The notes under the pieces were generated by a model. The model searched no databases. It worked only from the letters and a program-made list of their open reading frames with translations, and was not told the DNA's origin. Both the position numbers and the translations under genes were made by a program. Positions 1-64,000 of a stretch of DNA of 64,000 bases are shown here, piece after piece (positions within the stretch are counted from its first letter, which is position 1; every line of letters starts with the position of its first letter). The DNA lies in IMG/VR virus record IMGVR_UViG_3300047384_000085, positions 667 to 64,666 of that record; one strand, given 5' to 3'. This DNA comes from a virus (lineage: Duplodnaviria > Caudoviricetes).

Positions 1-690
1 CATTATACTGCTGACATGTATGAATGTCTTCGGGTTATCTATGACCCTTATTTTGATCAGTTTGACAATGTGTTGTTCGCAGATGCGGACATTGTTGCGA
101 ACACGAAAGAAAATATTTTTGATCTTGTCCACGATGAAGCGGAAATATATGGTGTGCTGGAGAGCGACATCAAAGTTGAAGACAAATATGGTGGGTATAA
201 TTCTTGGGATGGTGACCACGAAACATTTAACAATTACGTAAGTAAATTTAATTTTCATAATGTTCCTTTGGTTCCTGTCATCCCAGAAGCGGGTATAGGC
301 AAATATGAATCAAGAATCACCATACTCAACACTGGAGTTTTAATTTGGACTAAGACTGCTAGGTTGAGGGCTAGAAAACTTTTCGATAATTGGAAGGACT
401 GGGTTTTTCCTGAAAGGTTAGGTAATCCTAATTATCCAAGAGTCCACAATTCTATCGAAAACGATCAACCTTTCATCTCTGGTCAACTTATGAAACATGG
501 TTTCGAAATCGGAACACTGAATCAAGAATGGAACGACACTCCACCTCATTACAAAGATCCTAACAAGTGGATCGAAGGTAACGGCGACCGTCCCTGTTAC
601 TTCTTACACTATACTGGCGGACACCACAAATATACTATGATCGAACAATACCATAAAAATGAGTTTCCTATATTTCGAAAAGGTTGGTAA
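1..690 (+). CDS. Glycosyltransferase, GT-A/GT8-like (probably 5'-truncated by the window edge)
   Basis: VLFADADIV DxD motif, NTGV, NDQ and FLHYTG motifs typical of GT8-like enzymes; frame is open from base 1. Confidence 0.7.
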   Translation, partial: HYTADMYECLRVIYDPYFDQFDNVLFADADIVANTKENIFDLVHDEAEIYGVLESDIKVEDKYGGYNSWDGDHETFNNYVSKFNFHNVPLVPVIPEAGIGKYESRITILNTGVLIWTKTARLRARKLFDNWKDWVFPERLGNPNYPRVHNSIENDQPFISGQLMKHGFEIGTLNQEWNDTPPHYKDPNKWIEGNGDRPCYFLHYTGGHHKYTMIEQYHKNEFPIFRKGW

Positions 691-696
691 AAAGAC

Positions 697-725
697 TTGA
701 CAAATCTTGCCCAATAGCATATAAT
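697..725 (+). promoter_or_regulatory. Early sigma70-type promoter
   Basis: TTGACA(697-702)-N17-TATAAT(720-725) upstream of ORF 750. Confidence 0.85.
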
Positions 726-749
726 ACATATGTTAACTAAGGAGAACAA

Positions 750-1331
750 ATGAGAAATGACCACGAAAGAATAATCTTGACCGATGTAGACGGTGTCCTT
801 TTGAACTGGGGTTATGCCTTTAAAGTTTGGATGGAACAAAAGGGTTACGATGTAAAAGATCCTGATGTCTACAACGTTGATAAAATATTTGATATGGAAC
901 GAGCCGAAAGTAAGAAGATGGTTCGTCACTTTAACGAAAGCGCTTCGATCGGTTTCCTACCACCGTTGCGTGATGCGATACACTACGTTCGCAAACTGCA
1001 TGAAGAACATGGTTACGTGTTTCATGCGATCACTAGTCTAAGTCTTGACCCCCATGCCGCCAAGTTGAGAGAACAAAACCTTGCGAAGTTGTTCGGTGAG
1101 ACTGCGTTTGAGAAAGTTGTTTGTCTTGACACTGGTGCTGACAAGGACGAGGCGTTAGAACCTTACCGTGACAGTAACTTCGTCTGGATTGAAGACAAGG
1201 TTGAGAACGCAGAAGTCGGTGATAAATTAGGTCTGGACAGTATACTGATTGAACATGCCTATAACATGGACAACAAAGACTTCCCTCTAATGAAAAACTG
1301 GAAAGATGTTTACGAATATCTAGAGAGTTAA
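750..1331 (+). CDS. HAD-family 5'(3')-deoxyribonucleotidase-like protein
   Basis: LTDVDGVL HAD motif I and WIEDK motif; common in T4-like phages. Confidence 0.75.
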   Translation: MRNDHERIILTDVDGVLLNWGYAFKVWMEQKGYDVKDPDVYNVDKIFDMERAESKKMVRHFNESASIGFLPPLRDAIHYVRKLHEEHGYVFHAITSLSLDPHAAKLREQNLAKLFGETAFEKVVCLDTGADKDEALEPYRDSNFVWIEDKVENAEVGDKLGLDSILIEHAYNMDNKDFPLMKNWKDVYEYLES

Positions 1332-1337
1332 TCTTCT

Positions 1338-1345
1338 ACTAAATA
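1338..1345 (+). promoter_or_regulatory. Variant late promoter (ACTAAATA)
   Basis: Near match to TATAAATA in the intergenic gap before ORF 1376; the same variant lies before gp4. Confidence 0.45.
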
Positions 1346-1375
1346 CCTATTATTATTAACACATAGGTAATTAAA

Positions 1376-1702
1376 ATGTCAGAAGAAAAGAAAGAAACGT
1401 TATTCCATCCTGCCGATTCAAACGGTGACGGTAAAGTAAGTGACGAAGAAGAACGACTGTATCTAGAGTTTAAACGCAAAGAACTCGAAGATGCAGACGC
1501 TATGCGTGATGCACAACGCAACATGACGTGGTTCGCTCTCGGTGGTCTGTTACTTTATCCGTTTGCCGTTGTTATCGCATCTCTGATCGGTCTAGATCAA
1601 GCACAAGAAACATTAGGCGATATGGCACCAACATACTTTGTTGCTGTGGCAGGTATCGTTGCTGCATTCTTTGGTACACAGAACTTCGGCAAGAAAAAAT
1701 AA
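1376..1702 (+). CDS. Small membrane protein with an EF-hand-like loop (holin-like topology)
   Basis: DSNGDGKVSDEE loop, two hydrophobic helices, basic C-terminus GKKK. Confidence 0.5.
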   Translation: MSEEKKETLFHPADSNGDGKVSDEEERLYLEFKRKELEDADAMRDAQRNMTWFALGGLLLYPFAVVIASLIGLDQAQETLGDMAPTYFVAVAGIVAAFFGTQNFGKKK

Positions 1703-2692
1703 ATGGAAGGCAATTTCTTCGTTTTAAAATGGCGTGGTACGATTGGCATGGGAGATGCGATGATGGCACTTAACTGTGCTCATCATCACGCTTGGCACAA
1801 AGGATGTGTCGTCAATCTTATAATGCATTGGGATCATGATGAAAATTATTATCATCATTTTGAAGACGAAGAAACTATCATAGATAGAATGCAGTACATA
1901 CATAAATTTTATCTACATAAAAATCAAGTTAGAATATCTCATGTATACAATCATCGGGGTGAATTTTATTATGATGAAGATGAACTCGCTTCACTAGCAA
2001 AAAACCGATATGAGTTCGAGGATCACTATTACCATAACACCAAGGGTGCAGCTCCACCGAATCTCTGGTGTTTTAACAGAGGTCATGTCGATCCGTACAA
2101 ATATATCAAGATGAAATTGATTAAACAAAAGTATATTTCTAATAAGATTGTAGTGTGGAGATCATTAGAGAACGCTGAACCACCTAGACGTTGGAAAAGA
2201 AAGTTGACAAATGATGACTGGGATGTTATAATAGGTAAACTCCGCCGAAGGGGATTACATGTAGTTGAGTTGACTTATAGAACACCCATAAGAGAAGCAA
2301 TGTTTCATCTACAGACATGTAGAATGGCTTTAAGTTACGATGGTATGTGGCACTACGTTGCTCGAAACCTTTGTATTCCTAACACTGTAGTATCGGATGA
2401 ACCGATATCTAATTATCATACACCAAGACAATATACGATACTTGCTCATCATGATAAGAAGAACGAGAGAAGTATTTGGAAATGGGTTCACAGAATACCT
2501 GAGTTTTTAGGTGAAGCTAAGAGAAGGTCAATTGATCACCAAAAAGACCTGAAGAAATTTTATAGATACAAAAATCTTCAAGACTTTGCAGACGAATTTA
2601 AATCATACAAGGAAGGCCCTACACTTTTAAAAAGATCTAGAGAAAGGGCAACCTTTAAAAAACTAGGGAAACCTATGAGAGAAATAAAATGA
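1703..2692 (+). CDS. Putative glycosyltransferase (GT-B, GT9-like)
   Basis: N-terminal GTIGMGDA and C-terminal LSYDGMWHYVA, resembling the GT9 IGxDSGxxHxA motif. Confidence 0.5.
   Translation: MEGNFFVLKWRGTIGMGDAMMALNCAHHHAWHKGCVVNLIMHWDHDENYYHHFEDEETIIDRMQYIHKFYLHKNQVRISHVYNHRGEFYYDEDELASLAKNRYEFEDHYYHNTKGAAPPNLWCFNRGHVDPYKYIKMKLIKQKYISNKIVVWRSLENAEPPRRWKRKLTNDDWDVIIGKLRRRGLHVVELTYRTPIREAMFHLQTCRMALSYDGMWHYVARNLCIPNTVVSDEPISNYHTPRQYTILAHHDKKNERSIWKWVHRIPEFLGEAKRRSIDHQKDLKKFYRYKNLQDFADEFKSYKEGPTLLKRSRERATFKKLGKPMREIK
2204..2232 (+). promoter_or_regulatory. Intragenic sigma70-type promoter
   Basis: TTGACA(2204-2209)-N17-TATAAT(2227-2232) inside ORF 1703. Confidence 0.6.
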
Positions 2693-3651
2693 AAATCGAT
2701 AGAGCGGTAATCGAAATCAATGGAGGGTGTAACTACTCTTGTACGATGTGTCCACAGGACGTGCGTACTGGTGGTAGAGACAAACGTTTCCTACGCAAGA
2801 TGAACTTGTTAGAGTTTGAAGACAATGTTCGTGATTGCGCTCAACATGGATTACGTGTTGTCAACCTAGAAGGATCTGGTGAACCCACACTGAATCGCAA
2901 TCTACCTGAGTACATCAAGATCGTTAAGAAGTATGGCGCCAAGTGTTTCATGTTCTCTAACGGTTTCCGTATGGAAGGCGACTTCATGAAGAAGTGTGTC
3001 GATGCTGGACTGGACTTCTATCGTTTCTCTTTCATTGGTTATAACAAGGAGAAGTATAACGAATGGATGCATAATACAGTAGGCGGTAACTTTGATCTGA
3101 TCACCAAGAACATACGTGAGATGCAAGAGTACGTAGAAGAGACTGGTTCTGATTGTGTTGTTGCGACCTACCATCTAATTACCGACAATGACAATGTAGA
3201 TAATGAACTTGAGTCGTATGTTAAGTTGGTAGATGATCTGGGGGTGAAGACCGAGATCTGGAAGATGCACAACTGGTCTGGTGTCTATGACCCAAAACAG
3301 AATACACGTAAAGGTGAGACCAAGACATGTGGTCGTCCGTTCTCACCTGACGTTGTGATTCGGGCAGGCGGACTTGATGGTAAGACTGGTGCGGTTGCAC
3401 CTTGTTGTCAAGTACTGGGACAAGACGAAGAGGCAGTACTAGGTCATACGTCCGAGAATACTATCAAAGAGATCTGGGATGGGCCTGAGTACACAGAGTT
3501 ACGTGATCAACATACCACAGGAGACTATCCTGATTATTGTAAGACATGTGATTTTTTGCTTGACGATCCTGAAGTTTTAGTGTATACTAATCATGAACGA
3601 GACTTAATGAAAATGCACGGAACAGAGTTCGATCTAGATGACTACAGATAA
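2689..3651 (+). CDS. Radical SAM protein with SPASM/Twitch domain
   Basis: CNYSCTMC (CxxxCxxC), GSGEP, C-terminal C...PCC...LG...IW...CxxC. Confidence 0.92.
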   Translation: MKIDRAVIEINGGCNYSCTMCPQDVRTGGRDKRFLRKMNLLEFEDNVRDCAQHGLRVVNLEGSGEPTLNRNLPEYIKIVKKYGAKCFMFSNGFRMEGDFMKKCVDAGLDFYRFSFIGYNKEKYNEWMHNTVGGNFDLITKNIREMQEYVEETGSDCVVATYHLITDNDNVDNELESYVKLVDDLGVKTEIWKMHNWSGVYDPKQNTRKGETKTCGRPFSPDVVIRAGGLDGKTGAVAPCCQVLGQDEEAVLGHTSENTIKEIWDGPEYTELRDQHTTGDYPDYCKTCDFLLDDPEVLVYTNHERDLMKMHGTEFDLDDYR

Positions 3652-5374
3652 ACCAAAAGTAATTATTATACGTAATAAAGGAAGTCGTCTTTCCGAATCT
3701 CTTGCATTGAAAACAGCTAAAAGTTGGAATGACAGAGGTTATAAGACAGAACTCTTTGATGCTATAACACCTGACGATTTCGAAAAATACAGTTACCTAG
3801 ATTTTGGTGATGGTATTCTAGCACATCCAACCAGCATAAGAAATCCCGAACACCCTTGGGGCCCGATGAGTACAGAATACACTAAAGGGACTGTCGGACT
3901 TAGACATATGAGTGGCGGAGAGAAAGCGGTTTATTATTCACATCTAGAAGTTTTGAAATTAGTTGTAAAAAGAGACGAACCTCATTTCGTAGTAGAACAT
4001 GACGGAATCCTTGAAGGTGATCCCGAATCTATAAAGTATGAAGACTACTTGTACGTTCAACTGAGTAATATGATATTGAGAGCTGGTTATTGGCATCCAT
4101 TAATGGCTAAAGAGGTTCTTGATTTTATTGACGATAAAGGATTGTGTATCAATCACCCATTACCTAAAGAGTGGTACACAAGAAACGATATCAAAGCATC
4201 TTCTCTATTGAACACTGACGGTTTTATTACGATGGTGTTATCATACCTTGCTAGATCAGATTTAACCCCAGACAGAAAATTATTAAGTAATATGAAACTT
4301 TGTAGTCCATGCATGGAAAACTTTTTAAATAAAAGACCGCACAGAAGAAACTTACTTAAAAACTTCACATCTTATGAGATGCTTGTTGGAGCTCATAATC
4401 TGCCTGGCATTATAGAACATAGAAACTATAAACCGATAACGAAGAGAACTGCCGTTATGGTTAGTGGCGCATATCATAGTTATCTTGATATTGATGATTT
4501 AAAACAAAGTGTGTGGTCAATTCTAACTATGTACAAAGGTTGTGATATTTTCTGGCAGACTTGGGACACACCTGAACAAAGAAAGATTTTCAATAATCTT
4601 AGAAGAAACATGCCTATAAACGTTATCTTTGTCCCAGAACCAGAACCCTGTAAGTATGATCCCTACGGACTTTTGCTCGAAAGATTCCCAGACAGAAAAA
4701 GGTCAGACTGGATTCGTCTGGGTTTAAAGGGAATATCTGCTAAAATAATGAGATATAAAGATGGTCGTAGTAGAAAAGATCCACCTTTAACTGCTCTGAA
4801 TCAACAGTTATCTTTTGATACTCAATGGAAAAATGTACCTAAAGGTTATGATTTTTACGTTAGGACTAGATGGGATGTACACGCTAAAGGTGTCGCTGAT
4901 TATCATGTTTTTCAAGAACTCTTGGAGTTGGCAGAAGATCGTGTGATTGGCATAGGACTCCAAGCGGGTAAGAAAGATCATTTCCAACTCCGTAACTGGA
5001 AGAACGATAAACGTGAACACGCAGAGTATAGAGCGATAAGAGACCTCAGAAAATCTGTTAAAGAACACTTAGAAAAGGGTATTTACTGTCTGTTAGACTC
5101 ACCAGAATGTGACGAGGTGGGTATAGGAAAGGGACAGAGATGGGAAAGTTTCTTAAATGATTTCGCAATAATCTTTAAAGAAAGTGACCTAGAAGGTGTC
5201 GATATTGAAAAACTAAATAATAAGTGCAAGTTGATGCCAGTAGAGTATGGTTGGCATCAAATATTTTGTACAAAACGAAGTCACTACAATATTGATGGTG
5301 TTTTTGCTTTACGAAAGAACATTGATTTTAGACATTCAACTTTTAAGAGACTAAAAAAGAATAAATTATTATGA
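3638..5374 (+). CDS. Two-domain protein: N-terminal GT25-like glycosyltransferase plus C-terminal domain paralogous to ORF 8823
   Basis: FDAITP, YYSHL and VVEHDG GT25 motifs; C-terminal YDFYVRTRWD and EYGWHQI motifs shared with ORF 8823. Confidence 0.65.
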   Translation: MTTDKPKVIIIRNKGSRLSESLALKTAKSWNDRGYKTELFDAITPDDFEKYSYLDFGDGILAHPTSIRNPEHPWGPMSTEYTKGTVGLRHMSGGEKAVYYSHLEVLKLVVKRDEPHFVVEHDGILEGDPESIKYEDYLYVQLSNMILRAGYWHPLMAKEVLDFIDDKGLCINHPLPKEWYTRNDIKASSLLNTDGFITMVLSYLARSDLTPDRKLLSNMKLCSPCMENFLNKRPHRRNLLKNFTSYEMLVGAHNLPGIIEHRNYKPITKRTAVMVSGAYHSYLDIDDLKQSVWSILTMYKGCDIFWQTWDTPEQRKIFNNLRRNMPINVIFVPEPEPCKYDPYGLLLERFPDRKRSDWIRLGLKGISAKIMRYKDGRSRKDPPLTALNQQLSFDTQWKNVPKGYDFYVRTRWDVHAKGVADYHVFQELLELAEDRVIGIGLQAGKKDHFQLRNWKNDKREHAEYRAIRDLRKSVKEHLEKGIYCLLDSPECDEVGIGKGQRWESFLNDFAIIFKESDLEGVDIEKLNNKCKLMPVEYGWHQIFCTKRSHYNIDGVFALRKNIDFRHSTFKRLKKNKLL

Positions 5375-6162
5375 AAACTTTAGTATATCAAGTGTCGGTT
5401 GGGAAACCGTCTGAACTATATAAACATTGTATAGACAGCGTCAAGAAGTATTGTTGGAGACATGGTTTCGACCACCATGTGCAGACTCAACCTATACTCA
5501 GAATAAAACCTGATCCGTTTACCAGTAATCGTTCTACCGAGAGTTGGCAGAAACACGGTGGGTTCCTACCTATCTACGAAAAAGAAAATGCCTTCGATAT
5601 GATGAAAGGGTACGATCGTCTATTGATTGTTGATGCGGACATATACATTCGTGAAGATGCACCGAACATTCTAGAAGACTTTGGTGATGACTGTGCGTTT
5701 GGAGCTGTCACTGAACGTGAGATGGATATCACCCCCAAATATGCCCAGAAGATTAGAAACTATAGTGCAATGCAATACAGCAATCTGCATTCTCAGAAAC
5801 TAGACTTCAAACCAAATCAACTAGGGTTTGAATACTTCAACATGGGTATGATGGTCATCAACGTTGAAAAGTTTACTCCTTTCCTAAAGGGCGATGACGC
5901 CAAATCCTTTATAAATCGTTTAGAGTTCAAAGATTTTGTTGACGGCATAGGTGCGTGGAAATGGAGTACCGACCAAACACTATTGAACTTCTTCCTGAAA
6001 AAATATAAAGTTCCCACTAAAAATCTTAATGCCAAATGGAATGGATTGTTTAGTGCAGTTAACAATATTAAGAATTGTCACTTCGTACACTTTTTCCTGA
6101 AAGACTTACTTCCCAACAAAGGTGAGGATGTTGAGTCTCTGATGAAACAGATTGACAAATGA
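5371..6162 (+). CDS. Glycosyltransferase, GT8-like
   Basis: IVDADIYI, YFNMGMMV, TDQTLLN, KWN and FVHF motifs. Confidence 0.8.
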   Translation: MKTLVYQVSVGKPSELYKHCIDSVKKYCWRHGFDHHVQTQPILRIKPDPFTSNRSTESWQKHGGFLPIYEKENAFDMMKGYDRLLIVDADIYIREDAPNILEDFGDDCAFGAVTEREMDITPKYAQKIRNYSAMQYSNLHSQKLDFKPNQLGFEYFNMGMMVINVEKFTPFLKGDDAKSFINRLEFKDFVDGIGAWKWSTDQTLLNFFLKKYKVPTKNLNAKWNGLFSAVNNIKNCHFVHFFLKDLLPNKGEDVESLMKQIDK

Positions 6163-6180
6163 CAGTTAATGTGTTATAAT
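6152..6180 (+). promoter_or_regulatory. Early sigma70-type promoter
   Basis: TTGACA(6152-6157)-N17-TATAAT(6175-6180). Confidence 0.85.
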
Positions 6181-6206
6181 ACACATCAGTATGAGAGGAA
6201 TATATT

Positions 6207-6797
6207 ATGAACGGTTTTAGAAAATTACAAGAAAGACTCAAAGAAGAAGGTTGGTACGTAGGGTGGAATCACTACTGTTGCCAAACATGTGCGTGGATGG
6301 ATGTCCCTGATTACTTTGATCCGCAGTACGACAAAGACGGATACTTAATCCGTGAAGATAAAGACGGTAATCCGATTGAATACAAAGACGTTGATCTCGC
6401 CAAGGTACTGTTCAATCATTCACAGGATTGTCAGTACGATATAGACGAAGAGTTTATGCAGTCTGGGTTACTTGAAGAAGGAGAAGATGATTTCTTCGAA
6501 GAGTTAGAAGAAGCGCAGTGGGCAGAAGAGGACGGTCAAGAGGGTGCTATGTTAGAAGTCGCCAAGAAGTATGGTGTGGAATCAATTCTAGAGAATCAAC
6601 CTGAAGGATTACTTAGAGATGGTTCGTTTGTTTGTTATCCACCAGAGATGCAAGACGAATCGACTTTCTGTTTTAACGGCGACAAAGAAGGCGTAAAGAA
6701 TTTAAAGGCGATCATTCCTATTATTGAAGAATGTGGGTGTGGAATACATTGGAACGGTAAGGGCGACTCACGTCCTACAATTAGTTGGGATCTATAG
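6207..6797 (+). CDS. Hypothetical acidic protein with a CCQTC motif
   Basis: 196 aa ORF with its own promoter and GAGAGGA ribosome-binding site. Confidence 0.6.
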   Translation: MNGFRKLQERLKEEGWYVGWNHYCCQTCAWMDVPDYFDPQYDKDGYLIREDKDGNPIEYKDVDLAKVLFNHSQDCQYDIDEEFMQSGLLEEGEDDFFEELEEAQWAEEDGQEGAMLEVAKKYGVESILENQPEGLLRDGSFVCYPPEMQDESTFCFNGDKEGVKNLKAIIPIIEECGCGIHWNGKGDSRPTISWDL

Positions 6798-8146
6798 TGA
6801 TAAAGTTAGTCCTTTTTGATTTAGACGGTGTTTTAATTGATGCGAAGAATATACACTTCGTTGCGTTGAATGAGGCATTAGGCCCTGAGTACGCAATCAC
6901 GGAAGAAGAACACCTAGCGACATATGACGGTCTAAAGACTCTACAGAAGTTGGAGATGTTGACCAAAAGAAAAGGACTAGACCCCACACTTCACTCCGAG
7001 ATTAGTGAGAAGAAACAAGAGATAACAAGAGACTTATTATCAAATCAAGAACCCATAGAACATATTTGTGATTTGTTCCAAGAACTAGAGGATCAAGGTT
7101 ATAAGATTGGTGTGTGTTCTAACTCTATTAGACGAACAGTTGTTACGTCACTTGCACAAGCTAAACTCATAAAACATTGTTCGGTGATTCTTTCTAATGA
7201 GGACGTAAAGAATAGTAAACCACATCCTGAGATCTACTGGAAAGCGATGTCAATGATGGGGGTGTTACCTGAAGAGACAATAATTGTAGAAGACAGTCCG
7301 CCTGGATTGTTGTCCGCACAGAGATCACGGGCAAACTACATTCGTGTAGATAACCCATATAAAACAACTATAGATAATATCATTCCAAAAATCGAAGGTA
7401 AACCTATTATGAAAAAGTGGAAGAACGAGAAACTCAATGTTCTTATTCCTATGGCAGGCGCTGGAAGTAGATTCGCAGAAGCGGGTTACACCTTCCCCAA
7501 ACCGTTGATCGATGTCAATGGTAAACCGATGATTCAAACTGTTGTAGAGAATCTTGGTTTTGATGCGAACTATATTTTTGTTGTACAGAAAGAACATCGT
7601 GAACAATATAACCTCGACACCATGTTGAATCTAATTGCGCCTGACTGTAAGATTGTTGAGGTCGATAGTATAACTGAAGGAGCTGCATGTACCGCACTTC
7701 TTGCGAAAGAGTATATCGACAATGATAATCCGTTGTTCTTCGCAAACTCTGATCAGTATGTTGAGTGGGATGTCATGGAGTTCATGTATGCGATGAATGA
7801 GAAAGATGCTGACGGTGGTATCGTCACCTTTGAGGCGACACACCCAAAATGGTCTTTTGCTAAGATAGATGAGTCTGGTTGTGTTACTGAAGTGGCAGAG
7901 AAGAATCCTATCAGTAACCTTGCAACTGTTGGTTATTACTACTGGAAGAACGGTAAGGATTTTGTTCACTACGCAGAACAGATGATCGAAAGAGATGTCC
8001 GAGTAAATAATGAGTTCTATGTTTGCCCAGTATTCAACCAAGCGATAGAGGGTGAGAAAAGAATTTACACTCACAATGCATCTAAGATGTGGGGTCTCGG
8101 TACACCCGAAGATCTAACATACTTCCTAGAGAACTTTAAAGGATAG
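6785..8146 (+). CDS. HAD phosphatase fused to a sugar/polyol-phosphate nucleotidyltransferase
   Basis: FDLDGVL, SKPHPEIY and VEDS HAD motifs, then LIPMAGAGSRF...PKPLI and GLGTPEDL NTP-transferase motifs. Confidence 0.88.
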   Translation: MGSIVIKLVLFDLDGVLIDAKNIHFVALNEALGPEYAITEEEHLATYDGLKTLQKLEMLTKRKGLDPTLHSEISEKKQEITRDLLSNQEPIEHICDLFQELEDQGYKIGVCSNSIRRTVVTSLAQAKLIKHCSVILSNEDVKNSKPHPEIYWKAMSMMGVLPEETIIVEDSPPGLLSAQRSRANYIRVDNPYKTTIDNIIPKIEGKPIMKKWKNEKLNVLIPMAGAGSRFAEAGYTFPKPLIDVNGKPMIQTVVENLGFDANYIFVVQKEHREQYNLDTMLNLIAPDCKIVEVDSITEGAACTALLAKEYIDNDNPLFFANSDQYVEWDVMEFMYAMNEKDADGGIVTFEATHPKWSFAKIDESGCVTEVAEKNPISNLATVGYYYWKNGKDFVHYAEQMIERDVRVNNEFYVCPVFNQAIEGEKRIYTHNASKMWGLGTPEDLTYFLENFKG

Positions 8147-8148
8147 AT

Positions 8149-8820
8149 ATGATGAAGATCGGATACGAGTCTGGAATCGGTGCATGGTACGATAAATTAG
8201 AATTTGAAGAAGCATGTGGTAGGGGTTCTCATCCCAATATTAATAGAAGTTACTGTCAACACTTACTAAAAACATTGAGAAATAATGATGTGAGATCATT
8301 TGTCGATTATGGTTGCGGTAATCATGAAACATATAATGGTAATATCGACTGGTCTGAGACTGGAATTGAGTACGTAGGATATGATGCCCACGTTGGCGCT
8401 GTTGATACACTTCGCACGAAGTATCCCAAACTTAGATTCGAATATGCCAAGTTGAACACCGTTCCAAATGAAGATGTTGATGCACTAGTCATCAAGGACG
8501 TTTTGATTCACTGGTTTGACAAAGATATTAAATGGTTCTTTGAAAATGTGTTTGATCATTTCGAAAATGTTTTCTATATGCATTCTACGACTAATCAAGG
8601 TTACGAAACTCGTGTTCCTAAGAGAGAAGCCTATATGGTTGACGATCCAACAAAAAGATTTGGTACTAGAGGGGAATTGCCCGAAGGTGCCAAATACTGG
8701 GACAATGGTTGTTTTGGGTATAAATGCGTTCCGTCCGAACTACTGCCTATGGATAAAGTTGTTTCTAAAATAAACATAAGAGGTGACAGCATGAAAACAT
8801 TTATACATTTTAGGAAATAA
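8149..8820 (+). CDS. Class I SAM-dependent methyltransferase
   Basis: FVDYGCGN motif I, YVGYD, IKDVLIHW. Confidence 0.75.
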   Translation: MMKIGYESGIGAWYDKLEFEEACGRGSHPNINRSYCQHLLKTLRNNDVRSFVDYGCGNHETYNGNIDWSETGIEYVGYDAHVGAVDTLRTKYPKLRFEYAKLNTVPNEDVDALVIKDVLIHWFDKDIKWFFENVFDHFENVFYMHSTTNQGYETRVPKREAYMVDDPTKRFGTRGELPEGAKYWDNGCFGYKCVPSELLPMDKVVSKINIRGDSMKTFIHFRK

Positions 8821-8822
8821 TT

Positions 8823-9575
8823 GTGAAGATTGCAATATTAGTAAACGGTCAAATTAGAGGTAAATGGAAAAGAAACATATCCAGAATGCAAGGGAGGTTC
8901 CCTGATGCTGATGTATTCACTTCTACTTGGTCAGGCAAAGGCAATGATAAGATTGTGGACTTTGTACATGATCAACCATCTATAGATTATCATCCAACTT
9001 TAGATACTGAACCTGTACCTAAATGGAAGTCCATACAATATAAAAAGAACATGCAACTTGGAACAGATCCACTTTTAAGAAAACAAGCTCAGTATAGAAC
9101 AATGCAGATTTTGGGGTATGATAGACTTTTAAATGAAATTAGTGACGAGTACGACATGTGTGTTCGCATGAGATTCGACACTTATATCTCGTTAGACCCA
9201 TCGATCGACTGGACAAGTTTGATAAAGAGATCGTATGATGAGAATGTTGCTATTGGGTTTGGTTGTAGAGACTCTCGTTGGACACATGGTGTCAATAAGT
9301 TACAAGAACTGCCCAGATTTTACCCACCGATTGATAAATCAGTTAAGGGAGATGGTATATCAAACACAAATGATTGGGCATACTATATTATGGATCCACT
9401 AATAATTCATCCAAGAAAATTATGGGATTCTAAAAGAGTTTGGGATTTGCATAAAAACAAACAGTTGAGGAACGCTGAGAATGGTTGGTATCAAATACTT
9501 AGTGAACCATACGAAGATAGTCATGTGTGTTATTACGGTGGCGCACATATTGAAAGATACGTAAGAGGAATTTAA
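8823..9575 (+). CDS. Hypothetical glycan-modification protein (GT-like)
   Basis: MKIAILVNGQIR...YDMCVRMRFD pattern seen in polysaccharide-locus proteins; paralogue of the C-terminal half of ORF 3638. Confidence 0.5.
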   Translation: MKIAILVNGQIRGKWKRNISRMQGRFPDADVFTSTWSGKGNDKIVDFVHDQPSIDYHPTLDTEPVPKWKSIQYKKNMQLGTDPLLRKQAQYRTMQILGYDRLLNEISDEYDMCVRMRFDTYISLDPSIDWTSLIKRSYDENVAIGFGCRDSRWTHGVNKLQELPRFYPPIDKSVKGDGISNTNDWAYYIMDPLIIHPRKLWDSKRVWDLHKNKQLRNAENGWYQILSEPYEDSHVCYYGGAHIERYVRGI

Positions 9576-9576
9576 A

Positions 9577-10284
9577 ATGAAAATAGGTAAATCAGCAGAG
9601 ATGGCGCAACTTGCGTATCTTGACAGTAAAGAAGCAAAGAAGGGATTTAAGAAACTCGGATTCACATCACACAAACTCGTTGACATAGATGGCGCACAGG
9701 TTCATCTGGTACGCAACAAGGAGAGTATGGCAGTCTGTTTCCGTGGTACTGAACCATCAGAGATATCGGATGTACTGGCAGACTTGAAGGCATGGCCATC
9801 ACGAAGTGAGACTGACGGTTGGGTACACTCTGGATTTAAAACAGAACTTGACAAAGTATGGGAAGATGTGTTACAATACGTCAACAAGTACAGTGAGTTA
9901 GATCTGTATATCTGTGGACATTCGTTAGGTGCTGCAATGGCAACAATCTGCGCTTCACGATTACCACAGACAAAACATCTGTATACATTCGGTAGTCCAC
10001 GTGTGGGTACGTGTTCTTTTGTTAAGAACCTGAAAGTACCACATACGAGATGCGTAAATAATAACGACATCGTGACTAGTGTTCCGTTGGTACTGATGGG
10101 TTATAAACATCATGGAGAACTTGTGTATATCAACTACTACGGCAACATTCGTAAGATGACATACTGGCAAAGATTCAAGGATGGTTGGAGAGGACGTGGT
10201 AAAGCGTTCGCTAAAGGTATGCCGTTTGACGGCGCATATGATCATAGTATGGTTTACTATGTTCGATACACAAACAAGGTTTAG
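9577..10284 (+). CDS. Class 3 lipase / alpha-beta hydrolase
   Basis: FRGT, VHSGF, GHSLG nucleophile elbow, TFGSPRVG, DIVTSVP, DHSM. Confidence 0.92.
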   Translation: MKIGKSAEMAQLAYLDSKEAKKGFKKLGFTSHKLVDIDGAQVHLVRNKESMAVCFRGTEPSEISDVLADLKAWPSRSETDGWVHSGFKTELDKVWEDVLQYVNKYSELDLYICGHSLGAAMATICASRLPQTKHLYTFGSPRVGTCSFVKNLKVPHTRCVNNNDIVTSVPLVLMGYKHHGELVYINYYGNIRKMTYWQRFKDGWRGRGKAFAKGMPFDGAYDHSMVYYVRYTNKV

Positions 10285-10290
10285 GATATT

Positions 10291-10554
10291 ATGAGAGTAT
10301 TAGGTAATAATGTATTAGTGAGTGAACACAAAGCAGACGAGACTACCTCTGGTGGTATTATCTTGTCTGGTGATATTGCGACAGGAACCAAACCAGCAAT
10401 AGTTATCGCAACAGGTGATGGTGAGGAAGTCATTGCAGCTGCGTTGGCACCAAAGGATAAGATCTATCTAGACTGGTCGAAGGCAATGGCGGTCGAGTTA
10501 GACGGTCTAAAGTGTGCGGTTGTTGATGTGGAACACGTAAAGTTGATTGCATAA
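10291..10554 (+). CDS. groES: Co-chaperonin GroES-like protein
   Basis: VLGNNVLV...TTSGGIIL mobile loop, VIATG; 87 aa. Confidence 0.8.
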   Translation: MRVLGNNVLVSEHKADETTSGGIILSGDIATGTKPAIVIATGDGEEVIAAALAPKDKIYLDWSKAMAVELDGLKCAVVDVEHVKLIA

Positions 10555-11264
10555 TGAAAGCAAGAGTCATCTACGTCAAAGGTCACGAACTTTCTGAAGC
10601 GTGTATGCGGAAGACTGTGGACTCGTTAGTCAAGTACGAATGGGACTACGAAGTCGTGGAGGGGGTGACCCCTGATACTTTAGATGAAGATGAGTTCCCT
10701 TGGAAAGATCTTGTTAATGGTAGACTGGCGAGTATGAAGGATCATAAGAACCCAGAAGAGAAGAGAAAGTACCGAACCAAAAAATCTTGTTTATTTAATA
10801 ATCTCAAGTTCGCACAGGATGTTATAGAGAAAAATGAATCTATGATTTTCTTAGAACACGATGTCGTGGTTACATCGCCTCCACCAAAAGACGATGGAGT
10901 TGAGTATTTTTGTTTTCTAAACATAGATGGGGCATTTAAAAAACCGAATGTTCTAGCCAATTATCCACACTTAGTTGATTGGTATAAAGGTCATAGTCAT
11001 CGGTTAGGAGTTCAAGATTTTCCTTCAAACTATCCATTACGATACAATAAAGAGAATGATTGGAAGGGTCAAAGTATCACGCCTGGATTAAGTGGTTATA
11101 TACTGACAGTTGAGGGTGCTAAGATGTTATTAGACAAAGTTGAAAAATATGGAATAGAACAGGGAGACTTTACCTTCAATAATCGTGTGATACCAATGCA
11201 ATACATATATCCAAGTCCGATGAAATTTCAAAAGGTAAATCCTAATTTAAGTCACAGGTTATAA
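10554..11264 (+). CDS. Glycosyltransferase family 25-like
   Basis: EGVTP, SCLFNN, FLEHD, GYILTVEGAKMLL. Confidence 0.75.
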   Translation: MKARVIYVKGHELSEACMRKTVDSLVKYEWDYEVVEGVTPDTLDEDEFPWKDLVNGRLASMKDHKNPEEKRKYRTKKSCLFNNLKFAQDVIEKNESMIFLEHDVVVTSPPPKDDGVEYFCFLNIDGAFKKPNVLANYPHLVDWYKGHSHRLGVQDFPSNYPLRYNKENDWKGQSITPGLSGYILTVEGAKMLLDKVEKYGIEQGDFTFNNRVIPMQYIYPSPMKFQKVNPNLSHRL

Positions 11265-11265
11265 A

Positions 11266-11979
11266 ATGGCAGACTCATATATTATTAATGTTGAAGGTCA
11301 ACAACAAGAAGCAGTTAAAAAACTGAAGAAGAGTATCAAAGACACTGAAAGTGAATTGAAACCTGAGATACTCCGTGCATCTACACCAGAGACGATGGAA
11401 CAAGATCTGAAGGATATGATCTGTTTCAACTATAAAGACTTTAGGTGGAACTGGCCTGTTACCCCTGACGAAGAGGGCCTAGATCTTCAGACAGGAATCT
11501 ATAAACATGTATATGGCGCAAAGAATCAACTCAAGGTTATTGCTTGTGCAGTCTCGCACATGAGAGCGTGGGAACAGATTATCATGAACGATCAGGCCGC
11601 AGTTATCTTTGAGAGTGATGCGTTACTCACACGTAAGTTTACTGGTATGCGTAAGGGTTTAAGTTGTGTCGGTTTGTGCGATCCTCGTGGCGCAACACGG
11701 AGAGCGCAAGCATTTCATGAGGAAGTTTCTAAGAGTAATTCTGTGAAGTTCGCCCCTTATGTAAATGACCCTACAGGCCCAAATTATGCACAGGGTTTGG
11801 CAGGAGGTTCTGCGTATTGGGTAGAACCCCATATGGCAAAAGAGTTCTTAAACAAGATCAAGGAAGTCGGTATGTGGCCTAATGATGCGTTCTTGTGTAG
11901 TGCAAACTTTTTGTCTCTTCGTGTTGTATATCCTTACTATACCAAAGTGCAAGGTGTTGAGTCGAGTACCCAAGGATGA
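11266..11979 (+). CDS. Glycosyltransferase family 25-like
   Basis: ACAVSHMRAW, IFESDA, GGSAYWV, PND. Confidence 0.8.
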   Translation: MADSYIINVEGQQQEAVKKLKKSIKDTESELKPEILRASTPETMEQDLKDMICFNYKDFRWNWPVTPDEEGLDLQTGIYKHVYGAKNQLKVIACAVSHMRAWEQIIMNDQAAVIFESDALLTRKFTGMRKGLSCVGLCDPRGATRRAQAFHEEVSKSNSVKFAPYVNDPTGPNYAQGLAGGSAYWVEPHMAKEFLNKIKEVGMWPNDAFLCSANFLSLRVVYPYYTKVQGVESSTQG

Positions 11980-12629
11980 TGAAATCTTTTGTAATCACAA
12001 TCATGGACAATCCACAATCCGTTAAAGTTGCGGAGAGGTGTATTGAGTCTGGTAAAAAGGTTGGTCATGTCGTAGAGAAGTATCACGCTGTCACTCCGAG
12101 ATCCGAAGGGTTTATGGATATGGTAGAGAGTGCTGAACTAAACATTGATCAGTTCTCGTCAAAGTGGTCTAGACCAGAGAATGCATTGGCGTGTTTCCTA
12201 TCACATATGTCTCTATGGAAATATTCCATATTAAACAAATGTGACGTGATGATTCTAGAGCATGATGCGGTATTCACTAACAGTGTTCCCTATATACCGT
12301 TCGACAAGTGTGTCACCGTTGGTAAACCTAGTTATGGTAAATTCAATACACCACAAACTTGGGGTGTTCAACCTCTAATACAAAAGAGGTACTTCGGTGG
12401 CGCACATGCCTATATCGTAAATCCGACTGGTGCTAAGAAACTATTAGACAATGTGTCAGATCACAGTTGTCCGACCGATGTATACTTACACACAGACACC
12501 TTCCCTTGGTTACAGGAGTTCTATCCTTGGCCTGTGAGTGTAGACGATTCGTTCAGTACCATTCAAGAAGAAGCTGGTTGTATCGCAAAACATAATTATA
12601 AGAAAGGTATAGAGTTGATCAAAGCATGA
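11976..12629 (+). CDS. Glycosyltransferase family 25-like
   Basis: ACFLSHMSLW, ILEHDA, GAHAYIVNPTGAKKLL, PTD. Confidence 0.85.
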   Translation: MMKSFVITIMDNPQSVKVAERCIESGKKVGHVVEKYHAVTPRSEGFMDMVESAELNIDQFSSKWSRPENALACFLSHMSLWKYSILNKCDVMILEHDAVFTNSVPYIPFDKCVTVGKPSYGKFNTPQTWGVQPLIQKRYFGGAHAYIVNPTGAKKLLDNVSDHSCPTDVYLHTDTFPWLQEFYPWPVSVDDSFSTIQEEAGCIAKHNYKKGIELIKA

Positions 12630-13315
12630 AGATTGCATTTATTACAGTATGTACCGATGACTACCCTATGGAGTATGCACGTAAGATTATCAAACGATTC
12701 ACAGAATTGACAGAGTTTGATGTTAATGCATATTGTATTACGGATCGTCCAGATGAGATCTCTGATATCGCCACACCAGTAGAACCACCTTTCAAGAAAA
12801 AAGGTTGGTGGAACAAGATGAAAGTATACGATTCTTTCTACGAAGAAGACTTTGCGTTATACCTAGATATTGATACTGTATTAATAAAGAACTTTGATAA
12901 AGACATAGAACGTGCAGTTAAGTCGTTAGATAAATACAAGAACGCTGTCGTGTCAGATGCTATACTTTGGAAGAATAATAAGTATAGTTCATCTATGATG
13001 GTTCTAAAGAAGGGTAACATGCAAGATGTCTGGGATGTTTTCGAACGAGACTCTTGGAGATTATTTGATTACGATGGGGGCGATCAAGTTTGGACAGGTC
13101 GTTTGTTAAAAGATAGTAAAATATTCTACATGGACGAAAAGAATAAGAATATAAAATTAAACTTAAAGTTTCATCTCGGTGAGAAGATATTTGGTCAATG
13201 GAAATTTCCTACATACTTACCATCGTCATGCAAGATAGTAGATTGTGGTGGAAGACCCAAACCGCATGATTTGGAACACTTAAATTACATAAAGGAAAAT
13301 TGGCATAATGTATGA
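12626..13315 (+). CDS. Glycosyltransferase, GT-A fold (GT8-like)
   Basis: GWWNKM, LYLDIDTV, SSMM, GGDQ, GRPKPH. Confidence 0.75.
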   Translation: MKIAFITVCTDDYPMEYARKIIKRFTELTEFDVNAYCITDRPDEISDIATPVEPPFKKKGWWNKMKVYDSFYEEDFALYLDIDTVLIKNFDKDIERAVKSLDKYKNAVVSDAILWKNNKYSSSMMVLKKGNMQDVWDVFERDSWRLFDYDGGDQVWTGRLLKDSKIFYMDEKNKNIKLNLKFHLGEKIFGQWKFPTYLPSSCKIVDCGGRPKPHDLEHLNYIKENWHNV

Positions 13316-13673
13316 ATATAAAGCAACGGTTGATCGCTGGGTGGATGGTGACACTGTGGATGTTAACATTGATCTTGGTTTTGATGTTGTCCTTACTAAA
13401 CAACGTGTTCGGTTATATGGGGTCAATACTCCAGAATCTCGTACCAGAGACCTTGAAGAAAAGGCGAGAGGACTCGCAGCGAAAGCGTACGTCAACGAGA
13501 TGGCGCCCGCTGGATCGGTGATTACTCTTGTAACCAAAACATATGATGCGAAAGGTAAGTATGGTCGTATCCTTGGTGAGATCGTGGTAGACAAAGAACA
13601 CGGTGTATATAATGTAAACCAGATGTTGATCAACGAAGGTCACGCTGTAGAGTACTTTGGTGGTAAACGATAA
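13308..13673 (+). CDS. Thermonuclease (staphylococcal nuclease-like)
   Basis: VDGDTV, RVRLYGVNTPE, GKYGRILG, NQMLINEGHA. Confidence 0.9.
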   Translation: MYEYKATVDRWVDGDTVDVNIDLGFDVVLTKQRVRLYGVNTPESRTRDLEEKARGLAAKAYVNEMAPAGSVITLVTKTYDAKGKYGRILGEIVVDKEHGVYNVNQMLINEGHAVEYFGGKR

Positions 13674-13789
13674 TGGAACCTTTAACTATTTGGAATGAAT
13701 TATCTTACTTTGACGGCTTGCTTTTTTCGGTCTGGATTGGTATAATGTACTATGGTAAAAACTTGATTGATGATTGGTTTGGAAAATAA
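13673..13789 (+). CDS. Small membrane protein (38 aa)
   Basis: MEPLTIWNELSYFDGLLFSVWIGIMYYGKNLIDDWFGK; fills the gap exactly between its neighbours. Confidence 0.55.
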   Translation: MEPLTIWNELSYFDGLLFSVWIGIMYYGKNLIDDWFGK

Positions 13790-14404
13790 ATGAGAGTAAA
13801 TGTTTTAGGTAATGGTGACCATAACTTTCTGTTTAAGAGAGGGACTGAAGGCAAGTTACTAATTTGTAACATGCCACCATTTGCGATACCACCTAATGAA
13901 GTATATGCTTCGTGTATGGTGGACTTCAAGATGATGGCTGCACTGACTGAAGGTCAGTTTAGACTTGATCAATATGATTGGGTTCTAGGTACTCGTCCTC
14001 GTAAGTGGATGGAGATGCAACCGAACTTCTACCTAAAATACTCGCAGAACATTCGGGGATTCTGGCAAAGAGTTCCTGAGTATGCGGGCAATGCAACGAA
14101 CTTCAGTTGTGGTCACATGGCAGTTGATTATGCTTGTGGTAAGATGAAAGCGACTGAAGTTCACATCTATGGTTTCGATTCTATCTTTGATCTAAATCTT
14201 AGAAGTGTGACCGACTTAATTCTTGAGAGTGATCGATCTAAGAACAACTCGTTCAGAATCGCAAACAACTGGAGACCAATATGGCCTGAGTTGTTCAAAG
14301 AATATTCTAATGTTAAGTTCTATCTGTATCATGGTCATGATAATGCAAAGATACCGTTACCAGAAAACGTTGAAGTTATTGTTAAAACAAAAAAGGATAT
14401 GTGA
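13790..14404 (+). CDS. Hypothetical protein with a sialyltransferase/MAF-like fold
   Basis: VLGNG, ICN, SCGHMA and VHIYGFD pattern typical of GT29/GT42/Maf-like folds. Confidence 0.5.
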   Translation: MRVNVLGNGDHNFLFKRGTEGKLLICNMPPFAIPPNEVYASCMVDFKMMAALTEGQFRLDQYDWVLGTRPRKWMEMQPNFYLKYSQNIRGFWQRVPEYAGNATNFSCGHMAVDYACGKMKATEVHIYGFDSIFDLNLRSVTDLILESDRSKNNSFRIANNWRPIWPELFKEYSNVKFYLYHGHDNAKIPLPENVEVIVKTKKDM

Positions 14405-14405
14405 A

Positions 14406-14549
14406 GTGAAAGATCTTTGGAATAAAGTACAAGAAAATATTATTGAGTTTATCAGATACACCGCAGACGATTTCGTTGCAGTTTGGGAGTTTAGACCAAA
14501 CGTAATTATTTTATTAGTACTCTTTGCCTTGGGATGTTTTTTTGTATAA
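14406..14549 (+). CDS. Small membrane protein
   Basis: GTG start; hydrophobic C-terminus VIILLVLFALGCFFV. Confidence 0.45.
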   Translation: MKDLWNKVQENIIEFIRYTADDFVAVWEFRPNVIILLVLFALGCFFV

Positions 14550-14552
14550 ATA
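14545..14552 (+). promoter_or_regulatory. T4-type late promoter
   Basis: TATAAATA immediately upstream of ORF 14559. Confidence 0.75.
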
Positions 14553-14558
14553 ACTTAT

Positions 14559-15437
14559 ATGAAAACATTTAGCCAGCACCTAACAGAAGAACAAGAACTC
14601 CAACAGTATAGTGAGATTCTATTAGAGAAACTCATTACGTTCGGAGGTAAAGCATACCCTAAATTTGGTAACGTTGTTATCATGGCGGGGGGTGCTGGTT
14701 CTGGTAAAGGATTCGTCCTATCCAACCTAGTTGGACTAGAAGGTAAAGTCTTAGACGTTGATGAACTCAAGACTGCCGCCGCAAAGTCACCGTTGATTCG
14801 TAAGAGAGTCAAGGCGGAGACTGGAATGGATATCGAAGCAATCGCATCTGATCTAAAGAATCCAGAGAACGTTGGCAAGTTACACGACATCATTGCGAAC
14901 GTTCTACAACTGGACACTCGTCAGAAGAAAGTCTTGATGCGTGGTATCCTTGGTGCTGCTCCTGATCGTAAACCTAATCTTGTTTTCGATACAACTCTGA
15001 AAGATCTACAGAAGTTGGGTAACCTATCTCGTATGTTGACTAACGTGGGTTACGAGAAAAGAAATATCCATATCGTATGGGTAGTGAACGACATCGAAGT
15101 TGCAAAGACACAGAACCTTACTCGTAGTCGTACCGTTCCCGCTGAGATTCTTGTTAACACACACCGTGGTGCATCACAGACTATGGCGGACATCGTTAAC
15201 ATGGGTAAGACATTGAAAACTTATATGGATGGGGATATCGTATTCGCATTCAACAAGGTCGGTGTCGATGCTGATCTTAAAGTATCTGGTGGGGGTGGTT
15301 CATTCCTAAAAGATGCGAAATACTTCTACGCAAAAAGAGCAGGTAAACCACCTACTCCAGTTGCGAGTCTTGATAAGGATATCAAAGCGAAGATATCTAA
15401 GTATGTTCCTAAAGCAGTTACTTGGTCTGGTCGTTAG
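14559..15437 (+). CDS. P-loop kinase (zeta-toxin/AAA_33-like) with a putative capsid-targeting leader
   Basis: Walker A GGAGSGKG, LDVDE, LVFDTT, RSRTVP; N-terminus MKTFSQHLTEE. Confidence 0.75.
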   Translation: MKTFSQHLTEEQELQQYSEILLEKLITFGGKAYPKFGNVVIMAGGAGSGKGFVLSNLVGLEGKVLDVDELKTAAAKSPLIRKRVKAETGMDIEAIASDLKNPENVGKLHDIIANVLQLDTRQKKVLMRGILGAAPDRKPNLVFDTTLKDLQKLGNLSRMLTNVGYEKRNIHIVWVVNDIEVAKTQNLTRSRTVPAEILVNTHRGASQTMADIVNMGKTLKTYMDGDIVFAFNKVGVDADLKVSGGGGSFLKDAKYFYAKRAGKPPTPVASLDKDIKAKISKYVPKAVTWSGR

Positions 15438-16292
15438 TTATTTGTAGACACTAATGTGTCTGTTCAAGAATTTTTCTTCTGCTTTTAAATTAATCCCACC
15501 CGATTCTGATTTAAGATCCATCGCTTGCATTATATCACCAACTGAAGATGACTCATTCGCACCTAAGAATCTACCAGATTTATCACCGTTCCAAAGGTCA
15601 ACATATTCGCAATTATCCGTCACGTAATCACTAAATGTATTTTTCACCTGATCTAAGGTGAAATCTTTGTCGTCTTTTGAAGGAACATGTAAAAATACAA
15701 CAGCATCGTATCTAGGATATTCTTCTTTAACTGAACGCCAAACCTTATTGCCATGTTCATATTGAGTATTAACATCAAGAGATTCTATATTAAATCTTTT
15801 ATAAATTTCATGTATTGTTCCTGAATACCTAAGTTGGGAAGGTCTTGCTACGGTTGTTTCTGTATCGAAGTCCCAAGTACGAAGAATTGTTGGTATAAAA
15901 TGTATAACCTTATCTAAATCGGGATAATTTTTATCAACAATTTTTTCTGGAGGATAACCATCGATAAATATTTGGGGGTCTATATCTTCACGAGGACGGC
16001 CGTCAAGATACCATTTTCTTTCATTGATATCCATATGCGAAATAAATAAAATATTACTATATTTACGAGACATTAGAAAATTGCAGTACATAGGACAGAG
16101 ATATAGTATCTCGTCCAATAAATTACAATCTTGAGACTCGTCTTTGAATGTTACATCATGTCCCATATTGGCACTTTGACGAATTATTCGGCCATTAAGT
16201 AATTTATAGGTGTGTTCTAATGCGCTTTCAATCATAGACTCACTTCTGAATGAAGTTGTCATAGATCTTGTTATTATCTTTTCAATCCGCAT
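15438..16292 (-). CDS. Hypothetical protein
   Basis: 284 aa ORF, no recognised motif. Confidence 0.6.
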   Translation of the reverse strand: MRIEKIITRSMTTSFRSESMIESALEHTYKLLNGRIIRQSANMGHDVTFKDESQDCNLLDEILYLCPMYCNFLMSRKYSNILFISHMDINERKWYLDGRPREDIDPQIFIDGYPPEKIVDKNYPDLDKVIHFIPTILRTWDFDTETTVARPSQLRYSGTIHEIYKRFNIESLDVNTQYEHGNKVWRSVKEEYPRYDAVVFLHVPSKDDKDFTLDQVKNTFSDYVTDNCEYVDLWNGDKSGRFLGANESSSVGDIMQAMDLKSESGGINLKAEEKFLNRHISVYK

Positions 16293-16295
16293 GGA

Positions 16296-16559
16296 TTACC
16301 CTTTGTAGATACCTTGGATATGTGTTTCAAATTGTTCAATCTTATCTGTGCGATTGGGCCACAGAATGTATTCTTTCTCTGGGTTTGCTTTGAGATTATT
16401 CAACAATGGTTGAATCGCATTGTACAACTTGTCTAGTTTTGCTTGGGTTTCTTCTACGGACGATGATGCAGACGTGACTGTTGCTTGCGCCTGTTGCACA
16501 ACCTCCAGTTCGTTCTCATCTACTAGGGTAAACCCAAAATCGAATAGTTCGTTACTCAT
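16296..16559 (-). CDS. Hypothetical late protein (coiled-coil)
   Basis: FDFGFT...PLLNNLKANPEKEYILWPNR; TATAAATA directly upstream. Confidence 0.7.
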   Translation of the reverse strand: MSNELFDFGFTLVDENELEVVQQAQATVTSASSSVEETQAKLDKLYNAIQPLLNNLKANPEKEYILWPNRTDKIEQFETHIQGIYKG

Positions 16560-16564
16560 AGTGT

Positions 16565-16572
16565 TATTTATA
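16565..16572 (-). promoter_or_regulatory. T4-type late promoter
   Basis: tatttata on + reads TATAAATA on -; second copy at 16595-16602. Confidence 0.7.
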
Positions 16573-16614
16573 CCTTTTATCTAATTTATCTCTTTATTTA
16601 TATGAAAATAAGTG

Positions 16615-16643
16615 TTGACAAAAGATGTTTCGTAGTGTATAAT
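16615..16643 (+). promoter_or_regulatory. Early sigma70-type promoter
   Basis: TTGACA-N17-TATAAT with AT-rich upstream element. Confidence 0.88.
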
Positions 16644-16674
16644 ACTTGTATTGATAATGAGAAGAGAGAAGATT

Positions 16675-16974
16675 ATGACTAGATTTGATAAAGAGAAGTT
16701 CAGTTGGGACGGTATGTACCTGATGTATCAAGGTGCGTTCGAAGGTTCACGTACTATGGAGCAAGTGTCTCCGAACTGTCACCCATCTTGGCACGGTATG
16801 CCAGAACGCACGTTCATCGCACGATTCAAGTATGGTTCAAAACCTTGGAAGTCGTGGGTTAACTTCCTAGTCAAGAATGCGACTATCGAACAGTACAAAG
16901 AACTGAGTGAAAAAGATACTCCAGTTGGTGCAATGGAAACCCTTGGTTTCAAACCACGTAAGAAGAGATCATAA
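16675..16974 (+). CDS. Hypothetical early protein
   Basis: ATG at 16675 after a GA-rich ribosome-binding site. Confidence 0.7.
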   Translation: MTRFDKEKFSWDGMYLMYQGAFEGSRTMEQVSPNCHPSWHGMPERTFIARFKYGSKPWKSWVNFLVKNATIEQYKELSEKDTPVGAMETLGFKPRKKRS

Positions 16975-17159
16975 TGGAATACTTACAAGAGGTCACCGAT
17001 TGGGGTGACCATAACATTCCCAATCACACATACATTGTTAACTCAGCTGGACAACTGGCGGGTTACATCAAACGGAACACTACGGAAGAGATCATGTTCA
17101 AGAAACCTAAGAAGCAATGGTCAAAGTCACGTAGAAAGTTTATTAAAATAAACGCTTGA
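16974..17159 (+). CDS. Hypothetical early protein
   Basis: LQEVTDW...PNHTY...SKSRRKF; translationally coupled to the upstream ORF. Confidence 0.7.
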   Translation: MEYLQEVTDWGDHNIPNHTYIVNSAGQLAGYIKRNTTEEIMFKKPKKQWSKSRRKFIKINA

Positions 17160-17184
17160 CAATTGTTGCCCAATGGCATATAAT
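17156..17184 (+). promoter_or_regulatory. Early sigma70-type promoter
   Basis: TTGACA-N17-TATAAT. Confidence 0.88.
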
Positions 17185-17217
17185 AGTTACTTAATTGATG
17201 ATAGAGAGAGATTTGAT

Positions 17218-17631
17218 ATGGCAAGACTTCGTTTAGTAATCGAGACCCAGTGTCGTGAAAACTATGGCGCCCATGATTGGGACGGACAGGGTGAATGTCC
17301 ACAACGTTGGAAGAACAAAGGTGGTAGCACCTACGTTCTTGACTTCGATCACTCGCAAGATGATGCGAAGGATCTTGTCGAGGCCCTTCGTCCTCTGATT
17401 GAGGATAGGAACGAGTCTTATCAAGAGTTTCTTCTTGACTGGTCTGTCTTAGACCGTGACGAGACTCCGTGGGAGTCGTGGGAGTCTCCGTACTTCATCA
17501 CTCGTAACTTCTATGGCAACTTTGTTGCTGAGAGGGAGTTACCCCTCAGAGAGGGTAGTAAGGAGTCGTTCGTCATGATGCCGAAAGGCGATCGTTCAGA
17601 ATACCACGTATCACATAAGGAGGTTGCGTAA
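17218..17631 (+). CDS. Hypothetical early protein
   Basis: TQCRENYGAHDWDGQGECPQRWKNKGG; ATG after GAGAGAGA. Confidence 0.7.
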   Translation: MARLRLVIETQCRENYGAHDWDGQGECPQRWKNKGGSTYVLDFDHSQDDAKDLVEALRPLIEDRNESYQEFLLDWSVLDRDETPWESWESPYFITRNFYGNFVAERELPLREGSKESFVMMPKGDRSEYHVSHKEVA

Positions 17632-17780
17632 TGGTAGAGTTTATAGTTGTTTTTATTGCTTGTTGGTTATGTTTCTTTGGAGTTATGGGTTCCATAGCTG
17701 CGATTCACGAAGCTAAAGAAAGACGTAAGAATCACGAAGCGGGTACTCACGATTACTATGGTAATAAGTTAGATGAATAA
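17631..17780 (+). CDS. Small membrane protein (49 aa)
   Basis: AAGGAGG ribosome-binding site; N-terminal hydrophobic helix; GTHDYYGNK tail. Confidence 0.65.
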   Translation: MVEFIVVFIACWLCFFGVMGSIAAIHEAKERRKNHEAGTHDYYGNKLDE

Positions 17781-17934
17781 GGCTAACATAGTGTTGAGAG
17801 ATGGTGATAACAATATTCTCGGTTGGTATGTGTCATTACGACAGGCACTCGCTGAGATGGAACGTTTGACATCTTCGGGTGAACATGATATAATTATGGT
17901 TGAGTCTAATGAAAAACAAAACACAGTATCGTAA
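17773..17934 (+). CDS. Hypothetical protein (53 aa)
   Basis: MNKANIVLRDGDNNILGWY...; overlaps the preceding stop. Confidence 0.5.
   Translation: MNKANIVLRDGDNNILGWYVSLRQALAEMERLTSSGEHDIIMVESNEKQNTVS
17866..17894 (+). promoter_or_regulatory. Early sigma70-type promoter
   Basis: TTGACA-N17-TATAAT. Confidence 0.8.
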
Positions 17935-18067
17935 GAACCCTGTTAAAAAAAATATGGATAAGTACCACAAACCTGATACTCACACGGACAAGAAGAAAGA
18001 GTCCAAGAAGACTGGAGAATATCTAGATGATTCACGGCAGTATGAGACACTACCCGAACGGGCGTAA
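17909..18067 (+). CDS. Small basic protein (52 aa)
   Basis: RKNPVKKNMDKYHKPDTHTDKKK. Confidence 0.55.
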   Translation: MKNKTQYRKNPVKKNMDKYHKPDTHTDKKKESKKTGEYLDDSRQYETLPERA

Positions 18068-18320
18068 GAAGTCGTATAACGCATGGGGCAAGTCTAAGAC
18101 CCATAGGTCTGAGTTCAAACCGTACACACCTGAGGCATCATTCAGGCGAGACACACGAGACTATCCGAGTGTCTCTGATGTTGTACAAAGTAAATCTAAT
18201 GAAACACTTTCTAGAGAAGAAAGAATCGATATATCTTCTGGTTATACTATCGCCCCTGCATATAACAAAGGTGCGTATCAAGTAATCAGTAGAAATAATG
18301 TTGAAGATATTGGCAAATAA
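18027..18320 (+). CDS. Hypothetical protein
   Basis: C-terminal IAPAYNKGAYQVI motif seen in T4-like phage hypothetical proteins. Confidence 0.7.
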   Translation: MIHGSMRHYPNGRKKSYNAWGKSKTHRSEFKPYTPEASFRRDTRDYPSVSDVVQSKSNETLSREERIDISSGYTIAPAYNKGAYQVISRNNVEDIGK

Positions 18321-18323
18321 CGC

Positions 18324-18352
18324 TTGACATATCTTGGTGGTTAGTATATAAT
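18324..18352 (+). promoter_or_regulatory. Early sigma70-type promoter with an overlapping inverted repeat
   Basis: TTGACA-N17-TATAAT; inverted repeat tggttagtat-ata-atactagcca. Confidence 0.85.
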
Positions 18353-18371
18353 ACTAGCCAGTTAATGAGGA

Positions 18372-18791
18372 ATGTACATGTATTTTATTTCAGGTCGTCA
18401 CGCAAAGAAACAAATCGTTGATCAGTATGTTCGTAATCTTATGGAGTCACTGAAGATCCATAGATTCACTTCACGATTTGTTGACATTAAGTTCAAGTCT
18501 GTTCTTGATGATGAGGCAGACGGACTTTGTATTGGTGATGACACTGAAGTGTTTGTAAGTATCGGAACCAAAGATAAAAGTTTTATGAGACAGATGCAGG
18601 CACTTGCACATGAGATGGTTCATGCTCGACAGTTCCTACGTGGAGAGTTGACGTGTGAAGGTGGTTTCGCATGGAAAGGTAACAACGCATCTGAGTTTAA
18701 ATATAAAGATCAACCGTGGGAGATAGAGGCGTATAAACTAGAACGTGATCTATTCCTCGATTGTTTCCCATTTGATGAATTGGAGATTTAG
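18372..18791 (+). CDS. Zinc metallopeptidase-like protein
   Basis: LAHEMVHARQ (HExxH) and PWEIEAY. Confidence 0.8.
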   Translation: MYMYFISGRHAKKQIVDQYVRNLMESLKIHRFTSRFVDIKFKSVLDDEADGLCIGDDTEVFVSIGTKDKSFMRQMQALAHEMVHARQFLRGELTCEGGFAWKGNNASEFKYKDQPWEIEAYKLERDLFLDCFPFDELEI

Positions 18792-18792
18792 A

Positions 18793-19005
18793 ATGGCGAT
18801 AAATAAAGTCCAACGTTATGCAATGATTAAAGCAGCTGCAGAGAAAATACAGAATGCAAAGTTGCATGAGAAGAAAGTTGATAGATTGGTGGCCTCTGTC
18901 GAGAAGTTTGACGACATGTCAGAAATACACTGGAGTGATGCAGAAGACTATGCGAAGGCACACTTTGGTGACGTACTTGAAAAAACTCGCATAGGGGAAA
19001 TGTAA
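18793..19005 (+). CDS. Hypothetical protein
   Basis: ATG after GGAG. Confidence 0.6.
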   Translation: MAINKVQRYAMIKAAAEKIQNAKLHEKKVDRLVASVEKFDDMSEIHWSDAEDYAKAHFGDVLEKTRIGEM

Positions 19006-19007
19006 AA

Positions 19008-19373
19008 ATGGCAAAAGTAGTAAAAGCGACAAAGGGTGATAGTAAAGGCGAACCTATCATTGAAAACGAACAGACTCAATCTGGAGAGGGAATACTTCAT
19101 CGACATATGTCGCAAAAATTACCAAAACTAAAACCAGAAGTTGCTGAGGCGGTAACAGTTGAAGTACTGCGTGGTCTATATGTAGAACATGTCAAGTTCT
19201 ATGTGAAAAATAAAGACGTGAGTACTGCTGATAATTTACTAACTAAAGAAGAAGCTAAACAACATGAAGAAATTCTAAAATCTTTAGAGGGCGCTATCGC
19301 TTATTTAGATCAAACTGATCAATGGTTGAAGGATTTACATGCAGGAAAATTTAGCGAACCAACTAACGACTGA
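19008..19373 (+). CDS. Hypothetical protein
   Basis: 121 aa ORF in operon context. Confidence 0.6.
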   Translation: MAKVVKATKGDSKGEPIIENEQTQSGEGILHRHMSQKLPKLKPEVAEAVTVEVLRGLYVEHVKFYVKNKDVSTADNLLTKEEAKQHEEILKSLEGAIAYLDQTDQWLKDLHAGKFSEPTND

Positions 19374-20034
19374 AGGTTACGTTGTTTTAAAAAACTTTAT
19401 TCCAAAGGATATCATCGATATCACTTTAGATAACTGGAAATGTTTTGAAAAGAACTCGGATTTGTTTAGGGGTTTTAAATATATTGGTTTTACAGAACGT
19501 AGTCTTGGATACGGAAATACGCCAGTAAAATCTTTGTATAAGAGTGTTGGTAACTACTGTTTCCCGCCCTCTATTTCTATGCATAAGTATTTAAAAAAAC
19601 GACTGAAGGAAGTCTTAGATTTAGAATTAGAAGAGACGTATTCCTTTGCAAGAAAATATAAGAGAGATGCTTGGCTAGAATCTCACATAGATAGACCTGA
19701 CTGTGAGATTAGTGTAACGATGTGTTTGGATTACAAATCTGACAACGGAAACCCTTGGAAATTCTGGTTAGGTAAAAAGGGGTCTGAATACAACTTAAAA
19801 AAGACTCAGATGAAAACCTTGCAAGAACGTGAACAAATTGGGTTTAAATCGCTTGACTTAGGTATAGGAGATGTGTTATTATATCTAGGTGTAGAAGTTC
19901 CTCACTGGAGAGACTGTTTTCAAGGGGAATATTCCTATCATATGTTTTTACATTTCTACGATGTCAATTCTGGCAGAACTAGAGAAGGATATGATGGGCG
20001 AAAAAATAGTTACGACATGATTAAAAGTAAATAA
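19339..20034 (+). CDS. 2OG-Fe(II) oxygenase superfamily protein
   Basis: HIDRPDCEIS (HxD), GDVLLYLG, PHWR, FLHF. Confidence 0.8.
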   Translation: MQENLANQLTTEGYVVLKNFIPKDIIDITLDNWKCFEKNSDLFRGFKYIGFTERSLGYGNTPVKSLYKSVGNYCFPPSISMHKYLKKRLKEVLDLELEETYSFARKYKRDAWLESHIDRPDCEISVTMCLDYKSDNGNPWKFWLGKKGSEYNLKKTQMKTLQEREQIGFKSLDLGIGDVLLYLGVEVPHWRDCFQGEYSYHMFLHFYDVNSGRTREGYDGRKNSYDMIKSK

Positions 20035-20048
20035 ACTGGAGATATATA

Positions 20049-20321
20049 ATGGTAGTAGAATATAGTAAAGATGAAGTGGTCGAAATGCTTCAAGATGGTA
20101 TGGTTGATCTATCGTTCACCAAAGTAAAAGATGGTGGTGTACGTGAGATGAAAGCAACTCTTGATTTCGATTTAATTCCCGAAGAGAACGTTCCTAAGAG
20201 CGGTAAGAGTGTTGATCAGTCTGTGGGTGGTAATGAGACTGTTCGAGTATTCGACTTAGTGATCAAAGAATGGCGATCATTCCGTATGGACTCTCTTTTA
20301 ACTTTTATGCCAATCGAGTAA
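20049..20321 (+). CDS. SH3-barrel/WYL-like protein
   Basis: FTKVKDGGVREMKATL...VFDL...WRSFR. Confidence 0.7.
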   Translation: MVVEYSKDEVVEMLQDGMVDLSFTKVKDGGVREMKATLDFDLIPEENVPKSGKSVDQSVGGNETVRVFDLVIKEWRSFRMDSLLTFMPIE

Positions 20322-20325
20322 AGAT

Positions 20326-20892
20326 ATGAAAAAGAAACGCAAACCAATGACCGAAGAACAGCGACTTGCAGCTGCGGAGCGTTTGCGAATCGCTCGTGAG
20401 AAAAGAGGACATGATGGATCTGCATCTGTTCATCCAGATTTGTTGGAGATGGACGATGACAGTCCTATCCATTGGAAGAAGGTTCGGGAGTGGGTAAAAG
20501 AACTCACCTCCGAAGTTAGTTCCAAGAAACGAAATCGTTTATCGAAGGATAAGGACGAACGTCATGAATATCAGATCCTTGATGTCTATTTGAAAAACTT
20601 GAAGTCATACCTGTCTAGTGGGATATATCAAGACAGTCGTTATGGACGTAATCGTGAGGGTAAAATGAAAACTATTTGTTTAACTATGGCATACTATCCA
20701 GACGGCACACCAAAACGATCTATCGGTACGTACTACCCAGATATAGCACAGGTGTGGACTCAAGAACTGAGGAATGAATGGTATGGTAACAACGAACCAA
20801 GAAGAACCTACAAAAGAGAACTTCCTGAACAAGAAGAAGTTTTCGAAGATGGTGGAGACGGCAGTACGGACGAATGGAATGTCCTACCTTGA
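20326..20892 (+). CDS. Hypothetical protein
   Basis: KPMTEEQRLAAAERL basic N-terminus. Confidence 0.65.
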   Translation: MKKKRKPMTEEQRLAAAERLRIAREKRGHDGSASVHPDLLEMDDDSPIHWKKVREWVKELTSEVSSKKRNRLSKDKDERHEYQILDVYLKNLKSYLSSGIYQDSRYGRNREGKMKTICLTMAYYPDGTPKRSIGTYYPDIAQVWTQELRNEWYGNNEPRRTYKRELPEQEEVFEDGGDGSTDEWNVLP

Positions 20893-21034
20893 TGCAATCG
20901 TTTGGTTGTGTGAACAAAACAATATAGAGATCGAAGATATCAAAAAATATCTCTCGCCTTCTATTACCGAGAATCTTGAGAAGGAAGCGATGGATCTTAA
21001 CTTTTTGCCTAAGGTAAATACTTTGGATGTATAA
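20774..21034 (+). CDS. gp33: Late promoter transcription coactivator gp33
   Basis: FSKMVE...MSYLDAIVWLCEQNNIEIE...LEKEAMDLNFL; lies upstream of gp32. Confidence 0.85.
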   Translation: MNGMVTTNQEEPTKENFLNKKKFSKMVETAVRTNGMSYLDAIVWLCEQNNIEIEDIKKYLSPSITENLEKEAMDLNFLPKVNTLDV

Positions 21035-21036
21035 TT

Positions 21037-21648
21037 ATGGCTGGTGATGAGAGTTTAAAAAAACACATAGCTTATCGGCAGTCTGTCGATAAGATTTACA
21101 GATCGACTAAGTTGCTTGACGAAGAAACTGTAACCGAAATGTGTGATGATTTCTTATCAGATTCTTTCTCCAAAAGACAGAGCGCCGTAGTTATTAACCA
21201 AGGAACCAAAGACGTAGAAGGTATATATCATGATTGGAGAACAAGTAAAACTTTCCAAGGTGTATCCACAGTTTTCTATTCTGATTTCTGTGAACAACTA
21301 GAAGATTGGGTCGGTGACGGAACCAAGGTCAATCAATTAGATATACTACTCTATGAGAGAGGTGACAAGTTTGATATTCACCAAGATACATTATTAGATG
21401 AACCACAACAACGAATATGGTCTACAACAACTGTGCTTCATTTATCGGATGATTATGTTGGTCATGGATTAGTAATATATGATTCGAATGGCGAAGATGA
21501 TCCAAAAGGTAATCCTGAAATACAAAAATTCGTTCCAAGACAACATGTTGGAGATACAATCATCTTCAAGAGTGATCAATGGCATGAAGTCAAACCGATC
21601 GAACAAGGCACTCGCATAGTTGCGGTTGCATGGTTGGGTTACAAATAA
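21037..21648 (+). CDS. 2OG-Fe(II) oxygenase (prolyl hydroxylase-like)
   Basis: YERGDKFDIHQD (HxD), WHEVKPIEQGTRIVAVAW. Confidence 0.88.
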   Translation: MAGDESLKKHIAYRQSVDKIYRSTKLLDEETVTEMCDDFLSDSFSKRQSAVVINQGTKDVEGIYHDWRTSKTFQGVSTVFYSDFCEQLEDWVGDGTKVNQLDILLYERGDKFDIHQDTLLDEPQQRIWSTTTVLHLSDDYVGHGLVIYDSNGEDDPKGNPEIQKFVPRQHVGDTIIFKSDQWHEVKPIEQGTRIVAVAWLGYK

Positions 21649-21649
21649 T

Positions 21650-21691
21650 TATAAATAATGCTTGACACATGAATACTATATGTGTTATAAT
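21650..21691 (+). promoter_or_regulatory. Tandem late (TATAAATA 21650-21657) and early (TTGACA-N18-TATAAT) promoters for gp32
   Basis: Both motifs read directly from the intergenic gap. Confidence 0.75.
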
Positions 21692-21755
21692 ACTGTCTAC
21701 ATTATGAGCAACATTTGGATAAACTGTAAATACTCTGTAAATATAAGGAAACAAT

Positions 21756-22682
21756 ATGTCTTTTTCAAATCTAAAGTCGGGTAGAACCGATATCTCTAAA
21801 CTGGTTTCAGCTGCACAAGAAGTATCTGGTGGCGGACAAAAAACCAAAAACAAATACGATGACGAACGCAAATGGAAACCAACTGTCGATGACGCTGGTA
21901 ACGGTTATGCTGTCATTCGTTTTCTTCCAGCAATGGAAGGACAGGAACTACCTTGGGAACGCTACTGGGATCATGGGTTTAAAGGCCCAACTGGTCAATG
22001 GTACATCGAGAAGTCTCTGACATCTATCGGACAGAAAGATCCAGTCGGTGAGTTGAACTCACGTCTGTGGAACTCTGGTAATGAAGATGATAAAGAAACT
22101 GCTCGTAAACAAAAGCGTAGACTCCATTACGTATCAAACATTCTTGTAGTGTCTGATCCTTCTAACCCATCGAACGAGGGTAAAGTATTCTTGTACGAGT
22201 ATGGTAAGAAGATCTTTGATAAGTTGATGGACGTTATGCAACCACAATTCCCTGGCGAAGAACCAGTAAACCCATTCGACTTTTGGACTGGTGCAGATTT
22301 CCAGTTGAAGATTCGCAATGTGGCGGGATATCGTAACTATGACAAATCTGAGTTTAAACCACAGTCTGCATTGTTTGAGTCTGATGAAGTTAAACTAGAG
22401 GCGACTTACAATCAACTACATGATCTTGCTGAGTTTGTAGATCCAAAGAGTTACAAGTCTTATGACGAATTAAACTCTCGACTACAACTTGTGTTAGGAC
22501 ATTCGGTTGGTGAAGGTTCTACTATGAAGAATGAAGCGTTAACGCAATCTGCGGAAGCTGCTCCAGTATCTTCTAGTCCTGAACCTGAGATCGTGGCGGC
22601 ACCATCGCCTGCGATTGAGTCTGCATCTTCGGATGAAGACGACACACTATCTTACTTTGCCAAGATGGCACAGTCTGACTAG
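21756..22682 (+). CDS. gp32: Single-stranded DNA-binding protein
   Basis: DERKWKP, GNGYAVIRFLP, HGFKG, YGKKIFDK, NYDKSEF, acidic tail. Confidence 0.97.
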   Translation: MSFSNLKSGRTDISKLVSAAQEVSGGGQKTKNKYDDERKWKPTVDDAGNGYAVIRFLPAMEGQELPWERYWDHGFKGPTGQWYIEKSLTSIGQKDPVGELNSRLWNSGNEDDKETARKQKRRLHYVSNILVVSDPSNPSNEGKVFLYEYGKKIFDKLMDVMQPQFPGEEPVNPFDFWTGADFQLKIRNVAGYRNYDKSEFKPQSALFESDEVKLEATYNQLHDLAEFVDPKSYKSYDELNSRLQLVLGHSVGEGSTMKNEALTQSAEAAPVSSSPEPEIVAAPSPAIESASSDEDDTLSYFAKMAQSD

Positions 22683-22703
22683 TGAATAACTAAAAGAGGT
22701 GGT

Positions 22704-22732
22704 AAAGGGGGAACTTCGGTTCCCCTTTTTTT
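22704..22732. terminator. Rho-independent terminator with cUUCGg tetraloop, probably bidirectional
   Basis: aaagggggaac-ttcg-gttcccc-ttttttt between convergent genes. Confidence 0.92.
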
Positions 22733-24968
22733 ATACTCCGTATGCCTGATCTAGAGGATCTACTGCCGGCATGTTTTGGTTCATAATAATTCCTTGAGAA
22801 GAGTTATTATTTACTACGTTGGTAGATGGTGCGACAATCATTGATGCTTTTTGCGCTTCTGCTAACTGTTGTCGTTTTAAGTCAGCTTGTTTCATCTGTT
22901 CTTCAGAAAGTCTTGACCCAGTTCTTTCGGGTAACTTAACTTCCAATTTGTTCTCAAGAGGTTTTCCGTCAATGCTTTCTCTTTTGTTATAGGTTTCAAC
23001 TAACTCAGTGTTTAATGTTCCGATCAATTCTCTTAGACTAGACTCATCTTGATCGATATCATTTCTCATCCATTGTAACTTTTCTAACTGTTTGTCACTA
23101 AGATCGGCCATGGTTTTGAGATTACCGTCTTGGTCTCTATTGACATCAACGTTAGTGAATTGTCGTTTTCCGTCTACATAAGTATCACCATAACTAGAGG
23201 GCATTAACATTTCGTTGACTGTATAGTCGTACTCAGATTCAGTTAACTTCTTAGACTCGAAATCTTTAAGGTTTTGAAGATTTCTTAATACCTTTTCTTC
23301 TTTTTCACGGATCGCCTGATCATCTGAGAAAAAGGCTTCTAACTTAGATCGGTCACCCGATTCCTTAGCTTCTTCTGACAATCTCATCATCTCGTCCATT
23401 CTTTCTTGCATTACAGGATCAGAAAATTCAAATAATGGTTCTTCTCCCTGTTCCTCCGAACCGCCTCGTCTATTATTACGTTCCTGTTTTTTAGAATATT
23501 TTTCTTCTTTGGGAGGAACAGCAACTCCTCCCCACTCGTAGACGGAGTCTGGAATGATTGCAGCTGCAAGACTATTTGGGTCAGGCAACAGACTCATGAA
23601 AAATTCTTTTATCTTTTGTTTTATGTTACTTAAACCGTCAAACAAAGGTTTCATAAATGATTTCGTATCTTTAAATTTATTGACAATACCCTTTCCCATG
23701 TTCGAGAAGAATGCACCTATTCCCCTTCCAATATCACCGAAAAATTTACTAACAATTTTCGCACCATCTATGATTTTGGCATCTGCTTTTCTAAATTTAT
23801 CGGCAAACCAATCACCGAGACCAAATATACCATCGGTAAATGCATCAATAATGTTGTCAAAGAGTTTTTTGAAACTGAAGTTGTCCAACATTTTTTCAAA
23901 TTGTGTAAATCCTAGTTTACCAGCGATCCAACTGACACCACTCTTTAATAGATCTAAAGGAACCATTACTAGATTACCAATAACCTTCTTGACGCCGCCC
24001 ATAAGACCGCCAAGAATACCAGCAACAAATCCTTTGTCTTTATACTTTTGAAACCCATCAAAGAATCCTGTGACACCGTCATAGATAGACATAAGGATGG
24101 CTATGGGAAAGGCAATTTTTGAACCGATAGTCTTGAACACTCCAAACATTTTACCAAAAGTACTACCGAGAAATTTGAAGATTTTTCCTATCTTGCTTGC
24201 ACCCTGACCTATAGATTTGACTCTGTTACCTATACCACTAAACGATTTACCGATACTTGAGAAAACTTCGCCAATAGGTTTGAAAACTCTCTTAAAACCA
24301 TTGATACCTCTTTGTACCTTTAATCCTACTTTGGAAATAGATAGTTTTTTTAATGATTCTCCTAGATTGAAGAAGAACTTGTTAATACCAGTAAGTCCTT
24401 TTTGTGTACTTACAAACGCCCCAGTTATCGCCGAATTCATTGTTTTTAATCCTTTGAATCCGGCTGTAAGAGACCTTCCCATGTTCACGAAGAAAGCGGG
24501 AATGTTTTTGATGGTTTTAATGAAAGATCCAATAGCCTTTCCAATAGACTTTAGTATTGGTTTAAACCGTTCTGGCAACAAAAGTCTTGCTATCTTGCCG
24601 CCTAAAAATGCAATCGCCTTCACGAATCCAGAAACAATACCAACAGCAAGACCAGTCACCGCACCAGCGATACCCATTAAGATTTGACTGATACCGAATA
24701 ACGCACCGCCAGAATAATCCTCACCTTTAATAGGTGCCTGACGATTATCACTAGACTTACCTGTCGGTTTTTCTGTCTTATCTTGAGATCTTTGACGATC
24801 AAGTGCCATACCATCTAGCATACTTTCAAGTGCATCTGCGGTACGCTTCTGGTCTGTTATTAGAGTTTCGTCACGTTTCTCTTGTCGTTTTTCGACATCT
24901 ATCTGACGTTTAAGATTCTCTTTATTTGACTTTTGTAATAGTTGGTCAAAGTTTTTTTGGTTTGCCAT
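22731..24968 (-). CDS. gp29: Tail tape measure / baseplate hub protein (gp29-like)
   Basis: 745 aa with amphipathic G/K/F-rich helical repeats and C-terminal APSTNVVNNNS; follows gp26 and gp51. Confidence 0.7.
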   Translation of the reverse strand: MANQKNFDQLLQKSNKENLKRQIDVEKRQEKRDETLITDQKRTADALESMLDGMALDRQRSQDKTEKPTGKSSDNRQAPIKGEDYSGGALFGISQILMGIAGAVTGLAVGIVSGFVKAIAFLGGKIARLLLPERFKPILKSIGKAIGSFIKTIKNIPAFFVNMGRSLTAGFKGLKTMNSAITGAFVSTQKGLTGINKFFFNLGESLKKLSISKVGLKVQRGINGFKRVFKPIGEVFSSIGKSFSGIGNRVKSIGQGASKIGKIFKFLGSTFGKMFGVFKTIGSKIAFPIAILMSIYDGVTGFFDGFQKYKDKGFVAGILGGLMGGVKKVIGNLVMVPLDLLKSGVSWIAGKLGFTQFEKMLDNFSFKKLFDNIIDAFTDGIFGLGDWFADKFRKADAKIIDGAKIVSKFFGDIGRGIGAFFSNMGKGIVNKFKDTKSFMKPLFDGLSNIKQKIKEFFMSLLPDPNSLAAAIIPDSVYEWGGVAVPPKEEKYSKKQERNNRRGGSEEQGEEPLFEFSDPVMQERMDEMMRLSEEAKESGDRSKLEAFFSDDQAIREKEEKVLRNLQNLKDFESKKLTESEYDYTVNEMLMPSSYGDTYVDGKRQFTNVDVNRDQDGNLKTMADLSDKQLEKLQWMRNDIDQDESSLRELIGTLNTELVETYNKRESIDGKPLENKLEVKLPERTGSRLSEEQMKQADLKRQQLAEAQKASMIVAPSTNVVNNNSSQGIIMNQNMPAVDPLDQAYGV

Positions 24969-24974
24969 TACTGG

Positions 24975-25169
24975 TTATCCGTTTTGTTGGTTTTGTCTTT
25001 CTATTTTTTCGTTCTCTTCCTTGATGTGTTCCAATAACATACTAACATATATCTCCCTCTCCCATGGCATCATCATGTCCAGTTCACTTAAACTATAATG
25101 ATGATGTTGCATCATTGCAAAATTCGTCTTGTAATGGTTTACAAGAGTCTCATGAGAAAGGTTTAGGAT
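24975..25169 (-). CDS. gp51: Baseplate hub assembly protein gp51-like (conserved frame extends upstream of the first ATG at 25115)
   Basis: LSHETLVNHYKTNFAMMQHHHYSLSELDMMMPWEREIYVSMLLEHIKEEN, translated by hand. Confidence 0.8.
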   Translation of the reverse strand: MLNLSHETLVNHYKTNFAMMQHHHYSLSELDMMMPWEREIYVSMLLEHIKEENEKIERQNQQNG

Positions 25170-25879
25170 AAAAAATCTGATATCCCTTTCATTTCACGTT
25201 CATTCTCAGTTTCACATTTTAAACACTTGAATTTCGCTGTGTGTTTCATTGATGGAAGGTCACCGATATACTTGGTCACTCTTTCAAACTGTTCACTAGT
25301 CATCGAATCGATGAAGTCTAGTAATTCTTTCTTGGATACATCCTTTGCATCTGTGCGTTCTTCTTCAAGTCCGTCTTTTACTATGATGGAGTCTATACTT
25401 GATGCCACCATTTCAAGACCTAACTTCATCTGATCACCCTGTAAGTCAGAATCCATAATTGCCTTGTAAGGCGGATATTTCATCTCTACTGTAATCTGGT
25501 CAGTCAGATCAATAACTGTTTCTCTTTCCCCAATTTCAACATTAATCTGTGATAGGTCAACAACATACTCATGTTGCGTACCACATTCCTTACACTTCAA
25601 CAATACTGTCGATTTCTCACCAGCTGATTTGGAACGTATCTGTGTAAACATATACTCGACATCAAATGTTGCCAAGTCATGTACATTAATGTTTTCTTGA
25701 ACACATGCTTCGATAGTAGAGACAATTGCTTTTAATGTTTGGTTCTGGTTACCAGACTCAAACGCCATCATCAATACCTTCTCTTCCTTTACAAGATACG
25801 GTCGGAAACTGACTCGTTGTCCTGTAGAAGGAACCGATAATTCATATATCGGTGCTGTGTTTAACTTTGGTAATGCCAT
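25163..25879 (-). CDS. gp26: Baseplate hub subunit / assembly chaperone gp26
   Basis: MALPKL...RPYLVKEEK...FDVEYMFTQIRSKSAGE, two CxxC motifs. Confidence 0.9.
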   Translation of the reverse strand: MALPKLNTAPIYELSVPSTGQRVSFRPYLVKEEKVLMMAFESGNQNQTLKAIVSTIEACVQENINVHDLATFDVEYMFTQIRSKSAGEKSTVLLKCKECGTQHEYVVDLSQINVEIGERETVIDLTDQITVEMKYPPYKAIMDSDLQGDQMKLGLEMVASSIDSIIVKDGLEEERTDAKDVSKKELLDFIDSMTSEQFERVTKYIGDLPSMKHTAKFKCLKCETENEREMKGISDFLS

Positions 25880-25913
25880 TTCATTTCTCCTAATAATTTA
25901 GAAATAGTTTAAA

Positions 25914-26618
25914 TCAAAATATACTTAGACCACCGCTAAGTATGTTATCAAACAGACTCTTCGCATCTGCGGATTCTGCTTCCCAATCTTTGAACTTGAA
26001 AGATATTGTAATTTCCATAGTTGCATCGGTTTGGTCGTCACCCAACTGTATGTCACTCATTGTAGTTGGAATTGCATCGATCAGTCTACACTTGTGTGAC
26101 CAATCATCTTTAGTACCTATATCCATATCAATCTCACCTTGGGACAGTTTAAATGGCCCAATGTCTGGCAAACGATTACGGATAGTCGGGTTTATTTTAT
26201 TCAAGAAAGGTATGTCTCGTTGAAACAACGGAATTGTCGCACCCTTCTTCATTGTCTCTATTTTTATATCTCGTGCATAGTCTTTGTAATATCCAACCGA
26301 ACCTTTATTGAACATGACTTTTTGCCAGTCCATAAAGTAATTCTTTATGAGGTGCGAAGATGTTACATGAAAAGTCATAGTTACTTCTGATACACTCATT
26401 TGGTTTACGATGTCATACTTATACATTCCAACCTGTTTTTCAAGTGTACCCAACTGACGGCCAGGCATCAACACTGCCTTACACAAAAGATTTAAATCTT
26501 TGGTCTCATACCCCTTTATCGGAGGTAATGTTACACGGAAAAGGTTCGGTCTCTGGAAATTTTCATTCTTTCCTATAAGACCTTTCAGTTCTTCGATGTC
26601 GCCTATTCTGTTACCCAT
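25914..26618 (-). CDS. gp54: Tail tube initiator / gp54-like tube-fold protein
   Basis: RPNLFRV, LCKAVLMPG, YYKDY, DAIPTTMSDIQL. Confidence 0.65.
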   Translation of the reverse strand: MGNRIGDIEELKGLIGKNENFQRPNLFRVTLPPIKGYETKDLNLLCKAVLMPGRQLGTLEKQVGMYKYDIVNQMSVSEVTMTFHVTSSHLIKNYFMDWQKVMFNKGSVGYYKDYARDIKIETMKKGATIPLFQRDIPFLNKINPTIRNRLPDIGPFKLSQGEIDMDIGTKDDWSHKCRLIDAIPTTMSDIQLGDDQTDATMEITISFKFKDWEAESADAKSLFDNILSGGLSIF

Positions 26619-27216
26619 CTATCTTTTGCCTTGAATCGTAGAATACTTTCTGAGAGTTTGCCTTACGGAACTGTGCAGTCGGTAAGAATGTTGCAATCTC
26701 CCACTCTGGTGTTTGAACCTCCGCTAACCGACTTTTAACATGTGCGGTCAGATAGTGTTTCAAACACGGTTTATAGTACCGCATCTTTGCGGTCTTCTTT
26801 AACATCTTATACGTCAACGCCATCCTTGCGGACTTTGTCATCTTCGCACCGAGTACATCCATCAATGCATCCAGAAACTTCGCACGAAGAATCGGAGGCA
26901 AGTAATGTAAGTTTAGACCGTAGAACCCACCTTCTGCTGGGCCAACAATAATGACCAACGGAAACGCATCGTAGTATGGTAATGTCTTCTTATGTTTTGG
27001 ATCATAGAAAAACATCTGCATAGTACCGATTAATCCTGAGTCGTCAGCCTTTGCTGCAGCACGTCTCTTCAACGGATCTTCGTTCATTAACTGTTCACGA
27101 TTAATTGAACGTAAGTTAGACGATTTCTTTCTAAACCATTCACGACTTTCTTTGGTACGAGGTGTTACGCCCGCACGGAATGCCTGTAGTTCTAACCTGT
27201 TGAATAAATTACTCAT
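26611..27216 (-). CDS. gp2: DNA end protector protein
   Basis: FFYDPKHKKTLPYYDAFPL, GLNLHYLPP, PCLKHYL. Confidence 0.92.
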   Translation of the reverse strand: MSNLFNRLELQAFRAGVTPRTKESREWFRKKSSNLRSINREQLMNEDPLKRRAAAKADDSGLIGTMQMFFYDPKHKKTLPYYDAFPLVIIVGPAEGGFYGLNLHYLPPILRAKFLDALMDVLGAKMTKSARMALTYKMLKKTAKMRYYKPCLKHYLTAHVKSRLAEVQTPEWEIATFLPTAQFRKANSQKVFYDSRQKIDG

Positions 27217-27221
27217 ACGTC

Positions 27222-27229
27222 TATTTATA
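27222..27229 (-). promoter_or_regulatory. T4-type late promoter
   Basis: TATAAATA on the - strand just upstream of gp2. Confidence 0.75.
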
Positions 27230-27230
27230 C

Positions 27231-27719
27231 TTATTTTTTACGTTTTTTAAAAGGTTTTAAAGGTTTTAATGGTTTTGTTGACTTAGGCATGATACCCATC
27301 GCAGTTAACTCTTTCTCAGTCCAAATCTCAAACAACCACCCCCGATCTTTAGCATATTCAGATGCAGCTTTCCATTTATTCTGATTCTTGACATAGGTGA
27401 ACGATTCTGTTAACATACGTTTAGTACGTCTACCTTTCATCTTGGGTAGTTGGGTTTCTTTGAAAGGTTTTACTTCTATCAACTTGGTCGTGCCATTCTT
27501 GTACACAATAACGAAATCCATGAAGTAACGGTGATATTTCCGATCTACTTCATATAGATAAGGTATGACGATCTCTTCAGATCCCCACTCGACAATGTTA
27601 GAGTCATTATCACAGTGGCGCATAACATGTCTTTCCCATAGTGATCGATACACTATGTTGGTCACGTCCCCCAGATACTTCTCTGGATTTTTTGGTTTAT
27701 ATTTTCCCGAATATGCCAT
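27231..27719 (-). CDS. gp4: Head completion nuclease (TnsA-like)
   Basis: YSGKYKPKNPEKY, YRSLWE, WGSEE, HRYFMDF, IEVKP, NKWKAA. Confidence 0.93.
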   Translation of the reverse strand: MAYSGKYKPKNPEKYLGDVTNIVYRSLWERHVMRHCDNDSNIVEWGSEEIVIPYLYEVDRKYHRYFMDFVIVYKNGTTKLIEVKPFKETQLPKMKGRRTKRMLTESFTYVKNQNKWKAASEYAKDRGWLFEIWTEKELTAMGIMPKSTKPLKPLKPFKKRKK

Positions 27720-27727
27720 AGAATCCT

Positions 27728-27766
27728 TATAAATAGAATTAGTAGTTTTTAATAACCCTATTTAGT
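27728..27766. promoter_or_regulatory. Divergent late promoters: TATAAATA on + at 27728-27735 and ACTAAATA on - at 27759-27766
   Basis: Motifs in the gap between gp4 and gp48. Confidence 0.7.
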
Positions 27767-27775
27767 GGAAAAGTT

Positions 27776-28801
27776 ATGCCAGCAAAAAACCTGTATCAAT
27801 ACCCCCTTCACGATGAAGGTGACTATAAAGGTAGAATTAGATTTACTCTTTTCGCTGAGTCCTATCTCAATACTGGACTTTCGGATGTTTTGAATGAGAA
27901 AAAGTCTAATATAAAAGATCTCAATGAGAAACGTGAATCCTTACTTAAACAATCATCAGACGAAGAAGAATCGGGTGTGGTTAAAGATACCACCAGATCT
28001 ATTCTAGATAGAACTGAACTAGAATTACAAGAATTGACCGCAGATTTAAAGGCGTTCGATGGGAACACTAACAATGTAGAAGTGGGTTCGAAACCCAGAC
28101 AACTTATTGATACTGAAGTGTTGTTATATCTTCCACAGGGTTTACAGTTTAGGGATAATGTAACGTATGAGAATGTTGATGTAGGTGCGACAGGAGCTGC
28201 GGTATCTCAAGGTGCATCCATACTAGGTTCTATGGCAGATGGTGTAGGGTCATTTGTACAGGGAATGGCAGGCGGTGCCTCGGACGGTCTCGCAAAACTA
28301 GCGACTGTAAAGATGGCAGCAGCTGCAGGCAAGTTTAGTGATGAGGTTACGGCAGGTCTTAAACTACAAACTGGTGTTACTACCAATCCTAATTCACGTT
28401 CGTTGTTTAAACAAGTTAACATGCGTGAGTTCCAGTTCAACTTCAAGATGATTGCTCGATCTAAAAAAGAGGCTGATCAGATCAAAAAGATTGTTAAATT
28501 TTTCAGGTCAGAATTATATCCAGAAGACATTGAAGTGACAATTGGTGGTCAAGAATTATCTATTGGTTATCAGTTTCCAAACAAATTTAATATCGAATTT
28601 GAATACGAAGATAAGATGATTGCACATAAAGTGAAACCTTGTTTCTTACGTTCAGTCGATACCACATACAACGCAAGTCAGATGGCATTCCACGATGACG
28701 GCGAGTTCTTAGAAGTAGACATGAACCTTAACTTTACTGAAACCGTGACACTGTCCAAGAAAGATGTTCTTGAAACAGATGCGGATGGAGTTGGATTCTA
28801 A
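27776..28801 (+). CDS. gp48: Baseplate tail-tube cap
   Basis: LYLP, NPNSRSLF...MREFQFNFKM, FRSELYP, LNFTE. Confidence 0.85.
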   Translation: MPAKNLYQYPLHDEGDYKGRIRFTLFAESYLNTGLSDVLNEKKSNIKDLNEKRESLLKQSSDEEESGVVKDTTRSILDRTELELQELTADLKAFDGNTNNVEVGSKPRQLIDTEVLLYLPQGLQFRDNVTYENVDVGATGAAVSQGASILGSMADGVGSFVQGMAGGASDGLAKLATVKMAAAAGKFSDEVTAGLKLQTGVTTNPNSRSLFKQVNMREFQFNFKMIARSKKEADQIKKIVKFFRSELYPEDIEVTIGGQELSIGYQFPNKFNIEFEYEDKMIAHKVKPCFLRSVDTTYNASQMAFHDDGEFLEVDMNLNFTETVTLSKKDVLETDADGVGF

Positions 28802-29898
28802 TGAGTACAAATTTCTTTCAAAACTTTGAGAAAATATATTACCAGTTTGGTGATGAGAGCAGTTTTTCTCTAATGCAAAACCTGACTCAATATGTAGATC
28901 TTATTGATCATTTGAAATCTCAAACAGCATTCTATGAAGATTACACAATTAAGTCGGGAGATAGACCAGACACGTTATCGTTACAGTTATATGGTGATCC
29001 AAAGTATTACTGGACATTCTTTTTGTTGAATGATGACTTACGTGAATCTGGTTGGCCCTTAAAGAACGAAGAAGTTTTAAAAAGAACGAAAGAGTTTTAT
29101 CCTCACCGTGTACTTACGATCAACAGTGATATTAGTTCGGCAGAAGGTGGGTATGACTTTAGAGTAGGTCGAAGAATTGAAGGCAATGACTCTGGTACAC
29201 ACGGTATAATCATCAAACGTAATCTAGATCTAGGTCAATTGATAGTAGATGTGAAAACTGATGCTAAATTACTTGACCCTCCAAGGGAGTTCATACTAGA
29301 TGTGAATAGTAACGGTGTGGCAGAAATTCAGTTAACCAATGAACAAGAAATTTTTGCTACTCCAGATCTCTGGAAATTAACTAAACAGGACTTGAGTGAA
29401 ACCGACTCCGAACCACTCTTGGTTGCTGGACACAATATAGAACTTACGGAGTTAAACACTAAAGCAAAGATAACAAGTATACCTTTCCAACCCGATGACA
29501 ATGTTCGTACTTTTGAATATAAACTAGTTCCTGTCATAAACTTAATTAATCCAGTCGAAGGTAGATTCCTCCCAGGCGAAGTTCTGAGAATGTTCGACCC
29601 AACGACAGGATTAGAAGTTCAAAAAAGAATTGCCCTAGATGATGACGGAGACGATAGTACATTAGACTATCAATCAGAAACCGCTCAGTATCTTGCCGTT
29701 CATCATTATGAGAACTCTGATGGAGAATTTGTAGACATTGATCCGTATAATTCAACTCTTCCATCAGGATTGACCGCAGTTACCAATCTAGAAAGGGTTC
29801 AGAAAAAGAATGATGATTTAAAACAAATTAAAATTTTAAAACCAGATATGATACAGACAATAGTTAAAGACTTTTATAGTCTAATGAATCAAAGATGA
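28801..29898 (+). CDS. gp53: Baseplate wedge protein (with central insertion)
   Basis: YTIKSGDRPDTLSLQLYGDPKYYWTFFLLN (LysM-like), HHYE, QIKILKP. Confidence 0.85.
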   Translation: MSTNFFQNFEKIYYQFGDESSFSLMQNLTQYVDLIDHLKSQTAFYEDYTIKSGDRPDTLSLQLYGDPKYYWTFFLLNDDLRESGWPLKNEEVLKRTKEFYPHRVLTINSDISSAEGGYDFRVGRRIEGNDSGTHGIIIKRNLDLGQLIVDVKTDAKLLDPPREFILDVNSNGVAEIQLTNEQEIFATPDLWKLTKQDLSETDSEPLLVAGHNIELTELNTKAKITSIPFQPDDNVRTFEYKLVPVINLINPVEGRFLPGEVLRMFDPTTGLEVQKRIALDDDGDDSTLDYQSETAQYLAVHHYENSDGEFVDIDPYNSTLPSGLTAVTNLERVQKKNDDLKQIKILKPDMIQTIVKDFYSLMNQR

Positions 29899-31235
29899 GT
29901 GTACAGAACGACAATCAATCGCAATACAAAATCACTCAGGCGTACATAACGTCTGAGTCTTTAGGTGGTGATGTCGATCCTTCCGCCAGAGTAAACATAA
30001 ACAGTAGTATTGTTGAATTGGTATTTTTTGAGAGTCTAGAAAAAGCATATATTTCTGGTCAGATTGCAGTATCGGACGATCAAGGTTTCGTTGATGCTAT
30101 TGGATTTTCTGGAACAGAAAGATTGTTTATCGAAATGGCAACTGAAGACCCTTCTTTACAACCAGTAATGTCTAGATCATTTATTATGACTAGTATCGAT
30201 CAATCAATTAAATCAAACGATGCTGGGCAAGCCAGTATATATGTATTTACTATTATCGATGAACATGCATTTTTGAGTAAGACTAAAAAGGTTAGTAGGT
30301 CGTTGACCGATTCTCTTGAAAATGAGATAATGAAGTTATGTATTCAGGACATGAAAAAGAAGATTGATGTTTCTTATCTTTACCCTTCTATTCAAAACAA
30401 CGTTAAAGTACTCATACCTTATCTGCATCCACTTGAGGCATGTGAGTGGTTAAGAGATCGTGCGACTACAGTAAATGGTTGTCCATTGTTCTTGTATGCT
30501 TCTATCCACGACACCAATTTAAGATTGGGTAGTCTGGATAAGATGTTGGAACAAAAACCTTGGAACGAGAAACTTCCATATTTGTATTCGCCATCAAACG
30601 TAAGGAGGACAGAAGACAAGTCTCCGTTGCATCGTACAATGCAAGTACAAACTATGCGATCTAGTAAAATGCAGAATACAATGAAACAACTTATGTCGGG
30701 TGGTATTGGTGCTATCTATAATAACACAAATTTAGGAACAGGTCAAGTTACTTCTCAACGTTTTGATGTCACTAAAGTTATTAAAAAGTTAGTGAATAAT
30801 GAAATTATACCTAACAACAAAACTCAAAATGTTTATCCCGAAGAATTTAAAATCGATGATAAGTCTTTACATAATCAAGAAGCAAAAATATTTCATCAGA
30901 TCACGTCTACTGGCACATATGGGACATGGAAGAGTTATCATGATGAGTTAAAGCCAGGAACATTTACTGTGAAGGTTGGTAACTACGCTATTCGTAATAT
31001 GTTATATAAAAATATGTTTGAGGTTACTGTGCCTGGAGCAGGGTTTATTGTTTCGAAAGCAAGTGTTGGTGATATTGTAACAATCAATACCTTATCAGAC
31101 GATGGTGACAACACAACAAGGGCGACATTTGATCAATTACGATCAGGTGACTTTTTGATTTATAATGTCAGACACACATTCAAGAATACTCGACATGATG
31201 TTGTCATGTCCGTATGTAAGTTGGTGAGGGGATAA
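29895..31235 (+). CDS. Baseplate hub protein (gp27-like)
   Basis: FFESL...GQIAVSD...GTERL, VPG...GD, SGDFLIYNVRHTF; lies between gp53 and gp5. Confidence 0.65.
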   Translation: MSVQNDNQSQYKITQAYITSESLGGDVDPSARVNINSSIVELVFFESLEKAYISGQIAVSDDQGFVDAIGFSGTERLFIEMATEDPSLQPVMSRSFIMTSIDQSIKSNDAGQASIYVFTIIDEHAFLSKTKKVSRSLTDSLENEIMKLCIQDMKKKIDVSYLYPSIQNNVKVLIPYLHPLEACEWLRDRATTVNGCPLFLYASIHDTNLRLGSLDKMLEQKPWNEKLPYLYSPSNVRRTEDKSPLHRTMQVQTMRSSKMQNTMKQLMSGGIGAIYNNTNLGTGQVTSQRFDVTKVIKKLVNNEIIPNNKTQNVYPEEFKIDDKSLHNQEAKIFHQITSTGTYGTWKSYHDELKPGTFTVKVGNYAIRNMLYKNMFEVTVPGAGFIVSKASVGDIVTINTLSDDGDNTTRATFDQLRSGDFLIYNVRHTFKNTRHDVVMSVCKLVRG

Positions 31236-32122
31236 TGAAGGCAATTCAAACAGAATACTACGGTGATAATACTCGTTGGTTTGTGGCAGATGTCATTGAC
31301 CACACACCCCCATACGGATATGAAGGTCGTGTCAAGATTCGTATCCACGGTATACACAATCCATCGACAAGAGAAATACCTCAGAACGATCTACCTTGGG
31401 CCCAAGTGGTATTACCCACAACCGAAGGTGGTGTGTCTGGTCTAGGTAGAACACCCAGACTCACTTCAGGTGCAACCGTATTTGGATTCTTCATGGACGG
31501 AATCGCATCTCAGGTTCCTTTGGTTGTAGGGTCAATACCTAAGACAGAATATCCTACTCGTGTACAGAGACAAGTAGAGTTTAGTACTATCCAAGAAAGG
31601 ATTGATCAAGAAGAAGTTTTTTATGAACAAGAGATACAAGTTATCGATTCAGCTAAGGTTGAAGATACTGAGTATGATTTTGTATACGGAGACACTGTCG
31701 AATCACGTAAACTAGAAGCAATAAAATATTTTATGAATGCTGGTTACAACCTAAATCAATCAATAGGTATGGTCGCTTGTCTGTTAAATGTGTCTAATTT
31801 AAATAAAACTGGAATAGAAGAACAAACAGAACAGAATCCTCTGGGTATTGCTGGTTGGAAAAATGAACGAAAACTTCTATTGAAACGATTCTCGAATGAC
31901 TGGAGAAAGTTCAGTTCTCAGTTGGTGTTTATTAAGTACGAACTAAATAGTACTCAAGCAGCTGCGAACATACGACTAAAAAGAACCGACACTCTAGAGA
32001 AAGATTCACCAAACAGTTGTCAGAGAATTTTTGGAAAATATTATCTTGGTTTTAAAAAGGATGATCAATTCCAAAGTGTTGATAAACTTGTTGTCGGTCT
32101 TCAAACTTTGGTAGGCGAATAA
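31235..32122 (+). CDS. gp5: gp5 N-terminal OB-fold fused to a degenerate phage tail lysozyme domain
   Basis: GRVKIRIHGIH, DLPWA, VFGFFMDG...P.VVG; C-terminal GIAGW...R...QLVFIKYEL. Confidence 0.8.
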   Translation: MKAIQTEYYGDNTRWFVADVIDHTPPYGYEGRVKIRIHGIHNPSTREIPQNDLPWAQVVLPTTEGGVSGLGRTPRLTSGATVFGFFMDGIASQVPLVVGSIPKTEYPTRVQRQVEFSTIQERIDQEEVFYEQEIQVIDSAKVEDTEYDFVYGDTVESRKLEAIKYFMNAGYNLNQSIGMVACLLNVSNLNKTGIEEQTEQNPLGIAGWKNERKLLLKRFSNDWRKFSSQLVFIKYELNSTQAAANIRLKRTDTLEKDSPNSCQRIFGKYYLGFKKDDQFQSVDKLVVGLQTLVGE

Positions 32123-34048
32123 ATGGCGTTAAGTAAAGAACAGTTAAACGATAGGTTGAACCATAACCAAAAAGGTCAAAGTTTTGGTACAGATGTATTG
32201 TCCAATGCTATCGACCTAAAGGAAAAGAACTTCGCAAAGAACGCAACTCTTCTTGGTGATGGGCCTGGCAGTATACATGCTGGTATCGAATCACTGGAAA
32301 GTAAAGTAGATAATGCAGGGAGTACATCTACTGGTGATGCGATGTGTTCCTTCGGTGACGAGGTTACTGGTATCTCTGGTGTACCCGACCCAACAAAGAT
32401 AGAAGTTGATTTATCCGTTCCAGTATTTACCGTTTCTTCTAATACACCTAGTTCCGATTCTGCTGTAGAGACAACAATAACAGCAGGCGCAACAGAGAAT
32501 CAACCTGTATCATCGGTAGTACAACAACTTACAGGACTAGGCGCACCTACGGCAAAACTAGAAACACAGACTCTAGGCGGTTCCTCATTAGATGCGATTG
32601 ATGCGACTGCAAGTGATGCGACTGGTAAATCAAATGTATTGAAAGATAAGATTCAAGGTGTGGCGGCGGAAACCAAGGCCGCATCTGGTACTGGTGGTGG
32701 CGCATCTGGTGGACTAGGTGCTGTCACAGGTGCGTTGAAGAAAGCGGGAGATATGATATCAGAAGTCGCAAAAGAAGTTTCGTCTATTCCTTCTTTAAAT
32801 CCTAATGCGCCTGATCTCAGTAATGTGAAAAACTCTGTAGGATCAATACCAGATCCATCTAGTGTGGGTAATCTAAATTCCGTTTCTGTATCGATAGGAA
32901 CGATTGATGACGAGATTTCTAACAAGATAAACCCTTCGGCCGACAAGTTAAATGAGTCGCAGAAAGAACAGGATGGATTTTTTAATCGTAACCCAGTCAA
33001 AACTGGTCTAGGTCTACTACAAGATCTTGTTGAAGACATAACTAAAAACGTTACATCTAAAATTAAAACATTTACCAGTAATGCAAAACTACCTAATACC
33101 GCAGTTTCCGATATTGCCACCAATGCCTTGAATACTCAAAGTGAGGAAGATAGAGACAAGGCAACTCAAGACATCATTAGAAGAGATACGACATTTAGTC
33201 CAGAAATGAAAGCAGTTGTCGATAACGTACCTGAAGGATTTTCCAATTCGGATTTCGTGGCAGATCTAAAAGTGAAAGCTGAAGCAGCGAACATCCCAGA
33301 TGAGGAAATACAATTAGTGCAGGGTCGGGTCTTTCAGGTTCAAGATGAATTGCAACTGTTGGATAGTACTATCTCTGGTAGTTTGATAAAAAGTTCAGAC
33401 GACTTTGTAGTTGAAGAATATGATCTAAGTGAGACACTAACTAAATTTGATGGTCAACAAACTGCGTTTGATACATTCACTTATGTTGATTCCAAAGAAG
33501 AACTAGGCGCAGAGTTTAGAAAAATACAAAGAGTTATAACACAGTTGATTGTCCACGCATCGGATACATACACAAACCAAAACATTGGTTCCGAAGAATT
33601 ACATATATCCCACAATCAATCAGGCGTTGATGGACTACAGTATCATTATGTTATCAGAAGAGATGGTCGTTTACAGAGAGGACGACCATTAGATACCGTA
33701 GGTGAGTCTAGTAAACTTAGAGGACATAATATCCAGTCTATAGATATCTGCATTGTGGGCGGACTAAACTGTTCTACTGGTTGTGAGAATCCAGATCAGT
33801 ATCGTTCGTCACAATCATTTACTCGTGAACAGATGACCACACTAGAATCGTTATGTGAAGCGTTCTACCGAAGATATCATGGTGGACAAGTGTTTGGACA
33901 CAACGAAATCGAACCACAAGTTACTGACCCATACTTCGATGTTTCCCAGTATGTTGAAACGATGTTCCGTAAGAAATCTGTTTATGTAGATCTATTTAAA
34001 GACCAATCGTTAACACCAAATGAATTGATAACGAAGAAACCACAATGA
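32123..34048 (+). CDS. Baseplate-associated protein with a C-terminal N-acetylmuramoyl-L-alanine amidase (Amidase_2)
   Basis: IVHAS, YHYVIRRDGRLQRGRP, GHN, SIDICIVGG, FTREQ, VFGHNE...DP. Confidence 0.85.
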   Translation: MALSKEQLNDRLNHNQKGQSFGTDVLSNAIDLKEKNFAKNATLLGDGPGSIHAGIESLESKVDNAGSTSTGDAMCSFGDEVTGISGVPDPTKIEVDLSVPVFTVSSNTPSSDSAVETTITAGATENQPVSSVVQQLTGLGAPTAKLETQTLGGSSLDAIDATASDATGKSNVLKDKIQGVAAETKAASGTGGGASGGLGAVTGALKKAGDMISEVAKEVSSIPSLNPNAPDLSNVKNSVGSIPDPSSVGNLNSVSVSIGTIDDEISNKINPSADKLNESQKEQDGFFNRNPVKTGLGLLQDLVEDITKNVTSKIKTFTSNAKLPNTAVSDIATNALNTQSEEDRDKATQDIIRRDTTFSPEMKAVVDNVPEGFSNSDFVADLKVKAEAANIPDEEIQLVQGRVFQVQDELQLLDSTISGSLIKSSDDFVVEEYDLSETLTKFDGQQTAFDTFTYVDSKEELGAEFRKIQRVITQLIVHASDTYTNQNIGSEELHISHNQSGVDGLQYHYVIRRDGRLQRGRPLDTVGESSKLRGHNIQSIDICIVGGLNCSTGCENPDQYRSSQSFTREQMTTLESLCEAFYRRYHGGQVFGHNEIEPQVTDPYFDVSQYVETMFRKKSVYVDLFKDQSLTPNELITKKPQ

Positions 34049-35484
34049 CAATACAAAACGATAAAGACAAACTAGGACAAAATCCTGCTAGAGACAAAAC
34101 TCTTGGCGTCCCATTAGACGGTTTCCAAGATCCTACAGGTGAGTTTCCCAAGATAAACTACCACTACTCAAACTCTATAAACTATGCGGCTCGTGGTTTT
34201 GAAGTAAACGAATTATATCTTGGGGGTGGTGATTTCAATGTATCACTCAACCTAGAAGATCAACAACCTTCACAGTATCCATTCAATCAGGTTCAAGAGA
34301 CTGCATCTGGTCATGTGATCGAATACGATGACACCCCAGGCGGAGAACGTATTCTTATCAAACACCGTAAAGGTGGTGGTATTGAAATGCGTGCCGATGG
34401 TTCTATCATTATATCATCCCCGAACAATAAAGTCGAGGTGACTGGTGGAGACAATACGGTCATCGTAGAAGGTGATGCAGAGATGGTCTATAAAGGTAAT
34501 CTGAACCAGACGGTTACAGGTGACTGGAATATGGACGTGGGTGGTAACCACAATCTTAACATACATGGACACAATAAGCAAACAGTATTGTTGAACAAAA
34601 GAACCGAAGTATGTGGCAACACAGAACATATCACTAAACAGTCTGCCTCATACAAGACTGTAGAGAACAAGACAGAACTCGTGTTGGGTAATAACACCGA
34701 GTGGACTAAAGGATATTCTAAGGAACATGTTGAGGGAGAACTCAATGTGTTTACTGACAATCGTTTAATCATGACTGCAAAGGACGAGTACATTCAGACC
34801 GCACCAGTAATGGCAATCACAGGTGCAGAGTTATCGGTCATGGGTATGAAAGGTGTGATCGGGGGTGAACAGGTAGAGATAACATCACCTGTTTACATGG
34901 GGCCAAAAGGTGCGGTTCCATTTGCATCTGGTGCCGCCTTCTATGGATCATTCCACGGACAGGCAACAGAGGCGATTAGATCATACAATTCAAATGTTGC
35001 AAAACACGCTGAAGTATCGGATACGACTAATGGTCAGTCATATGGTGAAGCGCTTACTTCAGGCGGTAAACATGGTAAGAAAAACAAAGCAGCTGTCGAA
35101 ACACAAGAGACTCCAACACCGAAGAAACCAGTCCCACTTGCAGATGCTATCGGTGCAATGATGACTATGGGTGACTTCTCTGTACGTACCGTGACTGTAG
35201 ATGCTGAAGATGTATTGAAGAACAAGATACTTCTACGTGATGACTTCGAAGGTCTCTTTGAGAAGATACCTACAACACAAGAGATTCGATCTACTATTCG
35301 TGATACTGCTAACCGTTCTTTGATTGGAAACAAGATGGTCGGTGAAGGTAGACTAAATGCACAATACGACAATTCGAGTCCTCCGAAGATTGGTAGAACT
35401 GCATCTGCAAAACAGTCTTTACGATTTGGTCGTATACCTATCGGCAATTCTATTGGTAGCAGAGGTAAGAGGTTCAAAGGATGA
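34045..35484 (+). CDS. gp5: gp5 C-terminal part (beta-helix spike)
   Basis: DPTGEFP, YPFNQVQETASGHVIEYDDTPGGERI, VxGx repeats. Confidence 0.85.
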   Translation: MTIQNDKDKLGQNPARDKTLGVPLDGFQDPTGEFPKINYHYSNSINYAARGFEVNELYLGGGDFNVSLNLEDQQPSQYPFNQVQETASGHVIEYDDTPGGERILIKHRKGGGIEMRADGSIIISSPNNKVEVTGGDNTVIVEGDAEMVYKGNLNQTVTGDWNMDVGGNHNLNIHGHNKQTVLLNKRTEVCGNTEHITKQSASYKTVENKTELVLGNNTEWTKGYSKEHVEGELNVFTDNRLIMTAKDEYIQTAPVMAITGAELSVMGMKGVIGGEQVEITSPVYMGPKGAVPFASGAAFYGSFHGQATEAIRSYNSNVAKHAEVSDTTNGQSYGEALTSGGKHGKKNKAAVETQETPTPKKPVPLADAIGAMMTMGDFSVRTVTVDAEDVLKNKILLRDDFEGLFEKIPTTQEIRSTIRDTANRSLIGNKMVGEGRLNAQYDNSSPPKIGRTASAKQSLRFGRIPIGNSIGSRGKRFKG

Positions 35485-36077
35485 TTATATTACCAGATCC
35501 AATTTACAATCCAAACTTTCTTGATGGTGATAGTATTTCGTCAAGAACCAAGTTAGCGCCAGGCGTAACCATTGCGAAATACCTTGGTGCGTATGGAGAC
35601 AAGACACCGTTCTCTCATATCGGTACGGCAGAAGAAAGGAAACAGATTGCACGTAACCTTTATCTACATGCAGAGATGTACAGAACGATCAACGGTAATA
35701 CCGAGTTGTTCAATGATGTACGGTTGATCGTGAGTGAAGGAATATACAAAGGTGGCCCTCTAGAAACAGTTGGAGGAGACAACATCAAGAAACAAAATGG
35801 TCGTGTTGTAGTATATCAAGTTATTGATAGAGAAGGCAAGATAGACCACGCCTCAACTTATGATATAGCGAAATACTGGAAAGATTATTGTTTTTATGAC
35901 AAGTTATGTTTAGACTATGACATCTATAATCCAGATGGTTCGTTAACCTCACAGATTGTAGTTGAAATAGCAGATGTTCCAGAATCGTTTGACGTTAATT
36001 TTAAGTTACAAATTGCAACAAATTATAACGGAAAACTTCTTTCTGGTGGCGAATTAACTGAAGTAAAGTTAGACTAA
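35481..36077 (+). CDS. Baseplate-associated protein, possibly a degenerate peptidase M15-like fold
   Basis: KLAPGVTI, RNL, IVSEGIY, GRVVVY and YDKLCLDY follow the M15 pattern, but the metal-binding His/Asp residues are missing. Confidence 0.45.
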   Translation: MIILPDPIYNPNFLDGDSISSRTKLAPGVTIAKYLGAYGDKTPFSHIGTAEERKQIARNLYLHAEMYRTINGNTELFNDVRLIVSEGIYKGGPLETVGGDNIKKQNGRVVVYQVIDREGKIDHASTYDIAKYWKDYCFYDKLCLDYDIYNPDGSLTSQIVVEIADVPESFDVNFKLQIATNYNGKLLSGGELTEVKLD

Positions 36078-36081
36078 CACG

Positions 36082-36089
36082 TATAAATA
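36082..36089 (+). promoter_or_regulatory. T4-type late promoter
   Basis: TATAAATA before gp25. Confidence 0.8.
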
Positions 36090-36116
36090 GATACAAGGTT
36101 ATTTTAAGAGACTATT

Positions 36117-36575
36117 ATGGCAACATTAAAAGCATTATCGATAGAGGACGCTAACCTATCGAATCTTGTTACGTTGAAAACTACCCAGAACAAAGAATAT
36201 TCTGATCTGGATATTTCTCTTGCGTTGACAACATCGACAAAAGATGTTTTTAAAAAGACTAACGTAGAAGCGGTTAAGTTTGCGGTGAAGAATCTCTTGT
36301 TAACAAATCAAGGCGAAAAACCATTCAATCCATATTTTGGCGGAAACCTTTATGATTTCTTATTTGAATTGGCTGACGAACATACAGAAAGAAGTATGAT
36401 TCGTGAGATTAAAAATGTTATAGAAGTTTACGAACCACGTGTTGATATTTCTACCTTAGATGTACGTATTAACATGGCACCAGATCAGAACTCAGCAGAA
36501 TTAACGATTGTCTTTAAGATAATCAATACTGGAGAGTTAGCAGAATTCACTACCGTATTAAGTAGGTTAAGATAA
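36117..36575 (+). CDS. gp25: Baseplate wedge subunit
   Basis: YSDLD, AVKNLLLTNQGEKPFNPYFG, YEPRV. Confidence 0.92.
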   Translation: MATLKALSIEDANLSNLVTLKTTQNKEYSDLDISLALTTSTKDVFKKTNVEAVKFAVKNLLLTNQGEKPFNPYFGGNLYDFLFELADEHTERSMIREIKNVIEVYEPRVDISTLDVRINMAPDQNSAELTIVFKIINTGELAEFTTVLSRLR

Positions 36576-38405
36576 ATGGCGACAACGATTAAATCAACAG
36601 CGTTAGACTTTCAGGCAATTAAGAACAACCTGAAGGAATACCTTCAACAAGAAAAGGAATTTAAAGACTTTAACTTTGAAGCTTCGGGTCTTTCAAATGT
36701 TCTTGATGTGTTGGCATACAATACACACATGAATGCATTGACCGCTAACTTTGCCTTGAACGAAGCGTTTCTAGGAACCGCACAGTTGCGTAGTTCTTTA
36801 GTATCTCTTGCGGAGGGTATTGGTTATATCCCAGACAGTAAGAATGCATCTCTTGCTATGATTAAAATGTCGTTGAATTTATCTGCCGTTTCGAACCCAA
36901 GTCCTAGAATTGCACTCGCAGCTGGATACAAATTTGCGACATCTGTTGATGGTGTTGATTATACATTTCAAACAACACAAACTATTTCGGCATCAAATGA
37001 TGGTTTTGGTTTTTACGAATTTAAACAGGATAATGGATCTAACATTATTCCTATTAAGGAAGGTATTGCAAAAACTAAAACCTTTATCTCTGGTGATAAC
37101 ACAGAAAACATTACATATATTATCCCAGATAAAAACCTAGATCTTTCTACAGCGGTAGTTAAAGTATTCCCAAGTACTACTGCTATTAATTTCACAGCAT
37201 ATAGTAACATTCTAGACACTACTGTAATAAATGAGAATAGTACAATATACATTCTCAAAGAAATGCCTAATGGTCATTTCGAATTAACTTTTGGTAACGG
37301 TACTACTCTAGGAAAGACTCCTCAGCCAGGGAATAAGGTTGTTGTTGAATACTTATCTGTTGCTGGTTCGGATGCAAACTTTGCTGAAGTGTTTGAACCA
37401 GTTAGTGCTGTTGCAAATGTTGCACCCAACATCGATCAAGTTCCAACAGTTACTACAGAATCAAGAAGTTCTGGCGGAGCAGACAAAGAAACTGCGGAAT
37501 CGATTCGTAAGAACGCACCTTTCCAATATGCATCTCAGAATCGAATGGTAACTCACGCAGACTACTCTTCTTTAGTGTTACGTAACTTCTCTTCTTTGAT
37601 AAAGGATATCAAGACATGGGGCGGAGAAGACAACATTGTAAAAGAATACGGTTGTGTGTACATGTCGGTCTTATTTAATTCCGAAATACCACAGGCGACC
37701 ATAGATTCGACTAAGATATCTATACTGGATTTAGCAGAACAATTGTCCATTGCTTCTTTTTCATTAAAATTCTCTGATCCAGTCAAGACATTTATCGAAC
37801 TAGATACTAACTTTCAGTTTAACGAGAGGTTGACTTCATTGACGTTAAACACGATTACATCTGATGTTCGGGAAGTTATCCGTACATACTTCACGAATAA
37901 TACAGGAAAGTTCGGATTGTCATTCAGAAGATCCAACTTATTAACTTTGATAGATGATGTTTCTTCTGCCGTTTTATCTTCACGTACTGCTGTTAAGATG
38001 CAACAGAGAATCACGCCTATACTTGGCGGTAAGTATGACTACAAATTAAAATTCCCAGTTGATATTGCTGCTCAAGATGATGATGAATACATTGTTTCGT
38101 CAAGTAACTTTACACTAAATGGTGTTAGTTGTAAGATAAGAAACAAATTAAGTAGTAACACGTTACAAGTAATCAACCTACAGGACAACCGAGTATTGGT
38201 AGATGATGTGGGTTACTATAATACAGACGGTAATTTGCATTTGGTTGGATTTCAGGCAGATAGTCTGATATCAGGACAAACACAAATTAAAATTTCAGTT
38301 GTCGCTGCGAATCAATCTTCGATCACTCCTGTTCGGAATGATGTTTTGGAATTTGACGAAGCCGCTTCTCAGATAACTGGCGTACTAACTACAGCGACTA
38401 ACTAA
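36576..38405 (+). CDS. gp6: Baseplate wedge subunit
   Basis: LDFQAIKNNL, DFNFEASGL, LAYNTH, FGNG, SQNRMVTHADY, WGGED. Confidence 0.93.
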   Translation: MATTIKSTALDFQAIKNNLKEYLQQEKEFKDFNFEASGLSNVLDVLAYNTHMNALTANFALNEAFLGTAQLRSSLVSLAEGIGYIPDSKNASLAMIKMSLNLSAVSNPSPRIALAAGYKFATSVDGVDYTFQTTQTISASNDGFGFYEFKQDNGSNIIPIKEGIAKTKTFISGDNTENITYIIPDKNLDLSTAVVKVFPSTTAINFTAYSNILDTTVINENSTIYILKEMPNGHFELTFGNGTTLGKTPQPGNKVVVEYLSVAGSDANFAEVFEPVSAVANVAPNIDQVPTVTTESRSSGGADKETAESIRKNAPFQYASQNRMVTHADYSSLVLRNFSSLIKDIKTWGGEDNIVKEYGCVYMSVLFNSEIPQATIDSTKISILDLAEQLSIASFSLKFSDPVKTFIELDTNFQFNERLTSLTLNTITSDVREVIRTYFTNNTGKFGLSFRRSNLLTLIDDVSSAVLSSRTAVKMQQRITPILGGKYDYKLKFPVDIAAQDDDEYIVSSSNFTLNGVSCKIRNKLSSNTLQVINLQDNRVLVDDVGYYNTDGNLHLVGFQADSLISGQTQIKISVVAANQSSITPVRNDVLEFDEAASQITGVLTTATN

Positions 38406-39505
38406 TGAATGTAAATGGACATCACGACAAGACGTTACATGACTTAGGTCGAAGAGAGTTAAACCTTCGTCACTATAAGGTCGAGGAAGTCTTACCCGAT
38501 CATATTGTTGCTAGTTATCCGAAGTTAGTATCACTGTTGGAAACGTACTTTCAGTTTGAAGACCAAAGTTCGTCACCAACTGATCTTTTGAATGAACTGT
38601 TTACGTTAAGAGATATCACACAGACAGACATAGATCTGTTGTCTTTTCTTGAAGACGAGTTACTGTTAGGTCAGTCTTACTTCGAAGGATTCCAAGATAA
38701 GAGAGAGGCGGCAAAGTACTCTAATACTCTTTATAAGTCTAAGGGTACTAAGTATTCGATACAACAGTTTTTTCGTACTTTCTTTGGTATAGACCCAGAT
38801 GTGGTTTATACTAAGAACAACGTATTTAAACTTAATGAGTCTGAAGTAGGCCCATCGTCTCAGAGATATATTACGGACGATAAGTTATATCAAACATATG
38901 CAATTCAGGTGAAGAGTGAATTATCCATATCTAAATGGAGAGAAATCTATAAACTATTCGTACATCCTGCTGGCATGTACTTGGGTTCTCAGGTACAATT
39001 ACAGGGCGTAGTTGACATCGACTTCGAAATACAACCACCTCCTGGCTTGTTAGATATTCCACCACAAGAAGTGGAATGTATTGCAGATATGCCTCAGTTC
39101 GCATTCTCTGCTCACACTGCATTGTTCGATGTCCCAATGGATCATTTAGGCGGAGACGAAATGGAATTTAGAGCAACTATGGGTAACGCTAACACTGCAC
39201 CAAATGCTGGTAATGATGTGGGCGATTACGCAGATAAAACCATCGATGAGATACATGGACTACAAAGTAACATACTAGAACTACTAGAACCGAACTCACC
39301 GACATTCGATGAACATGATGATGACAGTGGTTCGTCAATGGGTCTATCAAGTCTAGAGACAATAGATCAGGATCAGTGGACTTGGCAGAATCGTATCCGA
39401 TCTGATGCGAACAATACATACATGCAGAATCACCCTAAAGGGCCGTCAATAGGCGACTCAGATGGTGAACTAACATTAGAAGAAATTATGAATAGTCTAG
39501 ATTAA
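38405..39505 (+). CDS. Baseplate wedge protein (gp7-like)
   Basis: LYKSKGTKYSIQQFFRTFF, YQTYA, FVHPAG. Confidence 0.7.
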   Translation: MNVNGHHDKTLHDLGRRELNLRHYKVEEVLPDHIVASYPKLVSLLETYFQFEDQSSSPTDLLNELFTLRDITQTDIDLLSFLEDELLLGQSYFEGFQDKREAAKYSNTLYKSKGTKYSIQQFFRTFFGIDPDVVYTKNNVFKLNESEVGPSSQRYITDDKLYQTYAIQVKSELSISKWREIYKLFVHPAGMYLGSQVQLQGVVDIDFEIQPPPGLLDIPPQEVECIADMPQFAFSAHTALFDVPMDHLGGDEMEFRATMGNANTAPNAGNDVGDYADKTIDEIHGLQSNILELLEPNSPTFDEHDDDSGSSMGLSSLETIDQDQWTWQNRIRSDANNTYMQNHPKGPSIGDSDGELTLEEIMNSLD

Positions 39506-39521
39506 ACGCTAGGTTAAAACG

Positions 39522-39529
39522 TATAAATA
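39522..39529 (+). promoter_or_regulatory. T4-type late promoter
   Basis: TATAAATA. Confidence 0.8.
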
Positions 39530-39559
39530 GAATCATAGAACTTTTAGGTAAAGGTCAAA

Positions 39560-40576
39560 ATGACAAAACAAGTATTAAATAGAGGCACAATTGCAAACGA
39601 TGGTACAGGAGATACTCTCCGTACTGCTGGTTTGAAGATCAATGCCAACTTCGATGAGTTATATCAATTTCTTGGTGGGAAGACTGACGGAACACTTTCC
39701 ACACAGATAGGAATAGAAAATGATGCGGTTGTTTTTGAAGGAACTTCATCTGATGATTTTGAAGTTAGATTGAAGGCTGCGAACGCAACGGCGGATCGTA
39801 TTCTTACTCTTCCAAATGCGGATGGTGAATTTGTACTTACGGTTGCGACCCAGACATTGACCAATAAGACAATTACCAACCCGACCGTTTCCGATCTAGT
39901 AATTACTGACGGTGGTTCTAACCACGAATATTCTCTAATTGCGTCTGACATAGCTGCGGATAGAAACATAAACTTGCCGGCATTATTAGATAGTGATGAA
40001 CTTACGTTTAATGACCACACACAGACATTAACAAATAAAACTTTAACCTCTCCAACAATTTCTTCACCGAGAGTTAAAGAGGCTATTAGAGATTCTAGTA
40101 GTAACGAATTAATTGATTTCTCACCCACAACTAGTGCAGTCAATCATATACAGGTTGTCAACAACGTTGATGGTTTAAACCCTAGAATCTCTGCGGTGGG
40201 TGATAATACCAATATCAACTTAGAGTTATATGGTAAAGGTACTGGTTCGGTTGCGGTAGAATCTAAACTGACATTAAAAACAGAAGGTATCACCACTAGT
40301 GGCGTTACTGTTAGTCTTAATGCACCAATATCATATTTCAATAAAGCTTCAGGTACTAACACTGCCACTTTACCGAATGGTGTAGAAGATGGTGAAGTCA
40401 AATATTTAATAAACATAAACCAAACTGGTAGTTATACAATTGCTATTACTGGTAACCCATCTGGTGTACAGTCAGTAGTATTACCTCCGAACAAGTCGGT
40501 TCAACTGATTTGGGCATCTGTGGGCGGAACACAAAATTGGTACGTAATTTCAAATAACGGCGCAACGATTTCATAG
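39560..40576 (+). CDS. Baseplate tail-fibre connector (gp9/gp10-like N-terminus)
   Basis: NDGTGDTLRTAGLKINANFDELY; two TQTLTNKT repeats. Confidence 0.75.
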   Translation: MTKQVLNRGTIANDGTGDTLRTAGLKINANFDELYQFLGGKTDGTLSTQIGIENDAVVFEGTSSDDFEVRLKAANATADRILTLPNADGEFVLTVATQTLTNKTITNPTVSDLVITDGGSNHEYSLIASDIAADRNINLPALLDSDELTFNDHTQTLTNKTLTSPTISSPRVKEAIRDSSSNELIDFSPTTSAVNHIQVVNNVDGLNPRISAVGDNTNINLELYGKGTGSVAVESKLTLKTEGITTSGVTVSLNAPISYFNKASGTNTATLPNGVEDGEVKYLININQTGSYTIAITGNPSGVQSVVLPPNKSVQLIWASVGGTQNWYVISNNGATIS

Positions 40577-40585
40577 GAAAAGTAA

Positions 40586-42040
40586 ATGAGTGCTATAGTA
40601 ACAGACAAAATTAAAAAACAATTTCTTGAAGACATGTTCAAGGATTTCGATTCGGCTGGTGTAAGGTATTATGCTGGTATTGCTCGTTCAGAACAATGGG
40701 ATGATCAAGACAATGTTGCGACTCCGCAACCACGTAAAAGAGATGAACGTGATGCACGAATGAACATGCAATCTGTTAAAAATATTACTGACAGATCTTT
40801 CGTTGTTCCTCGTAGTAACTGGTCTTCTGGTACACAGTACTCGCCCTATGACGATAATCACATTGGTTATCCGTTACAACCTTACTATGTAATGAATAGT
40901 AACCAAGAAATATACGTTTGTTTACAACAAGGTAGAGATGCAAACGGAACTCCAGTAAACTCTACAACTCAACCTACTGGTAACACTACAGGAGTACCGT
41001 TCACTACTGCGGACGGATATGTTTGGAAATTCTTATATTCTATCGGTGCGTTACTTGCATCTAAATTTTTGTCTTCTTCATACATACCTGTACAATTAGT
41101 TGATTCTGACGAAGCTGCATCTGTTGATGCGACTGCGGAACAAGTGGAACAACGTGCGGTACAATTAGCGGCAACGCCTGGTGAGATAGTAGGCGTTCAA
41201 GTAGTTGGCGGTGGTAACAATTATACAGGTACACCAACCGCAAAAATTGATGGTGATGGTACAGGCGCTGAGGTAGTTGCTATAGTTAGTGGTAACTCTG
41301 TAGTTAACTTGAGAGTTAAACAAGATTCAGACGGAAACCTTCAAGGAACTAACCCAAATGGTTGGTCAACTGGTTCATTCCGTGGTTCTGGTTACAAACG
41401 TGCTAGTATAAGTTTCACTGGTGGTGGCGGTACAGGTGCATCTGGACGAGTTATTTTAGGCCCAGAAAATGGTCTGGGTGCCGACCCAAGAGATGATTTA
41501 AAATCTGGCGCATGTATGTTTAACGCCAAGATTGATGGTGCTGAAGGTGGAGACTTCTTACTAGGTGACAACACTTTCCGTCAAGTTTTACTTTTGCGTA
41601 ATCCATTGGTTAGAGATTCTGCTAATAGATCAGAACTGGATTTCTTTACGGATGCGACAGGAAGTACTTTGGACAGAGTTATCTTAACTTCGATAAATGG
41701 TTCGTTTGTGGAAGACCAGTTCATCACTGCTCAGAACGGAGATACTCCATTCTCAAAAGCATATATCGACACGGTTGACTCAGTTTCTGTTGATGGTTCA
41801 CAAGCGAGATTATTGGTACACCAAAATGAAGGAACAGGATTCACACCCTTTATCGGTCAAAGTGTCACATTAGATGTGGCAGATGGTAATGGTACTAACA
41901 CAGGAAAGATCTTGCAAAACAATTACATTCGAGGTGAGGTAGATCCGCTTTCTGGAGAACTCCTATATATTGATAACAGAGCGGCAGTTGACCGTTCATC
42001 TGAACAAACCGAAGATTTAAAAATCGTAATACAACTCTAG
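40586..42040 (+). CDS. gp8: Baseplate wedge subunit
   Basis: VPRSNWSSG, YYVMN, YVCL, DGYVWKFLY, SGELLYIDNR...QTEDLKIVIQL. Confidence 0.88.
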   Translation: MSAIVTDKIKKQFLEDMFKDFDSAGVRYYAGIARSEQWDDQDNVATPQPRKRDERDARMNMQSVKNITDRSFVVPRSNWSSGTQYSPYDDNHIGYPLQPYYVMNSNQEIYVCLQQGRDANGTPVNSTTQPTGNTTGVPFTTADGYVWKFLYSIGALLASKFLSSSYIPVQLVDSDEAASVDATAEQVEQRAVQLAATPGEIVGVQVVGGGNNYTGTPTAKIDGDGTGAEVVAIVSGNSVVNLRVKQDSDGNLQGTNPNGWSTGSFRGSGYKRASISFTGGGGTGASGRVILGPENGLGADPRDDLKSGACMFNAKIDGAEGGDFLLGDNTFRQVLLLRNPLVRDSANRSELDFFTDATGSTLDRVILTSINGSFVEDQFITAQNGDTPFSKAYIDTVDSVSVDGSQARLLVHQNEGTGFTPFIGQSVTLDVADGNGTNTGKILQNNYIRGEVDPLSGELLYIDNRAAVDRSSEQTEDLKIVIQL

Positions 42041-42054
42041 GGTAATATAGAAAA

Positions 42055-45000
42055 ATGTCAACGACTTATACAGAAAACACCTTTGCTACCACCTATAAAG
42101 ATGATTACGATAGAACTAAAAATTATCATAAGATTCTATTCAATAGTGGTAAAGCGCTACAAGCAAGAGAGTTAACTCAGTTACAATCAGTAATACAAGA
42201 ACAATTTTCTCAACTTGCTGGGAACTTATTCACTGAGGGTGCATCTATATCCCCAGGCTCCTTCCGAGTAGATAATGAATTAGAATTTATAAAAATAAGT
42301 TCTGCAACACCGTTTCCATCAGACCCAAGTGTATTAGAAGGTCTAACTTTTGAGATCGGATCTACTGGAAGCAACAAAGAATTTCTGGTCGTCAATGCAA
42401 TTGCTGCTGAAGGAGATGATCCAGATACACTAATTGTTGAGTATACCAAAGATCAGGTAGGTGGAGAGACTGGTACTAGGGCTCAAGCCGGAGAATCTTT
42501 GATTGGTGCTTCTGCCGGAACCACGTACACATTTAGTGTCCAGTCTGAAAACACTTCTACTAATTCTGCTGTCGGTCTAGGTTCTGCTATATCTGTTGAC
42601 GAAGGTCATTTCTTCATACAAGGTCACGTTGTTTATTGTCCTCCACAAAAACTAATTTTCCGTAAATATGAAACTAATCAATCGAGTCGTTTCGGTTTTA
42701 AAGTTACGCAAGATATTGTAAATGTCGATGATGACGTATCATTGTATGATAATCAGGGAGAGACTCCAAATCTAACATCGCCTGGTGCTGACAGATATCG
42801 TATCCAACTCACTCTTGCTGATGCGAGAGTAGTTTTAAATGAAGATGATTTCATTCCGATCGTTGAAGTTGTGGGTGGTCAAATTGTTTCTAAAACAACG
42901 ACTAGTTCTGGATTTAAATCTATTAGAGATGAAATGGCGATCAGAACGTATGAAGAATCTGGTGATTACGTTAAACGTTATTTCCGTGCTTCATTTGAAC
43001 CCAATGATGACACAACTTTCAAGTTAAAAGTATCGCCTGGAACCGCATACGTTAGGGGTTATCGTATTAATAAAGATGCCTCTACGACTATCATTTCTGA
43101 TAAACCGACCGATACTATTTCTAGGAATAACGACACCGTAACAGTTGACTATGCAAACTTTTTATTATATACTGACGGTAAGGGTAGTATGCCCGACTTC
43201 TCGACATGTGAAAAAATAGACATTCATGATGCTGCCAATGGTGGTGGTAACAAAATTGGTACATGTCGTGTTCGTGGTATAAACATTAGCGGTACTGTTG
43301 CTGGTACTAAAAAACTACATATTTTTGATCTACAGATAACGGACGAAACTAAGAGTATCCGTGATATTCAGTCTGTTGTGACTAATTCTGGAGCTCCGAC
43401 TACCAACTACCTAAACATATATCGAACTAACAACAGTACTAAACTTTATCAAAGTGAAAAGAAAGGTGTTATCTTCGATAGTCCCTTACCTAGACCCAAG
43501 ACGTTTAGTGATCACGTATACACTGTAGCTAAAAAGAAAAGTTTTAGTCTTTCAGGAGCAACTACGCACTCATTCAGTAACAGTAGTTCTGACACCAGTC
43601 TATCTAACGGTAGTGCATGGATCGTTTCATCTGCGGATTCTGATGAGGTTTCTGATGCGGTTGTCACTTTCAGTGGAAATGATGCCGAGATTTCGGGTCT
43701 GGTTGACGGTGAAACTTACGACTTAATGTATTTCGAACAACTCAGTGCTCCAGTTAGAAAGAATAAAACACTGAAAACACATACCGCCACTTATAATATA
43801 GATTCTGACGGTGTAGGTCAAGAGTTAATTGAGTTAGGAAAAATCGACCTTTATAGAGTTAATTCTGTTAGAGAAGATAGCGCAAACGGTAGAAATGTAC
43901 TAGGTGTGTTTGGTATTGATAATGGACAAAGAGATACTCATTACGATGAAGCTAAACTACTCTTCAGGGGTGGTGGATTAAGGGATAGTTCTTCGGTTGT
44001 TCCGATCCACGTTTCTTTTGATTTCTTTGAACACACAGCAGGGGACTTCTTTGACGTTAGTTCATATAGTCTTCCTTATGTAGATATACCAGTACATAGA
44101 ACTGCGAATAGTAGACTAGTAAATTTACGTGATGTGGTTGACTTACGTCCATCTATCAATCCATCTACTGGTGCGTTTAGTGTTTCTGACGTATTGGGTC
44201 TACCACAGTCAAACTCAGTCATAACCTGTGACGGTGAGTATTTTATGCCTCGTCTTGACAAATTAGTATTGTCAAAAGGTGGTGAGTTACGTTTGATTCA
44301 GGGTGTATCTTCAATGCAACCTAAGTATCCATCAACTCCTGTAGACTGTATTGATCTCTACAAGATTCATATGAATGCGAACACAATGCATGTTAAAGAT
44401 CTTGAGACTACTATTATTCCAAGACGTGGTTACACGATGGAAGATATCAATAAGATCGAAAAACGAATCGATAAACTAGAGGAAGCAACAACGCTTTCCC
44501 TATTAGAGTCTAACGCAGCTAACGAAAGAATATTTGACGATACTGGTGAAGAAAGAATACACACAGGTTTCTTTGTAGATAACTTCAAGAATCAGAGATT
44601 CACTGATACTAAGAGTATTGAACACAGAGCGTCAATGGATCCATCTAAGGGACTCATCAGACCATCATACAAATGTAAGTCGATTTTCTTAAAATATGAC
44701 AGTGCCGAATCAACAGATACCGTTAAGAAAGGCGATAACATCTATCTTAACCATACCGAGACTCCTTATTTGTCTCAAACTATGGCATCTAAGACTATCA
44801 ATGTTAACCCATTCCACGTTGAGAAGACTCATGGTGATTTAGTATTATCACCGTCCAAAGATACTTGGAAGAATTTAGATCACCAAGCACCACTTGTGAT
44901 TGATGCTGGTACAGAGTTTAATACTGATGCCGCTTTACTTTGGAACGACTGGGAAAACAGTTGGGGTGGTATAGCACCTAATGACCTACAAGTAGGTATG

Positions 45001-48000
45001 ACTTCAGATCCTCTAGTACAACAAACATCTAAGACTACACTAGAAGGTGAGAACACCTCATTTGTTGGTCAGAGAGTGACTACAGAACCAGGCGACTGGG
45101 TTAAGACTGGTTCTACGTCCAGTTCTCAGGTACTCCACACTGGTCAAGTGATCCTTGGTCAAGAGAAAAATGATGTAGTAGGTGCCTCGAAAGTTGTTAC
45201 TAAGAGTAAAACTGTACCTTATGTACATAAAAGAATTGCCAAACCTTGGTCGTTCCTGAAGACTGGTCATCACAACTGGGGGCCTAAAGTAGGTGATGAG
45301 TGGGTATTCACTGTTCCGAATGGTCATACGAAACGAAACGGTAAATTCCATTTCGCTTCATGTGGTAGAAGTCGTCACCACGAACACTTTGATCTCTTCT
45401 ATCAGAGAACATCGAATACTTCTGGTGAATCAGGTAATCCATACACAACCGCATCATGGATTCGAAACCCAGAACCACGTGTAGTTTATCTAAATGATGG
45501 TGATAAGTTCCTAATGAGAAGTGTCTCTAAGGGTAAAGCTCACTTAAATTGGTATAACCATTCTAAAGGTAAGAAGGGTAGGGCAAATGTCTACAATGGT
45601 TATGCTCCTAGAACGTCCACCGCACGTATCAAAGAATACTACACAGATGTTAGTACTGAACTAACAACTTACTCTAAAAATGTGGGTATTAAAGAAACAA
45701 CCACTAACACGTCTCTTGCTAAAACAGATACGATAACGACTGAGAATCAACACTTAACGACACAAGAGTACAACACTGCCACCGAAACAACTACTTCGGT
45801 TAACAGAATTACTGCTGAAAGTGTACTCACAGAAATAGTTGATGAACGAGTGTTGCAGATAATCCATATCCCTTGGATGCGTTCTCGTAAGGTATCATTC
45901 AAGGCGACTGGACTAAGACCAAATACTCAGTACTTCCCATTCTTTAATGATACTGATGTGAGTCGTTTCTGTAAGACAAAGACTTTCTATAAGTCATCGA
46001 CAATTGCAGATCCAAATTATGAAGATAGTGATAATGCGAGAATGATTCCAGAAGTAGAACTACCTCCATCAACTCAACACTCCGAAGGTTTTGGTGACTT
46101 AATATCGAATAGCAATGGTGTTCTTGAGGGTGAGTTCGAGGTTCCTAATATAGTTGAACCTCCAATGCGATTCCCTACTGGAACAGCGATATTTGAATTA
46201 TTTGATATTAGTGTTCCAGACAAGAAAAATGCATTATCTTATGCTTCTCAGTTCTACACCGCTTCAGGTGTGATCGAGAGTCTGAGTGGTGAGTATACTA
46301 TTACGAATACACGTGTATTAGAAGTTTCTGGTAATGCAACCACTAAAGTAGATAATGATAGGTACACAACACATACAGTTAGTACAGATGAAGTTGTCAC
46401 ATTCGATACACAAACTGATGAAAAAACAGAGATTACTAAATCTACGGTATATGGGCCAACAGAAACTAATTCTGTAACTATAGGTAACAGAACAGAACAT
46501 GTCGGAACTAACGTAACATACGATTATGCTCAAGGTACTACTGGTTTAGCAGGACACGTTTATCAGAATAAAAAGTCTTCAATACCTAAATATGGTACTG
46601 GTGATGGTAAAGTTGTTGTTCAACCAAAAGGCGCTAAGTATAAGGACGAAGATCCGACTGCACAATCATTTGAGGTACTTGATCCAAATGGTATCTTCTT
46701 AACTCGTTTAAGATTGTTCTTTGAATCAAAACCTGGCACTAACGATGTTCAACATGGTGTTAGTATTGCGATTACCGAAGCACCTGCTGGTTTCCCTGAT
46801 CGTACTCGAAGAGTTCCAGGCTCACTTGTTCATTTGGACGCTTCTGATGTTAAAACTATAAGTGGAAATATTAACATCGGTGACATGCTTGCACAAGGTA
46901 CTGACTTTGTATTTGATGAACCCATCTTCTTAGAAGGCAATGGTGCTAACTATGCGATTATCATTAGATCTAAGTCTATGGAATATAAGATGTATATCTC
47001 CGAAGTACAGGACTTCTTATTAGGTTCTACGACTCAACGTATCCACAAACAACCGACTCTAGGTTCGTTATTTGTATCTCAGAACACAGATGTTTGGGAA
47101 CCACGTGGTCAACAAGATCTTGCATATATGATGTATCGTGCAGACTTTGAAAACAAAGGTAAAGTTGTTCTGAAGAACCGAAAGGTCAGACCAACAGTTC
47201 TTGTCGCAAATCCAATAATGACAGAAATTGAAGGAGACGTTACGACTGATTCTGATGGTAACCTGATTGCTGATAATACTAACATATTCGATGGGAACGG
47301 AAAGTCTTATGTGACGATATTCTGTGAAGGACATGGTCTAAGAGCGGGAGACCGAACAAGAATATTTGGATTGAACGCTTCCGCATCTTACAATGGCATC
47401 CAAGGTGTTCAAATGAGTGGGTTACAAACCGTTGTGTCCGCAGATGCTACCAGTATCAAAATCTTAACTAACGGAACGGCAACATCGTCTGGAAGAACTG
47501 GAGGCGGTGAATTAAGATTGATGCAACACGTACCGTTTGAATTAATTAGACCAGATTTAGATGTTCTACAACCAGAAACAACTAACTACACGTTCTCTGC
47601 AAAAATGACACGTAATACACCATTAAGTGGTTTGGATATTAATGATCGATTTGCCATAGATGACAACTTCACTTTGATGCGAAATAAAACTAACGTAACT
47701 TTGGATAAAGATTACGCTGTATTTAACAGTTATGAAGAAGATACTGAAGGTTCTTTCGCAATAACGGATACTAATGATCGGAATAAATCCATGACCACTC
47801 ATGTAGTCATGACTACGTCCGATACACGTGTAAGTCCAGTAATTGATATGGAATCGGCAGATCTTAAACTGACACATAATATTATCGACAATACCGATGA
47901 GAATATTGAAGATGAGTTTGAACTGTCTACATCTAGTGCTGACGAATATAGAGTCACAGGAGGATTAGACGAAGAAGAAGTGGCTGGAGGTACTGTTGCT

Positions 48001-48345
48001 TCCAAACACGTATGTATCCCTATCAGTCTAACGGAAACTTCTCGTGGTTTATCAGTTAAAATGAGTGTTAACAGACCACCAGACACAGGTATCGGTTTGT
48101 ACTACAGAACTTGTCCGAAAGATGTGAACATAAAAGATATTTCTTGGGAATATGCTGAACCAGTAACTCAAATGCCATCAGATACAAATAAAAATACTTT
48201 CCGTGAGTATCAGTATTTGATAGGTGGTGAGACAGGTGAATTAGATCCATTTGATAGATTCCAATTGAAGATAACTTTTGGTAGTACATCATCTGCCAAG
48301 GTTCCAGTAGTTAAATCATTGAGGGCAATTGCACTTGCAGACTGA
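42055..48345 (+). CDS. Large virion structural protein (VrlC/DUF4815-like)
   Basis: YKDDY...KILF...LQARELTQLQS, PGADR, RTYEESGDY, YTMEDI, GFFVDNF, AQSF, GSLFVSQN; 2096 aa. Confidence 0.8.
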   Translation: MSTTYTENTFATTYKDDYDRTKNYHKILFNSGKALQARELTQLQSVIQEQFSQLAGNLFTEGASISPGSFRVDNELEFIKISSATPFPSDPSVLEGLTFEIGSTGSNKEFLVVNAIAAEGDDPDTLIVEYTKDQVGGETGTRAQAGESLIGASAGTTYTFSVQSENTSTNSAVGLGSAISVDEGHFFIQGHVVYCPPQKLIFRKYETNQSSRFGFKVTQDIVNVDDDVSLYDNQGETPNLTSPGADRYRIQLTLADARVVLNEDDFIPIVEVVGGQIVSKTTTSSGFKSIRDEMAIRTYEESGDYVKRYFRASFEPNDDTTFKLKVSPGTAYVRGYRINKDASTTIISDKPTDTISRNNDTVTVDYANFLLYTDGKGSMPDFSTCEKIDIHDAANGGGNKIGTCRVRGINISGTVAGTKKLHIFDLQITDETKSIRDIQSVVTNSGAPTTNYLNIYRTNNSTKLYQSEKKGVIFDSPLPRPKTFSDHVYTVAKKKSFSLSGATTHSFSNSSSDTSLSNGSAWIVSSADSDEVSDAVVTFSGNDAEISGLVDGETYDLMYFEQLSAPVRKNKTLKTHTATYNIDSDGVGQELIELGKIDLYRVNSVREDSANGRNVLGVFGIDNGQRDTHYDEAKLLFRGGGLRDSSSVVPIHVSFDFFEHTAGDFFDVSSYSLPYVDIPVHRTANSRLVNLRDVVDLRPSINPSTGAFSVSDVLGLPQSNSVITCDGEYFMPRLDKLVLSKGGELRLIQGVSSMQPKYPSTPVDCIDLYKIHMNANTMHVKDLETTIIPRRGYTMEDINKIEKRIDKLEEATTLSLLESNAANERIFDDTGEERIHTGFFVDNFKNQRFTDTKSIEHRASMDPSKGLIRPSYKCKSIFLKYDSAESTDTVKKGDNIYLNHTETPYLSQTMASKTINVNPFHVEKTHGDLVLSPSKDTWKNLDHQAPLVIDAGTEFNTDAALLWNDWENSWGGIAPNDLQVGMTSDPLVQQTSKTTLEGENTSFVGQRVTTEPGDWVKTGSTSSSQVLHTGQVILGQEKNDVVGASKVVTKSKTVPYVHKRIAKPWSFLKTGHHNWGPKVGDEWVFTVPNGHTKRNGKFHFASCGRSRHHEHFDLFYQRTSNTSGESGNPYTTASWIRNPEPRVVYLNDGDKFLMRSVSKGKAHLNWYNHSKGKKGRANVYNGYAPRTSTARIKEYYTDVSTELTTYSKNVGIKETTTNTSLAKTDTITTENQHLTTQEYNTATETTTSVNRITAESVLTEIVDERVLQIIHIPWMRSRKVSFKATGLRPNTQYFPFFNDTDVSRFCKTKTFYKSSTIADPNYEDSDNARMIPEVELPPSTQHSEGFGDLISNSNGVLEGEFEVPNIVEPPMRFPTGTAIFELFDISVPDKKNALSYASQFYTASGVIESLSGEYTITNTRVLEVSGNATTKVDNDRYTTHTVSTDEVVTFDTQTDEKTEITKSTVYGPTETNSVTIGNRTEHVGTNVTYDYAQGTTGLAGHVYQNKKSSIPKYGTGDGKVVVQPKGAKYKDEDPTAQSFEVLDPNGIFLTRLRLFFESKPGTNDVQHGVSIAITEAPAGFPDRTRRVPGSLVHLDASDVKTISGNINIGDMLAQGTDFVFDEPIFLEGNGANYAIIIRSKSMEYKMYISEVQDFLLGSTTQRIHKQPTLGSLFVSQNTDVWEPRGQQDLAYMMYRADFENKGKVVLKNRKVRPTVLVANPIMTEIEGDVTTDSDGNLIADNTNIFDGNGKSYVTIFCEGHGLRAGDRTRIFGLNASASYNGIQGVQMSGLQTVVSADATSIKILTNGTATSSGRTGGGELRLMQHVPFELIRPDLDVLQPETTNYTFSAKMTRNTPLSGLDINDRFAIDDNFTLMRNKTNVTLDKDYAVFNSYEEDTEGSFAITDTNDRNKSMTTHVVMTTSDTRVSPVIDMESADLKLTHNIIDNTDENIEDEFELSTSSADEYRVTGGLDEEEVAGGTVASKHVCIPISLTETSRGLSVKMSVNRPPDTGIGLYYRTCPKDVNIKDISWEYAEPVTQMPSDTNKNTFREYQYLIGGETGELDPFDRFQLKITFGSTSSAKVPVVKSLRAIALAD

Positions 48346-48568
48346 TAAATTAATACCAGTAGAGGGTCATGGGGATTTAGCCCGTGACCCAAATACTGGG
48401 GCTATAGTTAATATAAATAGTAAAAAGATACAAGAATCTCGTCAGAGAAGAAATATCAAAAGACAACGTTTACAAGAACAAGAAGAATTGAAAGCAAAAG
48501 TTGAAAACTTAGAGTACGATATCTCTGATATAAAAGACATGCTTTCGCAACTTATAGAGAAACTATAA
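48329..48568 (+). CDS. Small coiled-coil protein
   Basis: VEGHGDLARDPNTGAIVN followed by heptad repeats. Confidence 0.7.
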   Translation: MHLQTDKLIPVEGHGDLARDPNTGAIVNINSKKIQESRQRRNIKRQRLQEQEELKAKVENLEYDISDIKDMLSQLIEKL

Positions 48569-51231
48569 TGTCAAGTAGAAAACCGATAGTAGTACTACAC
48601 GAATCTTTCAGAAAATTAGTTGAAAAGTTCAACGTCTTATCTAACAATGTGGGTGATCCAGTAGATCTGAACACTTACAATGATAGTGATCTTGTAACCG
48701 TTATCAACGAAATTGATGCTACGTTTGATGCACATCGAGGGGAGATCCTATATCCTAACCCAGATGTGCCGTTCCGAACAGCTGCTCAATTACCTAACAC
48801 ACACTTAAAGATCAGTACTAATCAAAGTGGTGGTACAGACATCGACATTGATGCGGGTCAAGATTTTCTTGTTGATGCGGTTCGTCATATCAATCTTACT
48901 AGTGTTAATTTTGACGGTGACTATTCGGGCAATTATGTCTCTAAGGTTGACGGAACATCTCTAGATTCTGTTGGTGGGGCAATTACCGTAACAGGTAACT
49001 CTACCTACACTCTCACAACTGGTGGTAACTTTACTCAGACCACTACTGGACATATTGATCTAAATGCATCTAACAATATTGTTCTAGATGCGTCTGGAGA
49101 TATTACTCTTGATGCTGACGGTAACGACATTTACTTTAAGAATGGTCAGGGTGGTGGAGATACCGTAACCCATAATCTTGCAGACAATGCTCATTATACC
49201 GTGACTACACCAAGTCATTACACTGTTGATGTGAATGGCGACATAACCTTTGATGCTGAAGGTAACGACATTATCTTTAAGAATGGTGGTGGTAATGACC
49301 AAGTAACTCATAATCTTGGTGATAATGGTACATATACAATAAGTACACCCGCCAACTTGAAACTTGATGCGGTAGGGGATATCGTCCTTGATGCAGATGG
49401 TAACGACCTAGTCTTCAGAAATGGCGATGGGGGTGATTCTTGTCGAATAAACCTTAATGACGATGCCACATTCGATATACATGTTCCTTCTGATTTCTTA
49501 GTAGATGCAGCCGGTGATATCACCCTAGATGCAGCTGGAAATAATATAACCTTAAAAGACGGTGGTACAACACGTCAAGAATATACTCTAGGTGCAACAA
49601 CCACAATCGCAACAACTGGTAACCGAACCGAGACTGTTACAGGTAATGTATCCGACAGTGCGGCTGGAACATACTCTATCGGTGCGACTGGAAACATGGA
49701 CATCGATACACGAGGAACACTCGTAGTAAACACTGGTGGTAACAACGTACAATATACTACTGGACATATTGATCTCAATGCGACTCAGAATATCGTATTA
49801 GATGCGGACGGTGACATTTATCTGGATGCTGGTGACAGTGACATATTCTTCCGTAGAGACGGTGTTTCCTTCGCAAAATGGCAGATGGGTATCCCTAACA
49901 ATCCTAATGCGCTTCACTTAAAGTCTGAACAAGGTGACTTCATTGCGGCCGCAGTTGGAGATGTTATCCTAGACGCTGGTGATAGTGATATCTTATTCCA
50001 ACGTAATGGTGTTGAGTTTGTAAAAACTCGAATGGGTGTTGCTGGCGCACCATCACGCACTCGAATTATATACGGTCAAGGTGGGGTTGAGTTTGAAGCG
50101 GCTGGCGACATCACACTAGATGCTGGTGGTGAAGACATCAGACTAAAAGATGATGGCGTTGAGTTTGGTAAACTCCGTCATATGGGTTCTAACCAATTAG
50201 GTATCTACTCAAATCAAACACTTGCATTATCATTCGAAGATTCAGATGCAGTATTCAATAACGATGTAAACATTGAGAACGATCTTGATGTTGACAGACA
50301 TTTGAACGTAGATGGTGATACCACATTAAATGGTCATGTTGATCTGGGTAATGCGGCTGCAGATGACATTTCTATAAACGGTAAAGTTGATACTAATATT
50401 TTACCAAAAACAAATAATGCAAACAACCTTGGATCGTCCACTCTTCAATGGAGACACGCATGGTTTGACGGAACAGTATTTGCGGACAACCTAGATGGTG
50501 ATAGTGGTACTATCGCAAACTTCAACATCAACACCAACACGATAAGTAACAGCACTGCGGGATTAAAAGTTGACGTAGCGGGGGATATCATTTTTGATGC
50601 TGGTGGTGACGACATTAAATTTAAGATGGGTGATTCTGATCGTATTGAATGGGATTTGGGTAATAATCAATCGTCAGTAACGAATAAAGTCCACAAAAAG
50701 AATCTTGTTTTTGATGTTGCTAAGAATATTTATCTTGATGCTACCGAAGGTAATGTACACTTCCGAGACTCTGATAATGATACAAGAGTCCAGTTCGATT
50801 ACAATCATGCACGATCCGCTGGAACCGAGATGAAAGTCTTTGGTGGTAGTCTGACAATGGATGTTGCTGGTGACATTGTACTTGATGCAGACGGTGGTGA
50901 TGTACTACTTAAAGACGGTGGAACTCAGTTCGGTAGATTCCAGAATACTTCGGGTAATCTGATAGTAAGATCAGGTGATACCACTGCAATGACATTCAGT
51001 GGTGCGAATGTCACAATGGCGGGTCAGATCACTCTACCTAGTTCAGACCTAGATACTACTGAGAAAACAGTTCACGGTGCGATTAACGAAGTAGACAGTG
51101 ATCTGGGTGAGAGAACAAGTTTATCAAGTTTCTATGATGGTCACAATCAAGACATTGTTACCGCACTAAATAGAGTTGCGGCAAGGGTAGTAGATATCTA
51201 TGACGTTGACGGCACACTACTAAATAGTTAA
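48568..51231 (+). CDS. Fibre/whisker-like virion protein with DIxLDAxG repeats
   Basis: About 10 copies of GDIxLDAxGxDIxFxxG; terminal (A/V)INE helical segments. Confidence 0.7.
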   Translation: MSSRKPIVVLHESFRKLVEKFNVLSNNVGDPVDLNTYNDSDLVTVINEIDATFDAHRGEILYPNPDVPFRTAAQLPNTHLKISTNQSGGTDIDIDAGQDFLVDAVRHINLTSVNFDGDYSGNYVSKVDGTSLDSVGGAITVTGNSTYTLTTGGNFTQTTTGHIDLNASNNIVLDASGDITLDADGNDIYFKNGQGGGDTVTHNLADNAHYTVTTPSHYTVDVNGDITFDAEGNDIIFKNGGGNDQVTHNLGDNGTYTISTPANLKLDAVGDIVLDADGNDLVFRNGDGGDSCRINLNDDATFDIHVPSDFLVDAAGDITLDAAGNNITLKDGGTTRQEYTLGATTTIATTGNRTETVTGNVSDSAAGTYSIGATGNMDIDTRGTLVVNTGGNNVQYTTGHIDLNATQNIVLDADGDIYLDAGDSDIFFRRDGVSFAKWQMGIPNNPNALHLKSEQGDFIAAAVGDVILDAGDSDILFQRNGVEFVKTRMGVAGAPSRTRIIYGQGGVEFEAAGDITLDAGGEDIRLKDDGVEFGKLRHMGSNQLGIYSNQTLALSFEDSDAVFNNDVNIENDLDVDRHLNVDGDTTLNGHVDLGNAAADDISINGKVDTNILPKTNNANNLGSSTLQWRHAWFDGTVFADNLDGDSGTIANFNINTNTISNSTAGLKVDVAGDIIFDAGGDDIKFKMGDSDRIEWDLGNNQSSVTNKVHKKNLVFDVAKNIYLDATEGNVHFRDSDNDTRVQFDYNHARSAGTEMKVFGGSLTMDVAGDIVLDADGGDVLLKDGGTQFGRFQNTSGNLIVRSGDTTAMTFSGANVTMAGQITLPSSDLDTTEKTVHGAINEVDSDLGERTSLSSFYDGHNQDIVTALNRVAARVVDIYDVDGTLLNS

Positions 51232-51258
51232 TATAAACCAATTCAAGGTTGCGACTGA

Positions 51259-54216
51259 ATGTCAACAGATTTAATTTTAAAGATTAAAAATGCAAATGGA
51301 GATTTGCAACGAGTTTCTTCGGATGAAGAAAAGTATCTTGCATCTGTTGCTGGTGTTAGGTTATTGAACTATGAATTTGATGTGGAAACTGTTGGTAATT
51401 TAGTTAGAGGTCAGAATAATCTAGGTTACGATTTTCCGTCAGGTTCATATGCAGACTCAAAATACAATGAAGTTGTGGGTACTCATCCAGAGTCTCACAT
51501 AACAGCTACTACCACTACAACTAACTTAGACACTCTTGCTAGTTCTGCTGTTCTGAATTCAACTAATAAACCGTATCTTAGAAACTGGATAACTACCACT
51601 GCGGATGTAAATCGACCTTTAGTTTACAAAACAATAAATGGTAAACCTAGTCTTCAGGAGATAAAGGATTCGGACTTAAATACTCTTGCAGATAGACTAA
51701 ATGGTCTTATTGCACAACATGAACTTACTGGAGTTTATCGACTAGATTCAGCAGGTTTTGATCCTAGTGAAACCAATTGGCGAAGACATGTCGTTGGAAA
51801 ATTTGGTAGTTTGGACGATAGAAAAATTTTCGCCACCGACAACAGGACAGATGGTACTAGTAAAAACTATCATATCTGGCAAAAAACAGGCAGTTTCGAT
51901 ATTGGTCAAACCGACTCGTGTGCAATTGTAGCTTTAGATAGAGTACTCAGTGGTAACGATGCCGGTGATTTAACTAACACTCCTCCTACTATTAAAACTC
52001 TCCCACTGAATCAGTTGGGTCACGTTCTCGGACAAAGATGTAAGTATCGCCGTGGAATTGAAGGTAATATCGGTACATATCAATTAAGAAGTGATCTTCA
52101 AGGCGCACCTGATGCGACAGGAACTTGGAAATCGGTAGGTAGTGCTTTAGATACTAGAAACACTAAGGAAGATCAATATCATATACACATTAGAGAGTCG
52201 GTATTTTCTAGCACATATGTAGGAACTTATACTGGTGAATATACTGGCGGATACAACAGAATGTATGCTGGTGATTACATTGGTGACTTCATATTAAGTT
52301 TTACAGGCGACTTTATAAAAACTTATGTTGGGAACTACACTGCTGAGTACGTAGGTAACTACAATAGGGATGTTTCGACAAACTTCGGTGGTAATTATGT
52401 TGGTGACTATATTGATAACTATACTGGTAACTATACTGGTCAGTACGCTGGTGATTATTCGGGCAACTTCGTAAGAACCTTTACTGGAGATTATGTTAAT
52501 GATATACCAAAGAATTTTACCGCTCACCGTTTAACAGATTACACCAAAGAGTATACAGGTGCAACTTTCACCGCTAATTATACTGGTGACTATACTGGTA
52601 ACTATGTTGGTAACTATGCATCCACCTCTGTTAAGACATATAGCGGAATAGACTATACTGGTAACTACGCATCGATATCATCAACAAAAGATTCTGTTTT
52701 TGAGTTTGCGAGTACAAGTGTTGCCAATTATACTAGCGTAACTAGTACACGAGCTCGTGTCGAACAATACATCGGTAATTATGAAAAGATTAGAACTGGT
52801 AACTTTACTGGTAATTATTCACGAAACTTTACTGGAACTTATACAGGAAACTATATTATAACCTATACTGGTAACTATACTGGTAACTATCACGGTAACT
52901 ATACTGGTAACTACACATCAACATCGACATTGACAGTTGCACAAACATTTACTGACAATCTGGTATTTACAGGTCTAACGACATTCAGTACACGAGTAAG
53001 TACAAGAAAAGCATATCCAACCACTAGTCAGAATTGGACAAGAACACGAAGTGGTACACCCTTTAGTTATACTGGTAACTACCAAAGAATTTATGTAAGA
53101 TATTATCCATCGGCTTGGTCAACTGCGCCGATTGGTGGTGCTACAGGTGTATCAGCACCGCAGTATTATGGTTCCAGAACTAGGAAAAGATATGGCACTG
53201 CTGTTGAAAAAACTAGAGATGGTACTCCAACTTATGTAGGTAACTATCACGGTCGTGGCGTAAAACAATGGCTTGAATATGCGAACACATATATTGGTGG
53301 CGAGTATACGAAAGAAATTGACTATGTCGGTAATTTCGATACTGACTATATTGGTAACTTTGCATCGGTTTCGGTTAATTATAAAACTCAGGGTGAGACG
53401 GTCGAAGGCTTGTTAGGTGGTTACTCAAACCCAGACTCCTATGGATACAACAAATTGCGTAAGCGAAGTATTAGTGTTGACATCAACAAAGATTTCACAG
53501 GAAATTACACTTCCGTTACAAGAACTAATGACTTTACTGGTAACTTTAACAGTATCGTACAAAAACTTAGAGAGGCTACTTTCACAGGTGACTTCGTACA
53601 ACCATTTACTGGTAACTATGTTGGTGACTACGCATCGACTAGAACTATAAACTATACTGGTGACTTTGTTGGTGTATACGCTAGGCCGTTTGTTGGTAAC
53701 TATACTGGTAACTACAACTCTACTGCGTTAGAAACATACATAGGAACTTCAACAAGAGACACCGACTCTATTAAAAATTATACTGGTAATTTTGCTCGTA
53801 CGTTTGTCGGTAACTTCCAGAGTACTCGAATAACTGATTATATTAGTTCTGCTATATACGTTTCGACAAGAGAAAGATCGGTCAATTATGCTTCTACCAG
53901 TACATCTAATATATTAAAAGATTTCGTGGGTGATTATACAGGTAACTTCATTAGTCAACATCTGTACACAAGTACCAGAAACTATTTACTTCATCGTTCG
54001 GTCAACTATATCAATGAAGAAGCTTCAGGTATAAATTACACTAGTACAAGTACAAGAGAAAGATACGAAGAGTTTATCGGAACCTATACTGGTGACTATC
54101 AAAGAGGTTATACGCAACATCGAAATGTAGACTATACTGGTGATTATCTGGGATCTACCATTAGACCAACTTTATCTACACATAGAACATATACTTTATA
54201 TGTAAGATACAATTAA
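51259..54216 (+). CDS. Virion protein with (Y/F)-T-G-(N/D) tetrapeptide repeats
   Basis: 985 aa; globular N-terminal part of about 310 aa, then two repeat arms around a non-repetitive centre. Confidence 0.75.
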   Translation: MSTDLILKIKNANGDLQRVSSDEEKYLASVAGVRLLNYEFDVETVGNLVRGQNNLGYDFPSGSYADSKYNEVVGTHPESHITATTTTTNLDTLASSAVLNSTNKPYLRNWITTTADVNRPLVYKTINGKPSLQEIKDSDLNTLADRLNGLIAQHELTGVYRLDSAGFDPSETNWRRHVVGKFGSLDDRKIFATDNRTDGTSKNYHIWQKTGSFDIGQTDSCAIVALDRVLSGNDAGDLTNTPPTIKTLPLNQLGHVLGQRCKYRRGIEGNIGTYQLRSDLQGAPDATGTWKSVGSALDTRNTKEDQYHIHIRESVFSSTYVGTYTGEYTGGYNRMYAGDYIGDFILSFTGDFIKTYVGNYTAEYVGNYNRDVSTNFGGNYVGDYIDNYTGNYTGQYAGDYSGNFVRTFTGDYVNDIPKNFTAHRLTDYTKEYTGATFTANYTGDYTGNYVGNYASTSVKTYSGIDYTGNYASISSTKDSVFEFASTSVANYTSVTSTRARVEQYIGNYEKIRTGNFTGNYSRNFTGTYTGNYIITYTGNYTGNYHGNYTGNYTSTSTLTVAQTFTDNLVFTGLTTFSTRVSTRKAYPTTSQNWTRTRSGTPFSYTGNYQRIYVRYYPSAWSTAPIGGATGVSAPQYYGSRTRKRYGTAVEKTRDGTPTYVGNYHGRGVKQWLEYANTYIGGEYTKEIDYVGNFDTDYIGNFASVSVNYKTQGETVEGLLGGYSNPDSYGYNKLRKRSISVDINKDFTGNYTSVTRTNDFTGNFNSIVQKLREATFTGDFVQPFTGNYVGDYASTRTINYTGDFVGVYARPFVGNYTGNYNSTALETYIGTSTRDTDSIKNYTGNFARTFVGNFQSTRITDYISSAIYVSTRERSVNYASTSTSNILKDFVGDYTGNFISQHLYTSTRNYLLHRSVNYINEEASGINYTSTSTRERYEEFIGTYTGDYQRGYTQHRNVDYTGDYLGSTIRPTLSTHRTYTLYVRYN
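52861..52915 (+). repeat. 12-bp tandem repeat unit AACTATACTGGT (encodes NYTG)
   Basis: acctatactggt-aactatactggt-aactatcacggt-aactatactggt-aactaca; dispersed copies across about 52230-54145. Confidence 0.85.
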
Positions 54217-54226
54217 TTCTATTCAT

Positions 54227-54292
54227 TATAAATAGATAACAAAGTAAAAGTTTTTATCTAACAACAACCTTGTATATACAAGGTAGATAAAA
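54227..54292 (+). promoter_or_regulatory. Late promoter followed by a leader hairpin
   Basis: TATAAATA at 54227-54234; perfect palindrome accttgtatatacaaggt at 54267-54284. Confidence 0.7.
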
Positions 54293-54335
54293 TTTAAATA
54301 AACTCTAAATAGAGATTGAACCGACAGGGGTACAT

Positions 54336-55805
54336 ATGTCATCCACCATTAAAATCAAACGGAGCAATACGTCTGGTAATGCTCCTGACACCAATAACAT
54401 TGTAGAAGGCGAACTCGCCCTCAATACCGCAGATGGTATCCTATACTCTCGTGGCGGTAATGATATATTTGAAGTAGGCGCAAACTTAACTACTCCATTT
54501 ACTGTCAACCCATCTACCGCAGCAGACACTATTACTCTTGGATCGACTACTCAAGAAGGCACTATCACTCTTGGTAGAAGTACCTCAACCAACTTAATTA
54601 ACATTGGTAATGCTCAGACAGCAAGTGGTGCAACACAAACGATTAATATCGGTGGTAACAGCGCCAGTGGCGGTGACACTGTATTGAATTTAGCCGCAAA
54701 TTCAAATACTGCCGCAGATACAGCAGTGACTATTGGTTGCTCTAATGGAACTGGTACTCACAGTGTTGCGATTCGTGGTGCTAGTACATTTACGAATGGT
54801 GCGGTTGCCTTTGATGGTAACAACTTTTCTGTAAATCCAGCAGGAACCACTAACACCATCACTATGGGTAAAACAACTGGCACAGGTTTAATTACAATCG
54901 GTCGAAGTACCGCTAATCAAGATATATCTATTGGTTCAGCTACAGGTGGTTCAGGTGCATCCCAAACCACCTCGATTGGGTGCAACATGGGTTCAGGCGG
55001 GACAAAGACCGTCAATATCGGTTCTTTAGGTAGTAGTGCTGGCGCCAGATATATAAATATCGGTACAAACGCAAGCACTAATGGTTTAAGCGCTACGACT
55101 ACGATTGGTAGTTTACATACAGCTGCAGTGAGCAATAATTATCTCTATGGTATTACGAGGATTAAAAAGACCAATGGACAACCTTTAATTGTAGAGAGTA
55201 CGTCATCTACTACTAATACTACTTTACAAGGTATTCAATTATACAATACTACTAGTGCTTCAGCCTTTAAAATCGGCAATTACTTGTCGTTGGCTCAAGT
55301 TCAAAGTTATTATGGTTCTGGTTCTGGCGCATCGATACAATTTTTATATGGTCAGAGCGGAGAAAAACATCGGTTAGATGCAAGTGGTAAATTTGGGATA
55401 GGTGTCTCGTCCCCACTTGAAGCACTTCACGTTAATGGTAATATCATTGCTACAGGTAATGTGACTGCATATTACTCTGACGAAAGACTGAAAGACTTTA
55501 AGGGAGCAATTCCAGATGCTCTAGATAAAGTTAATAAACTCACAGGATATTACTATAAACCAAACGCATTAGCGCATTCTTTGGGTGTGGATAATACCGA
55601 ACTAGAGGTCGGTGTATCTGCTCAAGAGGTTGAGGAAGTATTACCTGAGATTGTAACTAAATCTGCGGTAGGTCAAGACGAGTTCGGAGAAGATTATAAA
55701 AGTGTTTCTTATGACAAACTAACACCCCTGTTGATAGAAGCAGTAAAGGAGTTGACCCAAAAGGTTGCGTATCTAGAATCTAAAATTAGTGAGAAAGGCG
55801 AATAA
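54336..55805 (+). CDS. Tail fibre with a C-terminal intramolecular chaperone (peptidase S74)
   Basis: IKIKRS...GELALN N-terminus; T/G/S-rich INIG repeats; YYSDERLK...GVSAQEV...YDKLTPLLIEAVKEL. Confidence 0.88.
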   Translation: MSSTIKIKRSNTSGNAPDTNNIVEGELALNTADGILYSRGGNDIFEVGANLTTPFTVNPSTAADTITLGSTTQEGTITLGRSTSTNLINIGNAQTASGATQTINIGGNSASGGDTVLNLAANSNTAADTAVTIGCSNGTGTHSVAIRGASTFTNGAVAFDGNNFSVNPAGTTNTITMGKTTGTGLITIGRSTANQDISIGSATGGSGASQTTSIGCNMGSGGTKTVNIGSLGSSAGARYINIGTNASTNGLSATTTIGSLHTAAVSNNYLYGITRIKKTNGQPLIVESTSSTTNTTLQGIQLYNTTSASAFKIGNYLSLAQVQSYYGSGSGASIQFLYGQSGEKHRLDASGKFGIGVSSPLEALHVNGNIIATGNVTAYYSDERLKDFKGAIPDALDKVNKLTGYYYKPNALAHSLGVDNTELEVGVSAQEVEEVLPEIVTKSAVGQDEFGEDYKSVSYDKLTPLLIEAVKELTQKVAYLESKISEKGE

Positions 55806-55807
55806 TT

Positions 55808-56248
55808 ATGGCAGTAGTTTGGAATATAGTAAAGGTTGAATCGAATATCTCTGATGGTGCTATCAAAATGGTACATTGGGAAGCTTCAGATTATGAGACG
55901 GAACAAGTTGGCGACAAACAGGTAATTCACCGTGGTAGACGTTATGGCAGTGTTCATATTGATGCAGATCCTTCTTCGGAAAACTACATTGCATGGGCGG
56001 ATGTCACTAAAGATATTGTAATCGGTTGGGTTAAATCTTCGCTCGGAGAGGAAGAAGTTTCAAATACCGAATCGCAAATTGCAGGAGATATTGCTTTATC
56101 TAAAACACCTGTCGAACATAACATTAATCCTTGGGATGTAGTCCCTGAAGTAGACACCAGTGAAGAAGTCGTCAACGATGAGACGCCCGATGAGGAAGAA
56201 AATAATGTCGATTCTGATTCGACAGCACACATCAATGAAGGTGAATAG
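55808..56248 (+). CDS. Tail-fibre-associated small protein
   Basis: VHW...YIAWADVTKDIVIGWV...PW; directly follows the fibre gene. Confidence 0.6.
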   Translation: MAVVWNIVKVESNISDGAIKMVHWEASDYETEQVGDKQVIHRGRRYGSVHIDADPSSENYIAWADVTKDIVIGWVKSSLGEEEVSNTESQIAGDIALSKTPVEHNINPWDVVPEVDTSEEVVNDETPDEEENNVDSDSTAHINEGE

Positions 56249-56250
56249 TA

Positions 56251-57513
56251 ATGTCAGCATCTATAATGACGGTTAGAGGTCGTTTACAGGAAGCCGACGA
56301 ATTTATCTTAGAAAGTGACATAAGATACCAAAACGATACGAGTGGGTCTACTGGAACTGGTGTTGGTTTGGTAGTGTATAGTGGTCAAACAATTACTGCT
56401 TATGTTAAGACTGTTGGCGTGCCAGGAACTTCCACATATCCTCTTATAAACTGTACGGTAGATTCTTTAACTACCTCAACACAGAAATCTACTGGTCATC
56501 ACTTTAGCATCTTAAAACTTAGTTTCGGTTCGTCTAGTACTGGTACTTTTCAGTGTTACCTTAGTACATCAGCTAATAAAATTCTTCAGATTAGTGGTTC
56601 ATACTCCACAGGAACTTCGACCGATGCTGTTCAACCAATGACACTCGGAAATGAGTCTGGGTCAAAATTTTACAACAACGTTGGGAATCGTCTTGATGAT
56701 ACTAATGGTGAAACGATAAGACTGAATGACACGGACGTGAGAGCAATAGCAGAAGAGACCACAAATTTGTCCACCATCGATTTTGACGACTTTTATGGTA
56801 AAGAACGTAACTTGGGCGGAATACCTGTAACCTACACTGGCACAAATTCATATACCGACACTGCTATTCCCAGTCATTCTGACCTTGGTGGTACTGGTTC
56901 CTCTTCAAGCACAATCACCAATAACCCTTTACTATTTGTAAGAAGGGTAAAGTTGACGTATAGTGGTGCATCCGCATCAAAGTATTTGCACATTTCGGCT
57001 CAGAGAGCTAATCCTGCGATAGGTTCATATTTTCATGGAGATGCTCAAATTTTCGGATATTCTATTAATGGTACGTTTCATGATATTGACACGTTTGGGT
57101 CAACTACCAGTACTAATAGTAGTTGGAGAACTAAGAGTGGCGTCAATCCCACAACTACTGATGCTGATGAATGGCATAATAGTACTGGTGCTGAGATCAA
57201 TGTTTATCATAACAGAAGTGGTACTGACGGAAGGTTTACTATATTTCATAGTAATGCTTACAACGTTGGCAGAACTGCCAGTGGTGGCACTGGAAGAATA
57301 CCTAATCCATTCCTCACTTCTCTAACTGGAGATAATATAGGGTACGGATACTTTGAAACCAGTGGTGGGTCGATCGCCTCAATGAGTAGTGTTTACTATC
57401 ATGCTCGATCACCGCTATTTTATTTAAACGATGGGGAGACCGTAGAAGTTTGGTATGGAGTGGACTGTGCTTCTTTAGATTTTATTAAGTTTGATATTAT
57501 CGGTGTTAGTTAG
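56251..57513 (+). CDS. Putative tail-fibre tip / receptor-binding protein
   Basis: S/T/G-rich; IRLNDTDVR...IDFDDFYGK motif resembling gp38-like adhesin attachment segments. Confidence 0.5.
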   Translation: MSASIMTVRGRLQEADEFILESDIRYQNDTSGSTGTGVGLVVYSGQTITAYVKTVGVPGTSTYPLINCTVDSLTTSTQKSTGHHFSILKLSFGSSSTGTFQCYLSTSANKILQISGSYSTGTSTDAVQPMTLGNESGSKFYNNVGNRLDDTNGETIRLNDTDVRAIAEETTNLSTIDFDDFYGKERNLGGIPVTYTGTNSYTDTAIPSHSDLGGTGSSSSTITNNPLLFVRRVKLTYSGASASKYLHISAQRANPAIGSYFHGDAQIFGYSINGTFHDIDTFGSTTSTNSSWRTKSGVNPTTTDADEWHNSTGAEINVYHNRSGTDGRFTIFHSNAYNVGRTASGGTGRIPNPFLTSLTGDNIGYGYFETSGGSIASMSSVYYHARSPLFYLNDGETVEVWYGVDCASLDFIKFDIIGVS

Positions 57514-57561
57514 GTACAATATATATAATAAACATCATCATTAAACAATTAGGAGATTGAG

Positions 57562-58044
57562 ATGAGTAGTAGAAAATGGTTAGATAATGCTTTTTGGGAA
57601 GCACCAGAAACCAAAGATGACGTGACTTGCATTCTGCAAATCATTGACGACAATGACAGAAAAGTCGAACAAGTAATGAGACTTAAAAAGTTCACTAAAT
57701 CTGGAAATGAAAATACAGATTTCGCAGAACTTATTGAAGTTCTTGGTGAAGACCTAATCACCAAAAATACTGAACAACGTCTAAAACGCAAAGCTGCTGA
57801 GAAAGAAGAGAAACGAGTTCGTGATATCGAACACGAGAAAGCACGTGCCTTAGAAAAACTTTTCGGATATAAAATGGAAGCATTCGAAGTTGAAGAAATT
57901 AAGAAATGTAAAAACCGAAAACTAAAGGCAAAACTTAGACGAGCAAAAAGTAAAATTGAAGTCAATCTATATTCGATGATGATTCTTCAAGAACATATTG
58001 CTAATGAGGAGAAAGAGAATGCCGAAGAAGAAACAGAAAAGTAA
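57562..58044 (+). CDS. Hypothetical protein (basic, helical)
   Basis: LEKLFGYKMEAFEVEEIK...LRRAKS; overlaps the glycosyltransferase start. Confidence 0.7.
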   Translation: MSSRKWLDNAFWEAPETKDDVTCILQIIDDNDRKVEQVMRLKKFTKSGNENTDFAELIEVLGEDLITKNTEQRLKRKAAEKEEKRVRDIEHEKARALEKLFGYKMEAFEVEEIKKCKNRKLKAKLRRAKSKIEVNLYSMMILQEHIANEEKENAEEETEK

Positions 58045-58783
58045 AGGATTTCTGGTTGTTGCTTCTCGCAAAAGATCTTTCTATGTTTACGCAACCAATC
58101 TAATAGATTCGATTAGAGATTACTATGAAGACGCTAATATAACCTTAGTGTGTGAAGAGTGGATGTTGGATGACACTGGAAGAGATTTAGCGGACAATAT
58201 AATAATTTGTGATGATCATTACCGTGCCAAACTCTGGGGCATGGCTCAATCTCCTTATGACATCACGATGTATGTTGACGCTGACATGCAGTGCGAACAC
58301 GAAGATGTCGTAAAGATCTGGGATGAAATGAAAGACCACGATGTTGTTTTCTCTGCATTGACAAAAGAACGTGATTACATTTACGCTGAATATGAATTTG
58401 ACACTCCAGATCAAGGAAAGATATCTTTTGATCTGTGTGGTGGTGTCTGTCTTTACGATATGACTAAACCTATTGTCCGTGAGTTCATGGAAGATTGGTG
58501 GGATCTCACCAGAAGGCAAATGGATCATAAATGGTGGCCCGAAGGTTACCCAAAAAGTCTTAAACAGTGGGATCAATTCTCTCTTTGGTGGTTGACGAAC
58601 AAAGAAGAAAAATATAAAGATTTGAAGATTGGTATATTTGATGATGATATGAGATGGAATTATTATAATGCTTGGAACTACGAAATTACTAAACCAGATA
58701 ACCCTATTATTTTAAGACATTTTTCTTGTGGTGTTTTCAAAGATTTTCATTACTATACAGATATAGGAAGTAATGAGAGGTAA
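57998..58783 (+). CDS. Glycosyltransferase, GT-A fold (GT8-like); likely start near 58019
   Basis: RAKLWGMAQSPYDITMYVDAD, GGVCLY, WDQFSLW, RWNY. Confidence 0.78.
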   Translation: MLMRRKRMPKKKQKSKGFLVVASRKRSFYVYATNLIDSIRDYYEDANITLVCEEWMLDDTGRDLADNIIICDDHYRAKLWGMAQSPYDITMYVDADMQCEHEDVVKIWDEMKDHDVVFSALTKERDYIYAEYEFDTPDQGKISFDLCGGVCLYDMTKPIVREFMEDWWDLTRRQMDHKWWPEGYPKSLKQWDQFSLWWLTNKEEKYKDLKIGIFDDDMRWNYYNAWNYEITKPDNPIILRHFSCGVFKDFHYYTDIGSNER

Positions 58784-59507
58784 TATTATTATGGATTTTC
58801 AAAAAATGCGAAGCATACCAATAAAGAATAAAGAACTTCTCTCTATCTTAGACAGTTTTGTTCGTGTTAGGACATATAACGAGGAAGCGTTCACGAAGTA
58901 CATGCATTGTGCAGGCAATCAACATTCTGATGCTGATAAGGCGAAATTTGTTTCTGATGAATACCTTCACGAAATCATGAGTATGGGAGATGATCATGGT
59001 GGTTTCCCAGAGACTATGCACGGTTATGAAATGAGAATGTGTAACAGGGAACACCAATTCTTCAAGAGAACAATACCGAAAACTCCTGATGAGATTAGTT
59101 ATAGATCGGAGGTAATGTCAAAATTACAAGACTCTCAAGAAGATATAATGACTTGGTTGGGTTGTAGAAATAATGCATTATCAGCAGTTTATCCACCAAG
59201 TGGGTTTATCTCTTGGCACAATAATGCAAATGCAGCTGCATGGAATTTAATTTTCACTTACAGCGAAACAGGTGATGGTTACTTCAAATATTGGGACACG
59301 GAAAAGAAAGAAATTGTTTACATGCATGATGAACCAGGCTGGCAATGCAAAGCTGGATACTTTGGTCATTATGGAGAACCCGATAAACTTTTATATCACG
59401 CAGCCGCTTCTAAGTGTTGGAGACATACAGTTTCTTTTTGTTTTGATAGATCAGAAACAAGTGAATTTATTAGAGAAGAGATAATTGATGAAATTAGTTC
59501 AGAATAA
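58773..59507 (+). CDS. Cupin / 2OG-Fe(II) oxygenase-like protein
   Basis: YPPSGFISWHNN...LYHAA...WRHTVSF matches a double-stranded beta-helix H-x-(D/N)...H...R layout. Confidence 0.55.
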   Translation: MRGNIIMDFQKMRSIPIKNKELLSILDSFVRVRTYNEEAFTKYMHCAGNQHSDADKAKFVSDEYLHEIMSMGDDHGGFPETMHGYEMRMCNREHQFFKRTIPKTPDEISYRSEVMSKLQDSQEDIMTWLGCRNNALSAVYPPSGFISWHNNANAAAWNLIFTYSETGDGYFKYWDTEKKEIVYMHDEPGWQCKAGYFGHYGEPDKLLYHAAASKCWRHTVSFCFDRSETSEFIREEIIDEISSE

Positions 59508-59520
59508 AGGTTTTAATTCT

Positions 59521-59528
59521 TATAAATA
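59521..59528 (+). promoter_or_regulatory. T4-type late promoter
   Basis: TATAAATA. Confidence 0.8.
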
Positions 59529-59560
59529 AAACAAAGAAAACTACTTTTTAGAATAGGGTT

Positions 59561-59917
59561 ATGGCAGATTACGAAGATTTTTCAATCGATCAAGGTGCAG
59601 ATGTTGCAATAGAATTACATCTCAAGGATCCTGATGGTTCAGTAAAAGACCTTACAGGTTTTTCAGTTATAGCTATGATGAAGAGAACATATAACTCAGG
59701 TGCAGAAGACACAATTGAGTTTGCATGTTCTATAGAAGAACCTGCTTCTGATGGTGTAGTCATTTTGGGTTTGACTAATCAACAAACAGACAGTCTAAAT
59801 ACTACTGGTAGGTACGTTTATGATGTTGAATTACACTTTATTGATGGAGAAGAAAATACTATTATCGAACGTATCTTAGAAGGTAAAATAAAAGTCAATC
59901 CATCGGTAACTAGGTAG
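59561..59917 (+). CDS. Ig-like fibre adaptor protein (BppU N-terminal-like)
   Basis: IDQGAD...DLTG...GRYVYDVE...RILEGKIKVNPSVTR. Confidence 0.65.
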   Translation: MADYEDFSIDQGADVAIELHLKDPDGSVKDLTGFSVIAMMKRTYNSGAEDTIEFACSIEEPASDGVVILGLTNQQTDSLNTTGRYVYDVELHFIDGEENTIIERILEGKIKVNPSVTR

Positions 59918-59923
59918 ATCGGT

Positions 59924-60289
59924 ATGACGTTAGATGTAACATCGGGTCGAGGAAAAACCGTAACCGAAGTCAAGGTCAACGGAAAAACTAGAGTACACTC
60001 TTTAAAAGTCGGCCGACCAGTTAGAAACGTTCGGAGTTCTGCGCCTAATATTAACAATATAGAAGGGGTAAGTACCGCTTCGAAAGAAGATGGTAATATC
60101 TTAATTTATAATGCAACCTCTGATACATTCGAAGTATCCCCTCTTGCTACAGCTAATATTGACAATATTACAGGAGTGGATACAAGTACAAAACAAGACG
60201 GAAGTGTCTTGGTTTATAACGAAACTTCCGACACATTCGAAGCAACACAGAATTTAGATAAACAGTTCATTAACGGAGGAAACTTTTAG
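59924..60289 (+). CDS. Small fibre-associated protein with an internal duplication
   Basis: NINNIEGVSTASKEDGNILIYNATSDTFE repeated as NIDNITGVDTSTKQDGSVLVYNETSDTFE. Confidence 0.65.
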   Translation: MTLDVTSGRGKTVTEVKVNGKTRVHSLKVGRPVRNVRSSAPNINNIEGVSTASKEDGNILIYNATSDTFEVSPLATANIDNITGVDTSTKQDGSVLVYNETSDTFEATQNLDKQFINGGNF

Positions 60290-61689
60290 TGACAACTGAA
60301 ATTAAAATCAAACGGTCAGGGTCATCAAATGCTCCAACAGCTTTAGGTAGTGGTGAACTGGCTTATAGTTGGAGTGGTGGTACAGGCGGTAAGTTATTTA
60401 TCGGTTGGGGAAATGAAAATAATGACGGTGAAGCCGCAAACATTGACCCCATCGGTGGTAAATATTATACTGACTTACTAGGTTCAACTGCTGGCACTAT
60501 TGCTGGTTCCAAAGCGGTTATTCTAGACGCTAATTCAAAAGTGAATCAATGGATCGTTGATAACATTACTATTGACGGCAATACCATCAGCACAACAGAT
60601 AATAACGGTAATCTTTTATTAAGTCCACATGGATCTGGTGTAGTCTCTGTTGAAGGTTCTAAGATATCGAATGTTGTAACACCAACTGCTGACTCTGATG
60701 CGGCAACTAAAGGATATGTTGATACTCAACTCAGTGGAGTTTCGTCAACGATCACTTTAACCGATGATGCCTCTAACACTGATGCTTATACTACAGGTAA
60801 CGCACTAACCTTTGCTGGTGGTACTGGTTTGACTTCTGTTGTTACTGATGATACAGTAACGTTCAACATGGACAACACTTCAGTATCATTTGGTGGTGTA
60901 TCTGTTGCGTTAGGTGGGACTTCTGCTCAACCAGCATTTGACTTAACAAATGCGACTAGTTACCCAACTTCATCTCTGAGTGGTACGATCACCAATGCTC
61001 AACTTGCTGGTTCTATCGAAAACGGCAAACTCGCAAATAGTGCAGTAACAGTTGGTACTACCGCAATCTCACTTGGTGGTTCTTCTACTGCACTAGCTGG
61101 TTTAACCCAAGTTGATGTTGACAATATTCGAATCGATGGTAACACAATCAGTACAACTGACGCTGGTGAATCAACTCTTTTCTTGAATCCAGGCCCTGTT
61201 GGTGATTCGGGTGAAGTTGTTATCCTAGGTGATTTAACTGTTCAAGGTACTACAACAACAATAAATAGTACTGAAGTAACAATTAATGATCTTGTTCTTA
61301 CCCTCGCTGACAGTGCAGATGATGGAACAGCAGCTAATGGTGCTGGTATCATTATTGGTTCATCTTCATTCAGTAGTCCACCATCTCTTACATATGATGG
61401 ATCGAACGACAGATGGGTATTCAACAAAACCGTTGAAGCAACGATTCATGATCTATCTGAAACAATTGATGATCGTGTTAATACTTTATTTACAGATGGT
61501 CAAAGTATTGGTTCTGTTTACAATGACGCTGCAAACACACTTACGGTTAATGTTGATATTGCGACTACAAGTGTGATAGGTGCGGCGAAGTTTGACGGTC
61601 TTGCTGAATCAGATGGTGGATCAACCAATCAGTTTACTCTTACCTCTGGCGGAGTTAGAGTTACCGCTCTTGACGGTGGAACATACTAA
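60289..61689 (+). CDS. Fibre protein (neck/whisker region)
   Basis: IKIKRS...GELAY N-terminus, DNIxIDGNTIS repeats, DAATKGYVD, GDLTVQGTTTT, DGGTY end. Confidence 0.75.
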   Translation: MTTEIKIKRSGSSNAPTALGSGELAYSWSGGTGGKLFIGWGNENNDGEAANIDPIGGKYYTDLLGSTAGTIAGSKAVILDANSKVNQWIVDNITIDGNTISTTDNNGNLLLSPHGSGVVSVEGSKISNVVTPTADSDAATKGYVDTQLSGVSSTITLTDDASNTDAYTTGNALTFAGGTGLTSVVTDDTVTFNMDNTSVSFGGVSVALGGTSAQPAFDLTNATSYPTSSLSGTITNAQLAGSIENGKLANSAVTVGTTAISLGGSSTALAGLTQVDVDNIRIDGNTISTTDAGESTLFLNPGPVGDSGEVVILGDLTVQGTTTTINSTEVTINDLVLTLADSADDGTAANGAGIIIGSSSFSSPPSLTYDGSNDRWVFNKTVEATIHDLSETIDDRVNTLFTDGQSIGSVYNDAANTLTVNVDIATTSVIGAAKFDGLAESDGGSTNQFTLTSGGVRVTALDGGTY

Positions 61690-61708
61690 TTAATTTAAGA
61701 GAAAAGAT

Positions 61709-62485
61709 ATGGCAAGTCCTAACACTAGACAGGAACTAATAGATTATTGCTTACGTAGTTTGGGTGCGCCTGTTCTTGAGATAAACGTAGATGACGAACA
61801 ACTAGAGGATCGTGTAGACGAGGCAATTCAGTGGTTCCGTGAGAATCATCCTGACGGTTCACGTAGGCACTACATGTCTTTTGAAGTGACTTCAGAGATT
61901 ATTGAACAAGGATATATCGATCTAGGAGATGCTTCCATTTCCACTGTTGTTCGTATGTTTCCGATCAACACTGTTTCACAAACAACAAATTTCTTTGATA
62001 TCAAGTATCAGATGATGTTGAACGATGTCACCGATTTAAACAACTATGCTGGTGACATTGCATACTACGAACAAATGCAACAACATCTATCATTACTTGA
62101 TATGAAACTAAGCGGTACACCCGAAACTACATTTGACCGACAAGGTAATCGTCTACACTACTACTTGAGTTCAGAGAAACTCACGGCGGGAGATTACATT
62201 GTTATCGAAGTCTATGGTATCAGAACTCCATCTGAAGAATCAGAAGCTGCAGATGGTAGTGATTACAACTCGTTGTTCAATCACAAGTTTCTTAAAGAAT
62301 ATCTAACCGCAATTATCAAAAGGCAATGGGGAACCAACCTATTAAAGTTTGATGGCATGACCTTGCCTGGGGGTGTTCAGATCAGTGGTCGTTCTATATT
62401 TGAGGACGCTAACAATGAACTTGAACAGATTCGTACTAGGTTTAGGGAAGAAGAAGATGTAGGCCCTATCTTCTTCGCAGGGTAA
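61709..62485 (+). CDS. gp13: Neck protein
   Basis: RQELIDYCLRSLGAPVLEINVD, KRQWGTNLLKF, LPGGV. Confidence 0.95.
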   Translation: MASPNTRQELIDYCLRSLGAPVLEINVDDEQLEDRVDEAIQWFRENHPDGSRRHYMSFEVTSEIIEQGYIDLGDASISTVVRMFPINTVSQTTNFFDIKYQMMLNDVTDLNNYAGDIAYYEQMQQHLSLLDMKLSGTPETTFDRQGNRLHYYLSSEKLTAGDYIVIEVYGIRTPSEESEAADGSDYNSLFNHKFLKEYLTAIIKRQWGTNLLKFDGMTLPGGVQISGRSIFEDANNELEQIRTRFREEEDVGPIFFAG

Positions 62486-62486
62486 T

Positions 62487-64000
62487 ATGGCAACAAATCC
62501 GTATATAAGCAAAAAAGTACGATCCGAACAAAGTCTTTACGAAGATCTCGTAATCGAGTCTCTGAAGTTCTATGGTGAGGACGTATATTACATTCCACGT
62601 GAGATCGTTAACAAAGACACCATCTTTGCTGACGATGTTCCTTCACGTTTTTCAGATGCATATAAGATCGAGACTTACATCGAGAATACCGAAGGGTTTG
62701 ATGGAGAGGGTGACCTATTCACTAAATTCGGTATCGAGTTGCGTGATCAAGCAACATTCGTATTTGCACGTAGACGTTGGAAGAAACTAATTGGCGACAA
62801 CCTAGCAGAGGTTGGGTTCCGTCCACGTGAAGGCGATATCATTTATCTACCTATGTCGAACTCTATGTTCGAAGTATTGAAGGTAGAGACCGAGACTCCG
62901 TTCTATCAACTAAGTCAACTACCGACATTCCGTTTACAGTGTGAGTTATTCGAATACAGTGACGAAGACTTCGATACTAACATTGCATCGATTGATGCGA
63001 TTGAGTATGAAGGTGCATATCAGTACAAGGTTACAATGGAACCTGCTGAACAAAACACACTTGCAATCAATCTAGGTGATCAACTAAACATTAACACCTT
63101 TAGTGGTGCGTTAAAATCAGCGGGTAGTATAGCAATTAGTGGTCAAGGTTATGATTCTGCGCCTACGATAACGGTCGATCCTCCCAAAACGCTTTCTTTA
63201 TTTGGCGAGAACTCTTTATCATCTGACCTTAATAGATCGTTTAATGATACGTTTTTATTCACTAACGACAACGGTTCGGTAGAATTATTTTTCTACCCTA
63301 ACGACTTGCCCCCTACAGATAATCCATTACAAGCATTACTAACGGTTGGCGGAAACGGAACGTTAGATCCAAATATCATGATCTGGGGTATTAATGACGA
63401 AGGACATATCGTACAATCTTTTGTAAATGAACTTGGTTTTAATCGTTTAGATAACGTACCTTATGACATTGGTAAATGGAACCATATAGTTATCGGTGTT
63501 GATAGCAATGGTTCTGGTGTAAACAGCCAACTTTACTCTTATCTAAACGGAAGAAAGATTTTAGATAGTGATTGTGGTAGAGACCTTACTTTGTTTGGAA
63601 CGAACGGATTTGCTCTAGGTACTGATGCTATGCGAACAGTAGGTGATAATACCTACGAGGCGTTTAACGGTAAAGTAGATGAGTTTCGTGGTTTGACTGG
63701 ATCTATTTCCGAACTCATTCCGCCTAGATTAAAATCCCCAGAAGATATTAACATCACATTAACCCACGGTTTTGCCGGCAATTATTACGTTGATAGTGCC
63801 GCTATAGACAGATTGGGATTAGTAGGTAAAGATTCAGTTAGTGTTGCAGTGGATAGTGATGGTTACGGTAACTCACCTACTTCTTATACGAATCTTATTG
63901 CCAACCCTACAATAAATGCGTTAATTGGGGACACTGTAAAGATAACTAATAAGATTAGTACTGATGGTGATAGTGACGTAACTTATCCGATTACAGACTA
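62487..64000 (+). CDS. gp14: Neck protein gp14 with a C-terminal extension containing a LamG-like domain (runs off the window)
   Basis: Hand translation: MATNPY...EQSLYEDLVIESLKFYG.DVYYIPR...LFTKFG...RPREGDIIY...PFYQL...CELFEYS; then VELFFYP...GKWNHIVI...YLNG...FNGKVDEFR. Confidence 0.9.
   Translation, partial: MATNPYISKKVRSEQSLYEDLVIESLKFYGEDVYYIPREIVNKDTIFADDVPSRFSDAYKIETYIENTEGFDGEGDLFTKFGIELRDQATFVFARRRWKKLIGDNLAEVGFRPREGDIIYLPMSNSMFEVLKVETETPFYQLSQLPTFRLQCELFEYSDEDFDTNIASIDAIEYEGAYQYKVTMEPAEQNTLAINLGDQLNINTFSGALKSAGSIAISGQGYDSAPTITVDPPKTLSLFGENSLSSDLNRSFNDTFLFTNDNGSVELFFYPNDLPPTDNPLQALLTVGGNGTLDPNIMIWGINDEGHIVQSFVNELGFNRLDNVPYDIGKWNHIVIGVDSNGSGVNSQLYSYLNGRKILDSDCGRDLTLFGTNGFALGTDAMRTVGDNTYEAFNGKVDEFRGLTGSISELIPPRLKSPEDINITLTHGFAGNYYVDSAAIDRLGLVGKDSVSVAVDSDGYGNSPTSYTNLIANPTINALIGDTVKITNKISTDGDSDVTYPITD

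Follow-up and report, generated by a model that had tools for sequence, protein, structure and literature searches.

Described glycosylation systems

The glycosyltransferase (GT) genes of mycobacteriophages, in work attributed to Freeman et al. 2023 (Cell Host Microbe), have reportedly been connected with glycosylation of capsid and tail proteins, and the phages concerned are said to be siphoviruses of actinobacterial hosts; to our knowledge, no tripeptide sequon has been defined for their virion glycosylation. General O-glycosylation in Bacteroidota modifies exported proteins, outside the cytoplasm, and tailed-phage virions are assembled in the cytoplasm. The Bacteroidota sequon is D-(S/T)-(A/I/L/V/M/T) in the part of the published account drawn on here (PMC8550257). 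The staphylococcal transferase SdgB is a GT-B enzyme which, in the portion of its description used here, O-GlcNAcylates a minimal DSD peptide (PMC8561734).

The window, which is the whole 64-kb stretch of viral DNA analysed, belongs with a marine T4-like myovirus clade in which positive selection has favoured D-S-[D/A] on virion proteins that face the solvent; the motif is carried by the outer domains of the sheath, gp15, the capsid, the outer baseplate, the fibres and the neck extension. Together with a clade-specific GT encoded among the tail genes, the motif suggests that the particles may be sugar-coated at these sites.

The D-S-[D/A] motif in the window

The features that carry the motif are as follows.

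38405-39505, + strand: outer baseplate ORF ('gp7-like'); DSD codons from 39455; in the orthologue family D or A follows 27/56 DS
39560-40576, + strand: gp9-like baseplate wedge/tail-fibre connector (PHROG 677); DSD at 39989; family 25/48
40586-42040, + strand: gp8 baseplate wedge (PHROG 438, E 8.5e-73); DSD at 41102 and 41324; DSA at 40649 and 41615
42055-48345, + strand: VrlC-like structural protein, 2096 aa (PHROG 358); DSD at 43636, 43801, 46024 and 47248; DSA at 43876 and 44698
48568-51231, + strand: fibre/spike protein, 887 aa, with a gp5-like beta-helix (DUF2345, DUF5649); DSD at 48682, 49834, 49981, 50239, 50632, 50767 and 51094; DSA at 49654
51259-54216, + strand: fibre protein, 985 aa, with a short GNY/GDY/GNF repeat; DSD at 51667; DSA at 51745
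55808-56248, + strand: DUF7936 protein; DSD at 56210
60289-61689, + strand: structural protein (PHROG 15769); DSD at 60691; DSA at 61309; family 53/97
62487-63998, + strand: gp14 neck protein (PHROG 460, E 4.5e-76) with a long C-terminal extension, running off the window; DSD at 63564, 63852 and 63969; DSA at 63153 and 63792

The 17 ORFs from 38405 onward (8343 aa) hold 21 DSD against 4.16 expected (sd 2.0) from within-protein shuffles, a null that is crude where proteins are repeat-rich; none of 2000 shuffles reaches 21, and the Poisson P of 3.7e-9 compares with 1.6e-6 for the smallest value of any tripeptide across 500 shuffled sets. By ORF start, the DSD are distributed as 1 (38405), 1 (39560), 2 (40586), 4 (42055), 7 (48568), 1 (51259), 1 (55808), 1 (60289) and 3 (62487). 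DSA occurs 9 times against 3.21 expected (P 0.005), while DTD (4 vs 5.07) and DTA (2 vs 3.93) are not raised. The hand counts of the preliminary description, about 21 DSD and about 9 DSA, are reproduced exactly, for DSD also ORF by ORF; its enrichment withstands composition shuffling, and its remark that DTD is not similarly enriched is correct.

D or A follows 30 of the 52 DS dipeptides in these ORFs and none of the 26 in the early region (1-22.7 kb; 34 ORFs, 7174 aa; Fisher test, P 1.5e-7), where about 25 had been noted before, likewise with none. A motif at the DNA level is excluded because Ser at the 30 sites uses both codon families (14 AGY, 16 TCN), in keeping with the varied codons reported earlier. 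True internal repeats among the window sites comprise two pairs, both within ORF 48568, and fail to account for the enrichment.

The original statement that the motif is confined to virion proteins agrees with its absence from the early ORFs; it is nevertheless too broad, as the virion and hub ORFs at 22.7-38.4 kb (tape measure, hub, gp5-, gp25- and gp6-like) are unenriched, with D or A after 3/20 DS against 3.2 expected, and the complete relative G001 has single DSDs in the non-virion proteins gp55 and UvsY and in two small neighbouring ORFs. Depletion in non-structural proteins is seen in G001 (2 vs 8.0) and absent in phage C48C1 (9 vs 8.8). The contrast is one of exposed against hidden proteins, rather than of virion against non-virion proteins.

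Exposed surfaces and clade restriction

In clade orthologues D or A follows DS at 215/333 in the sheath (65%), 105/143 in gp15 (73%), 48/86 in gp8 (56%), 141/235 in ORF 48568 and 34/94 in the MCP, compared with 0/60 in the scaffold, 8/158 in the portal, 0/21 in the tube, 0/15 in the large terminase and almost never in inner baseplate families; the lists of exposed and hidden families were compiled after the per-family counts were known. The GT itself has 0/59. Within the sheath, 168/206 sites map to T4 gp18 domains I/II by an alignment that is approximate for the variable domains, and the domain IV count is 0/20 DS; domains I/II are solution-exposed and domain IV is interior in the part of the gp18 account drawn on here (PMC3004832). 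The motif has arisen repeatedly and independently: the sheath sites occupy 29 alignment columns with at least 68 parsimony changes, and DS[DA] occurs 7.1 times per column against 2.0 for DT[DA]. One conserved DSA is encoded by both AGT and TCT. Orthologues of ORF 48568 hold 8-10 sites each (1.2-1.7 expected), of which only 2-3 are common between subclades, and DSD is interchangeable with GND/GGD/GGN at some columns, a pattern expected of beta-helix turn positions.

DSD is at least 2.6 times expectation in 19/20 loci around ORF 48568, and 80 further loci around the GT give DSD 950 vs 215, DSA 474 vs 271 and DTD 141 vs 256 expected. The virion proteins of C48C1 have 27 vs 7.8; many of its sites lie in three fibre proteins, within tandem coiled-coil repeats and apparently at helix starts, and three large structural proteins of this phage are without the motif (0/7, 0/8, 0/3). 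Seven T4-like phages that lack the clade-specific GT show no motif enrichment (observed/expected: T4 2/1.6, P-SSM7 4/5.2, S-RIM2 3/5.1, Ochrobactrum OC 1/2.1, Melnitz 2/2.9, AG-345-F15 0/3.3, AG-345-E02 1/2.8); orthologues of the exposed families in control phages have DS[DA] at 4/40 DS, and gp8 in six of them at 2/24. Motif enrichment and the GT occur together in just one clade, and their coincidence represents one evolutionary event with no independent replicates.

The late glycosyltransferase and its neighbours

54227-54234, + strand: TATAAATA, a T4-type late-promoter-like site
57562-58044, + strand: 160-aa highly charged ORF, always immediately 5' of the GT and matching no known family
58019-58783, + strand: unannotated glycosyltransferase of GT-A (GT8/GT77-like) type in which D94-x-D96 and H241 are invariant; candidate modifying enzyme
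58773-59507, + strand: prolyl-4-hydroxylase (P4H)-like protein of 2OG-oxygenase fold; H149-x-N151 is invariant, H209 and R217 nearly so

The GT ORF is listed from a TTG at 57998; the start at Met8 (58019) is taken from the Atlas record. None of the Pfam, NCBIfam or PHROG models scores above threshold for the GT. Its predicted structure (AF2 pLDDT 89) has as top Foldseek matches the UGGT catalytic domain, glycogenin, LgtC and XXYLT1 (E 5e-8; 10-15% sequence identity), and its nearest Atlas clusters are Nucleotid_trans/GT8 (score 0.97). There are 373 homologues, none with a name; the GT is restricted to the clade, being present in 1/50,697 GenBank phage records (C48C1) and in 292 IMG/VR stretches, and it is 65-83% identical between relatives in which neighbouring structural proteins are only 28-35% identical.

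The oxygenase comes after the GT in all loci examined, and G001 carries two more P4H-like paralogues besides the adjacent copy. In 35/35 aligned sequences it has HxN, not the iron-ligand HxD of the family; Foldseek TM-scores are 0.3-0.43, with the PBCV-1 viral collagen prolyl hydroxylase among the fold matches. For both enzymes the fold and conserved motifs are established. The site TATAAATA, called from a consensus that we take to be that of T4-type late promoters, is the last before the unit 54336-59507, which holds the GT; the next is at 59521. Such sites number 12 against 5.2 expected and lie mostly close 5' of ORF starts, and the GT is apparently transcribed together with the fibre genes.

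Residue preferences and proposed modification

In a further tally the motif is specific for Ser, with DTA (2 vs 19.7 expected) and DTD (12 vs 21.1) depleted, and D is the commonest residue after DS; DSV occurs about as often as expected (16 vs 13.6) and DST is depleted (10 vs 20.0). DAD is enriched (35 vs 16.0), DGD hardly raised (27 vs 19.9) and DND depleted (3 vs 14.6), and the enrichment of GNY, YTR and LDA equals or exceeds that of the motif. The parallel to the Bacteroidota sequon D-(S/T)-(A/I/L/V/M/T) drawn in the preliminary description fails on these preferences. Non-repetitive families provide 142 distinct site contexts (D:A 76:66) with hardly any flanking signal, which fits the look of a short sequon. 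G at +2/+3 is enriched 2.3-2.6x, and the context analysis finds no enrichment of acidic residues at +3.

It is tentatively proposed, with slightly less than even confidence, that the late GT O-glycosylates Ser on exposed virion surfaces, with D-S-[D/A] as its acceptor sequon. The Ser would be modified in the cytoplasm late in infection, with the clade-specific GT-A enzyme at 58019-58783 as candidate catalyst; the adjoining oxygenase may work alongside it, and the virion would end up covered by a glycan coat. The sugar may be provided or lengthened by an early cluster of sugar-nucleotide and GT25 genes, a possible glycan supply.

2689-13315, + strand: early sugar-metabolism cluster with radical SAM/SPASM, four GT25-like ORFs, GT8, HAD plus sugar-phosphate nucleotidyltransferase, methyltransferase-like, lipase_3 and PHROG glycosyltransferase members

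Two of the GT25-like ORFs lie over and two under the Pfam cut-off, and GT25 occurs in 4/5 long contigs from relatives. The earlier idea of a phage enzyme gains from the protein-level selection, the exposed carriers and a motif that travels with a phage GT; the best candidate, however, is the late GT, which had been missed, and not the early GT25/GT8 genes (3.6-13.3 kb). Protein substrates for the GT, its use of DS[DA] as acceptor and the nature of the sugar are matters of inference; a host envelope, DNA or small-molecule acceptor is equally possible.

Competing explanations

The strongest alternative, though an unlikely one, is that D-S-[D/A] was selected on exposed surfaces for a physico-chemical role such as binding of divalent cations in seawater, prevention of aggregation through surface charge or hydration, or attachment of some other part of the virion; there would be no covalent modification, and the GT would have a different target, for instance the host envelope, DNA or a ligand bound to a fibre. 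The data establish selection and surface restriction rather than chemistry, DxD motifs are common cation ligands, DAD is also raised and the G at +2/+3 resembles DxDG turns. Cation binding is harder to reconcile with DSA, which is nearly as frequent without a second carboxylate, and with the depletion of DND and DTD and the marginal rise of DGD; a plain DxD site has no need of Ser, and the flanks show no extended ligand pattern.

Rather less probable is a purely folding role, in which DSD/DSA is the lineage's favoured helix N-cap or tight turn, spread as repeats were duplicated and modules exchanged between fibre genes. Such a role would suit the C48C1 tandem repeats ('T DSD ITSATNSV...LI DSA DATAIV' and 'NT DSD ALDSLTEIV'), window sites resembling helix starts ('EV DSD LGERTSL', 'IK DSD LNTLADRL'), the interchange with GND/GGD at beta-helix turns and several sites still conserved at 30% identity. 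It leaves the non-repetitive globular sheath, gp15 and gp8 unexplained, together with the distinct contexts and at least 29 independent sheath positions; the same folds lack the motif in the seven other T4-like phages, repeats cover only the two site pairs in the window, and Thr, as good a helix-cap residue as Ser, is depleted.

A different modification is improbable: either a phage kinase would phosphorylate the Ser, or the P4H-like oxygenase family would hydroxylate the Asp next to it, with the glycan absent or carried on hydroxy-Asp. Acidophilic kinases favour acidic contexts such as those of the sites, and the window has a kinase-like ORF.

14559-15437: zeta-toxin/AAA_33-like P-loop kinase-like ORF, early region

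Its early position and the lack of acidic enrichment at +3, needed for CK2-type sites, speak against phosphorylation. For hydroxylation there are the constant place of the oxygenase after the GT, the further paralogues in G001 and, as a weak lead (0.87), viral Asp/Asn beta-hydroxylase clusters in the Atlas, set against the replaced iron ligand, the low TM-scores and the single Asp of DSA.

Host Bacteroidota-type general O-glycosylation at D-(S/T)-(A/I/L/V/M/T), which DSA does match, is highly improbable and already contradicted by the residue preferences, with the main form DSD outside the sequon, Thr forms and DST depleted, DSV at expectation, and an exported-protein system at odds with cytoplasmic virion assembly.

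Comparison with known systems

The mycobacteriophage systems differ in that the 50,697 phage records contain no homologue of the present GT beyond its own clade. Systems pairing a hydroxylase with a GT (collagen, Skp1, plant extensins, giant-virus collagen-like proteins) have a parallel in the P4H-like oxygenase adjoining a GT8/GT77-like transferase, and PF03407 and GT8 relatives act on hydroxyproline-bearing eukaryotic proteins; the phage motif, however, is without Pro or Lys, and the phage oxygenase has HxN rather than HxD. Retaining GT-A enzymes of GT8/GT24 (glycogenin, LgtC, UGGT, XXYLT1) share the fold, the DxD and a C-terminal His with the candidate GT, and several act on proteins or protein-linked glycans, although the phage enzyme is just 10-15% identical to them.

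The Bacteroidota sequon, as given in the part of the account used here, also spans three residues with Asp first and a hydroxyl residue second, and DSA fits it (PMC8550257); the phage motif departs from it in its depleted Thr forms and +1 T, unenriched +1 V and dominant +1 D. SdgB and SdgA, which act on staphylococcal Ser-Asp repeat adhesins, resemble the proposed system in the cytoplasmic O-glycosylation of Asp-flanked Ser, for which a DSD tripeptide suffices, and differ in the GT-B fold of SdgB compared with the GT-A fold of the candidate phage enzyme, as far as the portion of that work drawn on here extends (PMC8561734). SdgB works on a long run of tandem SD repeats within a stalk, whereas the phage tripeptides are isolated and dispersed over many folds, and the phage motif, unlike the SdgB system, admits A at +1; with these differences, SdgB is a closer precedent than the Bacteroidota sequon.

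Organization of the window

The window covers nearly all of a 64.7-kb viral contig and holds phage sequence only; because the contig is no longer than this, the capsid and sheath proteins were studied in relatives instead. Its source is a T4-like myovirus of Kyanoviridae type, whose gp8 shares 35% identity with its counterpart in C48C1 (a GenBank phage of the same clade) and 24-29% with the gp8 of, among others, cyanophages and an OM43 phage. The gene blocks and the ORFs discussed below are:

1-22.7 kb: early genes, including a sugar cluster and gp32
2689-13315: early sugar cluster, with radical SAM/SPASM, four GT25-like, GT8, HAD-nucleotidyltransferase fusion, methyltransferase-like, lipase_3 (class-3 lipase), and PHROG glycosyltransferase ORFs
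22.7-38.4 kb: hub and inner baseplate, with tape-measure-like, hub, tube-like, gp2, gp4, gp48-like, gp5-like (with amidase), gp25-like, and gp6-like proteins
38.4-64 kb: outer baseplate, a VrlC-like giant protein, fibres, and neck
48568-51231 (+): ORF 48568, an 887-aa fibre/spike protein
51259-54216: ORF 51259, a 985-aa fibre protein
58019-58783 (+): late glycosyltransferase (late GT), a candidate Ser-modifying enzyme
58773-59507: oxygenase-like ORF

Two of the GT25-like ORFs score above the Pfam cut-off and two below it, and GT25 is present in the contigs of four of five long relatives; the early sugar cluster could act on the host envelope, on DNA, or on a virion glycan. A small ORF at 1376-1702 shows a weak, sub-threshold EF-hand match (E 0.009).

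Enrichment of D-S-[D/A] in the window

The 17 ORFs from 38405 onward contain 52 DS dipeptides, 21 of them followed by Asp and nine by Ala, exactly the hand counts of the preliminary description; the 34 early ORFs hold 26 DS dipeptides and, as it had also claimed, none is followed by either residue. The tripeptide test that it called for places DSD at 21 against 4.16 expected from within-protein shuffles, with none of 2000 shuffles reaching 21, and DSA at 9 against 3.21 (P 0.005); this null model is crude for repeat-rich proteins. No tripeptide across 500 shuffled sets is as extreme as DSD, and only GNY and YTG outrank it in enrichment, both products of a single short repeat within ORF 51259. 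DTD is not enriched (4 against 5.07 expected), again as described. The contrast then drawn between virion and non-virion proteins fails: the inner-baseplate ORFs are unenriched (three of 20 DS dipeptides are DS[DA] against 3.2 expected), so virion versus non-virion is the wrong division.

The varied codon usage reported for the motif is borne out, with Ser encoded by AGY at 14 and TCN at 16 of the 30 sites, which places selection at the peptide level; a DNA-level motif is excluded by this split and by the occurrence of Asp as both GAT and GAC. Internal repeats were also rejected as a cause in the window: five flank-similar pairs of sites were found, three of them overlapping windows, and the two real pairs both lie within ORF 48568. 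In C48C1 repeats do play a part.

The micro-repeat of ORF 51259, a protein with no family hit, is of YTGNY type and supplies the most enriched tripeptides of the structural set (20 GNY, 9 GDY, and 8 GNF, often 4-12 residues apart). The tail fibre at 54336-55805 contains no DS dipeptides; its C-terminal 120-160 residues match the S74 peptidase/endosialidase intramolecular chaperone ends of L-shaped and long tail fibres from Klebsiella, Aeromonas, and Synechococcus phages.

Distribution across the clade and in control phages

Twenty IMG/VR relatives of ORF 48568, ranging from 82 to 28% identity, were examined; in 19, DSD reaches at least 2.6 times expectation in the surrounding ORFs. In the complete relative G001 (144 kb) the motif clusters in the late region: DSD occurs 19 times against 4.5 expected in neck, fibres, and outer baseplate, and DS[DA] 11 times against 3.3 in head and tail, 0 against 2.9 in the inner baseplate, and 5 against 13.8 in all remaining ORFs. 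The virion proteins of C48C1 contain 27 DSD against 7.8 expected. Across 80 loci centred on the late GT, totals are 950 DSD against 215, 474 DSA against 271, and 141 DTD against 256 expected; DS[DA] exceeds twice expectation in 58 of the 80, and the minimum ratio is 0.98.

Seven T4-like phages from outside the clade (T4, P-SSM7, S-RIM2, Ochrobactrum OC, Melnitz, AG-345-F15, and AG-345-E02) show no enrichment, and in their orthologues of the exposed families only four of 40 DS dipeptides are followed by Asp or Ala; all seven controls thus rule out a general trait of T4-like structural proteins. Avoidance of the motif in non-virion proteins is not claimed, as G001 has 2 DSD against 8.0 expected (P 0.004) but C48C1 has 9 against 8.8. 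Four adjacent small non-virion ORFs of G001 (48610-52369), encoding the gp55 late sigma factor, a cytidylyltransferase-like protein, PHROG 527, and UvsY, carry one DSD each; the remaining 113 non-structural ORFs carry two in all.

Protein families and residue preferences

Unique orthologues were pooled from all clade loci and the fraction of DS dipeptides followed by Asp or Ala was computed for each family.

Table. DS[DA] among all DS dipeptides by protein family; figures are sequence counts, not event counts.
Family; DS[DA]/DS; level
Sheath; 215/333; high
gp15; 105/143; high
ORF 59561-like; 30/43; high
ORF 48568 family; 141/235; high
gp8; 48/86; high
ORF 60289-like; 53/97; high
gp9-like; 25/48; high
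gp7-like; 27/56; high
Capsid; 34/94; high
Scaffold; 0/60; low
Portal; 8/158; low
Tube; 0/21; low
Large terminase; 0/15; low
gp13; 4/22; low
Late GT itself; 0/59; low

Under a split into exposed and hidden families drawn up after these fractions had been viewed, exposed-family representatives (<70% identity) contain 94 DSD against 15.6 expected and 74 DSA against 15.2, and hidden-family representatives 0 DSD against 7.7. Other residues after Ser in the exposed set give 16 against 13.6 (DSV), 17 against 17.7 (DSG), 4 against 13.2 (DSN), and 10 against 20.0 (DST); the Thr analogues are depleted, with 12 DTD against 21.1 and 2 DTA against 19.7, and NSD, GSD, and ASD each fall under expectation. 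Within the sheath, by an alignment that is approximate in these variable domains, 168 of 206 DS[DA] sites fall within T4 gp18 residues 88-345, the other 38 in domain III; in the domain IV region none of 20 DS dipeptides is DS[DA]. According to Leiman et al. (PMC3004832), domains I and II of gp18 face the solution and domain IV lines the interior.

In the gp14 neck protein (window 62487-63998), gp14 homology is limited to the first ~236 amino acids; all five DS[DA] sites lie in the extension that follows, which is 270 residues or longer and runs off the window end.

Repeated origin of the sites

The sheath sites occupy 29 alignment columns, and parsimony on a tree of 77 sequences needs at least 68 changes to explain them; a column is shared by a mean of 7.1 sequences for DS[DA], compared with 2.0 for DT[DA] and 1.8 for [NE]S[DA]. 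Orthologues of ORF 48568 keep 8-10 sites against 1.2-1.7 expected, and subclades at 39-49% identity have only two or three sites in common. The same column may swap between DSD and DSA, and at one conserved DSA the Ser is encoded by AGT or TCT. In the non-repetitive families 142 distinct contexts were found (D:A 76:66), with flanks nearly devoid of signal save that Gly is 2.3-2.6 times overrepresented at +2/+3. Such turnover with bare flanks is the behaviour of a short recognition motif; an extended structural element would leave more flank signal.

The late glycosyltransferase and its neighbours

The preliminary description attributed glycan synthesis to the many glycosyltransferases of the window; these remain as possible builders, but the late GT, which sits between the fibre and neck genes, had gone unseen. 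The ORF is listed from a TTG at 57998; its start is probably Met8 at 58019. The sole Pfam match is Glycos_transf_2 (E 0.0086; 16.5 bits, under the 23.3 cut-off), PHROG and NCBIfam offer no family, and a PDB profile search returned nothing below E 0.2; its DxD motif aligns with that of the window's GT8 ORF by hhalign, in a match that is not significant (probability 1.4%). The 373 homologues are all unnamed and ~242 aa long; D94, D96, and H241 do not vary across the 26 sequences compared. The AlphaFold2 model (pLDDT 89.1) has 322 Foldseek matches in the PDB at E<=0.001, the best being the catalytic domain of UGGT, glycogenin, and LgtC (E ~5e-8, TM 0.47-0.55), in the company of XXYLT1 and alpha-1,3-galactosyltransferase (TM ~0.5), and a protein atlas independently places it beside Nucleotid_trans/GT8 clusters (score 0.97). 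The late GT is therefore predicted to adopt a GT-A nucleotide-sugar transferase fold, among the retaining GT-A enzymes.

The gene was found in one of 50,697 GenBank phage records (C48C1) and in 292 IMG/VR stretches, every one at 62% identity or above. These stretches come from the search of viral contigs for more distant homologues, which yielded the same clade only, so it provides no phylogenetically independent test of the link between enzyme and motif. The late GT remains 65-83% identical between lineages where ORF 48568 is only 28-35% identical. In every locus examined a 160-aa charged ORF lies directly 5' of it and the ORF at 58773-59507 always lies 3'.

The sequence TATAAATA, which fits T4-type late promoters, occurs 12 times in the window against 5.2 expected, mostly just 5' of ORF starts on the coding strand; positions include 27728, 36082, 39522, 48412, 54227, and 59521. 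As no copy lies between the one at 54227, ahead of the late-GT gene block, and that at 59521, late co-expression of the enzyme with a fibre gene is plausible. Another copy at 14545 directly precedes a zeta-toxin/AAA_33-like P-loop kinase ORF (14559-15437).

The 3' neighbour (AF2 pLDDT 94.7) is predicted to have a double-stranded beta-helix fold resembling prolyl-4-hydroxylases; Foldseek matches are PHD2, Pseudomonas P4H, AlkB, and PBCV-1 vCPH at E 1e-5 to 2e-4, with TM of only 0.3-0.43, and neither this ORF nor its paralogues match Pfam. Among 35 sequences H149-x-N151 is invariant and H209 and R217 nearly so; Asn takes the place of the carboxylate ligand in the HxD/E...H iron triad, which in such oxygenases is joined by a basic residue for 2OG, so that the pattern here reads HxN...H...R in place of HxD...H...R. 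The family, with HxN for HxD, has three copies per genome, one always beside the late GT; in G001 further copies lie at 27832-28506 and 52373-53014.

Interpretation of the motif

There is good support for D-S-[D/A] being under selection on the exposed virion surfaces of this clade; its purpose we infer. The leading reading, rated slightly below an even chance on the combined analyses, is O-glycosylation of Ser by the candidate late GT-A enzyme, for which SdgB serves as the precedent. Several observations count against it: the correlation of enzyme and motif comes from one clade; most C48C1 sites belong to coiled-coil repeats, where they seem to mark the start of helices, and the motif is missing from three large structural proteins of that phage; some sites interchange with GND/GGD turns; lone sites occur in gp55 and UvsY; and the shuffle null suits repeat-rich proteins poorly.

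A surface motif selected as such and left unmodified would share the exposed distribution and repeated gain of sites, and is considered unlikely. A folding idiom, less probable again, would be in keeping with the turn interchange and helix starts; the bare flanks argue the other way. Some other modification at the motif is judged improbable, and host glycosylation is dismissed, the Bacteroidota sequon being excluded by the residue preferences.

Under O-glycosylation by the late GT, the previously unrecognised enzyme would be made along with the fibre genes, possibly coupled to its hydroxylase-like partner, and would add sugars to the Ser of D-S-[D/A] on sheath, capsid, terminator, baseplate, and fibres; this would give the phage a 'glycan shield' like those of enveloped animal viruses, with individual sites coming and going but their total kept up. 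That an abundant marine T4-like clade has its own sequon-directed cytoplasmic O-glycosylation, with the whole exposed virion sugar-coated at D-S-[D/A], is possible and is proposed more tentatively.

With a sequon of this kind, glycosylation of phage virions would for the first time have a defined acceptor motif, and T4-like or marine phages would have their first example; glycan-bearing sites on phage particles would become predictable from sequence, and the enzyme family involved would be one with 373 unnamed homologues and about 300 viral contigs. There would be consequences for the stability and stickiness of virions, for grazing, and for how hosts and defence systems at sea recognise them, and a compact enzyme-plus-tag pair (about 250 aa plus three residues) would become available for glyco-engineering. 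Even without glycosylation, a tripeptide gained repeatedly on exposed surfaces of many unrelated folds in one clade only is unusual and needs an explanation.

Comparison with known systems

Phage-encoded virion glycosylation is known in mycobacteriophages, where it was reportedly described by Freeman and colleagues in 2023. Literature searches brought up no account of virion glycosylation in T4-like or marine phages, of DSD as a motif of phage proteins, or of the late-GT family, and nothing relevant on C48C1.

The Bacteroidota O-glycosylation sequon is D-(S/T)-(A/I/L/V/M/T) (PMC8550257). The substrates of that system are proteins exported by Bacteroidota cells. The sequon takes Thr, whereas DTA and DTD are depleted here; of its following residues only Ala is raised among the Ala, Val, and Thr tabulated, and DSD, the main form here, lies outside it.

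The glycosyltransferase SdgB glycosylates a minimal DSD peptide (PMC8561734); the D-S-D acceptor context, enriched 5-6-fold here, is shared as a match of motif alone, not of chemistry. SdgB has a GT-B fold with an inserted dimerisation domain, whereas the late GT is predicted to be GT-A, and the Pfam-scanned ORFs of the window contain no GT-B family matches. Acceptors of the SdgB type are long tandem (SD)n stretches; the sites described here are isolated tripeptides.
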